A stretch of 64,000 bases of DNA, from contig NC_057718.1 of assembly GCF_004010195.1 (NCBI RefSeq), positions 57,066,264-57,130,263 of the forward strand, written 5' to 3'. Positions 1-64,000 of the stretch are shown here, in pieces. Numbering within the stretch: the stretch's first letter is position 1; each line of letters opens with the position of its first letter. The stretch comes from Chiloscyllium plagiosum (lineage: Eukaryota). The notes beneath the pieces were generated by a model that saw nothing but the letters and a program-made list of their open reading frames with translations, searched no databases and was not told the origin of the DNA. Both the position numbers and the translations under genes were made by a program.

Positions 1-539
1 CCAACCATCCTGACGACCCTATGGCCACTCTAGCCAACTCCTGACTGCCCCCTCAACCTGATAAAATCTGAATACACCCGACCACTTTGGCTAGCACCCA
101 ACCATCCACTCACCCACCTACACATTCACCCACTTATTCACTTTAGCCACACTACCTCTCTCACCCACATACCTATACACCCTACCCATCTGATCCAAAT
201 GCCTACTTACACACTTTACCCACCTATCTTTTCATCTACTCCTCTCACCAATTAACCTAGCTCACCCATTAAGGGATTTTGCCCAAAATGTCGATTTTTC
301 CTGCTCCTTGGATGCTGCCTGACTGCTGTGCTTTTCCAGCACCACTCTAATCTTGACTATCATCTCCAGCATCTGCAGTACTCACTACTGCCACCTATCC
401 AGCCTACCTTCCTATCTACCTTTGTCACCTATCCATTCTCTTATTCATCCATTAACTCAACCATTGATTCGTCATCAGCAATCCCTTGTTAATGCATATG
501 CTTGTCCATCTAGGAAATTTCATGTTCCTGATCATGTTT

Positions 540-1950
540 CTAGGAGGTGGAGGTAGTCCTTGGTGTTGAGATCATTGGTATTACTTTCTCCAGTTCCTTT
601 TCTCTACTTCTTCTTGTGGGTGGGTTTCCTTGAAGAATTGTGTCCTGTCAGACAGGAGGTTCCTCTAAGTCAGTTTCTTCTGAATGAGGGTCTCTGATGC
701 ATTGACATCTGTGTTTTATTTCTTGAGAGAAGCCTTCAGGGAGTCTTTGAAACATTTCCTTTATTCTCCTCTCGTTCAAATGACTTTCTTATGTAATGGA
801 CCAGATTAACTCCCCTTAAAATATATTAAGCAGATAGCCTCGACCCTAACATTTTCTTATTTTAAAGGTAATATAAGGCGTTGTGTTCCAGATGCAATTT
901 GATTGGTTAAACTACTTGAATTTAAGCAAGACACATTTCATTTTATGCTACAATTAAAGTACAGACAAAATAAAAATAAAGTATTAAGCTTATCTATAAC
1001 TCTATCGAAATGGTTAACTAAACAATATACATATATATTAACTACTATTAACTAACTGCTCCAATATAATAACATACATAAACATACCTTTGGTAAGAAA
1101 AATTGTCTCATACACAATTCTAGCAACAGAAAGAGACCCCAGCTTTCAACTGTAACAGAGAGAAGAATAAGAGCTTCCACATCCAGCTTCAAGATCCCAG
1201 CAACTGCAGAAAGCTAAAACTAAAACTCCTGGTTATGTGGGAGCTTTACCCCACCCATTCAGCCTGTTTCTATTGTTCTAACTTTTCTTCATTTAAAAAA
1301 AGACAAAGTTCTCCTCTTAAAGCCATACTATCATCACACTTAAGCTGAATGAAAAAGATTTGCTTTGGCTGTCAGGCATCTTATGAACCTGACTGGCCTA
1401 GCAGAGTTGATTTCAGATGGCCAAGAATTCGATGTTGGTGCTATTGGCTCCTTCAAGAATGCTGATGTTAGTATGCCTGTCCTCCCAGATGGTGTAGAAA
1501 ACCTGTCTCAAACAGCAATGATGGTACTTCTCAAGGGGTTTGAGGTGACATCTGTACATAGCCCAAATTTTGGAACCATATAGAAGAGTCAGAATGATGA
1601 CTGCCTTGTACACAAGGATCTTGGTATCAGCATGGATGTCATTGAAGACTCTCATGTTAGGAGCCTATATGTTGCCCTTGCAAATTGGATGCATTGTTGA
1701 ATCTCCACATCTACATCAGCCTTAGATAAGGGGTGGTTCCCCAAGTAGAGGAAATGTTCCACATTGGGAGGATTTTCTTTCTGTTGATCTTAATGGAAAG
1801 ATGGACAAAATCTTGCCATGGGATGGATTGGTACAGGGCTTTAATCTTCTGAGGTTGAGGCTAAGACCAATTCTTCAGCATACTTCCATGAAGGTATTAA
1901 ACAAGGCTTGAAGATTCCCTTTTGAGAGCGTGGAAATGACATTGTCTTGC
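540..1950 (-). mobile_element. Decayed RTE-clade LINE, 3' part of ORF (post-RT region), split by a solo LTR at 792-1338
   Basis: ORF 1413..1655(-) TKILVYKAVIILTLLYGSKIW...LEKYHHCCLRQV...WEDRHTNISILE matches the RTE-type C-terminal pattern TKxxVYxAVVxxxLLYGxExW. Boundaries are approximate. Confidence 0.7.
792..1338 (-). mobile_element. Solo LTR with 4-bp TSD
   Basis: Begins TGTAATGG and ends TCATCACA (TG...CA, imperfect terminal inverted repeat). Flanked by CTTA at 788-791 and 1339-1342. Strand is tentative. Confidence 0.7.
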
Positions 1951-1954
1951 ACCC

Positions 1955-2615
1955 AATTTGATTTAAGGTGATAGTATGGAACAGTTGGAGGCACTGGGTA
2001 CTAAAAAAGCTTTGGGCCCTGAAAACTTTTCTGCAATGGTCATGAAGACTTGTGGTACAGCTACAACACTAGCATCTATGCTACAATATGAAAAAATGGC
2101 TAGGTGTGTCCTATACACAAAAAATACAGAACAAATCCAACCTGGTTATTTTCTGTCCCATCTACACTTGATCAACAAGATGGAAGGTGTCATCAGCAGT
2201 TCTATCAAGCAATACGTGCTAACTAATAACCTGCTCATTGAACTCTGTTTGGGTTTCATCTCAGCTCTTGATCTCATTCCAGCCTTAGTTCATACATGAA
2301 TAAAAGAGCTGAATTCCAAAGGGGAGGTAAGAGTGGCTGCCTTTGACATCAAGGCCAAATTTGACTGAATGTCACATCAAGACACCCAAGCAAACTTGAA
2401 TCAATGGGAATCAGGGAAAACTTTCCTCTGGTTAGAGTCATATTTAGTACAAAGGAAGATGGGTGCAGTTGGAGGTTGGTCATCTCAGTTTCAGGTTGTC
2501 TCATCAGGATTTCATCAGGGGTGTGTCCTAGGCCCAACTATTTTCAGCTGTTTCATTAATTACCTTACCTCCATTATAAGGTCAAAAATCGGGATGTTGA
2601 CTGATGATTGTATAT
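1955..2615 (+). mobile_element. CR1/L2-like LINE reverse transcriptase fragment (frameshifted)
   Basis: ORF pieces contain KALGPENFSAMVMKTC, WLESYLVQRKM, QGCVLGPTIFSCFINYL and MLTDDC (degenerate QGSVLGP and FADD motifs). Confidence 0.8.
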
Positions 2616-2986
2616 AGTGTCAGCCCGCTGATCACCAAGTGCATTCAGTTGCACAGCTTAGCGAGATGTGGCTTTAGAGCACCAGAGTCTGCATCTTTAA
2701 GATGTATGTCAGTGTTCAGGAGAAATAAGGCTCATTGTGGTATTATGCGGGTGATGGGTGGAAATAGGTTGTCAGGATTGTGCAAGATAAAAGGAATATG
2801 GAGGCTCTAAGGACACGTGGAGACAAGGCAGACTCTGGTACTGACAGTGTGCACTGTGAGCTGCATTCTCTGTAATCAATTGCTGTTCTCCAGATGCGAA
2901 ACACAACTGTAAACTGGCTGGAACAACATCCAGTTTGATCTGTTAAAGTATAGAATCTACTTCTGCTGAACACTAGGAATACGAAT

Positions 2987-3337
2987 CATAGAATCCCTAC
3001 AGTTTGGAAACAGACAATGCAGCCCAAGACATCCACACCAACTCTCTGAACAGCATCCCACCCAGACTGACCCTCCTACCCCTATCCCTGTAACCCTGCA
3101 TTTCTCATGGCTAATCTGCTTAACCTCCACTTCCCTGCACACTATGGGTAATTTGGCATGGTCAATCCACCTGACCTGCACACCTTTGGACTGTGGGAGG
3201 AAACCAGAGCACCCAAAGGAAACCCACGCAGAAACTGGAAGAATGTGCAAACTTCAAACAGTTTCCCAAGGCTTGAATTGTACCCAAGTCCCTGGTGCTT
3301 TGAGGCAGCAGTGCTAACAACTGAACCACCATGCCAC
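2987..3337 (-). mobile_element. tRNA-derived V-SINE (HE1-like)
   Basis: Minus strand reads a tRNA-like head (GTGGTTCAGTTGTTAGCACTGCTGCCTC), the V-domain (TGCGTGGGTTTCC...CTGGTTTCCTCCCACAGTCCAAAG) and a CR1-like tail. The same family recurs several times in the window. Confidence 0.85.
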
Positions 3338-3689
3338 TCTGAAATTGAAGGGGCATTGACATGAAGCATAGACGTGCCAACTCTGAATCCATTTCACTTT
3401 CAATCATTTCTTTACCCACTGCAATTCATGCAGAATGATTATGTTTAGGCTTCAAATGCTGGTAAAGATGACTTGCACCATGCCATTGATGCTTGCAAAT
3501 ATGACATTGGCATCTCAATGATTCAGAAATTAATGGTAATGATTAAAAAAGAGAGATGGGTGCACGCTAATAGTGTCCTATTCCATCTTATAGTGAATTA
3601 CATTACTGATGAAGAACTTAAACCCAAAACATCAATTCTCCTTCTCCTCAGATGCTGCCTGACCTGCTGTGCTTTTCCATCCTTGTCAG

Positions 3690-6420
3690 AAAGTCTGGTA
3701 AACCCAAAGAAATGGTCAACTGAAAGGACTGGGTCTCATCCAAAGAAGAGATAATATGGAGAATAATCTGTGGCTAAGTATGAGGTGTTATTATAAGAAT
3801 AAATCAGCTCCAGAGGGTACTCAGGCCACTTTCATCTCGGGAGGCAAGGTATGCAGATGGTCATGCAAAGTAAAGTTGAATTGTTTACACTGTTCATTAT
3901 GCCATGGAATGATAGCGGCTCATGTGGCCCTTGGCAATGACATAGACCTTACAAACCTCCTGTAGGATCTTCCTCTCCAAATTGCATTCCTGACCACTGT
4001 GAATCCAACATGGAATGTTGAAACACACAGGTCAGAATGGCCTATCTGAAATTGGTGAAGACATCCATGAGTAGGAGAACATGCTCAATCTCATTACTTC
4101 TCAGGTCAAAGTCTATGAAATCTTTTGTAAGACCTCACGAGATCTCTTGATAATTAGGAATCCCATGCTGAGGTGAGGTCATCTCCTGTTTTAGCCAAAA
4201 TACATCTTTCACAATTTCAATTGTAGTTATCAATATCAGCAATGATCTTGAGCCAGTAACAGCATTCTCTTTGTGACCTGCTTGACTATGAACCAAGCAC
4301 TTGAAACTAGAGGCTGTCAGGAAGGATGAGTTACTTCATTTCTCTCTCTCGTCATGAAACAGCTGCTAGAAATCTCTACCCTCCTCCCTCATCCTCTAAC
4401 AGCACCACAATAGTTGCTATGTCCCTTTGGACTCCCTTAGCAGCTGGCACTTGAATGGTGCATGTTGGGTCTTCCAGTAATGGAACACTCTACTGATGTC
4501 TACATCATTCAATTGAAGCTATCTGAGGTTTTTGTTTGAGGTAGATGGCAAAGTTGGAACCATACTGGGCTCTACCTTTTTGCACATAGTTCGGATCTAA
4601 CTCATGAGTGCATTTATGACATTGTTGAACGTTAGTCTGAATATCATTGGGAATTGGTTTGGAATACTGCATTTAGCTTAGTCCATGGGTATGGCTGCTC
4701 TAGCACGGCAGAATGGTTCCCCTCCTTTGTTCAATTTTCCAAGCAAGGGCATCAATTGCATTGCTTGTTCCTGACCTATACTGGATCTGGAATCAAAACT
4801 GCATGACTTCAGCGACTAATTTGGACTCTGTTATTCCCATACTGGCAGACATTTGAAAGTAGTTGAGTAATTAGTAAATAATTTAAACTCTGCACAAATC
4901 AGAAGGTCTTTGAACTTACGGGAAACAGCTTATCTCCAAGCTAATAGTTCAAGTTTCATACAGGATTACTTTTCTACATTCCTCTCATTGACTTTGAGAC
5001 TGACTAATGATTTTCTGCCCTCAAACCTGCGTCAGCCGTACTCCTAGGCCAAGGAAACTGGCATCAAATTTTTGTATGGAAGGGAGAGTTGAAAACCTGT
5101 GTAGCCAAGGACAGGTGGTGAGACATCTCCTGCTTCAGGGCGCAGAGGGAGTCATCGCATACTGGGGTCCAATTCCCATTCATGCCCTGTGAAGTCTCAT
5201 GCCTCATTCATGCTTTCCCAAAGATTTCTGCAACATTATCTAATTTTCTCAGCAAAGCATGCATTGGGGCAGACAACTGCATAAATTTGCACAAACTTAC
5301 TTACAGTAATTATCTAGATCAAGGAACTCACACATTCTCTCTCAGTCTTAGATTGTACCTACTTCTCTACTGCTCGGATTTTCTCATCATCAGGTGTAAT
5401 GTGTTCCTTGGTAATGAAGTGTCCCAGGTTCCATGTTTTTGTCTGGGAAATTGACACTTTTTTGGTTTAACTATCAACTTAAACAGTGACAAGTGGGCTA
5501 AAACGGTGTGTAGACATTGCAGGATCTCTTCATATGTCGAGCTAAAGATGAGTATGTTGTCCGGATATACAATTAAGAGACTGGAAATTAAAGTTCTTAA
5601 AAGCTTTATGCATCACATGCAATAATATGGCAAGGGGATTACAAAGTTCAACTATGGGTAACTGATTATAGCCATTAGCCAAATTGAGGCTGCAGATATA
5701 CTTTGCATCTTTGACAGCTCGCAATAGTTCCACAATCCTTGGTAGAAAGTAAGCATCCTCATGATTCTTTGCATTGAATGTCCAGTAGTTGGCACAAATG
5801 CTCAATTTTCCTTACAAATACTGGAGTGGAGGCGTGTGGAAATGCTGACTTTTGGGTGATACTTTATTCCAAAGAGGTCTGCAGGTAGACCCAGGCTTCC
5901 TCCCAGTGGTGGGATGGGATCTGGCAATAAAGAATCTTTACTGGATGGTTGTCTTTTGTCACAGTCCTGTGACTTACTAGGCCACATTACCAAATGTCAT
6001 TTCCCATACTTGACATGAGTAGAAACAAATTGCCTCCTTTGGAGCTCTTCTGAGTTCCCAATGTTCATCTCTGAAACATGGTTGGAGATGTCTCCTCCAG
6101 TTAGTCCACTATCCATGAACTGAGGCAGGTTTAAGGACACATATGGGTAGTCTTGGTTGGAGATAAACATCTTTGTCACTGAAATTGATGATTTGTATGG
6201 GTATCCTACACTTTTCTTCAACAATAACAAGGATGGTCCTGGAGTTACACCAAGTGGGAGTTCTGCTACAGGTGACATGTAATGGCCTAGCAAGGCCTGA
6301 TGCTAACCAATTGAAGATGGCTGGAATGAGTGTTCAAGAGCAGTTATGGTATAGGCAGCTAAAAGAACAGCCCAGTTTCGTGATACTTGGACAATTCTCG
6401 GGTCACATACAGGTTGATAG
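3690..6420 (-). mobile_element. Heavily decayed Ty3/Gypsy pol remnant (RT to integrase)
   Basis: ORF 5542..5805(-) ICANYWTFNAKNHEDAYFLPRIVELL...AKYICSLNLANGYNQ is a Gypsy RT N-terminal motif. Manual reading of ~3715-3900(-), across a frameshift, gives FNFTLHDHLHTL...WPEYPLELIYSYNNT...DYSPYYLFFG*DP, the integrase core end. Confidence 0.75.
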
Positions 6421-6429
6421 AGCATAAGA

Positions 6430-7403
6430 GAATAGCTTTTATTGTAACATATACTCAATGAGCATATTGAAAAGTTTAAATGTTGCCAATTACAAAAGGA
6501 CCTAGGTAGGCACAGCTTTTTTATTTACAAGATCTTAGACAATAGAGAAATAAAATGTCCAGCATTACAGAAATAAAAGTTCAGTACAACAGACCATGCC
6601 AGCACAACAGTCTGCACCGAGTCCTGGCTCCATTTCGCACCGGCAACACGCCACACCGGGAGGCCATTGCAGGAGGCTGGAAGGTTGCCACACCACACCG
6701 GGAAGCCCCTATAGGAGGGGTCTGCTGAACCAGGCCAGAAAGTCATCATGCCACACCACACTGGGAGGCCACTGCACCAGGGCAGGAGATCACCACATGG
6801 GAGGCTACTGCACCAGGCCAGGTAGTCGCCATGCCACACTGGGAGGTCACTGCACCAGGCCAGGGCGTCACCACACAGGAGGCTGTTGTGCCAGGCTGGG
6901 AGATTGCCACACGGGAAGCTGCTGCACCAGGCCAGGAAGTCGCCACGCCACCCTGGGAGGCCGCTGTGCCAGGCTGGGATGTCATCACAAGGAAGGCCAT
7001 TGTGCCAGGCTGGAAGTTGCCTTGCCACACCCCACCAAGAGGCTGCTGCGGGAGGCTGCTGCATCAGGCCGGAAGTACGTTATGCCACGCCAAGAGGCGT
7101 CTGTGTCTGGCCAGAAGGCTGCTGTGACAGGCCGGAAGTCATTGCTGGTGGATGAGAGTCATTACCAGGGGGCCAGGAATGGTCGCCAGAGGCCAGGAAT
7201 CATCGCTTGCCTGAGGCCAGGAATGTCGCTTCACCGGACATTCATTGCCAGGCTGGGAATCGTTGCTGGATCCCGGGAGTTGTCAGAGGCCACGAGAGAG
7301 GAAGGAAGAAAAGCAAAGCACTAAAAAGAAGAAAAAGAAGAAAAATAGAACGGGCGAAGCAGATAAGCTCCCGGCTGGAGCATCCTACTCCGTCTCCATC
7401 TTG
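6430..7403 (-). mobile_element. Probable non-autonomous LINE-derived element with internal GC-rich minisatellite
   Basis: Minus strand starts CAAGATGGAG (near-YY1 motif typical of LINE 5' ends), then a pyrimidine tract, tandem repeats, and AATAAA at 6438-6443(-). No clear TSD. Confidence 0.45.
6655..7290. repeat. Degenerate minisatellite (~39-42 bp units, then shorter GGCCAGGAA-containing units)
   Basis: Repeated GGGAGGCCACTGCACCAGGCCAGGAAGTCGCCACGCCAC-like units produce the periodic HATLGGHCTRPG translation. Confidence 0.85.
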
Positions 7404-7528
7404 ATCATGAACGTGCAAAGCGACATCAAAGACTCTGTGTGCCCGTCAGCCAAGTCTTAATGTTCTGTGCATAGTAGTCACCGTACACATTTTCCAAGGA
7501 TGCCTGGATATGTCTCAATACATTCAAT

Positions 7529-7746
7529 GAGAGAAAGTGAGGGCTGCAGATGCTGGAGATCAGAGCTGAAAATGTGTTGCTGGAAAAGCGCAGCAGGTCA
7601 GGCAGCATCCAAGGAACAGGAGAATCGACGTTTCGGGCATAAGCCCTTCTTCAGGAATTCCTGAAGGGCTTATGCCCGAAACGTCGATTCTCCTGTTCCT
7701 TGGATGCTGCCTGACCTGCTGCGCTTTTCCAGCAACACATTTTCAG
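7529..7746. mobile_element. Palindromic mini Penelope-terminus insertion (family A), 15-bp TSD
   Basis: TSD CTCAATACATTCAAT at 7514-7528 and 7747-7761. Two ~90-bp inverted arms meet at GAATTC (7655-7660). Confidence 0.9.
7627..7654 (-). ncRNA. Minimal hammerhead ribozyme core (family A)
   Basis: Minus strand reads CUGAAGA-A-GGGC(UUAU)GCCC-GAAA-CG-UC. Helix I is short or weak; activity is untested. Confidence 0.6.
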
Positions 7747-8439
7747 CTCAATACATTCAATCCCAATATAAGTATTCTCAAACTTTATCCTTCCATCGGA
7801 TAGCAATTGGATCAGAGCCTACCAGAAATTACAAACTATGTAAAGTGTGGTCACCACAACCCACTGGGGTACCAATAAGGCGAGCTTGAAGTATACAGGA
7901 TAGAGGATGAGAGGATGTCTAGCCTCTGTGAAGCAAGACCTAGATGACGGAAGAGATATCAATCAGCTTGTACTCCTCAGTCAGATGCTCACAGAAAAGA
8001 CAATGAATAATGGTTGACACCCCTGCTCCTGTGACAATTAGGCACAATGCTTCTCTTTTGTCAAGTTTCACACTCATTCCAGGGTAGGTCTTTATTACTA
8101 TACATAAGATTGAGTATCATCTCAAGGAAAGTATTCCACCCAACCTGGCTCCTGGTGTGAGGCACCATTAGATTAACACTTGGTGAGAAGGAGAGCCCTT
8201 TCTACTGGACAGGTTCGTTGTGCCTGATGGCAGTGATGGCAGTACTGTCAATGTATCTACCTTTTTATACATTAGTGCACATATTCTGATAGAGTGCCTT
8301 TATTTCTGTCTTTTTATCATGTTTGAAATCTCCAGCCTTCTCTGCTTAGATTTGAATGCTCAGTCCATTTCTGCCACAAATTATCAATTCCATTATTGCC
8401 ACTTTGTGCTCTTGCCATGTACTTTGCCTTTAATTGAGC

Positions 8440-8860
8440 TGTAGGGAGAGGCTGGGACTGTTTCCCATGGAGTGATGGAGGCTGAGGGGTGTCTTTACAG
8501 AGGTTTATAAAATCATAGTAGGGTAAATAGACAAGATCTTTTCCCTGAGGTAGGAGGTCCAGAACTAGAGGGCATAGGTTTAGGGTGAGAGAGAAAAGAC
8601 TTAAAAGGGACCTAAGGGGCAACCTTTTCATGCAGAGGATGGTGCGTGTATGGAATGAGCTGCCAGAGGAAGTGGTGGAGGCTGGTACAATTACAACATT
8701 GAAAAGGCATCTGCATGGGTACATGAATAGGAGGTGTTCAGAGTGATATGGGCCAAGTGCTGGCAAATGAGGCTAGATTAATTTCGGATATCTGGTTGGC
8801 CTGGATGAGTTGGACCAAAGGGTTTTGTTTCTATGTTGTATATCTTTATGACTCAATGCT
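8440..8860 (+). mobile_element. CR1 LINE 3' end
   Basis: Encodes LGLF..E.RRLRG.L.EVYKI...RGHRF...RGNLFMQRMVRVWNELP, followed by the CR1 3'UTR. Confidence 0.85.
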
Positions 8861-9129
8861 CTAAGACTCCAATTTATCACATCTTCTTTTATTTGATTCC
8901 TGAGCCCACAATTTGGTCTAAAGCCCTTTCTGCTCTCCTAGTTACTCATCCCAGCAAAACCGTGAACACGGTTTAGGCAAAGACTTTCCCAACAGTATAG
9001 TTCCCAGTTCCCCTAGTGCTGGTGACAGCACCCCTGACTTGTAACCTATTTCTTTCTTATCAATCTTTGAGCCACAAATCTAACTCTATAATATGAATTA
9101 TCAATTTATTCCAATTTGTTTGTGGCTCA

Positions 9130-9350
9130 GCTAATAATCCAGAGATGTTACCTTTGAGGTTCTGCTTTTTAATTTAGTCCCTAACTCCTCATACCCTATC
9201 AGCAGAACCATATCATTAGTCCAGCCTATGTCTTCAGTACCTACATTGACTACAGCAACAGGATCCTGCCCCATCCACAAGTTCCTCTTCAACTCAGAGA
9301 AAATGTTCCAAACCTGGCACCAGCCAGCCAAAATAGCCTTTTAGACACTT
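9130..9350 (-). mobile_element. CR1 ORF1 (SGNH-esterase-like) remnant
   Basis: ORF 9131..9331(-) PVAVVNVGTEDIG...YEELGTKLKSRTSKV resembles the CR1 ORF1 motif VVHVGTNDIG. Confidence 0.6.
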
Positions 9351-10747
9351 GCTCTCAGCTGCAGAAGACTACGCCTATCCCCTTGATTATACTCTCCACC
9401 ACTACTACTACATTTCAAGTAGCTCCTCCTGCATGAATGGTTTCCTCTACAACATTCCATGCTCAGTTTAATCTACTGTCTGGTAGCTCCCACACTTGTC
9501 CATTCAGGCTTCAATAATCTCAAACCTTTTGGGCAACTGTGAGGTCTGAGACTGCTCCACTTCTATTGTCTTGATCCTGTTATCTGCCTCATTGACAGTC
9601 ATATCCTCCTATATCTAACCATGAACTAAATGATATGAAACAAAATACCAAAATGACATTCTCCCTCCTGTTGTGTTGCATTGACTGCAGGTTGACCTCC
9701 ACAACAATAATTATGAGAGTAATTTCCACCAGCATAGACATTTACTACAGATATATTTACCTTGGATCATTTAGGCATCTGTGAGTTCCTACATTCTGCA
9801 ACTGCCATGCATCACCTACTCTGCAATCTTCATAGCATCTAATTAATTCATTATTTACTACTTAAATCTTAAATAATGTTTCATCTAGACCTTCCTATGC
9901 TTATTTTCTTCTAATTTCAACAATTGCTTTCTTACCTAATGGGAGTTAGTCTTTTTTTGTCTTGAGGTCCTTCTCTCTATTGCTCTATTAGGCAGGCTGC
10001 TGTCATACTCTGAGTCTTTCTTTTCCCTCTCTATCGAGTGTTGTTGTTTTCTATCTCCAGATCTTCTCTCTTTCATTCTTTAAGGTGGAACATAGGCGTT
10101 GTTAGCTGGCCAGCTTTTATTGCTCATCCCTAGTTGCCTTTAAGAAGGTGGTGGTGAACATCCATGGATGAACCAGGAAATCCATTGCCGACTGAAGACC
10201 AGGCCTATGCCGTTCAAGTCTGATGACCCGGAACTTTACAGGAAATTCAGAAATGACTTCCAAGAGGCAAAACTGGACAAAGTTAGAGACCCAAACTAAC
10301 GACATGGACACCACCATCTGTGGCAATATATGACATAACGAGCTATAAAAGGAAGCAGAACAGAATAGCAGACAAAAATACAACCATCCATGATGCACTG
10401 AATGTATTTTACACTTAGTTTGAACAGAAGGCTAGTGAATTGGTATCACCAGCCCCAACAGTTTTGGATGCACCTATTCCCTTAGTCACCGCTGCAGACA
10501 TCAGATTGGCATTCTTGAGAGTGAACCCACTGAAAGTGACTGGCCCAGATGGAGATCCGGCCGTGCCCTCAGATCCTGTGTGGACCAGCTGGAGGAAGTA
10601 TTCTCTGACATCTTTCACCTCTCCTTGTTAGAATCTGAAGACCCCACCCGCTTCAAGAGGATCACTATCATCCCGGTATCAAAAAGAACACATACAACAT
10701 GTCTCAATGACTACCACCTGGTGGTTCTGACCTCCATAATCATTAAG

Positions 10748-11276
10748 GAGAAAGTGAGGTCTGCAGATGCTGGAGATCAGAGCTGAAAATGTGTTGCTGG
10801 AAAAGCGCAGCAGGTCAGGCAGCATCCAAGGAACAGGATAATCGAAGTTTCGGGCATAAGCCCTTCTTCAGGAATGAGGAAAGTGTGTCCAGCAGGCTAA
10901 GATAAAAGGTAGGGAGGAGGGACTTGGGGGAGGGGCATTGGAAATGCGATATGTGGAGGGAGGTCAAGGTGAGGGTGATAGGCCGGAGAGGACCTGCATG
11001 TCCTTGGTGGAGTGGGAGGGGTAGTTGAAGTGTTGAGCCACGGGGTGGTTGGGTTGGTTGGTCCGGGTGTCCCAGAGGTGCTCTGTGAAACGTTCCGCAA
11101 GTAGGCGGCCTGTCTCCCTAATATAGAGGAGGCCACATCGGGTGCAGCGGATGCATTAGATGATGTGTGTGGAGGTGCTTCTATATCCGCCACAAATTCA
11201 CCCGCCCGAAACGTCGATTCTCCTGTTCCTTGGATGCTGCCTGACCTGCTGCGCTTTTCCAGCAACACATTTTCAG
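10748..11276 (-). mobile_element. Truncated Penelope-like element (family A): GIY-YIG fragment between inverted termini, 16-bp TSD
   Basis: TSD CTCCATAATCATTAAG (10732-10747) / CTCCATAATTATTAAG (11277-11292). The internal minus strand encodes CTRCGLLYIRETGRLLAERFTEHL (GIY-YIG). A hammerhead-like core lies at 10844-10871(-). Confidence 0.85.
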
Positions 11277-11424
11277 CTCCATAATTATTAAGTGCTTTGA
11301 GAGGTTAATCATGGCTCAATACAACTCTAGCTTCTCAGCCTGCCTCAATCCCTTGCAATTTGCCTACCAGTGCAACAGTTCCATGGTAGATGCCATCTCT
11401 CTGGCTCTACATTCATCCCTGGAA

Positions 11425-14400
11425 GTCACACAATACCAGGTTATAGTCCAACATACAAAAACATTTCAAATAAACCTGTTGCACTATAACCTGGTGTGTT
11501 GTCACTTCTGACCTTGTCCACCCCAGTCAAACACCAGCACCTTCACATCATGGCTATCTTCAACACCACAAACTATCAGCTCAAAGTGGAAAGGATCTCC
11601 AAAATGATTGCGCATATCAACACAGACATCAAGTTTCTGCAGAGATGCATGAAAGCAGAGAAGATCCAAAAAGGACTACAGATTATGAACCCAGTGAAGT
11701 TGACCGACAGCAAAGACTGCGCTGAGAGGCACTACTGCCACACCTCTCGCACACTCCGCAACCATACAGTAGACAGCTGAACAGCTCTACAGTAGACACC
11801 TGAACTTTGAAATCGAGGTAGTCTCCATATTCTCAGCTTGTGCTCAGGATACACTGGACTAGCAATAAGACACTGCCAAGCAGACGAGGCAATGGAACTA
11901 TGCCAGCTGCATGCACAACAGGAAGAGGAAATTGGAAAATCTTGGCATCACCACAAGAAGTAATCAAGCCTCCCCTGGTACCACGGTTGAAACCAATACC
12001 ACCACTGGGAAATCCATTGTTAACTTGTCTGAACACACCCTTCAACCAGATTAAATCAAAGTTCTCAGCCAAGGGCTTAATTTCTGCCCCACTACCAAAA
12101 TTGATCCTATTGGTCTTGCAGCAGAAACAGAGGAATTCATCAGATGAATGAGGCTGCAGGAATTCTTCCACAAACCTCAAGATGTCAGCAGCAAGCCCAA
12201 AAAGACAATCAGTGAACCAGAATAGTCGACACAGAGATCCACAATGCAGTGACCAAAGGAGAAAGAGTTGAATTGGACCCCTCTAGAAGGCCACTGCCCT
12301 TGGCTCATCATGTATGCTCAAGTCATCAGGAGATAATACCGGATTCACAAGATAGTGCAGAATGTCACCCAAGCACAATGCAATGCCATCTATGCTCTCA
12401 AGACCAATCACAACATCGTCATCAAACCAACAGACAAAGGAACAGCCATCGTCATACAGAATAGAATGGATAACTGCAAAGAATTGTATCAATAACTGAA
12501 CAACCAAGAACACTACAGACAATTACCTGCCGATCCAACCAAAGAACACACCCGATAACTCAACAGACTGATCAAGACCTTTGATCGAGACCTTCAGAGT
12601 ATCTTATGCATTCTCATCCTGTGTACTTCTTGCATAGGAGACTTCTACTACCTTCCGAATATACACAAAATCAGCACACCAGGACGTCCCATCATACCAG
12701 GCAATAGGATCCTATGTGAGAACCTAGCTATTTTGAGGGCATCTTGAAACCCATTGTACAAGGAACCCCCAGCTTCTGTCATGACACTACAGACTTCTTA
12801 CAGAAACTCAGCACCCATGGACCAGTTGAACCAGGAACATTCCTCATCACAGTGGATGTTTCGGCACTCTACACTAGCATCCGCCATGACGATGGCATTG
12901 CAGCAACAGCCTCAGTACTCAATACCAACAATTGCTAATCTCCGAGCATCATGCTACAACTCATCCACTTCATCCTTGACCACAACATCTCCACCTTCAA
13001 CAACTAGCTCTTCATCCAGACACATGGAACAGCCATAGGAATCAAATTTGCAACTCAATATGCCAACATTTTCATGCACAAGTTCAAGCAAGACGTCTTT
13101 GCTGCACAGGACCTCCAATCAATTCTATACATCAGATACATCGAAAGCATTTTCTTCCTTTGGACACATGGTGAGGAATCACTGAATAACTGCACAATGA
13201 AAGCAACAAGTTTCATCCCACCATCAGACTTACCATGGTCTACTCTTAGAATCAGCCTCATTCTTGGATGCACACATTTCCACCGAGGACAGACACCTTA
13301 GTTAAAGAGGCCATACTCTATGGACAAGCCCTGAATATACACAAGATCTTCTCAGACGAGGAGAAATGCAATGGACACCTAAAAACCCATAAGAACAGGA
13401 TACGATGTTCAACTCACTGATTGGCAGATCCGACGTGCACAGTGAAAAACCAAAAAGACCTACTCAGAAGACAGAAACAGGATATGACTGACAGTGTACC
13501 CTTCGTCATCCAGTACTTCCCTGGAGTGGAGAAACTATGCTTTGTTCTTTGCAGCCTTCAACATGTCATTAATGACGATGGACATCTCACCAAGATCTTC
13601 CCTATGCCTCTACTTCTCGCCTTCAAACAACCGCCAAACCTTAAACCGACCATTGTTCGCAGCAGACTACCCAGTCTTCAGGACAATATTGACCACAATA
13701 CCACATAACCCTTCCACGGCAATCTCTGCATGATATACCAGATCATCGACATGGATACCACCATCACACGTGGGAACATCACCCACCACGTACATGGTAA
13801 ATACTCATGTAACTTGGCCAATATTGTATACCTCATACGCTGCAGGCAAAGATGCCTCAAAGCATAGTATATTGATGAGACTATGCAGATGCTACGGTAA
13901 CACATGAATGGATACTGTGTAACAATTGCCAGGCAGGAATGTTCCTACCCGGTCAAGGAACACTTCAGCAATCAAAGATATTCAGCCTCCGATCTTTGGA
14001 CAAGCATCCTCCAAGGTGGCCTTCGAGATACACAACAATGCAGAATCGCCGAGCAGAAACTGATAGTCAAGTTCTATACCCATGAAGATGGCCTTAACCA
14101 TGATCTTGGGTTCATGTCGTGCTGCATGTAACCCAACCATACTGTTCTGTACAGTACCTGTAATTTCTTTTAGATTTAGAATACATTCCCTACAGTATGG
14201 AAACAGGCCCTTCGCCCCCACAAATCCACACTGACCCTCCAAAGAGGAACCTAACTAGAACCATTTATCTCTGACTAATGGGCAATTTAGCATAGCCAAT
14301 TCACCTAACTTGCACATCTTTGGATTGTGGGAGGAAACCGGAGCACCTGGAGGAAATCCACACAGACACAGGAAGAATGTGCAAACTCCATACAGGCAGT

Positions 14401-14950
14401 CGCTGAGGCTGGAATTGAACCTGGGCCCTAGTGCTGTGAGGCAGCAGTGCTAACCACTGAGACATCGTGCTGCCCCTAAAAAAGTCCTTACTGTCCTGTT
14501 TTGATACCATCACCTTGATGACTTGTTATGATCTCTCTACATTAATTAGTTTGTATAGTTTTGGATTACTTCTTACTTTGGTTAGGCCCTTGGTATGCAA
14601 CCATATTCCTATAATATATTCAAGCTATTTGTTTTTTTTTCCAGCACCACCTTATTTTTAATTGTTTGTAATTATCTCTCAGCCTCAATTAATCAGATTA
14701 TACTTCATCCCTTCACTTGCTATTCAGCTGTTGACATTTTACTCACACCATCTGAGACTTTTGATCACCTGCAGAGACTTATTATTCAGCCTGTCGACAA
14801 TCCATTCACACCATTTGTACAATCTTTTGATCTCTCTGCCTTTAAATCCTGCGTCTGTGTCCTTCTCTTCACTCCACCTTTTGGACTATAACCTGATGTT
14901 GTGTGATTTCTGACCTTGCCCACTCCAGTCCAACACTGGCACCCCCACAT
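11425..14950 (+). mobile_element. Near full-length but pseudogenised Penelope-like element (family C) with pseudo-LTRs
   Basis: RT motifs: VIKPTDKGTAIVI, LKPIVQGTPSFCHDTTDFL, LITVDVSALYTSI, YANIFM, YIRYIESIFFLW. A GIY-YIG region lies at ~13800-14130. Direct repeats occur at ~11478-11550 and ~14881-14950, with an inverted copy at 11425-11452. TSD CATCCCTGGAA (11414-11424) / CATCCCTGCAA (14951-14961). Confidence 0.85.
14172..14475 (-). mobile_element. V-SINE (HE1-like) inserted in the Penelope 3' region
   Basis: tRNA-like head, V-domain and tail as in the copy at 2987-3337. Confidence 0.85.
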
Positions 14951-16280
14951 CATCCCTGCAAATCTGGATAGTAAGGATAGCTATGACAAACTCCCTCCTA
15001 TTGACTACAGTTCTGCCTTCAACACTGTAATCCCAACCAAACTAATCTCCAAGCTCTGAGACCTAGGTCTCCGCTCCACCCTCTGCAACTGGATCCTCAA
15101 CGTCCTGACCCACAGACCACAATCAGTGAAGATAGGCAACAGCACATCCTCCACAGCAATTTTCAACACCGGCATCCCGCAAGGATGTGTACATAGGCCC
15201 CTACAATTGACTGTGTGGCCAAATTTCATCCAAAATCCATCTACAAGTTTGCCGACAACACCATTGTTGTAGGCCGGAAATCAAACAATGATGAGACAGA
15301 ATGCAGGAAGGAGATAGCGTGCTTGGTGACATGGTGTAAAGATAACAATCTCTCCCTCAATTTCAGCAAAACTAAAGAGCTGATCATTGACTTCAGCAAG
15401 CAAGGAGGAGGGCACTTTCCTACCTACATCAATTGAGCTGAGGTGTAGATGGTCGAGAGCGTCAAGTTTCTAGGAGTGACGATTGCCAACAATCTGTCCT
15501 GGACCACCCACGTTGATGCGATGGTCAAGAAGGTACAACAATGCCTCTTCTTCCTTCGGAGACTAAGGAAATTCAGTATGCCCATAAAGATTCACTCCAA
15601 CTTTTATAGATGACCCAATAGAAAGCATTTTATCTGGATACATCTCTGCTTGGTATGGCAACTGCTCTGCCTACAACCATAAGAATCTACCGAGAGTTGT
15701 GAACACAGCCCAGACCCTCACACAAGCAAACTTTCCATGCATTGACTCTGTCTACACTTCCTGATGCCTTAGAAAGGCAGCCAACATGATCAAAGACCAC
15801 TCCCATCCTGGTTATCGCCTCTTCTAACTCTTCTGTCACCAGAAGATACAAAAGCATAAACACATGTAGTTCTTCCCCGCTGTTATTAGACTTTTGAATG
15901 GACTTCTCAAATTTCAAATCTACTGTTCATCTTGCTTTTTGTGCACCTTCTTTGCAGCCGTAACTTTATATTCCTCGCTCTGTTCAATCACCCTATGATC
16001 TTTATATTATGATCTGCCTGTACTGCACGCAAACCAAAACTTTGCACTGTACTTAGGTACATGTGACAACAATAAATCAAATCAAATCTTGAACTGCTGC
16101 AGACCACGTGTTGTCAGTCAACCCACAATGCCATTAGGGAGGGACTTCCAGGATTTTAAACTAGTGACAGTGAAAGGAACACTGATGTATTTCTCAGTCA
16201 GGATGGTGAGTGACTTGGAAGGGGATCTTGCAGATAATGTTGTTCCTATGTATTGCTGCCCTTGTCCATCTACATAGAAG

Positions 16281-16462
16281 AGATGGAAATGTGTTGCTGG
16301 AAAAGCGCAGCAGGTCAGGCAGCATCTAGGGAACAGGAATCTGAAGAAGGGCTAATGCCCGAAACGTCGATTCTCCTGTTCCCTAGATGCTGCCTGACCT
16401 ACTGCGCTTTTCCAGCAACACATTTCCATCTCTGATCTCCAGCATCTGCAGACCTCACTTTC
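16281..16462. mobile_element. Inverted mini Penelope-terminus insertion (family A), perfect 16-bp TSD
   Basis: TSD TCCATCTACATAGAAG at 16265-16280 and 16463-16478, with inverted arms. Confidence 0.9.
16341..16368 (+). ncRNA. Minimal hammerhead ribozyme core (family A)
   Basis: CUGAAGA-A-GGGC(UAAU)GCCC-GAAA-CG-UC, enclosed by the element's inverted arms. Confidence 0.6.
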
Positions 16463-19204
16463 TCCATCTACATAGAAGTCATTGTGGGATTGGAAAGTGC
16501 TGACTTTCTGCAGTGAATCTTGTTGGTAGTACACACTACTGCTGCAGAGCATCAGCAGTGGTGTGATGGAAGATTTGTTGATTTAGTGCCAATAAAGTGG
16601 GCTGCTTTGTCCTGGATTGTGTCAAGCTTCTTGAGTGTTGTTGAAGCTGCAATCATTCAGGCTAGTGGTGAGTATTCCATCAGTATTTCTGAGTTTTTGT
16701 CTTATCGGCTTTGGGGGTCAGGAGGTGAGTTACTGCTTGCAGTATTTCCTAGTCTCTGACTTGCTGTTGTAGCCACTGTATTTATATGGTGAGTCCAGTT
16801 CGGTTTCTGCGCAGTGGTAACCCCGAGAATATTGATGATGGGGAATTGCATGATGCTACTGCCACTGAATGTCAATAGGTGGTTCTGAGATTGTCTTTTA
16901 TTGGAGTTAATCATTACCTGACATTTGTGTGGCATGAATGTTATTTGTCAATTCTTAGTCCAAGCCTGGATATTGTCCAGGTCTTGTTATATTTGGACAT
17001 GAATGGCTTCAGTATCTGAAGAATTTCAAATGATGCTGAACACTGTTCAGACCTTTGGAAAGAGGAAAGATCATTGATGAAGATGGTTGAGCATAACATA
17101 CTGAAAGTATCTGCACCTCAGAGAGCACATTTTAAACATGATAATAAATTTTTGGAAACTGGATTTTGTTATTTGTGCCTGTTTTGAAACAAAGCTCAAA
17201 ACGTCATTTGGAACAGTGACCTAAATACCTCATTTACCAGAACCATGTAATTCAGTCAAATAGAATTCTGTGGTGTTAGTGAATAAAATGAATGGAGAAA
17301 GTGTATATTTGTTGAGCTTATGACAAGTCAAGATATCAAATTAAACCTGTAGCTAAAGTTTGACTTCAGGATAGCAGATTCAAGATTTCAGTTCACGAAG
17401 AGCTATCATGAGTCTGGGAGGTGGTGGAGAATAGATGGGGTGCATCACACAATGGAGGTAAAGAGTTTGGGGGAGGTTTAGTTGGTGGCGTGTGAGAAAA
17501 GTATGGGGTCTGCTTTTAGTTACTCAGGAATTAGACTATGCATTTAATAGTCTAACTTTTCTTGAGTAACTATTTTACCTAATTTCATTGGAACTATCCC
17601 ATGTGACTGACTTAGACAGAGAATTTTGGAGAAATCCTTGTGTAGAATATTCAATTTCCTGATCAATTCCTTCGAAGTGTGCTACAATGGGGCTTCCATA
17701 ATGTTCCCATGCGCAACTCCTATCTTTGCTGACATAGTGACGATCTGGCCAGTGGAAAACCTGCCGCAAGAGTTATGATTTTGACTGGTTGAATGTGCTG
17801 AGAGAATACTGGCAGGCCCAAGAGCACAGCAGGGTGAAAGGAATGAATGAAAGAGCAGTGTGAGAATGAAGCAACAAAAAATAAACAAGAACTGGCTCTG
17901 AGGACACTAGGCAGCTGATTAATTGCTTGGAGAGCAAGGAGGCAAGCAGTACTAACTTGTGTGCTCTCACGGAAGAGCAGCAAAATGAATGACCTTGAGC
18001 ATCAGAGAGTGAGGTAAAGTAAAAGTAAAACTGTCACAGCACAAGGGTAGGTGCTAATCGGTGAGTATCTGGGCAAGTTTTTAAAATATATAAATTTTAA
18101 TGTATTTAATTTATTTCCTTTAAATTTGCTCACAGTCTATTGTATGGTGGTGGGATAATAATTGGCCTGGTTGGATTTGTCCCTTTTTTTGGACAGGATG
18201 TATCCAGGTAATTTTCCTTGTAGATCCCAGTGCTGTAGCTGTATTGTACTGGAGCAGCTTGGGTAGGGGTATGGCTAATTCTGGAGCACAAGTCTTCAGT
18301 ACTCATGCGATAATTCTGTCAGGACTCATAGCCTGTGTCACTTTCAGTGCTTTCGGCTATTTCTTAATATATAGAGTGAAGTAAAATGGCTGAAGCATGG
18401 TATCTATGATGCTGGGAACATCAGGAGGGGCTAAGATGAATCATAAAATGGATTACTAATATTGACAATAGTAAGAATAACATTGAATGTACATTCTATT
18501 GTGCTGTATAGCACTACCAGATTGCTAAATGGGATAGATTTTGAACAGATCCAGTAATCAAGGTTGACAGTTCCTTGACAGTTCTAATGGATTCATGAAT
18601 TTTTTTCCAGACATACAATCTCTACTGTTAACAATTCCAAAGTATATCTGATGCCCCTTCACCCAAAGGTACCTGAAACAATCCCACTCCACGATGTCTT
18701 GAGACCATACCTGCAGGGATACCTCAGCTCTCTAAAGGAGTATTCTGGCTATCCAAAAGAAATATCCTAAGAACTGACCTCCCCTATTTTACACACTTTC
18801 GACTCTACAAAGCAGGGATATCAAAATGGGCCCAGATTTCAGCCAATTTGGAGATCCACTGTGTTGTGGTACAAACATAGAAAATCCCTGGACACGGAAG
18901 TCCTACCCTTCCCATACTTCTTTTCCAATGTTTGCAGGGCTGTCTCCCGAGACAAATAGCCCACACTTCATGTATGCATAGTTCCACAAGACTGATGGCC
19001 ATCAAAATGATCAATGTGTCCTTTTAAATCCTGTTTGTACAGAACCCAGGACACCTCAGGTTGTTTTCAGTGCAATTTTTTTTAGATGGCCACGATCCAC
19101 TTTAGGAGTCAGGGTTCCCCTTTGGATCTGGTCCAAGGACACCTTGGGGCGTGTCATGCATCGTTTGCAGAATGAGGGAACCAAGTACTCTTTGGCAGTG
19201 GGAT

Positions 19205-19580
19205 GTGATTACAAGATTTTTAAGAACTTATATAGGTTTATAAAATCATGTGGGGCACAGATAAGGTGAATAGCACAGCTCTTATCCCTAGGGCATAATT
19301 TTAAGGTGAGGGGAGAAAGATTTAAAAGGGACCTGAGGGACAGCTTTTTCACAAAGAGAGTGGTTTGTATGTGGAATGAAGTGCCAGAGGAAATGAAAGA
19401 TGTAGGTACAGTTACAACATTTAAAAGACATTTGGGCAAGTACATGAATAGGAAAGGTTTAGAAGGATAAGTGTCAAATGCAGACAAATGGGACTTGTTT
19501 ACTTTGGGAAACTTGGTTAGCATGGACAAGTTGTACTGAAGGGTCTGTTTCTGTGCCTTGTGACTCTACGACTCCATAAG
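19205..19580 (+). mobile_element. CR1 LINE 3' end
   Basis: EVYKIM...RGHNFKVRGERFKRDLRDSFFTKRVVCMWNEVP followed by the 3'UTR. Confidence 0.8.
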
Positions 19581-20139
19581 TAAGTTCAAAGATTCATCAA
19601 GTTAAAAAAATCTATTTAGTGATCCAAACAAAATCTAGCACAGCAATTTTCAAGTGGTTGAATGAAAGAAAAATGTTTTATTTATTTCAGTGTTGAAAGT
19701 GGAGCTTTTCTAAAATATGTTTGCATTGATATGGTACTAAAATATCTCAAGGTATTTAACAATATTTGAAATTAGGATTATCCTTCTGGTTGCATGTTCA
19801 CATGTCCAACATGTCCACTGAAAGGAATAAAGCCAATAATAATACATATGTAATAACCAGGTGCCCTTTTTGAGACACAGCTAAGGACACTAGTTCCTTT
19901 CAGAGGGTCATTAGTATGTGGATTTCTCTTCTGTACAAAGCAGTGAACGCTTGATCATTTAAGTTATTCAAGACAGAATTCGATAGATCTTGACGGTCAA
20001 GGCAGCCAAGACCTATGTGGTCAGACAGAAAAATTGAGTTATAAGACCATGTCCAAATCTAACCATGACTTTATTCAAAGGCCCAGCAGTACGAGGGGCC
20101 GAATAGCCTGCTCCCACTCCTAAATCCATATGTATCTAA

Positions 20140-20496
20140 AAACATTTTTGACGTAACGAGAGCAATATCCAGAGAAATGCCACCTTTAATATTAAGGCCG
20201 GCAATATGGTTAACAGAATAACAACGTATTTATACAATATGTCATAATCAGCACTATGACCATGGGCTTTCCTGGCTAATGTTCAGAAAGACGACTTCAG
20301 ATTGGTACCGCACAAGATCATCTCGGGCTTCTACAATCAGATGACGTGCCTCCCGATTGACGTTGAAAAAAAAATCAAGTTACTGTCAGCGATGAGGCTC
20401 GTTGGTTGTCATGGAAACAGACTTGGAATAGTTTGCATCCGGGGACATGGGCGTCCTGCTGCTCAGCTGAGCCGCCTTCCTTTCGGCTTTGGGAAA
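20140..20496 (+). promoter_or_regulatory. CFAP36: CFAP36 proximal promoter / 5'UTR, CpG-enriched, with CRE/ATF half-sites
   Basis: Local CpG enrichment by eye. TGACGT occurs at 20149, 20342 and 20358 (also 20763 in intron 1). Lies immediately upstream of the start codon. The TSS cannot be determined. Confidence 0.6.
20405..20418. promoter_or_regulatory. RFX X-box
   Basis: GTTGTCATGGAAAC closely matches the palindromic X-box GTTNCCATGGNAAC, ~80 bp upstream of the ATG of a ciliary gene. Confidence 0.8.
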
Positions 20497-20590
20497 ATGG
20501 AAGAGTGGATGGTGGAGGGAATTGCTGGCTTTCTCAGCAGTTCATGTTGGACTATTCCAATCACCGATTTCATCGAACAAAACTGTGCAG
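20497..20590 (+). CDS. CFAP36: Cilia- and flagella-associated protein 36 (CCDC104, BART-like domain), coding exon 1
   Basis: AAAATGG Kozak context. MEEWMVEGIAGFLSSSCWTIPITDFIEQNCA matches recalled vertebrate CFAP36 (EWVVESIAGFL...WSIPILDFVEQKC). Donor G|GTGAGA at 20591, phase 1. Confidence 0.92.
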
Positions 20591-20872
20591 GTGAGAAGCT
20601 ATACATTTCCGGTTATTTTCTTTCGTTGGTGGGTTTTAAAGATTGTTTTTAGCGGGTTGTGATTTAGGGCTTTAGGCCTTCTGCGATGTGTCAACAGATT
20701 TTCTCGTTCACGGTGATGTGCTGCTTGGGGTTAATCTGCGTTATCATCGTTTTAATATATGCTGACGTATTTACTCAATCTTAAAGCCTTTACTGCGAAC
20801 ACTGAAATAGCAGATTTTATAGGGGTCATGATTTCAGGGAAACTGGGGTAAATACTTGTTTTTTTATTTCAG

Positions 20873-20937
20873 TTTTTGATGATGAAGAGGAAAATAAATT
20901 ATCTTATACAGAAATCCATCAGGATTACAAGGATTTG
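20873..20937 (+). CDS. CFAP36: CFAP36 coding exon 2
   Basis: Acceptor TTTTTTTATTTCAG. Encodes (V)FDDEEENKLSYTEIHQDYKDL. Donor GTGAGT at 20938. Phases are compatible with exons 1 and 3. Confidence 0.93.
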
Positions 20938-21748
20938 GTGAGTTCGTTTGTTTGCATCAGGTGCAGTTTACTACAATTTGTGAAATTACCTGTTGTGATT
21001 TCCTTGTTGCAGTCCCCCGACGTTTCAAAAAAGCAGAGTCCAACAGAATAAATCAGCTGTCAGAAAATAAGTGGCATTTCTTATGGAAAATGCGACTTTC
21101 TTGCTGAAGTGTAAAGATAACTTGGTGAAAATTTCCTTTGGGGCACGAATGGCAAAGACTTCCTATACTTTAAAATTAAGTACTTATTCAAACTTTTCAC
21201 TGTGTGCTTTAATCCATTAAAATATTACGCAATCTCATCCTTAGATTGCGAACTGATTATGGGAAATATTATTGGACTATCCTTTTAAAAATATTACAAA
21301 TAAAATAAACATGATAGTGATCTGCAAAAGTGAACAAACAATGCAGACATATTTAACCAAAATAGCAGATTCTATGATCATCCTACATTCTTTATTCCCT
21401 TGTTTCTCACTTCTGACATTTATAGTTTCTCTCAACTGCCCTGCAACCTTCTGATCTACCTTTAGCTGTTACACTATTTCCAGTAAATTTCTGATATTTC
21501 CTCTAATTACACTGCTGATCATGTAGCTTCCTTTGATATTGTAAAGAATGTCCTGTTTGATGCTCTCTAAACATCTTCTGCCCCTATTACAACACTGAAA
21601 TAATCCTTATCAGAATGCAAAAAATACACTGTTGTGTGATATCCCTCCTCATCCTCTTGACCAGTGGACAGTCTTCGACATTCACAACAGCCTTCTCCAA
21701 TGCCTCCCTTCTCTTCTACAAAGTTGAGTGAGGTTCCATTCTTATCCA

Positions 21749-21912
21749 AGGAGAAAGTGAGGACTGCAGATGCTGGAGTTCAGAGCTGAAAATGTGTTGC
21801 TGGAAAGCGCAGCAGGTCAGGCAGCATCCAAGGAACAGGAGAATCGAAGTTTCGGGCATAAGCCCTTCTTCATTCCTGACCTGCTGCACTTTTCCAGCAA
21901 CACATTTTCAGC
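21749..21912. mobile_element. Inverted mini Penelope-terminus insertion (family A), perfect 14-bp TSD
   Basis: TSD TCCATTCTTATCCA at 21735-21748 and 21913-21926. Confidence 0.9.
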
Positions 21913-22423
21913 TCCATTCTTATCCATCCAGTTGTAGCAATTGAATTTACAGCAATGGTTTATTTTCCTACTTTGGAATAGTTACTTTCTGGAGTCTATC
22001 CTTAGCCTCTTCTAATTTTACACCAAGTACTGCAAATGGATGGTATGATCGAAAATACTATTTCAAATTTTATGTATGTACTGGTGATATCCAGTTCTGT
22101 CTCATTGCTACCTTTCTTATCTTCCTCCACTGCATTGTATAATCTCTGTCATCCAGTGAATTTGATTAACTGAAATTTTCTTCATTTAAATATTTTGTGT
22201 CTACAAAGGGCTCAATGTTCTGGAAGTTTCTTGCCGAATGTCTCTCTCAAATTCTGTCGTCTTATAAGAAACTCCTCAATACTGACCAACTCCTTTGGTC
22301 ACCTGTTCCAATATCATCATCTGTTTGTCATTGTTGTTATTTAGTCTGCTAAAATTTCTGTGAAGCATCTTCGAATATTTTACAGCTTTGACTTTACCAT
22401 ATAAATATATGTTAATATATATT

Positions 22424-23137
22424 GTTGTGGTTCTGTTCGCCGAGCTGGAAGTTTTTGTTGCAAACGTTTCGTCCCCTGGCTAGGCGACATCATCAGTGCT
22501 TGGGAGCCTCCTGCGAAGCGCTTCTTTGATGTTTCCTCCGGTGTTTATAGTGGTCTGTCCCTGCCGCTTCGGTTGTCAGTTTCAGCTGTCCGCTGTAGTG
22601 GTTGGTATATTGGGTCCAGGTCGATGTGTTTGTTGATGGAGTTTGTGGATGAATGCCATGCCTCTAGGAATTCCCTGGCTGTTCTCTGTCTGGCTTGCCC
22701 CACGATAGTAGTGTTGTCCCAGTCGAATTCATGTTGCTTGTTGTCTGCGTGTGTGGATACTAAGAATAGCTGGTCGTGTCGTTTCGTGGCTAGTGGATGT
22801 TCATGTATGCGGATTGCTAGCTGTCTTCCTGTTTGTCCTATATAGTGTTTAGTGCAGTCCTTGCATGGTATTTTGGACACTACATTCGTCTTGCTCATGT
22901 TAGGTATCGGGTCCTTCGTTCTGGTGAGTTGTTGTCTGAGCGTGGCTGTTGGTTTGTGTGCCGTTATGAGTCCTAGGGGTCGTAGTAGTCTGGCAGTCAG
23001 TTCCGAGATGCTCCTGATGTATGGTAGTGTGGCTAGTCCTTTTGGTTGTAGTATGTCCTCGTTCCGTGGTCTTTCTCTTTGGCATCTGCTGATGAAGTTG
23101 CGCGGGTATCCGTTTTTGGCGAATACCTTGTATAATG
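22424..23137 (-). mobile_element. 5'-truncated Penelope-like element (family B), GIY-YIG plus 3' terminus
   Basis: ORF 22545..22898(-) NVVSKIPCKDCTKHYIGQTGRQLAIRIHEH...REFLEAWHS. Probable TSD TAATATATATT at 22413-22423 and 23138-23148. Confidence 0.88.
22460..22499 (-). ncRNA. Minimal type I hammerhead ribozyme (family B)
   Basis: GCA-CUGAUGA-U-GUCGCCU(AGCC)AGGGGAC-GAAA-CG-UU-UGC. Helix I is GCA/UGC and helix III is the palindrome ACGU. Confidence 0.7.
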
Positions 23138-25237
23138 TAATATATATTACATTATTTTAATTTGATTACTAATATTAAAGCATACTCTCCTGTTTATTTT
23201 TCTCCTCATCCTAATGATAGTTTAGATAATAGGCAAATTTCTAAAATAAAAGATTGTATGAATGGAAATGCTGGAAGTATATAACTGCTCAAACAGTATC
23301 TTTAAGCAGGAAAGATTCTTCAGATAATAGCTGTTTTTTTCTCTTTATGGTTTTGTTTCAGAATGCTCTAATTTCAAGTATTTCATTTTATACTTCCACT
23401 AAAAATCCACTAACAGTAACTTCTTTTTGAAAATACAGTTTTTGAAATGATAAGGTGATTTGTTTATAGTATTTAACTATACATTCTGCAGTTCAATCTC
23501 ATAAACAAGTTAAATTGTTCATGGTGTAGTAATAGTTAAATAACATAACATAAAATACTTTCTAGTTAAATTGTGGTACATCTAAGAAATAGAAAATGCT
23601 CTAAATACTCAGCTGTTCAGGCAGCATCTGTGGAGGTCAATTCTTGATAAATTTATTTTGGATAGCCAGGGTAACTCTTCAAAGAGCTGAGGTACCTCTG
23701 TACTTATTGACCCAAGACACCTGGATACATGTAGTAATTCTTGATGGGTTGGGGGTTCTGGTACTCTGTGGAATTATTAATGTTTCAGGCTTGTGATGAT
23801 TCGCTAACAGCATTTTGTATTTATAGTTTCAGATTTCCCTCAAAGGCACTATTTTGCTTTTGTATTTGTTAAAACCTTTTTTTTTGTGCATTTATAAAGT
23901 AAGGACAATTTTTATATGTATGTTGAACATGTGTTCGTGGACATGACTATAAAAACACACAAATGTTCTTTTGATGTCGTGTTTGTTTTTAACTTGTTAA
24001 AAAGTATGCATAGATACTTCAGGGGAAAATTAATAATATTGTTATTCAGCTGTTAAGAATGGGGTCATATGGAGTCATAATAAAAAAATCCTGCCATTGT
24101 ATGACAAATCTTTTTGACAATTGTTGACAAGTAGAGGAGCCCTTTGTGACATTTCCTTGAGTTGCCTGGTAGCTAATAGTAACCTTGCAGTGATGTGATC
24201 AAAGTAAGGTCAAACATACGATTGAAATTTGTCCTTACTGACAATACTTGTTCAATAATTGTTTATGCTCTTCTCCAAAGTGCTCTTCTTCCCAAGTTGT
24301 TTTCTTGGCACAATGCACTTCAGTAGATATAGACTGTGCGTTTCTAGCAATTGTAATTAAAAAGAACATCCCAAGGCAAATCAAATGAAATTCCCTGTAA
24401 TGTAATTTGTTTTATTTCTTTATGAAATTATGTAGCCAGAACAAATTTATTGTATATGTTCAATTTCACATAGACCAAAACAGCCATAAACCTAAATGTT
24501 AATATGGCAAATGTTGTATAAAGGTACATCATGATTTTACTTTTTTATGCTATGCTCCAATCCAGAAAATTCTGGAATCCTGCTTTTCCACATTCAGCAA
24601 TTTACACACATTTATCTTCAGGCCTCTACTACTGCGCCACTTATAGAATCCTTTATTTTATATTGCTTATTCTTTCGATTAAAAGTTATGACTCCACTCT
24701 ACTTTGCTTAAAATTTTATTTGCCATGGGGAGAAGTGATATTATTGCTGGACTGTTAATCCAGAGACTCAGATAATGTTCTGGGGTCCTGGGTTCACATG
24801 CCACCATGGATCATGGAGTCTGCTTAAGTGAACTTGGCTGTCTAATCTCTTTTTTGTCTTTAAGTTTATCCCTTAACCATACCTGTCTGTCTGACGTTGT
24901 GTGTGTTGGGGGAGGGTAGAATCAAAGACGTTTTGGTTTAAATCATTGACATTAATCAGTTTACCTTGTCATTAAACCTTGCTCCACTCAAGCTACTGTC
25001 TTATTTATAAAATATAAATTTTTTAAAGCTACATAAACCTGGTGTCTGGAATTGATTATTCACAAAGTCTGGTACCAGTTATTTGTACAATTTGTACAAC
25101 TGGTTAGGAGCCATTAGGGTCAGTTTTAAGGTCATTTGAATGTTTTAATTTTAACAATGTTGTGAATACAGGAATAGGGAGGCTGGTTTGATTTGGCTTT
25201 CTGTCTTCCTGTCGTAACAATATTCTGTCAAAACTTA

Positions 25238-25620
25238 GAGTCAAAGAGTCGTGGAGATGTACAGCACGGAAACAGACCCTTCGGTCCAACTCGTCCATAC
25301 CGACCAGATTTCCCAACCCAATCTAGTCCCAGCTGCCAGCACCCGACCCCTTTCCCTCCAAACCCTTCCTATTCATATATCCATCCAGATGCCTTTTAAA
25401 TGTTGCAATTGTACTAGCCTCCACCACTTCCTCTGGCAGCTCATTCCATACACATATCATCCTCTGCGTGAAAAAGTTGGCCCTTAGGTCTCTTTTATAT
25501 CTTTCCCCTCTCACCCTAACCTATGCCCTCTAGTTCTGGACTCCCTCACCCCAGGGAAAAATACTTATTTATCCTATCCATGCCCCTCATAATTTTATAA
25601 ACCTCTATCAGGTCACTTAT
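25238..25620 (-). mobile_element. CR1 LINE 3' end
   Basis: ORF 25323..25514(-) RGERYKRDLRANFFTQRMICVWNELPEEVVEA. Confidence 0.85.
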
Positions 25621-25899
25621 CTGAGCCTTTACAGTAAAACTTTAATGAAGATTGTCATGTTTCAAAATTTGAGACTATTTAACATGAAAGAGATTTCTGA
25701 TTTCAGCTTTTAGATTTGTGATTTTATGATGGTTTCAAGATTTCAATTTTTTCATCAAGATACAACATCCATTTTTAGTATCTTGATAAGTAGGCATATT
25801 CCACTGAAAAAACATGACAATAGATATTTTTATGAACTTGCAAGCTAATAAGCCACCATTAAAATTCAGAGTTTTAATAAGTTTAATTGCGGTCTCTGA

Positions 25900-26776
25900 A
25901 GATGCAAAAATGCCATCCCGTATTCCCAATTCCTCCGCCTCCGCCGTATCTGCTCCCAAGAGGACCAGTTCCACCATAGAACACACCAGATGGCCTCCTT
26001 CTTTAGAGACAGCAGTTTCCCTTCCCACGTGGTTAAAGATGCCCTCCAACGCATCTCATCCACATCCCGCACCTCCGCCCTCAGACCCAACCCCACCAAC
26101 CGCAACAAGGACAGAACGCCCCTGGTGCCCACCTTCCACCCTACCAACCTCCGCATAAACCAAATCATCCGCCGACATTCCCCCCACCCCCAAACAGACC
26201 CCACCACCAGGGATATATTTCCCTCCCCACCCCTCTCCGCCTCCAAACAGACCCCACCACCAGGGATATATTTCCCTCCCCACCCCTCTCCGCCTCCAAA
26301 CAGACCCCACCACCAGGGATATATTTCCCTCCCCACCCCTCTCCGCCTCCAAACAGACCCCACCACCAGGGATATATTTCCCTCCCCACCCCTCTCCGCC
26401 TCCAAACAGACCCCACCACCAGGGATATATTTCCCTCCCCACCCCTCTCCGCCTCCAAACAGACCCCACCACCAGGGATATATTTCCCTCCCCACCCCTC
26501 TCCGCCTTCCGCAAAGACCGCTCCCTCCGTGACTACCTGGTCAGGTCCACGCCCCCCTACGACCCACCCTCCCATCCTGGCACTTTCCCCTGCCACCGCA
26601 GGAACTGTAAAACCAGCGCCCACACCTCCTCCCTCACCTCCATCCAAGGACCTAAAGGAGCCTTCCACATCCATCAAAATTTTACCTGCACATCCACTAA
26701 TATCATCTATTGTATCCGTTGCTCCCGATGCGGCCTCCTCTACATTGGGGAGACTGGGCACCTCCTAGCAGAGCGC
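25900..26776 (+). mobile_element. Penelope-like element fragment (family A-like), RT C-terminus to GIY-YIG
   Basis: CKNAIPYSQFLRLRRICS, RTPLVPTFHP and FTCTSTNIIYCIRCSRCGLLYIGETG. Runs into an N gap at 26777-26794. Confidence 0.85.
26190..26507. repeat. Six tandem copies of a 53-bp unit
   Basis: CCAAACAGACCCCACCACCAGGGATATATTTCCCTCCCCACCCCTCTCCGCCT repeated with period 53. Confidence 0.92.
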
Positions 26777-29700
26777 NNNNNNNNNNNNNNNNNNTGCTCT
26801 TCCAGCACCACTGATCCAGAAACAGGAGGTTGGAGACTGGGCAGTGGACCTGCTGTGCGTGGGTGAAGTGCCCAAGCCAGTAGCACTTGTGGATTTCCAT
26901 CCTTCCCCTAATTCCATTTCCCAAATCTTTGCCCACTCACTTAACCCATCTATATTCCTCTTTAATATCTGAAAGTGCTCTTCATAACTTACCCTCCTAT
27001 CTATTTTTGCATCATCAGTAAATTCAGCAACCATATCTTCAGGCCTTTCATCAAGTAATTTATTTAAGTAATAAAACATTTGAAGTTCCAGCACTGAGCC
27101 CTGCTGCATCATTCTTAGCATCAAAAGGTAACAAGAAAATTACTAGATACCAATAAATCATCAAAAGTTGTGAGTCGTGGCCCAAAATCCCTAATCAGGG
27201 TCAGAAATTTTATTTCTGATGTTGATCAGATTAAACAAAAAACTCTTACATTTTGATAATTTCTGGACTGGAGATTTCTAAATAAAGGCCTTCTATTACA
27301 ACCTGTCCAAGTATTCCCAAATCCAGCACAGGAGATAAATCGCATAAAATCACACATGCTTTTACAGCACTGAGTGCCCATATTCGTAGAATTTAAATGC
27401 CCAGCAGACACTTTGAATGCTACTGTAAAAAGGCAAGTATGTAAGTTAAGTGAGGGTTAGGGTTGGAGGTGGGTGGGAGAGGCTAAGGTGCAGGAGGGTA
27501 AGAGGATAGGGTGCTAAATTGAAAGGAGGCTTTAGAGACTAAATGGACAAGGTGCCTGTGATCCAAATTAAATGGATGGGTATGAAGTTTGACTGGGAGT
27601 GTTAGGTCAGATTTGGGAGTGGCTTTTTGGTTTGGAGTTTGTGGAGTGTCAGGTCCTATGATGTTGAATCAGAGGGGTGGATCCTGCCAGGTCAGGGAGA
27701 GCAGGAGGTTTGGGTGATCAGTGTAAAGCGATATAGTAGTGTCGGGTTGAGGCTGGTGAGTGTCAGAGATCGAGGAATGTCAAGAATTGGTGGGGAATTT
27801 AGTTGTGGGGTGTCAGTGGTAAGTCAATGGTTTAATTTAATTTGCCATGAATTAGAGCACATTTATAATTATTTAACTTTTCTTGAGTGATATTAAGTTT
27901 AAGAAAGACAGAATACTCTGTCTTGTTTTTGAGGTCCAGACTGACCTCAAAATTGGAGTGTTGCATTTGTTGGGGTTAGAAGTTGGGGTTAGAAACCAGG
28001 CAAAAATTGAGGGGACTGCAAGATTTCAAGGTGGATTAGGCAGAAAGTCTACCTGCGGACTCCAACACTATATCCAAAAATTACATAAAAAGAATAAAAC
28101 AGAAAAAAATTCTTCTGCACTCTGCACTACATCCCCATTGCCTCCAAACAGGCCCCATATTGATCAATGCCAACTTAATGCTTTCTATCCATTTTCATAA
28201 TGCTTAATATCCTTGCTACCCGTCTACCCATTTTCTATGGCAACTCAAACCACCTACATCATCCTATCCTCCTCTACTCATCCCACAAACTGCCTCATAT
28301 CCCCTATTCTAACTTACTGTCTACTCAAGCCAATGCATGTTTTTTCCTACTATCCTTTCCCCTTCACCATGGCAAATCAGCCAGCATCCATTTGTACCAG
28401 TGCACACAAAAGAAAAAAAAAGTTCTATATATTAAAATTCCATAATGCAGACTACATTGAGAAAAATATTTCTCATTTATAAAATTTACTTTTTTACTTC
28501 TTCTCACTCAGTTCTCATACTTCTCAACAGCCCTTGACACATCTAACAGGCGTTTACACACATTTTACAGTACAATCTTCTCTACTATTAATAATCCATT
28601 AGACACCAAATGTCCTCCCCCACAAAGTTACCCAACCCTTTAAGTGTACCTTAATTCCCCAGAAAGAGTACCCTGTCACTGCAAAGTATACCAGACACCT
28701 TCTGCAAAGTTGTCTCAGGACCACATCCATAGGGGTCTTTATTTGGCTATCCAATCAAACCCACAAAATTTAGACATGCTCTTCACAGCTCTATGTGCAC
28801 GTTCCAGGTTCCCTGCCATAGTATTGCTAAAATCCTAATTCAGTGGTCAGCTGCCGCCATAAAACTTGCATACAAATGTATGAAATAGGGGCAGAAGGAG
28901 ATAATTTAAGCCTTCTCAACTTAAGTCTTCTCCAAAGTTTAATAAGATCATGGCTGATTTGTTTGTGTTTTGAATTTCAAATTACCATATTACTCCAACA
29001 GCCTGAAATGCTTGTTAGATAAAGGAATAAATCTATCTCTGCCTTAAAAACAATAGTAAATAATCTTTTCTCCACTGCTTTGAGGCTGAGAGTTCTAAAT
29101 TGACACGACCTTTTGACAGAAAAACTTCTCCTTAACTCTGCCCTAAAAGAGAGGTGCCTAATTTTAAAATATGACTCCTCATTCTGAACTTACCCACAAG
29201 TCTCATAATCCCTACATCCATTTTGTCAAGGCCAGTCAGGATATATTACACTTCAATGAGTCACCTCTTCTTCATCACAACATACTTTCTTACCTGTTTT
29301 GGTATCGTCAGAAAACTTTGCCACCATGCCTTCCCTTCCCTCATCTAAGTATTGAGATAAATTTTAAGAAGTTGAGGCCCAGCAAGGACTTCCATTCATT
29401 ACATCTTGTCAATCAGACAATGACCAGTTTTATAACCCGTCTGCTTGGCCAGCAGAAAACAATCTTCTATCCACATGAGTCATAAACCCAACCATATGCT
29501 TTACATGCGCAATTCCCAGCCTGATTCCATCGCTGTCGCCAAGAAAATGTGAAATGTCATATTCAGGAGCAGAACTTCTGATTTCAGGCTACTTCGAATC
29601 ATACTTCCTCACCACAATAATAAAAATTCAACCTAAATGTCAATAATGCAGAGTTATCTGTATTGCTAGAAAATTGAAATCATCAGCTACTTGTGATGTT

Positions 29701-30165
29701 GCAATATGGAAAAAGAACTGAACTGCTTTGACACTTATTTCATAGTCTTTCAAAAATGACAGCTACCATTAAAAAGGCAGATTAAGTTATATGCAGGTTA
29801 ATAATAAATGAATAAACTTTTTTCAAGCAAATACCACCTTCTTAGTGAACACAGCTATTACTGTGAACCTACTAAAGCCATAAATAACTGAATGGTGCAA
29901 TTATCCTTGTGTCCAATGGTTTCCCTCTTTCTTTTGATGTGTACCAATGTCAAGTATTGATTGATTGACCGCTTCTTGGCCAGTGTGATGAAGAGCTTAT
30001 GCTCAAAATGTCGATTCTCCTGTTCCTCAGGTGCTGACTGAGCAGCTGTGCTTTTCCAGCATGACACTTTTTGACAGTGTGCTGTTAAACTTAACATTTT
30101 CAAAGTAGATGCCTTCAAAACAATTTCAATTGAGATTATTGGCGTGGATTGCCCTAGTTTCACAT

Positions 30166-30256
30166 CGCTGAAAATGTGTTGCTGGAAAAGCGCAGCAGGT
30201 CAGGCAGCATCGAGGGAACAGGAGAATCGACGTTTCGGGCATAAGCCCTTCTTCAG
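30166..30256 (-). mobile_element. Single-arm family A mini insertion with intact hammerhead core at 30229-30256(-)
   Basis: Flanked by TTCACAT at 30159-30165 and 30257-30263. The minus strand begins CTGAAGAAGGGCTTATGCCCGAAACGTC. Confidence 0.8.
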
Positions 30257-30559
30257 TTCACATGTCAAATATTGACACTGGTTTGAATCATCTAAAAGAA
30301 TAATCATTTGCACTCTGAATTAAAACTCTTAAATCTGGTTTCCAGCATCTGCAGTTATTGTTTTTACCTCCAACCTCCAGTGTCTAACAATTGCTCTATC
30401 CTGGCTCCTGACCTGCATACATCAGCTCCGCCCTAACTCATACATAGTGACCCTGCCCTGTCCCAAGTACAGCAGCCATCCTTGGACCAGAGGACCACAG
30501 CTCCATTCCCTACTGAAACACAGGACCCTCGTACCCCAGATATTGGACCCTCTATCCAG

Positions 30560-31320
30560 GGTCTTAAATGGAGTAAATCTGGAAAAATGTGAACTTGCAA
30601 AGAAGAATATAAAAGAAACATTTTATGTAAATGGCGAGAAATTGCAGAGCTCTGAGATGTAGAGGAATCTGGGTGGCCTAGTGCACAAATTGCAAAAGGT
30701 CTGCAGATACAGCAAGTAATTAAGATAGAAAATAATGTGTCACTGTGAGGGGAATTGAATACAAAAATAGGGAGGTTATGCTTCAGATACGTAGGGCATT
30801 GATGAGATCAAATCTGAAATACTGTGTACAGTGTTGGCTTTTTTAGTTAAGGATGTAAATACTTTGGAATCAGTTCAGAGGAAGTTAGCTAGCATGTACC
30901 ATCAGCAAATGATGTAGCATTTTCTAATTGTGGAATGGATAGGTTGTCTAATGAGGAAAGGTTGTTCAGGCTAGGTTTGTATTTGCTGGAGTTTAAAATA
31001 GTATGAGGCAGCTTTGTTGAAACAGATAAGATCCTGAGAGGTCTTGATAAGGTGGTGTGGAAAGGATGTGTTCTCTTGTGGGAAAGTCTAGAACTGTGCA
31101 TCACTGTTTCAAAATAAGGGGTTTCCAATTAAAACTGAGAAAATGATCATTTTCTTTCTCACAGGGGGTCATGAATCTTTGGAATGCTCTTCCTCAAAAT
31201 GTGACGGAAGATAGTATTTTAATATGTTTAAGGCTGAGGTGGATAGATTTTTGATTATTAAGGAGGTGAAAGTTTAATTGGGATAGATGGAAATGAGGAG
31301 TAATCACATCAGCCTTGGGT
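30560..31320 (+). mobile_element. Old CR1 LINE 3' ORF2 fragment
   Basis: Degenerate NLEKCE, RGIEYKNREVMLQ and LEYCVQ-like motifs, and a WNALP-like end. Confidence 0.7.
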
Positions 31321-32111
31321 TAATGGGTATAAAGGATACGTTCACTTTTTATTGGTATCCAATTTCTTTTGCCAAAATGTAAGAATTAAACAACTTTGCA
31401 AGTTTTGTGCTGTGGAATTTCCATTAAATTTACAATAAAAATACTTGTATGTCTTGTTGAAAATGGTATTTTCTTAAAAATCAGTTTTAAATGATCAAAT
31501 GAAAGATGCTGCACAGTGTCAATCTTCCAGCGACAATCTATAATTCAAGTCCATTTCACACAATTAGAATATGCTACGTCATTTGCTGGAAAATTAATGG
31601 CATGCTAACTGCCATTGCTTTTTTAAATGTGTGCATCAGCTGGTAAACTTAGGGGTCTATAAGACAGTTCATGAGTGTGAATCTCCAGAACTTCTGATGG
31701 TTATGTGCTGATCTGTTTTTTGATACTTGATGCTGGCCTGTAGGCTCTCCCGCCTGACAATTGGTGAACATTCTTGAGCCACCTAAAATGTTTAGATTTC
31801 ACTCAGGCATGTTTTGGAATTTCTTGGTGAGCGCATCTGCCTTTCAAGTTCTGTTCCCGTGATACCTGTCTTAAAATCCACTTATTTATTCAAGATTTAA
31901 TCTCGCCTTTTAACACTTCTTTGGTTTTAGCTTGACATAAATCTATTTCTAATAGCACATCATGCAATATCTTTGAATATTTTTCTGTGTTAAAAGACAA
32001 TGCAACAGATCCTGGTGAAAAAATAATTGATCTGCAAGTTCAGATGGCTAAGGGACATACCATGAGTTTATGAATCTCTAGAATTGGCTGATTGACTTCC
32101 ATCACTTCACT

Positions 32112-32235
32112 TCTTCAGGCTCATGCCCGAAATGTCGATTCTCCTGCTCCTTGGATGCTGCCTGACCTGCTGTGCTTTTCCAGCAACACATTTTCAGCTC
32201 TGATCTCCAGCATCTGCAGTCCTCACTTTCTCCTC
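32112..32235 (+). mobile_element. Family A mini insertion, perfect 16-bp TSD, hammerhead core truncated
   Basis: TSD CTTCCATCACTTCACT at 32096-32111 and 32236-32251. Confidence 0.88.
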
Positions 32236-32999
32236 CTTCCATCACTTCACTATTTGCTTTGCACAAGTGACACCTCACCCTTGACCTCCCTATTATTTTT
32301 AAGAAGTTTCTGGATTTGTACAATAATTTCCTATTAAAGAAGTACATTATTTTGTCCTGAACAATATCAAGTTGCTGCTGTTCTCTTAGCCTAACTCTCA
32401 TGCTTACATATGCAGAGTCTTGCATTACACTGCTGACATGTGTTCTTCACCTGGCGAGAGATGAGTTGAAATTGTGTCTGGTTAATTGCTAGCCTCCAAC
32501 TTAGAAGTGCAGGCCTCCATTTTAAAGGGCGTCACAAAGTTAGTCTCTCGATACTGATGAAACCTAAAGTACTGATGGTGCCTGATTCAGCCACAGGGAT
32601 GCAAATGAATGACAAAGTTAGGTATTGGCATTTTGTCTTGTTGGGATTAAGCATCTCTTGGAGAAGCGATGCTTATGTAAATGGACACTTACCTGGTCAG
32701 GAACTCCCCAAGCACTTAATGCTGTGAGGTTAACAAATTTGCTTAGGTGAACTGCCTCTGTATTCATGATGATAAAGTTCTATGTAGATCACACCATTAA
32801 CACCTGGACCTATTCCCAAGGAGGTCTCCCTCTTTTTATTTTGGTGGCATCTCTATCTGAGGTGACAGGCTGCCCTTTGTCATCTCATTATCTGATAAGG
32901 TGGCTCCTTTGGCAGCATCTGGACCCTCCGTTTGAATATCTCTCTGCTCTGTCATATTGTGCATCAAGTTACCACCATGCTCAAAACTCTTTCTACTGA

Positions 33000-33180
33000 G
33001 TTCTAGAGTGTTGCTCACTGCATTTTCAACACCAATACTGACTTGATATCGGTCCTTGTCTGTAAGTGGCTAATGTTGTAGTGACGTTGCAACTTTTTTG
33101 CTGGTTGCCACAAGGAAGTAAACAGCCCCTTTCTTAATGGGTATCCTTTATCCCAATAGCCAGCCATTTTTCTGAGGCTG
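33000..33180 (-). mobile_element. PIF/Harbinger (HARBI1-like) transposase remnant
   Basis: DKGYPLRKGLFTSLWQP...QRHYNISHLQTRTDI...LKM resembles the Harbinger motif GDxGYPL...YNxxHxxTRxxIExxxGxLK. Confidence 0.65.
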
Positions 33181-34601
33181 AGGCAGCAAGAGCTAGTGTA
33201 GGTCTCACCAACCAAAGAGTACATCATTGAGGAAGTTGGTTGCATAGAAATTGAGGGCCATGGTGACTTTGAGTGCAACAGGTGGAGTATGGAGATCAGT
33301 TAATCAAGGTGCAATGTCTTCCTCCACCGATTCTAATATCTCTAATTATTTCTATTTTACCTCACAACCTTCATTTTCACTTTCTGTCCGTCATGGTTGA
33401 AGCAACTTTTTTGGCAAAGGTACACCCGTCATTCAGGGTAATATCTCCTCTTTCTCTTCCTGACTGCGTGCTTTGATTCTTCTGCCAGGGTATACTGGCT
33501 TTGGTCACATAATGATTCTGCTGCCCTTCCTCTTTTGCCCATATGTGGGAGACTTCAGCACCTGTAGTTTTTTTAAACTTCCTTCCTTTGAAACATTCTT
33601 CTTCCAGTGAGCCTGACAGCATATCCTGCCAATGCACCAAAGAATCCTAGAAAGTTCACATAGATCTGACTTCTTCTTTCACACTTCTCAGATTTTTAGG
33701 TTGGTGGTCTCTGCAGACAATTTAACTTAAGCCTTCAGGAGCAGTTGTGTCTCCATCATAAACTTCTGGATCCTACATTGCAGATTAAGGCTATCGGAAG
33801 AGCAAATGTTGGGTTTGTTTGCATAGACTAATTTCAAAAATAGGTACTGTAGATTAGTATTTTGTGACTGCGCCATTTCTTTCTTGCCCTGTCTCTGTCT
33901 CCCACCTGGTATCTGCTGGAAATGGACTTGGGGTTTCCTCATTCAAGTCACGCCAAACCATTTTTGAATGTCTGCTGAGTTATCCTGATTCAATGAAGAT
34001 CTGCACCATTAAGTTTTTTTAAAGAAATGTCTTTAATTTCTCTCTAAAAATAAAGATGTTTGAATATTTATTTCAGTTGACTGATATTCGTGGTACTTCG
34101 CTGCTGTGTATTGTAATTGTTTTGTAATTTACTATATCTTTCCATTCTAATATTCTTAATTCACCAATTGTTATGTAATAATTACCAACCTAGGTCTATT
34201 TATATTGTACAACTACCTTCACTGGATTCATGTTCCAGCTATCTTTGTTCTAGTTTAGATGGCAATCCTAGGCCCTTCTGTGTTATGATCAACTAAATTG
34301 TTTGGTATAATGTGTATTTTGAAGGCATAGGAATCAGGTTGTCTTCTCACAGTAAATTTATAATTTCCTTATAATTCATATAGAAATGGGAACTACTTAT
34401 TATGAGAATATGCATCCATGGTGGTATGTTTACTAATAGTCTTGTGCCTTAAGCAACAGATCAATTGTGTCCACTAGTCACATGGAGACCTTTAAGGAAT
34501 ACCAGCGATGAGAAATTTCTGCTGTTTGATGGAGTTCTGAATTTTGAATAATGGAATTCTAAACTTTAATTTTGTTTTGACCGTTGTCTCCCTTGAATAT
34601 G

Positions 34602-37600
34602 GAACATAAAAAAATAGAACAATACAGCGCAGAACAGGCCCTTTGGCTCTCGATGTTGCGCCGACCCGTGAACTATTCTCAGCTCATCCCCCTACGCTAT
34701 CCTCTCATCATCCATGTGCTTATCTAAGGATTGTTTAAACTTCCCTCATGTGGCTGAGTTGACTACATTAGCAGGAAGGGCATTCCACGCCCTTACCACT
34801 CTCTGCGTAAAGAACCTGCCTCTGATGTCTGTCTTAAATCTATCACACCTCAATTTGTAGTTATGCCCACTCGTACAAGCTGACATTATCATCCTAGGAA
34901 AAAGACTTTCACTGTCTACCCTATCTAATCCTCTGGTCATCTTGTATGCCTCTATCAAATCCACTCTTAGCCCTCTTCTTTCCAATGAGAACAGACTAAG
35001 TCTCTCAGCCTTTCCTCATAAGACCTTCCCTCCAGACTAGGCAACATCCTGGTAAATCTCCTCTGCACCTTTTCCAATGCTTCCACATCCTTCCCGAAAA
35101 ATGGCGACTAGGACTGTACACAATATTCCAAGTATGGCCGCACTAGTGTTTTGTATAGTTGCAGCATGATATTGCTGCTCCAGAACGCAATCCCTCTATG
35201 AGTGAACACTGTATGCCTTCTTAACAGCACTATCAACCTGGGTGGCAACTTTCATGGATCTACGTACATGGACTCTAAGATTCCTCTGCACATCCACGCT
35301 ACCAAGAATCTTTCCATTGACCCAGTGCTCTTCCTTCCTGTTATTCTTCCCAAAGCGCATCACCTCACATTTAGCTGCGTTGAACTTCATTTGCCACCTC
35401 AGCCCAATTCCGCAGTTTATCCAAGTCCCCCTGCAACCTGTAACATTCTTCCAAATTGTCCACTAATCCACCAACTTTTGAGGTCTGTAAATTTACTAAT
35501 CCATCCACCTATGCCTGTGTCTAGTCGTTTATAAAAATGACAAACAGCAGTGGTCCCAAAACAGATTCTTGTGGCACAGCACTAGTAACTGGACTCAAGG
35601 CTGAATATTTTCCATCAACCACCATTTGCTGCCTTCTTTCAGAAAGCCAGTTTCTAATCCAAACTACTAAATCACCCTCAATTCCATGCCTCTGCACTTT
35701 CTCCAACAGCCAACCATGTGTAACCTGATCAAAGGCTTTACTGAAGTCCATGTATACCACGTCAACTGCCCTACCCTCATCTACATGCTTGGTCACCTTC
35801 TCAAAAAACTCAATGAGGCTTGTGAGACACGACCTGCCCTTGATGAAACCATGTTGACTATCTGAAATCAAATTGTTGCTTGCTAGATGATTAGAAATCT
35901 TATCTTTTACAATCCTTTCCAAAACCTTTCCTACAACAGAAGTAAGGCTCACTGGTCTATAATTACCTGGGTCATCTCTACTGCCCTTCTTTTTCTTCTT
36001 AGATTCTTAGATTCCCTACAGTGTGGAAACAGGCCCTTCAACCCAACAAGTCCACATTGACCCTCCGAAGAGCAACCCACCCAGACCCATTCCCTTAAAT
36101 TTACCCCTGCACCTAACACTATGGGCAATTTAGCATGGTCAATTCACCTAACATGCACAGCTTTGGATTGTGGGAGGAAACCGGAGCACCCAGAGGAAAC
36201 CCACGCCCTCCGAAGAGCAACCCACCCAGACCCATTCCCTTAAATTTACCCCTGCACCTAACACTATGGGCAATTTAGCATGGTCAATTCACCTAACAAT
36301 CCTTTGGATTGTGGGAGGAAACCCGAGCACCCAGAGGAAACCCACGCAGACACTGGGAGAACATGCAAACTCTACACAGACAGCTGCCCGAGGCGAGAAT
36401 TGAACCTGGGTCCCTGGCGCTGTGAGGCAGCAGTGCTAACCACTGAGCTTGAACAAGGGAACAACATTTGCAATCCTCCAGTCCTCTGGTACTAAACCTG
36501 TTGACAATGATGACTTAAATATCCAAACCAAAGGCTCTGCTATCTCCTCCCTAGCTTCCCAGAGAATCCTTAGATAAATCCCATCTGACCCAGGGGACTT
36601 GTCTACTTAACTCCTTCTAGAATTGAAAACACCTGATCGTAAGTAACCTCAATCCTTTCTAATCTAATATCTCATACCTCCTTCCTCTCCTCTACAATAT
36701 TCTCCTTTTCCTGAGTGAAAACCGATGAGAAATGTTTGCTTAGCACCTTTCCGATCTCCACAGGGTCCACTTTCAACTTCCCACTTCTGCCTTTGATGGC
36801 CCTATTCCTACCTTAGTCATCTTTTTATTCCTCACATACCTATAGAAAGCTTTAGGGTTCTCCTTTATTCTGTTCGCTAAAGACTGCTCGCGTCCTCTCT
36901 TTGCTTCTCTTAACTCTCACTTAAAATTCTTCCCAGCTGATCTGTAACTCTCCATTGCCTCATCAACATATAAGCCTCCTTTTTCTGCTTAACAAGAAAT
37001 GCAATTTCTTAGTAAACCACGGTTCCCTTACCTTATCACTTCCTCCCTGCTTGACAGAGACATACCTATCAAGGACACGCAATATCTGTTCCTTAAACCA
37101 GCTCCACATTTCCATTGTCTGCATCCCCTGCATTTTGCTACCCCATTCTTTGCTTCCTAATTCTTGCCTAATCACATTATAATTGCCCTTGCCCCATCGA
37201 TAACCTGTGGCATGTACCTATCTCTTTCCACCGCTAAACTAAACATAACTGAATTATGGTTACTCTCTCCAAAGTGATCACCTACAACTAAATGGAACAC
37301 CTGGCCTGGTTCATTGCCAAGCACCAGATCCAGGGTGGCCTCTCCTCTTGTTGGCCCTTCGACATACTGTCAGGAAATCCTCCTGTACACATTGGACAAA
37401 AACTGATCCATCTGACGTACTGGATTTATGGCATTTCCAGTCAATGTTGGGGAAGTTAAAGTCCCCCAAAATGACCACCCTATTTCTTTCACTCCTACCC
37501 AGAATAATTTTGCCAATCCTCTCTTCCACCTCCCTGGAACTCTGTGGAGGTCTATAGAAAACTCCAAGCAGTGTGACCTCTCCTCTCCTGTTTCTAACCT

Positions 37601-38310
37601 CAGCCCACACTATCTCAGTAGATGAGCCCTCGTCAAAAGTTCTCTCAGCCACCATTATAGTATCCTTGACTAACAAGGCCATGCCTCCCCCTCTTTTACC
37701 ACCTTGCCTGTTCTTAATGAAAGATCTAAACCCTGGAACCTGCAACATCCACTTCTCACCTTTCCATGTCTCCGAAATGGCCACAACATCGAAGTCCCAG
37801 GTACCTATCCAAACTGCTAGCTCACCTACCTTATTTCGGATACTTCTGGCATTGAAATAGACACACTTCAAACCAGTTTGCTGTCTGCCAGCACATTCCT
37901 GTGACCCTGAAATCCTGTCTCTGTCCTCCCTACTCTCATCCTCCTGTGCACTGCAACTACACTTCAGGTTCCCATCCCCCTGCTGAGCTAGTTTAAACTC
38001 ACCCGACTAGCACCAGCAAATTTACCACCCAGGATATTAGTACCCCTCTGGTTCAAATGAAGACCGTCCTGTTTGTACATGTCCCACCTTCTCCAGAATG
38101 AGCCCCAATTATCCATGTACCTGAAACCCTCCCTTCTGCACCATCCTTGCAGCCACATGTTCAGCTGATATCTCTCCCTATTCCTTGACTCACTATCCCT
38201 TGGCACGGTTAACAACCAGAGGTAACAACTTTGTTTGTTCTAGCTCTCAGCTTCCACCCTAGCACCCTGAAATCCTGTCTTACATCCCATATGATTGCAT
38301 CTGAATATGT
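34602..38310 (-). mobile_element. Long CR1 LINE (ORF1 esterase C-terminus, APE endonuclease, RT, 3'UTR), frameshifted, with a V-SINE inside
   Basis: 37988..38215 DGLHLNQRG (SGNH). 37311..37871 YFNARSIRNK, AISETW, GVFYRPP, LGDFNFP. 35521..35952 SLTSVVGK, YMDFSKAFD, VPQESVLGPLLF. Confidence 0.92.
35999..36448 (-). mobile_element. V-SINE (HE1-like) with internal ~145-bp tandem duplication
   Basis: The segment starting CCCTCCGAAGAGCAACCCACCC occurs at ~36061 and ~36206. Interrupts CR1 ORF2. Confidence 0.85.
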
Positions 38311-38589
38311 GAAAGGAAGAGACATTCCCAAAAAACCCAGGAAATTTCTACAATTAACAAAGGCTAGAAGCGAACGCAGGGGAGACATCACTTATCACAC
38401 TAGGAGATCATGCCATGCTCCTAGATACTTGATGGAAATGTGGGATTTGGTAGAACTATGACAATTAGAAGGAAGCAACACAGCTCGGGTATGGCAAGAC
38501 CAGGGGAGGATAGAACAGTGGAGCACAAGTCTAGACTGACTGAATCAGCAACTGGTGGCTTGCCTTCTTTTAGTGTATTTGTTGTTTTT

Positions 38590-39222
38590 ATCAAAAGTCT
38601 CAAGTTCTTAGGAGTAACGATCACCAATAGTCTGTCCTGGACTACTGACATTGATGCAACGGTCAAGGAGATACAATAATGCCACTTCTTTCTCAGGAGG
38701 CTAAGGAAATTCAACATGTCCATAAGGACTCTCACCAATTTTTGTAGTTGCACCATAGAAAGCATTCTATATGGATGCATCACGGCTTGGTACAGCAATT
38801 GCTCTGCCCAGGACTGTAAGAAACTACAGAGAATTGTGAACACAGCCCAGTCCATCATGCAAGCGAACCTTCCATCCATTGATGCCATCTACACTTCTCG
38901 ATGCCTCGGAAGGCAGTCAACATTATCAAAGACCCCTCCCACCCTGGTTATAATCTCTTTCAACCTCTTCCGTCTGGTAGAAGATACAAAAGCTTAAGCA
39001 CGCGTATAATAACATTGGGGAAGAAGCTGTTCTTGGACTTCTAAATGGACCGCTCAAATTTCAAATCTACTGTTGATCCTGCTTTTTGGACAGCTGTAAC
39101 TTCATATTCATTGCTCTGTTTCGTCACTGTGTGATCTTTGTATGTTATGAACTGCCTTGGTTGCACTCAAACAAAACATTTCATTGTACTTGGGTACATG
39201 TGATGATAATAAATCAAATCAA
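38590..39222 (+). mobile_element. Rex1/Babar-like LINE 3' fragment
   Basis: KFLGVTITNSLSWTT...LTNFCSCTIESILYGCITAWYSNC. Ends AATAAATCAAATCAAA, like the copy ending at 16088. Confidence 0.85.
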
Positions 39223-40283
39223 ACCTTTTTTATTCTGCTCAATGCAGCAAATAGGAATCACTCTAAAAGCTTTGAAGGGAAAATAAAATGTGATCATAGA
39301 GCCAGTATTTGTTGCAAAGATTTTATCCTTTGAGACCAAGTCCTGAGTGCTAATCATTGGTAAATGGAATAAGCACTAATATCAAGCATTCACTTTAAGT
39401 CTTCCAGGAGTCGACTTTCTTTTTCAATGAATACAGTTCATTTTAATGACAGGTGCTTGACAAGAGTCAAGACTATCATTACAAAGTTAAGGAGCAAACG
39501 AATAGGAGAGAAGAGCAACAGATATTAGATGTATGGTAAGGGGAGATTTGCAAAGGAGATATGGCGGATTTTCCCACTTTGTATTCCTCCATTTTGTACT
39601 CCCTGGGATTCCAACCCTATTACATTGCCCTGAAGTATCCAGGAATTTGAGATGAATCTCTAGAATGTCGTTGCGAGCAAACTTAGGAGCTGATGAATTA
39701 GTAGTTCCTTCTAATCTGCTTCACTGTTCAGTAAGGTCATGGCTGATTGGTTCCACATTCCTTTCTGCCTTCCATAACTTTAAATTCCCTCACCTAACAA
39801 GAATCTATTTACCTCTATTTTAAAATTATTATTCAGCAACCAACAACCCACTGCTTTTTGAGGCAGAGAGTTCCAAAGTTGCAAACCCCCTGAGAAACTA
39901 AAATCCCCTTACCTCTGGCCTAAATGGGGAACTGCTGATTTTAAAGTAAATTCTCCAGTTTTGGACTTACCCACAAGATTAAAAATCCTTTCCACGATCA
40001 CCTTGTCAAGACCATTCAGGATTGTATAAACTTAATCAAATCATCTGTTGCTCTGTTGAATTCTAGTGAAAACAAGCCCCACCTCCCATCCAATCTTTCC
40101 TCAAAAGACAATCTACTCATTTCAGTTATCAATCTAGTAAATTTCCTCTGAGCTGCCTTCAAAGCATTATATCCTTCTTTAAATAAGGCGATCAAAACCG
40201 CACATAGTATTTAAGATATGGCCTCACCAATAACCTGCATAATTGAAGCATAACATCCTTATTCTTATGTTCAGTTCCTCTAT

Positions 40284-41390
40284 ATGGGAAGCATGAGATA
40301 CAGGGAAACCTGTCAGTCTGGATACAGAATTGGCTGGGACATAGAAGACAGAAGGTGATGGTAGATGAAACATATTCAGTCTGGAGCTTGGTGACTAGTG
40401 GTGTTTGCAGGGATCAGTTCTGGGAACTTTGCTGTTTGTAATTTTTATAAATGACTTGGATGAGGAAGTGGAAGGGTGGGTTAGTAAGTTTGCCAATGAC
40501 ACGAAGGTTAGTGTAGCAGTGGATAGTGTGGAGGGCTGTTGTAGGTTACAACTTGACATTAACAGGATGCAGAACTGGACTGAGAAGTGGCAGATGGAGT
40601 TCAACTTGGAAAGGTGTGAAGTCATTTACTTTGTAAGGTCGAATTTGAGTGCAGAATACAGGGTGAAATGCAGGATTCTTGACAGTGTGGAGGAATAGAG
40701 GGATCTTGGGAACCCTGTCCATAGAACCCCCAAAATTGCCACCCCAGGTTGATAAGGTTATTAAGGTTGCATATAGTGTGTTGGTTTTCATTAGCAGGGG
40801 GATTGCGTTTAAGAGCGGCGAGGTTATGCTGCAACTCTGTAGAGTCCTGATTAGACCGCACTTAGAATATTGTGTTTAGTTCTGGTCGCCTCGTTATAGG
40901 AAAGATGTGGAAGCTTTAGAGAGGGTGCAGAGGAGATGTACCAGGGTGCTGCCTGGACTGGAGGACATGTCTTATGAAAAAAGATTGAGAGAACTAGGGT
41001 TTTTTTCATTGGAGTGAAGAAGAATGAGAGGTGACTTGATAGAGGTGTACAAGATATTGAGAGGCAGAGATAGAGTGGAGAGCCAGAGACTTTTTCCCAT
41101 GGCGGAAATGTCTATCATGAGCGGGCATAATTTTCAGGTAATTGGGGGAAAGTTTAGGGGAGATGTTCAGAGGTAAGTTCTTTACTCGGAGAATGGTGGG
41201 TGTGTGGAATGCACTGTCAGCGGTAGTAGTAGAGTCAGACCCATTAGGGATATCTAAGCAACTATTGGATAGGCACAAGGAAGTTAGTACAATAAAGGAT
41301 ATGTAGGTTTGCCTGATCTTCGAGTAGGCTTGCACAACATCGAGGTCCAAAGGGCTTGTACTGTGCTAAACCGTTCTATGTTTTATGCAT
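40284..41390 (+). mobile_element. CR1 LINE 3' ~1.1 kb (RT to 3'UTR) nested in older minus-strand CR1 debris (~39700-43250)
   Basis: QGSVLGTLLFVIFINDLD...SKFANDTK...WQMEFNLERCEV and LIRPHLEYCV. Confidence 0.88.
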
Positions 41391-43567
41391 AATAGAAGAT
41401 GTATTCCATTAGCCTTCTTAATTATTTGCTGTGCAAGCATTCTAACCTTTAACAACTCATGCACTAGAACACCTAGATCCCTCTGCACCTTTCAATTCTG
41501 TAAGTTTTCACTATTTAAGTAATACTTTTTTTGAATTTTCTCACATAATACTACTCCGTCTGTAGGTTTCTACCTACTCACTCAATCTATCTATAATCCA
41601 TCTGCATCCTTCTTATGTTTTCCCCATAACATACTTTATAACTATCTTGGCATCATGTACAAATCTAGCTACTCTGATTCCTCATCTAAGTCATAGAGTC
41701 ATACAGCATGGAAACAGACCCTTTGGTCCAACTAGTCTGCGCCCATCATGTTCCCAAAATAAACTAGTCCCAGCTGCCTCCATTTGGCCCATGTCCCTCC
41801 AAACCTTTCCTATTCATTTACTTATCTAAATGTCTTTTAAACATTGTAACTGTACCTGCATCCACCCCTTCCTCTGGCAGCTCATTCCACATACAATTTA
41901 TATAATTGAGAGAGTATTTAGTATCAAATAGAGGGTGCAGCACAGATCCCTGCAAGACCCAACTCACCACAGCCTGCTGATCAAATAAAGAACCGTTTAC
42001 GCATATGAGCATAAGAACTAGGGGCAGTAGGCGGCAGTTCAGCCTTCTGAGTCTGCTCTACCATTTGAATGATGGCTAATCTTTTGTCACCTTCAAATTC
42101 ACTTTCCTGCCCGGTCTCCGTAACCTTTTGACTATTCTTAATTAAAAATCTGTCTATCTCTTGCTTAAATTGCATACTGTCTGTTTTCTGACAGTCAGTC
42201 AAACTTTTATCCTTGCCAAGATGTCACCTCCAATAGCATGAGCTCCTACTTTGAGCACTAAGAACTTTTTGTCTGGCATCTTGTCAAATCCTTGCTAAAA
42301 TCCAAGTGCAGTACATCAATCGGCTCCCTGCTAACCACTGCAAATGAATTGGTTAAACTTGATTTCTCTTTCGCAGAGCCATGCTGATTCGATTGTCTTG
42401 AATTTTTATAAGTGCTCATTTATAAACTCTAATGTTGATTCTAACATCTTTCCCATGACAGATGTCAAATGAACCTTCTTGCCAGTCTAAGAAAATTTTA
42501 TCAGTATCAAACCAACTGGAAAATTAACATCAACACACCTATTACTTGATTAACCACCTCTTTTAAGATTCCAGGATAAAGTCCACTAGGAACTACAGAC
42601 TTATCAACCAACAGTTCTATGAATTTGCTCAGTATTGCATCCCAGTGATTATAATTTTACCATGTTCCTTGCTTCCTTTAAGCTCCTAGCTCACAAGAAT
42701 TGCTGCAATGTTTTTGCACCTCTAAAGTGAAAATTGAAGCATGATCGCATCCTCCATTTCTTTATTTTTTGGTATTAACCAACTGTTTTTACCTTCTAGA
42801 GATCCAAAGAACCTGTTGCTAGAAACATAAAACAGATAGCGAGCTTTCTCTTATTTTCCAGTTTATTTCTTCTGTTTAACACTGTTTAACAATGCTGTTC
42901 ATTGTATTCCGACTAATCATCTGAAATGCCACTCACCTTTGTACAATTATCTGTTTTTTTTGATGCTCTCCCTAATCTGTTTAGTTAACCATAGATAATG
43001 GATCACCATTGGAATTTTTCTTTATAGTAGGAATGTACTACTCTGAAATATCCTTTAAAATGTCACTGCTTCTCTACTGACCTATCTCTAGCTTAATATC
43101 AGCTTTCATGTCAACATAATTGCCCTTTTTTAAAAGTTTAAAATACTAGTGTTAAACCACTTCTCCACTGTCAACTAGATGTGAAATTCAACCAAGAGAT
43201 GCCTTGGCATTGAGGTTATTAATCAATCCTGTCACATTACACAATACCAAATGTGACGGTGCTGTAACTTTATCAAGGTTATTTTGTTCTTAGGTTTTCT
43301 TTCTGCCAAAATGTCTACTTTAGTAATGGCAGGGGAGTGGCCAGTTCTCTCAGTTCAGGTTTTTTCTAGTTTGGTTTACTTGCAGCAGCTGCTGGTAGCT
43401 CTAGCAGAAGCTGCTGCAGTCAAAAAAGGTTCCATACTTCAGTCAATGATCATTGACTGACTTTTCTCTCTGAAATCTCTCCTGCCTGTAAGATCTGTTT
43501 TTTGAATTTACCTTTTGCCAATTGTTTATGGGATAGTATGGGAATTGGAACAGCTCCATAGTTAAGT

Positions 43568-44190
43568 TGCTGGATCAAGCAGACAAATCTCGTCCAGAAA
43601 CCCTAGCCACTCTCCCCTACACCAAAGAAATCTCGGAAATGACTGCCAGACTACTCAGACCCCTTGGCATCATGGTAACCCACAAACCTACCAACACACT
43701 AAAACAGCAGCTAATGAACTTGAAAGATCTTATACAGACAATGAACAAAACTAATGTCATTTACAAAATACCGTGCAAGGACTGTAACAAACACAACATT
43801 GGATAAACAGGCAGAAAACTAGCCACCAGGATACATGAACACCAACTAGCCACAAAAAGACATGACCCTCTCTCACTAGTATCCTCACATACTAATGAGG
43901 AAGGACACCATTTCGACTGGGACAACACATCCATCCTCGGACAAGCCAAACAAAGACACGCACGAGAATTCCTATAAGCATGGCATTCCAATGAACTCTA
44001 TCAATAAACATATCGAGTTAGACCCCACCTACCACCCCCTGAGAAAAGGAACAGGAAATGACTTCACCACAGGAGATGACATCACCAACCCAAAGAAACC
44101 CAAACATATAAATAGAAAGCAGGAATTTTCAGCATTGCTTCTCCTGAGGCTCACTGAAGATGTTACCTAGTAGGGTAACGAAATGTCTGG
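43568..44190 (+). mobile_element. Penelope-like element 3' fragment (family B)
   Basis: ATLPYTKEISEMTARLLRPLGI...NVIYKIPCKDCNKHNIG, homologous to 22424-23137. Confidence 0.88.
44151..44190 (+). ncRNA. Minimal type I hammerhead ribozyme (family B)
   Basis: UCA-CUGAAGA-U-GUUACC(UAGUAG)GGUAAC-GAAA-UG-UC-UGG. Confidence 0.68.
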
Positions 44191-45059
44191 ATATCAGATC
44201 CATATTCATTCAGTACTGCATGTGCTATCAATTTAGTTGTGAATAGTTCATGTATTCAGATGCAAAACCTTCAGCTTCTTTTGTTATTTTTTTAAGCATG
44301 TAGTCTTGACTACTGGTACATTCTTTGTCTTTTTCTCACAGGGCATAATGAGCAATTTTCCACATTATTGGGTAGATGCCAGAGTTGTAGCTGCACTGGG
44401 TCAGAGTGATTTAGGGTGCAGCTAGCATTGGTGAACAACTCTTTTTAGTACCAATGCCAGAATATTGTCAGGATCCACAGCCTTTGCACTATCCATGTTA
44501 GATTTATAAAAATGATCGAAGACTGGTAACTGTGATGTCAGGGATCTCAAAAAGAGGAAGCTGGGATTGATCATCTATTTGGCTCATCTGACTGAGTATG
44601 GATGCAAATGCTTCAGCCTTTTGTGGTGTTGTACTGGGCTTTGCCATGATCAAAGATGGTAATATATTTTCAGTTAGTTGTGAGTTGTTTAAATGTTCAC
44701 AACCATGTGAATGAATGTTACAGAACTGCAGAGTTTGGATCTGATCCATTGGTTATGGGTTAATGTTATCATCCCATACATGCACTCTCACACCTTCCCT
44801 CTCTCCCTGGTGCTCTCCCCCTCTCTCTAGCACACTTTCTGCCCATCTCTTTTACACATTGGCATTGAAGAGGAAAAGGGCAGCGGGTGGAAGTGGGAAA
44901 TAAGTTAGCATAGGGATTTGAGAATTAATGGGCAATAGGGTATTAGGTTACAAGGGTGGGGCATAGGGTACGTGTCAGTGTGATGATGGTAAGAGAGGTG
45001 AGGGCTGGAGGAATGCTTTATTCCCTTCTGGGGATGCAAGCTATACCTTTGAATCTGGT

Positions 45060-45350
45060 CCCAGGACGCTTTTGGTCAAGCTGTCTGTGTGAAGGTTCAC
45101 ATTTTCCTCATGTCTGTATGGGTTTCCTCCAGGTGCTCTGGTTTCCTCCCACAGTCCAAAGTTGAGCAGTTTAGGTGAATTGACCGTGCTAAATTGCCCA
45201 TAATGTTCAGGGATGTGTAGGCTAGGTGCATTAGTCAGGGGAAATGTATAGTAATATGGTAGGGGAATGGGTCTGGGTTGGATACTGTTTGGAGGGTCGG
45301 TGTGGACTTCTTGGGTCAAATAGCCTGTTTCCACACTGCAGTAATTCTAA
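45060..45350 (+). mobile_element. V-SINE (HE1-like), 5'-damaged
   Basis: GGGTTTCCTCCAGGTGCTCTGGTTTCCTCCCACAGTCCAAAG V-domain and tail. Confidence 0.8.
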
Positions 45351-45502
45351 AATGTTCTTCTAAGAGCTGATTTTAATCCCTTCTGAAATGGCCTGCAAAA
45401 ACCATTTAGTATCCAGCCAGTGATTCCCACATCCTATGAATGAATTTAAAAAAGGAAAATACTGTCTGCCTTTTCAGTATAATTTGTTTTGAATTTGTCT
45501 GA

Positions 45503-45730
<228 letters not shown>

Positions 45731-46919
45731 TAAATGTTTCAAGGTAATACGTTGACTGCTAGGACTGATATTTTGTGAAATGCACATTTTCTGTAAGATG
45801 GTAAGAACATGAAGTAATTGGCACATTTTTTCATTATTATAATTTTGGTTTTCATTAAATACATTTTCTCTTGCTCTGTGCAAAGGATTACTCCTTTAAG
45901 AAAACCCTTGTCCCAGAGAACTGAAGCATGATTTTCACAAAATATCTGCTGGTGTGAATAAGCAACTTTTTATTCTGTTGATTAGTTCACAGAAATTGCT
46001 TTGATCATGAAACACCCTCACAACTGGACTAAACGCCTGACTGTCGGACGTTGCCAGCTTTGCGAAATGAAGTTTAACAGGATATTGAAATGTTCAGAAT
46101 CAGCAAACAGAGCAGATCTCAATTAAACAATTAAACATTATGCTTGCAGATGCTATTCAGAAACAATACTATTTGGAAATGCCGTTTGCTTTCCATTGTA
46201 TGACATCTGTGTTACAAAAATTATGCATCAATTGGCTAATCCTTCACTACACCACATCATCCAGCCAAGTATGTGATCGCAGGCTAATCTTAACTCTGGA
46301 TTTGTCAGATCCCAGAACAAAGCCTGGCTTGATGGATCCTAACATTGTTACTTATCTACTATGGAAGTCAATAACTGAACACATTCACAAGTCTGTAAAT
46401 ATTTAAGGAAATATTCACCCAGTAAAGAAAGATTCTGACGTTCCAGGATGGAAGAGGGAAACAGGGAAGATTCTGATGCGTACGAACTGTTTTGGGTTTT
46501 TTTTTTGTCTGAACTCAACTTTGTAGCCTTGAGGGTAATCCTTCCCTTTACGGCATTGTGGGTAAACTGTCAGAACATGGATTGCAGTGGTTCAAAAAGG
46601 CAGCTCAACACCATCTAGGGCAACAAGGGATAGGCAATAAATGCTGACCAGCCAATAATGTCCACATCACATAAGTGAATAAAAAAAACATTGTAATGAC
46701 TGCCCACTCAGATGAGAAACCTCAGTTCATTAAGATTCTGACAGAATACCCACAAATCATTATACCCCTGGGTGAGTAGATTGAACTGGCTATATTTTTT
46801 ATTCGTTCTCTTCTCACCTTTGTTGGTCACAGGGAGTCCATTCCTCATGGATAGCTTATCCAGTTCCAGTGTAGTTATGCTTTCTAAAGAGCCAATCTAA
46901 CCAGCCTTTTTTTTTCCTT

Positions 46920-47215
46920 TGGCCCAACAAGTCCACACTGACCCTCTGAAGAGTAACCATTCAGACCCATTCCCCTACCCTGTTATTCTACATTTACCCT
47001 GACTAATGCACCTAACCTGAACACTATGGGCAATTTAGCTTGGCCAATTCACCTTACTTGCACGTCTTTGGACTGTGGGAGGAAACCGGAGTACCCAGAG
47101 GAAACCAACAAAGACATGGCAAGCATGTGCGAACTCCACACAGACAGTTGCCCGAGGCTGGAATTGAACCTGGGTCCCTGTGAAGCAGCAGTGCTAACTA
47201 TTGAGCCACTGTGTC
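46920..47215 (-). mobile_element. V-SINE (HE1-like)
   Basis: Same head and V-domain as the other copies. Confidence 0.82.
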
Positions 47216-47917
47216 TTTCTTGGGTTAAGGAAGGAATGAGTTTAATAAAATACAAGAAAAAGATAATAATATGGAACACAGAAACGAGGAATGAGGAAAT
47301 ACATAATAGTTAGAAAAAAGATATATGAATCAAACTTTGGCTTATCCATGGAGAAATGTTGCTGCATTAAGTTAGGTCATTCCATTCGTGCTAACCTCAG
47401 CAGTTGAGCATTTGGTGTGAAGATTGTTGGTTCTCCAATTTACACAAAAGAGTTGTCCTTTTCCCTTTTCAGTGGTGCTTTGCTAATTTGTGACTCAAGA
47501 GTCATAGAGCTGTACAGCATGGAAACAGACCCTTCGGTCCAACTCATCCATACCGATCAGATATCTCAACCCAATGCAGTCCCACCTGTCAGCACTCAGC
47601 CCATCACCCTCCAAACTCTTCCTATTCATCTATTCATATGGGTGCCTTTTAAATGTTGCAATTGTACTAGCCTTCACCACTTCCTCTGCCAACCCATTCC
47701 ACAGACGCACCACCCTCTGCATGAAACATTGGCCCCTTAGGTCTCTCTTATATCTTTATCCTCTCACCCTAAACCCATACACTCTAGTTCTGGACCCCAG
47801 CCGTCACCCCCACCTCCAAGGAAAAGGCTTTGTCTATTTACTCTATCCATGCCCCTCATGATTTTGTAAACCACTATAAGGTCACCCCTCAGCCTATGAT
47901 GCTCCAGAGAAAACAGC

Positions 47918-48139
47918 TGAAAATGTGTTGCTGGAAAAGCGCAGCAGGTCAGGCAGCATCCAAGGAGCAGGAGAATCGACATTTCGGGCATGAGCCCTTC
48001 TTCAGGAATGTTGGATTCCTGAAGAAGGGCTCATGCCCAAAACGTCGATTCTCCTGCTCCTTGGATGCTGCCTGACCTGCTGCGCTTTTCTAGTAACACA
48101 TTTTCAGCTCTGATCTCCAGCATCTGCAGTCCTCACTTT
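47918..48139. mobile_element. Palindromic family A mini insertion, 16-bp TSD
   Basis: TSD CTCCAGAGAAAACAGC (47902-47917) / CTCCAGGGAAAACAGC (48140-48155). The core is intact on - (47978-48005) and has GAAA>AAAA on + (48019-48046). Confidence 0.9.
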
Positions 48140-48900
48140 CTCCAGGGAAAACAGCCCTAGCTTATTCAACCTTTCCCTATAGCTCAAATCCTCCAATCCT
48201 GGCAACATCCCTGTAAACCTTTTTTGAACTATTCCAAGTTTCACAACATCCTTCCAATAGGACGGAGACCAGAATTGCATGCAATATTCCAAAAGTGGCC
48301 TAACCAATGTCCTGTACGGCCTCAACATGACCTCCCAAACTCCCAATAAATGAAAGCATCAAACGCCTTCTTCACTATCCTATCTACCTATGACTCCACT
48401 TTCGAGGAGCTATGAACCTGCACTCCAAGGTCTCTTTGTTCAGCAACACTCCCTAGGACCTTACCATTAAGTATATAAGTCCTGCTAAGATTTGTTTTCC
48501 CAAAATGCAGCACCTTGCATTTATCTAAATTAAACTCCATCTGCCACACCCTTTGGCCCATCTGATCAAGATCCCGTTGTAATCTGAGGTAATCTTCTTC
48601 ACCATCCACTACACCTCCAATTTTGGTGTCATCTGCAAACTTACTAACTATACCTCTTATGCTCACATCCAAATCATTTATATAAATGATGAGATGTGAT
48701 GGACCCTGCACTGATCCTTGTGGCACTGCACTGGCCACAGGGCTCGGGTCTGAAAAACAATCCTCCGCCACCATCCTCTGTCTTCCAGCTTTGAGTCAGT
48801 TCAGTATCCAAATGGGTGGTTCTCCCTGAGATCTAACTTTGTTAACCAGCCTCCCATGGGGAACCTTGTCGAACGCCTTACTGAAGTCCATATAGATCAT

Positions 48901-49116
48901 GGAGGAGAAAGTGAGGTCTGCAGATGCTGGAGATCAGAGCTAAAAATGTGTTGCTGGAACAGCGCAGCAGGTCAGGCAGCATCCAGGGAACAGGAGAATC
49001 GATGTTTCGGGCATAAGCCCTTCTTCCTGAAGAAGGGCTTATGCCCAAAACGTCGATTCCCCTGTTCCATGGATGCTGCCTGACCTGCTGCGCTGTTCCA
49101 GCAACACATTTTCAGC
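48901..49116. mobile_element. Palindromic family A mini insertion, 14-bp TSD
   Basis: TSD TCCATATAGATCAT (48887-48900) / TCCATACAAATCAT (49117-49130). Confidence 0.88.
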
Positions 49117-50843
49117 TCCATACAAATCATATCTACCGCTCTAACCTCATGAATCCTCTTTGATACTTTTTCAAAAAACTCAAACAAGTTTGTTAGACAT
49201 GATTTCCCACGTGCAAAGCCATGTTATCTATCCCTAATCAGTCCTTGCCTTTTCAAATACATGTAAATCCTGACACTCACGATTTCCTCCAACAACTTGC
49301 CCACCACTGATGTCAGGCTCGTTGGTCTATAGTTCCCTGGTTTGTCCTTACCAACTTTTTAAAGTAGTGGCACCACGTTAGCCAACCTCCAGACTTTCGG
49401 CACCTCACCTGTGACTACCGATGATACAAATATCTCAGCAAAAGGCCAAGCAATCACTTCCCTAGCTTCCCACAGAGGTCTAGAGTACACCTGTCCTGGG
49501 GATTTATCCACTTTTATGCATTTCAAGACATCCAGCACTTCCTCCTCTGTAATATGACATCCAGCACTTCCTCCTCTGTAATATGGACATTTTTCAAGAT
49601 GTCACCATCTATTTCCCGACGTTCTATATCTTCTATGTCCTTTTTCACAATAAACACAAATGCAAAATATTTGTTTAGTATCTCCCCCATCTCCTGCAGC
49701 TCCACACAAAGGCCGCCTTGCTGATCTTTGAGGGGCCCTATTCTTTCTCTAGTTACCTTTTTGTCCTTAATGTATTAGTAAAAATCCTTTGGATTCTCCT
49801 TAACTCTACTTGCCAAAGCTATCTCTCCTGATTTGCCCTCCTGATTTCCCTCTTAAGTACACTCCTATTGCCTTTATATTCGTCTAAGGACTCACTCAAT
49901 CTATCTTGCCTAAACCTGACATATGCTTTCTATTTTTTCCTCAATTTCTTTTGTCATCCAACATTCCCTACACCTACCAGCCTTTCCTCTCACCCTAACA
50001 GGAATATACTTTCTCTGGACTCTCATTACCTGATTTCTGAAGGTTTCCCAATTTCCAGCCATCCCTTTACCTTTGAACGTCTGCCCCCAATCAGCTTTTG
50101 AAAGTTCTTGCCTAATACCGTCAAAATTGTCCTTTATCCAAATTAGAACTTCAACTTTTAGACTTGCTTCTAGCAATCAGCAAGAGGGACTTTTTCTTTT
50201 GCTTGCAAGTATGGAGTGCCTCGTGAATGTTCTTCAGCTGTGAATTCACAGCATAAACCAGCCCATTTGAACTAAAACACTAGACTAGCACACTGTGAGG
50301 TCTGCATTGCAGTTGGTTTTGGAATTCCGTCTCTTAGAAATGCTTGCAAAGTCTTGTCAAATGTAAAAGGAACTTAAGAACAAAATGGTGAGAACTTTAT
50401 AGTGTTTTGGTGCAGATGAATCTGGGTGTCTTCATGCATGAATTGCAGAAAACTAGTATGCAGATACAGCAGGCAATAAGGAAGGCAAGTTAAAGTTTAG
50501 AATTTATTGTTAAAGGAGTATAAAAATAGGCGAGTGTTACTGCAACTGTACAAGGCATTAGTGAGAGCGCACCTGGAATAATTTTGGTCCCCTTAATTAA
50601 AGAGGGATGTAATTGTATTGGAGGTAGTTCAAAGGAGGCTTACTCGATTGATTCCAGATGGCCGGTGGGGGCTGGTGGTGTTTTTCACATGAAGAGGGAA
50701 TGAGAGCAAAGGCTTGTTCTGTCTAGTTTAGAAGAATGTGAGGAGATCTAATTGAAGTATATAAGATGCTGAAGGGGGTTGAACAAGTAGATATAGAAAG
50801 GATGTTTCCTCATTTGGGGCTGTCTAGCACAAGGGGTCATAAT

Positions 50844-50931
50844 GGTTGTAGGTTTGCTTACTGAGCTGGGAGGTTCGTTTTCAGATGTTTCGTCACCATA
50901 CCAGGTAACATCTTCAGTGAGCCTCCAGACA
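50844..50931 (-). mobile_element. 88-bp family B micro-insertion with perfect 13-bp TSD
   Basis: AAGGGGTCATAAT at 50831-50843 and 50932-50944. The interior is homologous to the 3' terminus of the PLE at 22424-22510. Confidence 0.85.
50881..50920 (-). ncRNA. Minimal type I hammerhead ribozyme (family B)
   Basis: UCA-CUGAAGA-U-GUUACC(UGGUAU)GGUGAC-GAAA-CA-UC-UGA. Confidence 0.68.
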
Positions 50932-51959
50932 AAGGGGTCATAATTTTAGGATAAGGGGTAGCAGATTCTAAACAGATGTGTGGAGAAATTACTTCCCTCA
51001 AAGAGTCATGAATCTGTGGAATTCACTACCTCAAAATACAATAGATGATGGGACACTGAGTAAATTTAAGGAGGAGATAGACAGATTTTTAATACATAAT
51101 GAGTTGAAGGGTTATGGAGAGCAAGAAGGAAAGTGGAGGTTAAGCTGAGATAAGATCAGCCATGATTGTATTAAATGGTATGCTCAAAAGGATGAATTGT
51201 CTATTCCTGCTCCAATTTCTTATGTTCTTATTAAAAAACAAAGAACGTCAAATACTGGAAATCTAAAATGGAAACAGTTTCTCCAGAAATTTTTGCTTCT
51301 AATGTCATTATGTTGTGTATTCTTATAAGGGCAAAACACAAACATTTCTTTTGTGCAGAACTGTTTTCTTTTATCTTATACCATGCCCACGGTTTGGGAT
51401 ATAATTCACAAGGGGATGGTTTCTGCTGAGGTGGTAAATGATCCAATTATCACTGCAATCTAAAGAGATTGCAGTTCAATTTTTGCATCTTTTTTTTTGA
51501 AGTCTCTCAGTCTGAAGTTCTTTGACATTCTCTATGTCCAACATTCCATAGGTCCTCTCGGGACTAAATACAATCCACACAGTAATTTTCCAGACAGTCA
51601 CTAATGTGCATTCTCCGAATTTAATTTCTTAGTCATCTTTGAATTTTTTATGAACAAAAACCTTAGAAGTTCTGTACATTGGTAAGTAATTGAGCATTAT
51701 GATCCATTGTTATAATATGTACAAACATATGGATTAAGAGCAGAAGTAGGTCATTCAGCCCCTAACTGTTCCAACATTCAATAAGATCATAGCTTTGCGT
51801 TTCGAATTCTATATTCCCATCTACCCTAAAAATCTTTTATTTAACAATAATCTGTCTACTTCTGCCTTAAAAGTATTCAATTACATCACTTCCATTACTT
51901 CATGACTAAGTCTCTTCAGGATCTACTCGGCTCACCTCACATGAGAAAGACAGAATGCC

Positions 51960-53870
51960 CAAAAAAATAGTGTGTTCCATTACCAACCTGGCTGGAAACC
52001 CATATCCAGTGGGTTCATCTACTTGCAGTCTGAAAACTAAATTCAAACTCAATCTTAGAACCCGCTGTATATGAACCTCATGGATAATAAGCAAAATAAT
52101 CTTCCAAAATGAAGAACTGGTGTTGTTGCCCATGAACTCAGGCACTTTAACATTGATATCACTGCCCTGCTGGAGACATGAAGAGCAGGTGAAGGGCAAT
52201 TGAGGGAAGAAGGTGATGCTTATATCTTCTGGAGAAGAAAACCCAGATTAACCCACAACACATGGAACTGGATTCACTATCACAAACAAACCTGTCAGCT
52301 GACTTTCAGAATCCGTATCAACGATCACTTCATGACTCTCCATCTACAACTTGCCAAGAACAAGCAGGCAATGGTTACTCCAATCTTTGATGCCATAGAT
52401 GAGTCCAACGAAGGCTTTTACTTAATCCTGGACACCATACTCACCAGCATCCCTAAGGAACATAGTATTTTCAAACTTGGGGACTTCAATGTCAGAGTTG
52501 GAAACAATGCCCAACATTTTAAAGGAACCATGAAAAAGGAAGGAATCAGGAATTCCAACTCTTAACGGGATTGTCCTGCTCATCAAATGTGTGGAACACC
52601 AGTTGGTCATCACTAACACACTGTTCTGTCAAAGAGAGAAGTTCATGATGTCCTGGAGGCATCCATGATCAAAGCACTGGCATATGATCAACTACATCAT
52701 TGTTCGATCCTGAGACACAAGGGATGCCCTCAACACCAAGCCAATGACCAGTTCAGACAACAGCTGAATAGACCACCAGCTCATCTGTCCTCAATGTTCA
52801 TCAAATGAATCCAGAAACAGCTGAAGATGAAGAAACAGTTAAAAAAAAAGCTTTAAGAGCCAGCAGACTAGTGAACTTTGAATAATGACTTCATCAAATT
52901 TCCAAGGACTTCACTTTAATCGAGTTGAAGAAATGTGGGAAGTGCTGAAACCAGCCATTGTCTCATGCTGTGAAGAAACCATCAGTTAAAAGCCCAGGAT
53001 TCACCAAGATGAGAATGACGACATTATCCAAGATCTCATCAACAAAAAGAGGAAAGTTCTCCATGTCAGCAATAAAACATCAACAGCAAGGCAAAAAGGA
53101 GAAACCATCAAATAGCTAAGTCAGAGTACAAAGAAGAATGAGATAAATCAAGAACCAATGGTGGATTGAGAAAGCTAAGAAGCTGCAAGTCCTTGTTGGT
53201 AAGAATGACACCTGAGGCTTCTTCATTGATACCAAGGCAATTTTTGGACTCCTCACCCTTGACCTCAAAATAGTTCAGAGTAAGGATTGAACCCTTTTGA
53301 GAGACAGAGAAAACATCATCCTCCAATAGAGAGACCTCTTTAAAGAACTCCTAAGTCATGATAGAATTCCTGCCATGGATGTGTTGAGGAATCTCCAACT
53401 CACCATCAAAGATGATATTATATACATCAAAGAATGTAAAAGCGACAGACATAGATGGGATTCCAGCAGAGATGTTCAAACTTGGAGGAGCAGTGCTAAC
53501 CTCTATCAACTGTTTCTGAAAATCTGGGGCAAAGAAGAATCCTCGCTGGGCTGCTTCTCTGACACTCTGAGGAAATCCATCCTGAAAGCCAGTGTGGCTT
53601 CCAACCAAACCGTGGAACAATGGACATGATTTTCATTGCTCGGCAACTCCAAGAGAAGTGCTAGGAGTTGACCTTCATCAATCTGACCAAGGCTTTTGAC
53701 TCAGTGAGTCAGAACGTGCTATGGAAGACCCCGTCAAAGGCTGGCTGTCCGGTGAAATTCATCAACATCCTCTATCTCCTCCATGACAAGATATCTACAA
53801 CAGTGTACACCAAAGGTCATATGGCAAAATAGAAGTCAAGATGGGAGTCGAGCAGGAATCTCTAATAGCT
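51960..53870 (+). mobile_element. Decayed RTE-clade LINE (endonuclease to RT)
   Basis: IDITAL.ET, IFKLGDFNVRVG, LVITNTLF, DMIFIARQLQEKC and FINLTKAFDSV. Confidence 0.82.
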
Positions 53871-53955
53871 CCACCTGGAAATGACACAACCAACTCTAGC
53901 AGACCGAGTCACATAAATAGTAAGCAGGACAGAACACCAGTGCTTCACTGGAGGT

Positions 53956-53996
53956 GCACTGATGATGTTACCCTAGAATGGTGATGAAATGTCTGC
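53956..53996 (+). ncRNA. Minimal type I hammerhead ribozyme (family B) in a short PLE terminus (~53875-54032)
   Basis: GCA-CUGAUGA-U-GUUACC(CUAGAAU)GGUGAU-GAAA-UG-UC-UGC. Confidence 0.62.
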
Positions 53997-54169
53997 GAAC
54001 AAACTTAACAACTCAGTGAACAAGTCAACAACCCAGTCCCTCTCAGTCCCAGCCCCATATCCTAACTCCATAATCCTACACCCATCATGGTAAATCCACT
54101 TAGTCTGCACATCCTGGACACTATGGGGTGATTTAACATGGCCAATTCACTTAACCTTATGTCTTCCAG

Positions 54170-57100
54170 AGTGTTGATACTGGTGTAACTTGGATTGCCA
54201 AGAACAATGCTGATTAACATATTATGTATAACATATTCCACATGAGTCTTATACATGTTAAGACCTTAAGCTGGGCAGCTAGTTAGGCCATGCTGCCTGT
54301 GCCATTTGACAATTGTACATTCGTTTGTGGTAAGGTTATCTCGCCCTCATAAATGTATCTTAAGTTTTCCCGTATCTGCCAAAGTATTGATGATCCATTG
54401 GTACTGCAGTCATCATTTCTAATTTGAGAGATTTAATTACAGATTGATCAAATTATTAATCGTCCAGTCATTGCTCTGATTTACCTATGTCAGATCTTGG
54501 TCTACACTGCGCTGTCTGCCTTGGAGCATTGTCTGTCTGTTTTCCAAGAAGTCCTTAATGTTTGGTCCACATTACCAAATCAATAGAATTTACTACTGAG
54601 TTCTCCATATTGGATGCAATAGCGACATCATTGACCAGTTTGCATTTCAGTCGAGCTTTATTCTGAACTGTGGGTGTGCAGCCAATAACCACCCACCACC
54701 ATTGAACCAAGCCACCTGTGTTATCACTTGTTTTACCAAAGCTTATGCAATGCTGAACCAAACATTCTCAGGCCAGTCAACATGGTGCATCATTACAGGT
54801 ATCAGCTCATGGTGTACATTATCACATACTATTGTTTTTACATTACCACATACCATCATTGTCATTGATTCAATAAGTTTGTTGCATTGAGAGCATATCC
54901 ACCATTCTCATTTTAACATTACTGTGTTGCTGACCTTATGCCAGGCCAGTTTGGCATGCAACTCATCTTTTTAGTGTCAAAATTTTTCTGCCCAGTTGTA
55001 GAGAAATGCGGTGGCCATGCAGACAACAATTACATGTGAAGTCATAAGTTTCATCATAATACAATAACCTTATTGCTCATTCCTTCTTCTACACTAGCAC
55101 TGAGGAAATCATCCCAAATCATACATAATGGATGTTTCTCTATTAGACAAATTGCTCTTAGTCCATACAGCGAGCAGTTCCATTGTATATGTATCCGTCC
55201 TTGGGAGATACTTGGAAAGCACAGTTCCCACAACACATAGCACTACCAAGGTTAGCATGATTCAATTACTTCCATTAATCAGTATTCTGGAAAATATAAA
55301 TCAATCAGTGAATTGCTCCAGTTGCAGCTGGTGATCATTTCTTTTATGTCTACGAACACACATATTGTTAATTATGATCACTATAGTATCCTATCCATTG
55401 TAGCACAAATTGTAGCTCCTCCAACATGATCTTTACCATGATCTTTACCATGATCTTATCTTCTACAGTGGATATCTCAGCCTGTTCCATTCCTGCCTCT
55501 ACTTACCTGTTATGTGAGTGGCTGGTCCCAAGTTTCTTTTCTCAGTTTGTGCAGCTACTTGCATGGCTTTCTTACCAATCATTTAACTCGTTCACTTGCA
55601 GGTCTTACTTCTTCGCTACCAGTCACACCAACCCTTGCAATTTCATTGTATCACGAACTGTCATGAACCCAGATAGTGTTGATCCATTTGATACTGGATG
55701 TTATCCAAAGTCACATCAGGATATTAGACAACAGAGCTGACCATCCCTGTGCCATCACCTGGATGGCTTCAGCTAATGTTCTGGTTAATGTTCAATTGAT
55801 TTGCTGTACCATACCTAAGCTTTGTGAAAGGTAGGGGATGTGAAATTTCATTTGATTCCTAGCAACCTACTTCAATTTACTTCATAAATATATAAGAGGT
55901 AGGAGGATAGGCCATTCAGCCTCAGGCCTCAACTTTTTGATCTTTCAAAGGTATCTACCTCCACTTCAAATACTGAATTCCAGACATAGACTGTTCTCTG
56001 GGAGAAAAATACAATTGTATCTCTTTTAAATGAATGCCCCTTATTCTATAACTATGTCCGCACAGTTCATGGACATAGTTTACAAGTAGAAGCATCTACT
56101 CTGTCAAATTCCTTCAGAATCTTTATATTTCAGTAAGGTCATTCCTTGTTGTTCTAAATGCCAATGAATAAAGACCTAGCCTGTTTAGCTTTTTTGATAA
56201 GTTAATCCTTGTCAGCTTGTTGAATCTCTTATGAACCGCCTCCAATGCCAGTATATATATATTAAATTCAGGGACCAAAACTGTACATGGTATTCCAAGT
56301 GTAGCTCATCAACAACATATACTGCTGTAATATGACTTTGCTATTTTTAAACTTCCTAGTAATAAAGGTGACTTCTTAATTACTTGCTGCAAATTAATTA
56401 CTCCTTAATTCTTAGTCAGTCATCCTGTAAAATGTATTCCCTAATCTCAATTCATCAGTATCAGTATTCCCATCTTGGAATATCTCTTCTAACATTATCC
56501 CAGCAACATCTGTCACTGAACAGTCTCATGTGGGATAGACTTGCACCTACCTTGTAGGATGGTCAATAATAACTAAACTAAGTTTTTCTCCAACATGGTA
56601 GGAGTGATCTTGTGAAACCTATTTGTAGCTGCTTCCATGGCCCCTTTGGTCAGGGTTGTTGCAATTTGAGAATTTTGACTGATTTTTCCGAGTTACTTTG
56701 GGCACACACCAGGCATTGCTGACAGTGTTTTGTTTCTTCCCATTGCTTACCAATACAAGCATCAGCCTAAGTTCCCAAACATGGCTTCCTACGTAAGGTG
56801 TTCACTTCCATGGTATATTTTCACAAAGTAATGCTGAATACAGTGTGATGCTACCACCCTTTCCTATTTTCACCAGATGTTATTGGCACCTTTTACCACT
56901 CCTTGTTCTTTCCAACACTTGTTTCCTCCTATTCTTTATACCTTTGTAAATGTATCATGCTTACTTACTCCAAACAAATTGTTACTGCTGCCACCTGATG
57001 CTCAGTCTGTTGTATTGCCTTCTTAGCTGCCTTAGTTACTTAATTGATTAAAGTCTATTCCTTTTTGATTGCTTAAACCTTTGTCAGTGCTGCCTATATT

Positions 57101-57200
57101 GGTAGTCTAATAGCCTCCACTAATTCTTTAATTACTTTGTCATTCTGTATATACCCTCCTCCTGAGGTGACAGACCTCCTTCAATTTCATGTTATCATGT
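54170..57200 (-). mobile_element. Decayed endogenous retrovirus remnant: RNase H, integrase and env-like region, interrupted by CR1 debris (~55890-56400)
   Basis: Manual minus-strand reading across frameshifts gives IQNDKVIKELVEAIRLP..AALTKV (RNase H end, ~57150), CQQCLVCAQSN...GPWKQLQIGF...LVIIDH...EEIF (integrase, ~56725-56470) and FHIPYLSQSLGMVQQIN*TL (~55850-55790). A downstream Cys-rich region starts with a signal-peptide-like stretch at ~55258. Confidence 0.7.
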
Positions 57201-59056
57201 AAACATGTAAAATCCAAAGGCTTACCTACTGTCTATATAAATGCTAGATTGTTATCACATTATGTAATAATCTTGACCTAACATTTCAATTGTTTTCAAG
57301 GTTGTATTCTTCTCTCCACCGCACCTAATGATGGAGATAGTCACTACCTATCTGTGATGTCATTGCCCACCTACAAATTACTTTGCTCAGTAACATTCTA
57401 TAACAGAAGTTATTGCTAATCCTTTACGATTAGCATTTAGACACAAAGGCTTCAACTAACAAATGAAATTAACTTATAATATCCAGTAGTTCACTTTTCC
57501 TTAAACTGTATTTGATTTGTGGATATTTCTTATTATTCCTCTTAGAGTTCCCAAACATTTAATTGTTCCAATCCAAACTTAATCCCATATATACTAGTTA
57601 TTTTATCTGCCATTCCCTTAATTATAAACATATAAATTCCAAATTCATGTAGTCAGTCGAGTTAAACCCTGATAGATTATTTCCAAGTCACAAAAAAAAA
57701 TTGATTTTCACTTCGACATCAGACACCTCATTACCATTATATATCATTCACAAGTCTCAGAGAACTTTTATTGTCCAATAAAAGATGCTTACAATATTCT
57801 TAAAATTGAAATCAATCTATTCTATTTAATCCCTCCCACTGAATCAAAGAAAAACCTGAAAAATGACTCCTCATTTTCTTGTTAAGAACCTTATAGCCCC
57901 TAAGACTGAGTATTGAATTTCACAACTTTAGACCTGACCTCATGAGGTCTGTCCTCCATTTCACTTACATTTTCCCATTACTATCCCACAGCAAATATGC
58001 TTGTCTTGTTTATGCCTTGTTTACTTTGCTATCAGTTAAGAATACCCACTTTCATCCTTCTACATCTTAATTTAGACCCATTTTATTATCTATTTCTCTT
58101 TTACCCCAGTTAGGAGTCTTTTTTTCTGCACTGGCCTGCTGCATCATCTGTTCCCCTCGCTCTTCATCTGCTTTCTGTCTAAACTACAAATGACACCATT
58201 TTCCAAAGCTTTGAAGTCCTGATGAAGTGTCATATCGGACTTGAACAGTTAACTCTGTATTATACTTCATGGATGCTGCCATGTTACGTTTTCTGTTTTC
58301 CCACAGGTATAGTCTGTATTTCAGCCAAGTCTCTCAGTATCTTTTTGATATTACAGCTCCTCCACTTAAAGCTTGACTTTGCATTTCTGTGTTTCCCATT
58401 TGCTTTTCCAATCTGACTAAAACTTTAACCCTTAACTAACTAACGTCCACCTCTTGAGCCATCCCTTAAATTTTTCTTTGCCATAGGAATATACTTATTT
58501 TGAGTATTCTGAAATATTCCCTTAAATGTCTGCCCCTTCATCTTTATTGGTCTATCCCCAAGCCTCATATTATTGTGCATTTCAGCTGGCTCAGCCTTCA
58601 TGCCTTCATTGTTGCCTGTATTTAAGCTTAAAATACTGCTCTTAGACCACTTTTCTTCTTTTCAAGCCAGATTTAAAATTCAGTCATATTGGGGTCCCTG
58701 CCCCATAGGTTTGGCTTTACTCTGAGATAATTAATTTTTCACCCAAGCCAATTCTATGTCCGAATCTCCTGAACTAAGGTTATCTCTATTGTTGTACCAA
58801 TGCCAAAGTACCTCACTACTTTTACTTAGATTGCTATTCTTCTTTAATGTCAAATATCCCCCAATATTTAGGACCCAATCTCTACTTTTAACACACATAA
58901 TAAAACATGCCTTAATCAAGAAAAGCATGAACTCTCTCACACTAAGCAAAAGGATTGGAAGTATTTCAGTACGTTCATTATTTCTTTTATCCCAGTAATA
59001 TCCTTAAAAATACGAAACCCCAGTGAAGATTCCTCAAGCCATTGCTCAAACTGGCT

Positions 59057-59302
59057 TAGATTAGATTCCCTACAGTGTAGAAATAGGCCCTTCGGCCCAA
59101 CCAGTCCACACCGACCCTCCCGAAGAGTAACCCACCCAGATCCATTTCCCTCTGACTAATGCACCTAACACTACGGGTAATTTAGCATGGCTAATTCACC
59201 TGACTTGCACATCTTTGGACTGTAGGAGGAAACCGGAGCACCCCAAGGCTGGAATCGAACCTTAGACCCTGGTGCTGTGAGGCAGCAGTGCTAACCACTA
59301 AG
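59057..59302 (-). mobile_element. V-SINE (HE1-like) with internal deletion
   Basis: TTAGATTAGATTCCCTACAGTG tail, partial V-domain and tRNA-like head. Confidence 0.82.
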
Positions 59303-59448
59303 CTCCAGTTACTACCTCAGCTGTTCGAGTTTTGTTCTGGCAATTCTTTGTACATTCTCCAGATGTTTTGTCCGTTGTATCTCTTCCTGACACACCTAAA
59401 ACAAACTGACAATAAACTTAACTTTCAAACAAATGTAAGTTCCGTATA

Positions 59449-60324
59449 CAGAGGAACCTCAATTATCTGAATATCAATTATCCAAATTTCGGATTATCCA
59501 AAGAAGGTCTCAAGGTCCTGATAGAAACATTACATCAAAGAGGTGTTTCCAACACTGATCGCGTCTTTTATTTACAATAATTAAAAATGAACTCGGCTTA
59601 CTGAAATGCTGCCGACAACCGTTCTGGACATGATGGGAGCCCAGGCACCGTCTCCAAATGACTGACCGCCAGCCCTCTCTCTCCCCACACTTTTCCTGGT
59701 GATCTACACAGGGGTGTACCCTAAACCCCCTTCCCCAGATAATCTCTCCAATATTGTCCTGTATAGGGCAAAGGTGGAAGTTGTCAAAAGGTTGCAGGTG
59801 TGTGTGTGTGTGTGTGCGTACGTACGTGCGTGCTCGCACGCTATTTTTAAGACTCACCCCCTAAAGGCAGCAGCAGTCTTGTTGGTGTCTAGTCTGGCTG
59901 CCCCAGAGGGGGTTGGAGCGCATGGGGTGTGTGGTTGGAGGTGGGGGCAGATGGTGGTAGGATTGGGGGGCCAGAGGGAGCACGGGGTTGGGGGCAAATG
60001 GGGAGGCAGGGACGGGTGCTGCTGCCTAGTCTCCTGAACGGGAAGCGGACTTACAAGTGCTCACTGTGCCAGTCCCATTGAACTGATTGCGGGGGGGAGA
60101 AGGAGGCTTCAGCAATGCTGCAGGTCCCTTACACACAAGTGTGTGTCTGCTCAGAAACAAACCCTGAGACAGAGAGAGGGAGCAAGACTGGCAGAGCGAG
60201 GAAAAAGGAAACTTCAGAAAACTCCGAACCCCAGAGGAGAGGCATTGAATCAATTAACCAAATAATCAATTATCTGAATGAAATACTGCCCGCCCATCTC
60301 GTTTGGATAATCGAGGTTCCACTG
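59449..60324. mobile_element. Non-autonomous Tc1/mariner (pogo/Tigger-like) DNA transposon
   Basis: TA TSDs at 59447-59448 and 60325-60326. TIRs CAGAGGAACCTCAATTATCTGAA and reverse-complemented CAGTGGAACCTCGATTATCCAAA match at 19/23. No transposase is seen. Confidence 0.85.
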
Positions 60325-62016
60325 TACTTACTTGTCAGCAGTATTGGATTTCTTTCTCATGAGTTTAACTTCCCTACTTCTGATGTCTGGCATATCTACA
60401 TTCTGGCGTCTCCTGAATTTTTCTATCTCTGTATGTTCCTGGATCCCTGTCGTTAGACAACAACATAGTTTTTTTCTCTACCTTTAATATACTAATCCAT
60501 CAACTTCCAAGGGTTGTAAAATATCATTAAAAAGTATGTGTACCAACAGGTTTACAGATCTCCCCTCCACCAACTGCTCAAAACAACTCTAAAAACAAAA
60601 CTCCAGCCTTAATAACCTTAATAACAGAAAAAAAATCAGTAATTTAAATTAAAAGGTATATGATGTTCCTTATACTGGTTATCTTTGATGACATAAATTA
60701 TTTCCCCAGAGTACTCCTTTGGACAGTACTCCTGAGTTTTGCCAGAGGAATTTGCTTAATTGAATTACTCGGACATAAAATGACAAGCAAGCAGTGTGAT
60801 TTATTTAAAAGACAAGTAACTATAAATTAATGCAAGAAATGATCTGTTGAAATATTATGGTAAAACACTCTTCTTAGATTTTTCATCTGAAATCCCTTAT
60901 TTCTAAAAATATTCTTACAATGTTATTGAAGCCAACTCAATTAAGATATAAATCTGTTTTAGGTAGCATTCTTCTGATAGATTTTGTTGGTTTACACCAA
61001 GTTTGGATTATTCCTCAGAAGTACATCGTGACCTCTTACTCCTTGAGTGTTGTTTTGTACAATCTATCTGTTTGACACTTTGTAATCTGACTCTCATTAA
61101 GCAAGTCTGTGTGAGCTGTTTGTGTTTGGGTAAACAAGCATTCCATGTGTTCGGTTGTAAATGGCTGTAATCTGAAGTAGTAATGTAAGATGCAGTAAAA
61201 TTGGTTCCTTTTGTTTTGGCAAAATACCACAGGGGTTTAGATCATATTTTTGTACATAGGTTTGACTGAGAAAGCAATATTTTAACCAGGAGGCTAACAA
61301 CTGTTTTGTGTCAGATTAGTAGGGAATCTAGGTCAGATGGATACTATAGGAAATAAAGAACTGCTTTGTATTTAGAGAGGCAACAAGTGGTAGCTTTATT
61401 TTCTAATATATGGACAATAGTGAAATGTATATTTCACTTTTGTTTAGTCTAAAGTAGCTTATTCATCTGTATTAATGTAAGGGAAGCCATTAACTGGCCT
61501 CATAATCTATATCTTAATTAGCTAATAGCACAAATCATTTCACTTATTGAACTTAGAAGAATCACATGGCAGCACACAATAATATTTTAGTAATTGATAT
61601 ACACAGAAAAGGTCATGTCCACTTTCTTTCATTTTCTCTTCCCCTCCTTCAAAATTTGCCTGCTCGCTATTCACTCACCCTCTGTTCCCGCCTGCATGCA
61701 TTTCAGTTATTTTTACAAGTGAGAATTGATCCTTTGTAGTCAGCTAGTTCAGCCCTGGAATTTATTACACAATGTTCATTTTGAGCATAGTCTTTTCTGA
61801 AGAAAAAGATCTCTTGACATAAAAGGGGAATAAAAGATATTTCATTTTCGTCACAGCTTACTGACCCAAGCTCTTGTTCTGATTATTTGCTATCTCCTAT
61901 TATCGAGGCAATTCATCACTGGAAATTGATGGATTCCTTTGTGGATTTTTTTTGTGTTGTTCCCCACTCCAAACAAGAACATGTAAATTACTTTATTTCT
62001 ACACGTAGTGTTTTTG

Positions 62017-62310
62017 GAGGAGGCAGTGTAGTGATAATATCACTGTACATAAGTTAATGCTTTGGAAACACAGATTCATGGCAGTGGATGGAATTTAATT
62101 CCGAATAATAAATCTAGAGTTAAAAGCTGTCTTCATCAATAGCGATCCCAGAATCATTGTCAATTGTTGCAAAAACTCATCTGGTTCACTAATTTCCTTT
62201 CAAGGGAGGGAATTTATTCTTATGTGATCTGGCCTACATGTGACAGCACATCCTCAGCAAAGTGGTTGGCTCTTAATTTCCCTCTGAAATTGCTTGGCAA
62301 GCACTCGTGG
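62017..62310 (+). mobile_element. Deu-domain SINE (SacSINE/AmnSINE-like); tail resumes at ~62992-63035
   Basis: AAAAACTCATCTGGTTCACTAAT...TCTGGCCTACATGTGAC...GTGGTTGGCTCTTAA resembles the recalled DeuSINE-family body. Confidence 0.6.
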
Positions 62311-62311
62311 A

Positions 62312-62991
62312 TGTACGATACCTTTAAGGAGACTAAAAGATAGCAGTGATAGCACCAAGTATTCTAAATAAAACACAATGTAACATGTGATCCAGCTACT
62401 GCGGTAGCTGGTTGCCTGGAAACGACAAAACATTCAAATTAGGCCAATCAGTTTAAATTATATCCTGAAAAATACCAAATTCCAATCAAGTTTGACTTGA
62501 GTATATTGACAATCTTAAAAGCCAATGACACAATCAGATGGTTTGGGGTATAAGACCAGAGAAAATTGAACAGTTGGGAGAAGAACTGCCAAGCCAGCGA
62601 CATCTGCACACTGCCCAGAAAATAACTCTCTTAAAAGATACCTTAAACGATCAGTAACCTGTGAAGCAGACTTCCCAAGAAGAAAAAGGCAGGAATTCAG
62701 AGAAAACTGAGAGCAGCCTGGTTTTGAAATAAGAAGCGTTGTTTTGTAAATCTTAATTGGGAGTTTTATCGGACTAGTATTCTAGAAGGGAAGGTAAAAG
62801 ATAGGTTAGAGGAAGGACTTGTAAACAGTTGTTAGTTAATTATTCTCTTATACTTCAAGAAGTAAAGTTGTTAATTTTTACTTTAACAAGTTCTTGACCT
62901 ATCGAATTTTCACAGATTACTGCATGGGGTAAATCTTTTCTGTGTTGCTGGTTTTTAAATTAAGCAGGAGAGTTTACCCCATGTCGTAACA
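62312..62991 (+). mobile_element. Probable solo LTR inserted in the SINE
   Basis: TGTACGAT...GTCGTAACA termini, three CCAAT boxes (~62443, 62482, 62522), TATAA at ~62549 and AGTAAA at ~62861. No clean TSD. Confidence 0.6.
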
Positions 62992-64000
62992 GTTAGGAAT
63001 GGCCAACAAATGGCAGTGATGTCCAAATCCCATTTCTGTCAGCCAATACTTTGTAATTCTCAAGCATATTTTATCAAATATCTCATTTTGGTTTTTAATG
63101 CTTTTTTTCAATAGGGAGTTAATTTAATGTTTTGGATAACATTAGTCATGATCATCTTTCAAAACTAGTCAATTCATTTGAACATTCAGGTGCTAACAGC
63201 ACTTTTCACTTGATAGCCACAGAATTGAACCTTGTTCACTCTTCATAATCCAGATTCAAGGTGCAATAGGGAATAGTATCAGTCAATATTCATCTCCTAT
63301 GGAGCCAAAACAAAGGAAGATGAGAAAATGTCTGGATTTCTATAATCTCCCAAAAGATCGCTACCTCTGCACTTGGATATGTTTTTATGTAATTATTTTA
63401 CTTAATGTTAGCTAGATCTTTTGATACGAGTCACAGCTGTAAAAGACTGATATTTGTATGAAGTCAACTTTTTTCAATACTCCGTTGATTAGACATTGCT
63501 ACCAGTAATGAGTTTTAAGCCTCTATCTTAAACTTAGTTCTGAATGCCTTACAAAGTGTCTGTTGATTATCATTATTTACCTGTAATTGAAAGACTTGGA
63601 TTATCTACCTTATTTGGTGCATTCTGATACATACACTTGAGAGAAACTGAACTGGGTAGACATCCAGCCTTGTGACCTTTCCTAGTTGGACTTCCTGATC
63701 TTTCTGTAGAAGTACAATTTACATCCCTGCCAAATTATCAACAGTTTGGACTGTTGTGCTCAGAGCACTTAGAGGTAATGCATGTATTCCATGTTAATCA
63801 TACCTAAAATATAATTGTAAAACTCTGGTTTTTATAACACATGTAAAGTTTGTAGTCCCAAATGTCAGGCTAAACAGGATATCCTTGAAATGAATTAGTT
63901 GGTAAGACAGCTTTGGCTCAACTGATGTGGCTGTGCCTACAGGGCGAGATTAGAGACAAAGATTTCAAAGAGTAATTTACTAAATATTCCCTTTTCGTAG

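Follow-up and report, generated by a model that had tools for sequence, protein, structure and literature searches.

Terminal modules and their target sites

The window, by which we mean the whole stretch of 64,000 bases that was analysed, holds eight young insertions of one module, about 90-225 bp in size except for a long copy at 10748, together with three old decayed copies, all of them where the preliminary description had placed them. The genome is shark-like, and the short, mostly hairpin-like insertions represent the terminal module of a Penelope-like element (PLE) that bears an endonuclease; the family makes up 2.8% of the window (1761 of 64000 bases). In the following list signs in brackets give element sense, signed positions such as -4 are relative to C3 of the hammerhead, and target duplications stand with their insertions.

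7529..7749, two-armed copy: tailed arm 7529-7658 (-); tail-less arm 7657-7749 (+), core with a 3-nt deletion; duplication 7514-7528 / 7747-7761, 15 bp
10748..11279, long copy in a LINE fragment: tailed arm 10748-11178 (-), which extends as far as the endonuclease region, and tail-less arm 11204-11279 (+), with an inverted piece of 25 nt (11178-11202) between them; duplication 10732-10747 / 11277-11292, 16 bp, 1 mismatch
10967..11155 (-), broken GIY-YIG endonuclease fragment, CCHH cysteines and histidines kept
10844..10871 (-), minimal hammerhead region of the 10748 copy, in which C3 is base 10871, cleavage is predicted to fall between 10844 and 10843, and the palindrome of helix III is broken
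10871..10877 (-), Initiator-like motif of the 10748 copy, A at 10875 being position -4
10748..10780 (-), 33-34-nt tail of the 10748 copy, between two putative reverse-transcription start sites (PMC11167929)
16281..16462, two-armed copy with a tail-less arm that is short (16279-16340, -) and a tailed arm whose core is intact (16341-16465, +); duplication 16265-16280 / 16463-16478, 16 bp
21749..21914, two-armed copy with a tailed arm (21749-21872, -) and a tail-less arm of 40 nt (21875-21914, +) that shows a microhomology jump; target duplicated over 14 bp, 21735-21748 / 21913-21926
30166..30256 (-), one tail-less arm that begins at C3, core intact; 7-bp duplication (weak)
32112..32235 (+), one tailed arm; before it stand 7 nt of the adjacent template in inverted orientation; target duplicated over 16 bp, 32096-32111 / 32236-32251
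47915..48143, two-armed copy (the 47918 copy) within the 3' region of a LINE: a tail-less arm (47915-48010, -) and a tailed arm (48015-48143, +), separated by 4 extra bases; target duplicated over 16 bp with 1 mismatch, 47902-47917 / 48140-48155
48901..49118, two-armed copy in a LINE RT fragment, arms joined via 3-nt microhomology; duplication 48887-48900 / 49117-49130, 14 bp, 2 mismatches
265..392 (+), old copy that belongs to an older subfamily and is 21% away from the young majority
3601..3680 (+), old copy, 20% from the young majority
29986..30072 (+), old copy, 25% from the young majority
25903..26810 (+), longer fragment of a related subfamily: RT thumb, linker, endonuclease, then an N gap and the module end

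When the same duplication search was run on 300 random position pairs, a score of at least 13 arose once, of at least 8 nine times and of at least 7 fourteen times, and because of this null six of the duplications are well above chance, that of 48901 (score 8) is marginal and that of 30166 (score 7) is weak. The duplications of 14-16 bp that had been ascribed to the insertions are thus found in seven copies, 48901 marginally so, and not in 30166, which has 7 bp only; a search at the three old copies gave no convincing duplication.

Young arms diverge by 0-6.7% from their own majority sequence and old copies by 20-25%. Comparison of arm with arm inside each of the six two-armed copies gives differences at 0/84, 2/76, 1/60, 1/39, 4/83 and 5/84 sites, so that 7529 alone among these looks very recent, and the earlier placing of the insertions among the youngest in the window stands in a relative sense only. 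LINE-type reading frames are regained at 10748, 47918 and 48901 once the insert and one duplication are removed; on motif grounds these hosts are presumably Rex1 and CR1. MITEs have fixed terminal inverted repeats reaching both ends, a uniform interior and a short fixed duplication. A MITE identity is rejected for the present copies, in which the ends are offset by the tail, all six interiors differ and duplications range from 7 to 16 bp. Nor does the family stand as a new kind of mobile element.

The parent element and the pairing of arms

The link between the 10748 copy and a GIY-YIG fragment, drawn in the preliminary description, is confirmed: the fragment at 10967-11155 is contiguous with the module, shares 88% identity with a protein named from Chiloscyllium punctatum and 57% with a full-length RT+GIY-YIG protein, and has homologues with RVT_1 followed by a C-terminal GIY-YIG domain. 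Pfam GIY-YIG scores are below the cut-off for P0001 and P0005 and above it for P0010. Towards a full-length or tandem parent, the comparison yielded a 654-aa RT protein named from C. punctatum and a shared sequence that runs on past the tail. A CX2-5CxxC linker between RT and endonuclease separates Neptune/Nematis from Penelope/Poseidon (PMC8557442), and this linker is present in the full-length relatives, partly present in P0001 and decayed at 26453-26773, while the 10748 copy stops short of it. The fragment at 25903..26810 was absent from the preliminary list of copies.

Each of the six two-armed copies pairs a tailed with a tail-less arm, as had been described, an outcome with a 1.6% chance under independent 50:50 arm choice, and the tail, of 33-34 nt or slightly more, also occurs on one of the two single-arm copies. 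An inverted 5'-truncated copy lies beside a direct terminus in six of the eight insertions; of the seven non-coding ones, most of which had been credited with inverted arms, five do have two long arms, but 32112 has its 7-nt piece and 30166 none. Complex insertions of endonuclease-positive PLEs (Arkhipova et al. 2013, PMC3846280; Craig et al. 2021, PMC8557442) have the same head-to-head inverted termini, a tail at one end (30-40 bp there), a target duplication and microhomology junctions, but differ in that here each arm is typically the last 90-130 nt, with no ORF between the arms and with ends clustered at one position, and in that duplications are 14-16 bp compared with 8-10 bp in the rotifer copies. 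The stubs are this published "inverted copy plus tail" layout in miniature, and the earlier assignment to a PLE terminus with a minimal hammerhead, an optional tail, inverted termini and RNA-mediated insertion is supported.

The six inverted junctions are all distinct, none being repeated within the window, and among the contig joints listed (15 of 50 and 12 of 82 rows) the partners vary, which favours products made at each insertion over the independently mobile mini-element that had been offered as one option. Arms of one insertion share variants missing from the majority (four in 16281, two in 47918, one in 48901), and each palindrome therefore derived from its own source. The 10748 arms differ at one site, where 21749L has the same variant, and this difference fits two templates better than one. 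The 25-nt inverted piece of 10748 is sequence found in reads directly upstream of the long arm's end, and all three contig sets have a loose end at 11178; the same jump geometry occurs in 32112 and 21749, and 16281 can be read likewise.

We consider improbable an independent SINE-like mini-element, in which tailed single-arm copies beginning at the RNA start would have an internal promoter, make their own transcripts and be mobilised in trans, and the palindrome would still form at each insertion. A fixed 5' end would suit it, as would raw-read cover that is 29-fold deeper over the module than over the endonuclease region, an inflated figure in that diverged subfamilies align less well there, and precedents exist in the internal promoter of D. 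virilis Penelope (PMC2377424) and the non-autonomous PLE partners of Chlamydomonas (PMC8557442, PMC9977147). However, seven of the eight copies end at the tail tip, whereas the enzyme of the anole element needs RNA about 55 nt past the start site (PMC11167929), a stretch that, by analogy, a stub would be missing, and shared sequence carries on past the tail in 111 contigs; moreover, 10748 was copied from endonuclease-containing RNA, and core decay in the copies falls at CpG sites.

The hammerhead and the position of arm ends

The hammerhead attributed to the module recurs in distant relatives with covarying stems: a descriptor search gave 20 matches in 80 related loci compared with 0 in 10 shuffles, and 6 in the window compared with 1 in 30 shuffles, and stem I, which the descriptor leaves out, shows covariation in each of its 4 pairs across 8 sequences; the covariation of stem II is partly circular. 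The full core, however, is kept in only 4 of 14 arms (7529L, 16281R, 30166 and 47918L). The hammerhead would belong to the parent element. The suggested search with hammerhead models returned no hammerhead match in Rfam for the copies at E<=10. Those Rfam models that did match the copies were of microRNA hairpins, all below model thresholds. Minimal hammerheads of metazoan PLEs (Cervera and De la Pena 2014, PMC4209133) share the core, the bulged base before stem II, the G-C first pair and the loopless palindromic helix III; solo motifs and opposite-strand pairs 100-700 bp apart are already known from that survey, which leaves sharks unmentioned in the portion covered. Stem I of the shark family, with 2 bp, a U-U mismatch and 1 bp, is the weakest among 12 families compared.

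Non-LTR retrozymes (Cervera and De la Pena 2020, PMC7229834; Li et al. 2026, 10.64898/2026.07.22.740005), known from one chondrichthyan, are likewise non-coding, hammerhead-bearing and pLTR-related, but they form head-to-tail arrays with complete ribozymes, whereas the shark copies are dispersed, head-to-head and mostly core-broken. The head-to-tail array that defines the retrozyme-like family proposed earlier is absent from the window, where 0 of 11 tandem rows overlap the module, and that proposal falls. It would be very surprising if the stubs arose either as retrozymes, via cleaved circular RNA, or by fold-back self-priming of cDNA or antisense RNA to give the second arm. Self-priming has been proposed for head-to-head PLE repeats (PMC3846280) and would agree with the private variants shared by arms, and two listed contig joints that "go back 93" are consistent with rare head-to-tail dimers; yet fold-back leaves unexplained a second arm that always ends at one fixed site, the 2-3 nt target homology, and the 10748 inverted piece from upstream of the first arm's end, and 7529 and 47918, which are symmetric, form a long hairpin that is predicted to abolish stem II (probability 0.0). 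At least 13 of 14 arms begin away from the cut site, which also speaks against these routes. At most one begins there: 16281L can equally well be aligned so that its start is exactly the cut site and 2 nt are deleted. Among the contig joints listed, one of depth 466 also leaves at the cut site, so that some templates may be cleaved.

Arm ends fall at -5 to +2 relative to C3, the front edge of the hammerhead, in 9 of 14 arms and 6 of 8 insertions (P 1e-4 under a uniform null of our own choosing, 1.5e-3 allowing for 15 possible windows). Across this point the depth of raw RNA reads drops 3.0-fold, from 833 to 276, and that of three contig sets 2.2-, 1.8- and 2.6-fold, in read runs that come from other individuals or species (82 of 3186 placed reads are at least 99% alike). 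Of the 6 loose-end places listed in the raw reads, one is position -4 (98 reads, agreement 0.35), and the A there sits in a motif fitting YYANWYY (1.2% of window positions) and TCAKTY (0.18%); TATA/Inr-like motifs have been remarked in PLE pLTRs (PMC3846280, PMC8557442). We infer that this A is the RNA start, a capped start within the terminal repeat. An extra base has been described for L1 as the signature of a copied cap (PMC9341517), and here an extra C comes after -4 on the cDNA strand in four of five informative cases (P about 0.045, post hoc), namely the read consensus, two listed contig joints and 47918R, the opposing case being 7529, which is without the extra base; 47918L ends on the element's own base at -5. 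The RNA run, a single-cell poly(A) library, has no position where many molecules begin or end, and TATA-like elements upstream of the hammerhead are not enriched (7 of 12 families, null mean 5.6, P 0.29), the match in the shark family covering 6 of 8 positions only.

As for the earlier phrase "extreme truncation", truncation is probably the wrong word because the ends are non-random and cluster at one place. Ordinary 5' truncation of long RNAs copied from the 3' end, with a stop by structure or protein once the RT unwinds the hammerhead and no RNA end, is in our judgement rather unlikely, although the pile-up falls on the 5' strand of stem I (-4 to -1). There is also a second family, of Poseidon type, whose stem I could be longer; the lone short copy found for it has its start some 11 nt ahead of C3. 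PLE insertions that are very short (median 128 bp) have also been attributed to truncation (PMC9977147), and 10748L is a case in which a long RNA was primed at its 3' end. Stem I, however, is predicted to be weak (first-pair probability 0.08-0.09), and truncation leaves the initiator-like motif and the extra-C cases unexplained.

A proposed route of insertion

The stubs are terminal PLE pieces, each with its own junction, and they are probably built at insertion, when both nicks would prime internally and the cDNAs run off the RNA 5' end. A comparator is Poseidon_Ac (PAc) of the green anole (Frangieh et al. 2024, PMC11167929), which is alike in two internal RT start sites bounding the tail, in the extension of both nicked strands from them in vitro, in a hammerhead about 100 nt upstream and in an uncleaved RNA template. 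It probably belongs to another clade, the cysteine linker being found in the shark relatives, and its start sites are equal on both strands in vitro, whereas here six of six copies have one site per arm. In that study shorter RNA 5' ends gave shorter products, the steps after priming were left unvalidated, and the portion covered holds no discussion of inverted stubs or of the natural RNA 5' end.

In the shark family, the PLE protein, presumably encoded by the linked GIY-YIG gene, would nick both strands 14-16 nt apart, the spacing seen in the duplications. Priming from one nick would begin at the tip of the tail and from the other nick 33-34 nt farther upstream, in line with the observed ends and pairing, the start sites themselves being placed by analogy with the anole element. 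The transcript would start in the terminal repeat just before the hammerhead, where the pile-up is seen and where a start site and cap are suggested, and both cDNAs, of about 96 or 130 bases, would soon reach the RNA end. The cDNA ends would then be joined by microhomology, or by a short jump onto RNA upstream of the other cDNA's stop, which is how we would read the pieces seen at junctions, and priming at a downstream copy of the sites on read-through RNA would give long arms such as that of 10748. Most of the template RNA would have escaped cleavage, and the copies, once inserted, are likely dead on arrival.

In L1 twin priming a second nick primes on the same RNA and produces an inversion; here, by comparison, both arms would start at the element's paired start sites, giving a palindromic product. 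Retroviral strong-stop DNA is a short cDNA that runs to the RNA 5' end, whereas the short cDNA proposed here is target-primed and stays integrated. A bolder reading, which we offer tentatively and with some doubt, is that the stubs are integrated strong-stop cDNAs and the main product of the element, formed on an RNA whose capped 5' end is the hammerhead by a protein dimer that would prime both nicks at two coupled internal sites, the cDNA begun at the tail displacing the other one, which would re-anneal a little upstream. If this strong-stop reading is true, full-length copies would need tandem read-through RNA or strand transfer, one mechanism would account for the PLE tail, the inverted termini and the tandem requirement, and that mechanism would be legible in a very large number of genomic junctions.

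To automatic tools the copies resemble MITEs or microRNA hairpins, and their right annotation is as PLE ends. For the inverted termini and tails of PLEs, such short, duplication-bounded insertions are likely a large natural record of the steps by which they form.

Anatomy and insertion sites of the short copies

Comparison of the window by BLAST with the module, a terminal piece of a Penelope-like element (PLE), gave 18 matches and confirmed all eight young insertions of the preliminary description (7529, 10748, 16281, 21749, 30166, 32112, 47918 and 48901) as well as its three old copies (near 265, 3601 and 29986), with the eight young copies occupying 1761 of the 64,000 bases. The target duplications of 14-16 bp that had been ascribed to most of them hold for seven insertions and not for 30166, where the duplication is 7 bp, and against 300 random position pairs six lie far beyond chance, that of 48901 is marginal and that of 30166 is weak. 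The claim that the copies interrupt LINEs stands insofar as LINE-type reading frames reappear at 10748, 47918 and 48901 once the insert and one duplication are excised; the LINE family names given for these sites are putative. Arms of the same insertion differ at between 0/84 and 5/84 sites, so the copies are of mixed age. A CCA occurs within the first six plus-strand bases of six of the seven duplications at 7529, 10748, 16281, 21749, 32112, 47918 and 48901, regardless of tail direction, and this is partly homology to the element ends.

In each of the six two-armed copies one arm ends at a first site and the other continues 33-34 nt or slightly further, to the tip of an optional tail, as had been described, and these two sites correspond to the pair of reverse-transcription start sites between which the tail of the anole element Poseidon_Ac lies (PMC11167929); by that likeness they would be start sites here as well. 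Two to four bases are common to the target and most arm ends. The centres of the six two-armed window copies all differ, the outcome that had been named as support for truncation at each insertion, and within the window the same check disfavours the independent mini-element. Private variants absent from the majority are common to both arms of 16281, 47918 and 48901, which indicates that different insertions came from different sources. The suggested retrozyme-like identity failed its defining test, a tandem search of the window, and the MITE identity failed its own. The short insertions, or stubs, are very probably products of a PLE, formed insertion by insertion.

Their layout is one already published (PMC3846280, PMC8557442), here reduced to the ends. 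Long forms of it occur in the invertebrate relatives L001, L018, L027, L030 and L010 (metagenome loci), as inverted hammerhead-bearing termini around a reverse transcriptase (RT) gene or as direct 201-bp repeats. In L001, L018, L027 and L030 the inverted arms reach well upstream of the hammerhead, and those of L003 end close to it, though these five loci are uninformative on short copies because they were chosen for holding RT.

A recurrent arm end and the pieces at the junctions

Nine of the 14 arm ends (7529L, 7529R, 16281R, 21749L, 30166, 47918L, 47918R, 48901L and 48901R; L and R, left and right arm) fall at -5 to +2 of the hammerhead core base C3, with some positions blurred by up to 3 nt through junction homology, and the other five lie at -307, +9, +16, +33 and +52. 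An end at -5 to +2 is present in 6/8 insertions (P ~1.5e-3, corrected, against a uniform null). In other animals read depth drops across this point by a factor of 3.0 in raw reads and of 1.8 to 2.6 in contigs, loose read ends gather at -4, and several of the joints listed leave from -6 to +1 for varied partners. Module copies within host transcripts, or DNA, are the probable source of the raw RNA reads matched to the module (3186 of 12,955,460 records), and these reads were therefore used for architecture only.

The short length probably reflects run-off, that is, cDNA reaching the 5' end of the element RNA, rather than a structural stop of reverse transcription, which would also set a short length and which we consider unlikely. 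An initiator-like motif has its A at -4, and in four of five informative cases the cDNA strand carries an extra C after this base (P ~0.045, post hoc), as copying a cap would give. Two observations run counter to this reading: 47918L stops at -5 on a base that belongs to the element itself, and TATA-like sequence upstream of the hammerhead is not enriched among 12 families (P 0.29), although two of these have a clear TATA 37-47 nt before C3, as does, by hand count, the anole template printed in PMC11167929. A tract resembling a splice acceptor lies about 27 nt before C3; it was discarded as the origin of the fixed end because the arms stop at -4 and because, among the rows listed, no raw-read joint stood above the listing threshold.

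At least 13 of the 14 arms do not start at the predicted cut site (+28), which indicates a mostly uncleaved template, as for the anole element. The exception is the left arm of 16281, which allows two readings: either it jumps to -4, or it begins at +28 and carries a 2-nt deletion. Among the joints listed, one contig joint of depth 466 and unlisted kind leaves exactly at +28 (window 10843) and two others go back 93 (10871-10874), which suggests rare cleaved templates and head-to-tail dimers in related genomes.

The 25 bases between the arms of 10748 repeat, in inverted orientation, those that three contig sets place immediately before the end of the long arm, and because of this the short-arm cDNA is likely to have jumped about 320 bases, on an RNA containing the endonuclease, to the stop of the other cDNA. 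At 21749 a 40-nt arm passes through 5 nt of homology into the sequence that immediately precedes the end of the other arm, 7 bases of such upstream sequence sit at the second nick of 32112, and the 16281 junction can be read in the same geometry; in all four the tail-less side is the short, jumping side. Fold-back of one cDNA does not give such pieces, and a stub replicating as a palindrome would have no need of them; a SINE-like stub transcribing itself we regard as improbable. The two arms of 10748 differ at one site, where 21749L has the same variant, suggesting either two templates or a recurrent change.

The hammerhead in the clade and in the copies

A minimal-hammerhead descriptor found 20 places in 80 related metagenome loci and none in 10 shuffles, and in the window 6 places, four of them in the shark family, against one in 30 shuffles. 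Eight of the 20-plus motifs, roughly one from each family, could be aligned gap-free, and in these the core is invariant and the flanks differ. Each of the four pairs of stem I, a stem that was no part of the descriptor, shows changes on both sides in the same eight, so the parent clade has kept the motif as a structure.

In the copies themselves the full core is intact in only 4/14 arms, G12 has been lost by CpG decay in two young arms, and shark stem I is the weakest among the 12 families compared. In the symmetric copies 7529 and 47918 a long hairpin is predicted to abolish stem II, which in the models survives in 16281 and 30166. The hammerhead of inserted copies thus appears mostly dead, its cleavage being a prediction, and the stubs would be dead on arrival. 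Rfam did not return the hammerhead that had been proposed, no such family being among its 18 matches (E<=10); five arms folded as monomers did not exceed their shuffles in stability (z -1.27 to 0.13), and cofolding of two copies gave no hammerhead dimer. These fold and cofold results are no argument against a protein-assisted ribozyme; the anole ribozyme cleaved only with protein present (PMC11167929).

The parent element and its neighbours

The reported link of 10748 to a GIY-YIG fragment was confirmed: the tail is followed by the module, about 95 bases of upstream repeat and a broken GIY-YIG gene. Its peptide shares 88% identity with a protein named from Chiloscyllium punctatum. At E<=1e-30 that protein has 71 relatives of greater length, most of which bear an RT domain annotation, and in the homologous proteins P0005 and P0010 RT is followed by GIY-YIG. 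We tentatively read the family as Neptune-type from the cysteine linker, which is present in full-length relatives and, in decayed form, in a second window fragment (25903-26777); PMC8557442 assigns this linker to Neptune and Nematis but not to Poseidon. Past the tail, contigs of sequencing run X2 have a common continuation (111 contigs, agreement 0.61). Pfam gave no significant match for four window peptides, exact module patterns had 0 matches in each of the metagenome, viral and prokaryote collections, and the run search listed no RNA holder of the module, which says nothing on expression.

Other PLE pieces in the window
25903-26810, plus strand: longer stretch from an older subfamily within the same PLE type, with RT thumb, linker, endonuclease, an 18-base N gap and a module end
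43550-44200, plus strand: Poseidon-type PLE remnant with its own minimal hammerhead
53877-54035, plus strand: the same
50844-50930, minus strand: the same
22460-23090, minus strand: the same
13787-14068, plus strand: piece of an endonuclease gene from a third PLE family, a more distant one (31% to the PLE protein P0001)

The first fragment contains six perfect 53-bp tandem copies (26190-26507), which may reflect either slippage or an artefact of assembly. The Poseidon-type remnants with C3 at 44154 and 53959 have a clear TATA box 47 nt before it, and about 11 nt separate the start of the short copy at 50844-50930 from its hammerhead, a repeat of about 15 bp flanking this copy.

Other repeats in the window
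3000-3340, 14180-14480, 36000-36460, 46900-47220, 59060-59320: dispersed repeat family
8560-8820, 19290-19570, 25244-25519, 47497-47796: second dispersed repeat family
6644-7231: GC-rich degenerate tandem array, periods 36, 78 and 114

We take the two dispersed families to be SINE-like and LINE 3'-end-like, and the array is possibly a repetitive coding exon. Across 10748-11203, A>G and T>C changes together account for 123/395 listed places in two RNA-type runs and 61/298 in two DNA-type runs (Fisher P 0.002), for non-independent places, different animals and run types guessed or unrecorded in three of four cases; the excess may be A-to-I editing of hairpins.

Solo and opposite-strand minimal hammerheads are already published (PMC4209133), as are very short PLE insertions (PMC9977147). 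A search of mostly open-access literature returned no paper that treats this shark family or that traces short PLE copies to run-off, and the mechanistic reading offered here is a testable one.

What the first reader, a model, noticed from the sequence alone, without database searches (positions are those of the whole stretch)
22460..53996. Second hammerhead family with visible helix covariation across four diverged copies
Seen: copies at 22460-22499(-), 44151-44190(+), 50881-50920(-) and 53956-53996(+) keep CUGA(A/U)GA-U and GAAA-NN-UH invariant while the stems change compensatorily. Helix I reads GCA/UGC, UCA/UGG, UCA/UGA and GCA/UGC. Helix II position 3 reads C-G, U-A, U-G and U-G, and the loops differ freely. 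Two copies sit directly 3' of GIY-YIG coding sequence. Known: one extra nucleotide between A9 and G10.1 is tolerated in natural hammerheads. Inference: the RNA fold was under selection in the source PLE subfamilies.
Basis: partly seen in the sequence, partly recalled or inferred. Interest (0 to 1): 0.7.

Follow-up and report, generated by a model that had tools for sequence, protein, structure and literature searches.

The report
Penelope hammerheads holding the start codon
Four worn remnants of a shark jumping gene each carry a tiny self-cutting RNA motif of an already described kind, and the motif's odd extra base is simply the middle letter of the jumping gene's own start codon.

Summary
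The four motifs are real: a strict scan finds 4, against 0.015 per simulated window. They are minimal type I hammerheads in truncated, decayed Penelope/Poseidon retroelement copies of a bamboo-shark-like genome (87-90% protein identity). This class is published (PMC4209133), and the scan noted such motifs elsewhere in this genome.

The covariation among the four copies is not significant: 1 of 10 pairs changes on both sides, and 68 of 500 shuffles score as high. Part of it is CpG-type decay. Selection on the fold is better supported by variation across the family and by distant relatives.

- The invariant extra U is the U of the element's start codon (A9-U-G10.1). This matches Anolis Poseidon (PMC11167929) and the N-termini of fluke and metagenome proteins, so the motif is dual-coding.
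- Loop II is not free. In these shark subfamilies the upstream RT-endonuclease frame stays open to a UAG in that loop.
- All four copies span the cut site, so they were copied from uncut RNA.

Verdict: ordinary kind, with one testable twist.

The parts
22460..22499 (-). c1: minimal type I hammerhead; C3 at 22496, A9 at 22490, predicted cut after 22463; only copy with an intact ACGU palindrome; G-G mismatch in helix II
22423..23135 (-). c1 host element: 5'-truncated Penelope/Poseidon copy (end of RT thumb, GIY-YIG domain, tail, hammerhead), ending 68 nt after A9; 11-nt A/T-rich direct repeat at both ends (likely target-site duplication)
22422..22490 (-). Start of the element's ORF: AUG = A9-U-G10.1, 23 open codons homologous to the N-termini of full-length Penelope/Poseidon proteins
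22480..22596 (-). Tail of the RT-endonuclease frame, open to the UAG in loop II (22482-22480) once the 1-nt difference near 22569 seen in most reads is allowed for
44151..44190 (+). c2: minimal hammerhead; 7-bp helix II; homology ends at 44189
43597..44189 (+). c2 host element: decayed Poseidon-type fragment of a second subfamily (72% DNA identity to c1), GIY-YIG region with stops, tail frame open to the loop II UAG
50881..50920 (-). c3: minimal hammerhead
50844..50931 (-). c3 insertion of about 85 nt: starts 11-14 nt before C3, ends 68 nt after A9, flanked by a 13-nt exact direct repeat that begins with ATT (target-site duplication)
53956..53996 (+). c4: minimal hammerhead with one extra C at the helix II/loop II border and G10.1-U11.1
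53877..54033 (+). c4 insertion of about 157 nt: tail, hammerhead and ORF start, ending 69 nt after A9 (68 allowing for the extra C); no target-site duplication found

Best explanation
These are the minimal hammerheads of Penelope/Poseidon retroelements, left in four independent, truncated and decaying insertions from at least two subfamilies. Shown: motif, host elements, shared 3' end and CpG-type decay. Strongly inferred: in the source element the motif sits at the unit junction and is dual-coding, with A9, the extra U and G10.1 forming the start codon and helix II, GAAA and the cut site encoding the first residues (M-x5-T-K-R-L). Inferred from literature: helix III is too short for a monomer, so cleavage needs two copies pairing through the ACGU palindrome and/or help from the element's protein. 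A cut would fall 25 nt after the AUG and remove the start codon from the downstream ORF, so the likeliest role is late processing or translational shut-off of tandem transcripts. Reverse transcription starts downstream, about 68 nt into the ORF (a second site lies at least 30 nt further), on uncut RNA, which is why every copy spans the cut site. The genomic copies themselves are most likely inert.
For: Strict scan 4 vs 0.015. c1 ORF 87-90% identical to Chiloscyllium and Hemiscyllium PLE proteins; relatives carry RVT_1 and GIY-YIG matches. All four hallmarks of the published class (families with covariation, extra base, G10.1-C11.1, palindrome) match (PMC4209133). The Anolis RNA printed in PMC11167929 has the start codon at A9-U-G10.1. 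c1's AUG-frame peptide aligns from residue 1 with P0025 (11 of 20, E 0.001) and P0027 (9 of 19, E 0.011). The signature M(M)x4-6[TSPAV]KR[LQ] opens 9 of 120 long PLE proteins (about 5 independent families) against 3 of 1728 internal methionines; P0138 and P0139 show it too, P0139 with the same A-L-M-M lead-in as c1. 3 of 4 copies end 68-69 nt after A9 in AC-rich sequence. Target-site duplications at c3 and probably c1.
Against: No cleavage was measured. In one single-cell RNA run (512 reads laid) no place had a pile-up of read starts or ends, a weak test that agrees with PMC11167929. No full-length shark element was available: no genome is held, the 36-residue search gave 0 hits, and none of the 4 N-terminal hits was a shark protein. 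The pairwise peptide E-values are modest. Folding z-scores of the four 86-87 nt regions are only -0.6 to -1.9, and none of the four minimum-energy folds is the hammerhead.
Confidence: 0.88

Rival explanations
1. The motif is kept mainly as protein code, start-codon context or a protein-binding hairpin, and its catalysis is vestigial in this lineage.
For: Dual coding. Of three best-supported variants in the motif downstream of the AUG, two are synonymous in the AUG frame. Anolis core mutants did not affect insertion in vitro and no reads ended at the cut site (PMC11167929). No pile-up here. All four copies come from uncut RNA.
Against: C3, U4, G5, A6 and G8 lie before the AUG and are invariant in 4 of 4 copies, in a tail frame whose residues are otherwise unconstrained (10 of 13 variants non-synonymous). 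Stems stay paired while the encoded residues change between shark, fluke and lizard. The Anolis motif does cleave with protein and shows C3/G8 rescue.
Confidence: 0.07
2. These particular genomic copies are maintained as working ribozymes that cut host transcripts.
For: Core intact in 4 of 4; family RNA reads exist, about 8 to 1 on the hammerhead strand.
Against: 3 of 4 have lost the palindrome by CpG-type change; c4 has lost G10.1-C11.1; c1 has a helix II mismatch; copies are solo and 3-22 kb apart; flanking ORFs carry stops and frameshifts; the reads come from many copies (409 of 512 under 95% alike).
Confidence: 0.03
3. The motifs are chance matches.
For: No Rfam hammerhead hit; short stems.
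Against: 4 vs 0.015 expected; copies are homologous beyond the motif; fixed position relative to GIY-YIG and to the 3' end.
Confidence: 0.01

Closest known systems
Minimal hammerheads (min-HHR) in pLTRs of metazoan Penelope-like elements (Cervera and De la Pena 2014, PMC4209133; parts 1-2 of 4 read)
   Same: Type I layout, no stable helix III, palindromic 15.2-16.2, extra base between 9 and 10.1, G10.1-C11.1, long helix II, short helix I, many diverged families per genome, mostly solo copies from truncated elements; reported for fish Poseidon, Neptune and Xena.
   Different: Sharks are not mentioned and the main text has no 'AUG', 'ATG' or 'start', so the extra base is not linked to the start codon there. 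Helix II is 6-7 bp here, 7-8 bp in the Schistosoma families. Its supplementary figures were not seen.
Poseidon_Ac (PAc) of Anolis carolinensis (Frangieh et al. 2024, PMC11167929; parts 1-2 of 4, passages and two uninformative supplements read)
   Same: AUG at A9-U-G10.1, same core and GAAA-CG-UC end, 6-bp helix II, UAG inside loop II, internal RT start sites in AC-rich sequence that define the 3' ends, AT-rich or ATT targets, copies made from uncut RNA.
   Different: PAc has a 7-nt loop (cut 26 nt after the start codon, other reading frame through GAAA) and a 126-nt UTR before the AUG. The shark family has a 6-nt loop (25 nt) and an upstream frame that runs on to the loop II UAG. The shorter 3' end here is at +68; the paper places RT starts at 111-118.
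Non-LTR retrozymes (Li, Clavereau, Pollet, bioRxiv 10.64898/2026.07.22.740005; part 1 of 5 and passages read)
   Same: Type I hammerheads derived from PLE pLTRs; reported in one chondrichthyan.
   Different: Retrozymes are tandem units; these four are dispersed solo fragments, two still attached to coding sequence.
The window's other hammerhead family (Neptune-type)
   Same: Same minimal layout with an extra base.
   Different: Extra base is A (no AUG), helix II 4-5 bp, helix I 2 bp; one copy lies 3' of an endonuclease fragment 75% identical to a piece with a Cys-rich linker.

Membership tests
Metazoan PLE minimal hammerhead | Core CUGANGA ... GAAA ... UH in type I order | tested here: met
   4 of 4
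Metazoan PLE minimal hammerhead | Unpaired base between A9 and 10.1 | tested here: met
   U in 4 of 4
Metazoan PLE minimal hammerhead | G10.1-C11.1 pair | tested here: met
   G-C in 3 of 4, G-U (CpG-type) in c4
Metazoan PLE minimal hammerhead | Long helix II, short helix I | tested here: met
   Helix II 6-7 bp (23 of 24 cells paired); helix I 3-4 bp
Metazoan PLE minimal hammerhead | Palindromic helix III seed for dimer formation | tested here: inconclusive
   Intact in 1 of 4; the other three differ by one CpG-type transition; no variant at these two bases among the 40 rows shown of 121
Metazoan PLE minimal hammerhead | Located in the pLTR of a PLE | tested here: met
   c1 and c2 follow GIY-YIG sequence; c3 and c4 are homologous to that end
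Metazoan PLE minimal hammerhead | Self-cleavage as dimer or with protein help | not testable with these tools
   No pile-up of read ends in one poly(A) single-cell run is a weak negative
Penelope/Poseidon clade | C-terminal GIY-YIG endonuclease after a PLE RT | tested here: met
   c1 aligns to the C-terminal part of RT-bearing proteins; c1 itself had no Pfam hit; homologue P0005 has GIY-YIG above cut-off and P0008, P0009 have RVT_1 above cut-off
Penelope/Poseidon clade | No CX2-5CxxC linker between RT and endonuclease (criterion from PMC8557442, passages) | tested here: met
   Absent in alignment A2; a Cys-rich linker is present in the window's other PLE piece at 26564-26776
Penelope/Poseidon clade | Placement in an RT phylogeny | not tested
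   No tree built; the copies lack the RT core
Penelope/Poseidon clade | ORF starts at the base of stem II (as in PAc) | tested here: met
   indirect, since no full-length shark element was available
Non-LTR retrozyme | Tandem units each with a hammerhead | tested here: not met
   Four solo copies 3-22 kb apart, no further copy in the window

The most novel reading that the evidence does not exclude
In these shark Poseidon subfamilies the ribozyme carries both ends of the single gene. The AUG of one unit (A9-U-G10.1) lies 8 nt upstream of the UAG in loop II that ends the previous unit's ORF, so the repeat unit has no untranslated region. On a tandem or circularised transcript this stop-restart overlap would couple translation of successive units, ribosomes passing through would unfold the core, and cleavage 25 nt after the AUG would act as an off-switch that decapitates the downstream ORF while leaving the upstream one complete.
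Probability: 0.2. Interest if true: 0.55.

Novelty: new member of a known kind. Interest (0 to 1): 0.22.

Why it matters
As found, it adds shark examples to a described class and matters little. The useful by-product is an explanation for a conserved oddity: in the Penelope/Poseidon clade the extra base at the foot of helix II is the U of the start codon. Covariation tests on these motifs must therefore allow for protein coding and for CpG decay. What PLE hammerheads are for is still open (PMC8557442; PMC11167929). A cut that removes the start codon points to translational control or late processing and is easy to test in a reporter.

Tried and rejected
No whole genome is held, so copy collection, subfamily consensuses and a tree-aware covariation test could not be done.

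Rfam: no hammerhead among 18 matches.

Protein-based locus scans: viral contigs 0 of 36 stretches, metagenomes 0 of 55, genome contigs 2 of 87 (L001 and L002, not examined for hammerheads).

The loose DNA pattern in viral contigs gave 121 or more stretches, 80 fetched. 15 of 80 pair in helix II, but none also has a full type I helix I; not used as relatives.

The 36-residue AUG-frame search gave 0 hits. No RNA holder was listed among runs indexed as holding the stretch. Run X20 laid 0 reads.

Four-copy covariation as proof of selection: rejected.

A distal extension of helix I (GGAGG with CUUCC or CCUCC beyond an A-rich internal loop) appears in folds of c1 and c3 but not c2 or c4. One common variant (106 of 215 reads) breaks a pair or shifts its register; left unproven.

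Loop II UAG conserved because it is a stop codon: weakened. The Anolis loop also holds UAG although its ORF ends well upstream; P0003, P0007 and P0014 read through it; none of the 119 long proteins shows the read-through signature at its C-terminus, three short matches looking like chance; tail residues are unconstrained.

Lunse, Weinberg and Breaker (PMC5785218) is not held; I saw only its reference and a review's summary (PMC6765202 passages), and it may already discuss the start codon. PMC13725137 passages had nothing on PLE start codons.
Full report
1. Observation. The four motifs are present at the stated places. A descriptor scan of both strands gave 7 loose hits: these four and three of the window's other family. 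A strict version gave exactly these four, against means of 0.135 (loose) and 0.015 (strict) in 200 simulated windows. A model built from the four found no further copy. Rfam gave no hammerhead among 18 matches.

2. The covariation claim. On the four copies, 39 of 40 cells pair, but 6 of 10 pairs never vary and only the outer helix I pair changes on both sides against the commonest pair; 68 of 500 shuffles reach the score. Helix II position 3 (C-G, U-A, U-G, U-G) is a chain of single transitions. The two bases after GAAA are CG, UG, CA, UG, so three copies carry the usual CpG transitions and have lost the ACGU palindrome. The c4 G-U at 10.1-11.1 is of the same type. c1 has a G-G mismatch. Homology of c2 ends one base before its third helix I partner. 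Loop II begins UAG in 3 of 4. So the four-copy pattern mixes subfamily differences with neutral decay.

3. Host elements. The c1 ORF is 87-90% identical to PLE proteins of Chiloscyllium punctatum and Hemiscyllium ocellatum, among 18 hits, which points to a bamboo-shark-like host. c1 and c2 are 72% identical over 442 nt of endonuclease-coding DNA, that is two subfamilies. There is no Cys linker before the endonuclease, which by the criterion in PMC8557442 means Penelope/Poseidon. c3 is an insertion of about 85 nt with a 13-nt target duplication starting ATT; c1 has an 11-nt A/T-rich one; none was found for c2 or c4. c1, c3 and c4 end 68, 68 and 69 nt after A9. Of reads laid on c1, 131 continue past that point with a shared sequence and 19 run into unrelated flanks, which fits two RT start sites and an optional tail as in PAc. 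All four copies span the cut site, so their templates were uncut there.

4. Better evidence for selection on the fold. Laying reads and contigs on c1 showed a large family (512 RNA reads in X19, 0 in X20, 16,528 contigs in X15, 1,912 in X1). Of the 40 best-supported variant rows (81 more not shown), four fall inside the 40-nt motif: N7, H17 (U or C), loop II and the mismatched helix II site. None is in the core. Chance is 0.002 if all four sites count as free and 0.02 if the mismatch does not (classes set after seeing the data). In the endonuclease domain 14 of 22 variants are synonymous, so these common variants largely reflect active source lineages. A core-only pattern found 15 metagenome stretches; 6 of 15 pair at 5 or more of 6 helix II positions, five of them one family. 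I aligned 6 of the 15 with the four copies, leaving out one duplicate, four of another related group with an imperfect helix and four that do not fold; then 5 of 10 pairs change on both sides and 0 of 500 shuffles reach the score. That choice favours pairing and the rows are related, so it is supportive only. The tested Anolis motif has the same layout with different, still paired stems (compared by eye).

5. The extra base is the start codon. [quoted passage not shown] In c1 that frame is open for all 23 codons to the end of the copy. It aligns from residue 1 with two full-length PLE proteins, P0025 (E 0.001) and the Dicrocoelium protein P0027 (E 0.011). The K-R pair encoded across GAAA-CG follows the first methionine at the expected distance in 9 of 120 long PLE proteins, against 3 of 1728 internal methionines. 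Most of the 120 are incomplete or fused gene models, and the nine represent about five families. An N-terminal search returned 4 proteins, of which P0138 (Opisthorchis) and P0139 show the signature, P0141 a degenerate form and P0140 none. The reads' continuation past c1's end, translated by hand, stays in frame and gives P-E-L-Q-I-F, matching the P-E-L-x-x-F motif of those N-termini. Inference from codons: P0027 has Pro and Val where the sharks have Leu/Ser and Thr, which implies C-G in place of U-A at helix II position 2, a compensatory change visible in the protein. The window's other family has A as extra base and no AUG. Searches for this link (and word searches) found it stated only for PAc, and not tied there to the extra base; PMC5785218 and the supplements of PMC4209133 were not seen.

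6. The upstream frame. In c2 the endonuclease frame is open from the end of the domain to the loop II UAG. In c1 it is too, once a 1-nt difference carried by 57 of 104 reads is allowed for; c4's 33-codon remnant is open up to its extra C. Shark gene models P0001, P0016 and P0002 end exactly there, while P0003, P0007 and the distant P0014 read through in the same register. Chance of an open frame is 0.27, 0.09 and 0.19 for the three tails, which are not independent. Against a function: 10 of 13 tail variants change the residue (domain 8 of 22, p 0.035), flatworm full-length proteins stop soon after the domain, and the Anolis loop has UAG without it being the stop. The overlap of start and stop is therefore probably real in these subfamilies but may be incidental.

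7. Mechanism. Shown: structure, position, dual reading and decay. From literature: such motifs do not cut as monomers and cut weakly as dimers; the Anolis one cuts only with the element's protein and is not needed for insertion in vitro. Inferred: cutting is a late or regulated event that removes the AUG from the downstream ORF and may release unit-length RNA. RNA reads lie about 8 to 1 on the hammerhead strand with no pile-up of ends; a fragmented poly(A) library with possible internal priming cannot show a promoter or exclude cleavage.

8. Verdict. Real, and a new member of a described class; earlier notes of this scan report such motifs across the same genome (98 notes fit, 8 shown). Interest 0.22. 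The most novel reading, a ribozyme that carries overlapping start and stop codons and switches translation off, has probability about 0.2.

Noticed in passing
window 7624-7657(-), 10844-10871(-), 16343-16370(+), 30227-30254(-), 47975-48008(-), 49029-49056(+): The other hammerhead family (extra base A, helix II 4-5 bp). Several copies sit head to head as long hairpins (for example arms 47907-48009 and 48015-48117; 7563-7649 and 7663-7749), which cause spurious Rfam microRNA hits.
   Followed up: partly
window 11090-11185(-), 26564-26776(+), 13691-13894(+), 12295-13214(+): Fragments of other PLEs: endonuclease pieces, two with a Cys-rich linker region (Neptune-like), and a decayed RT; the 11090-11185 piece lies upstream of the hammerhead at 10871.
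   Followed up: partly
window 26131-26554: 53-nt tandem repeat (about 8 units, inner copies 99% alike) inside a Neptune-like PLE fragment; a run of N follows at 26777-26794.
   Followed up: no
window 23132-23155: 24-nt perfect A/T palindrome at the 5' junction of c1, overlapping the likely target duplication; may be a small inverted piece made during insertion.
   Followed up: partly
L024, L042, L069, L075, L083, L091, L093, L096, L097 (position 301 onward): Viral contigs with CUGANGA, an extra U, a well-paired G+C-rich helix II and GAAACG, preceded by CGC or CGU; they look like hammerheads of another topology.
   Followed up: no
L005, L009, L012, L015, L017: A metagenome family of the same hammerhead with a 7-nt loop and PAc-like geometry; the AUG frame is open for 18-49 codons; no PLE coding sequence detected in these loci.
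   Followed up: partly
L001 and L002: PLE endonuclease sequence in bacterial genome records (a 495-nt scaffold, and an 813-kb contig of a metagenome-assembled genome); contamination or mis-binning is likely, not checked.
   Followed up: no
proteins P0004 and P0016: Chiloscyllium gene models (MAP3K7 and 5'-nucleotidase isoforms) whose C-termini are this PLE's endonuclease and tail, that is exonised or mis-annotated copies.
   Followed up: no
window 35521-36006(-), 37311-38006(-), 48388-48795(-): LINE fragments: RVT_1 and Exo_endo_phos matches above the Pfam cut-off.
   Followed up: no
window 6525-7324: G+C-richer degenerate tandem region with long open frames on both strands.
   Followed up: no
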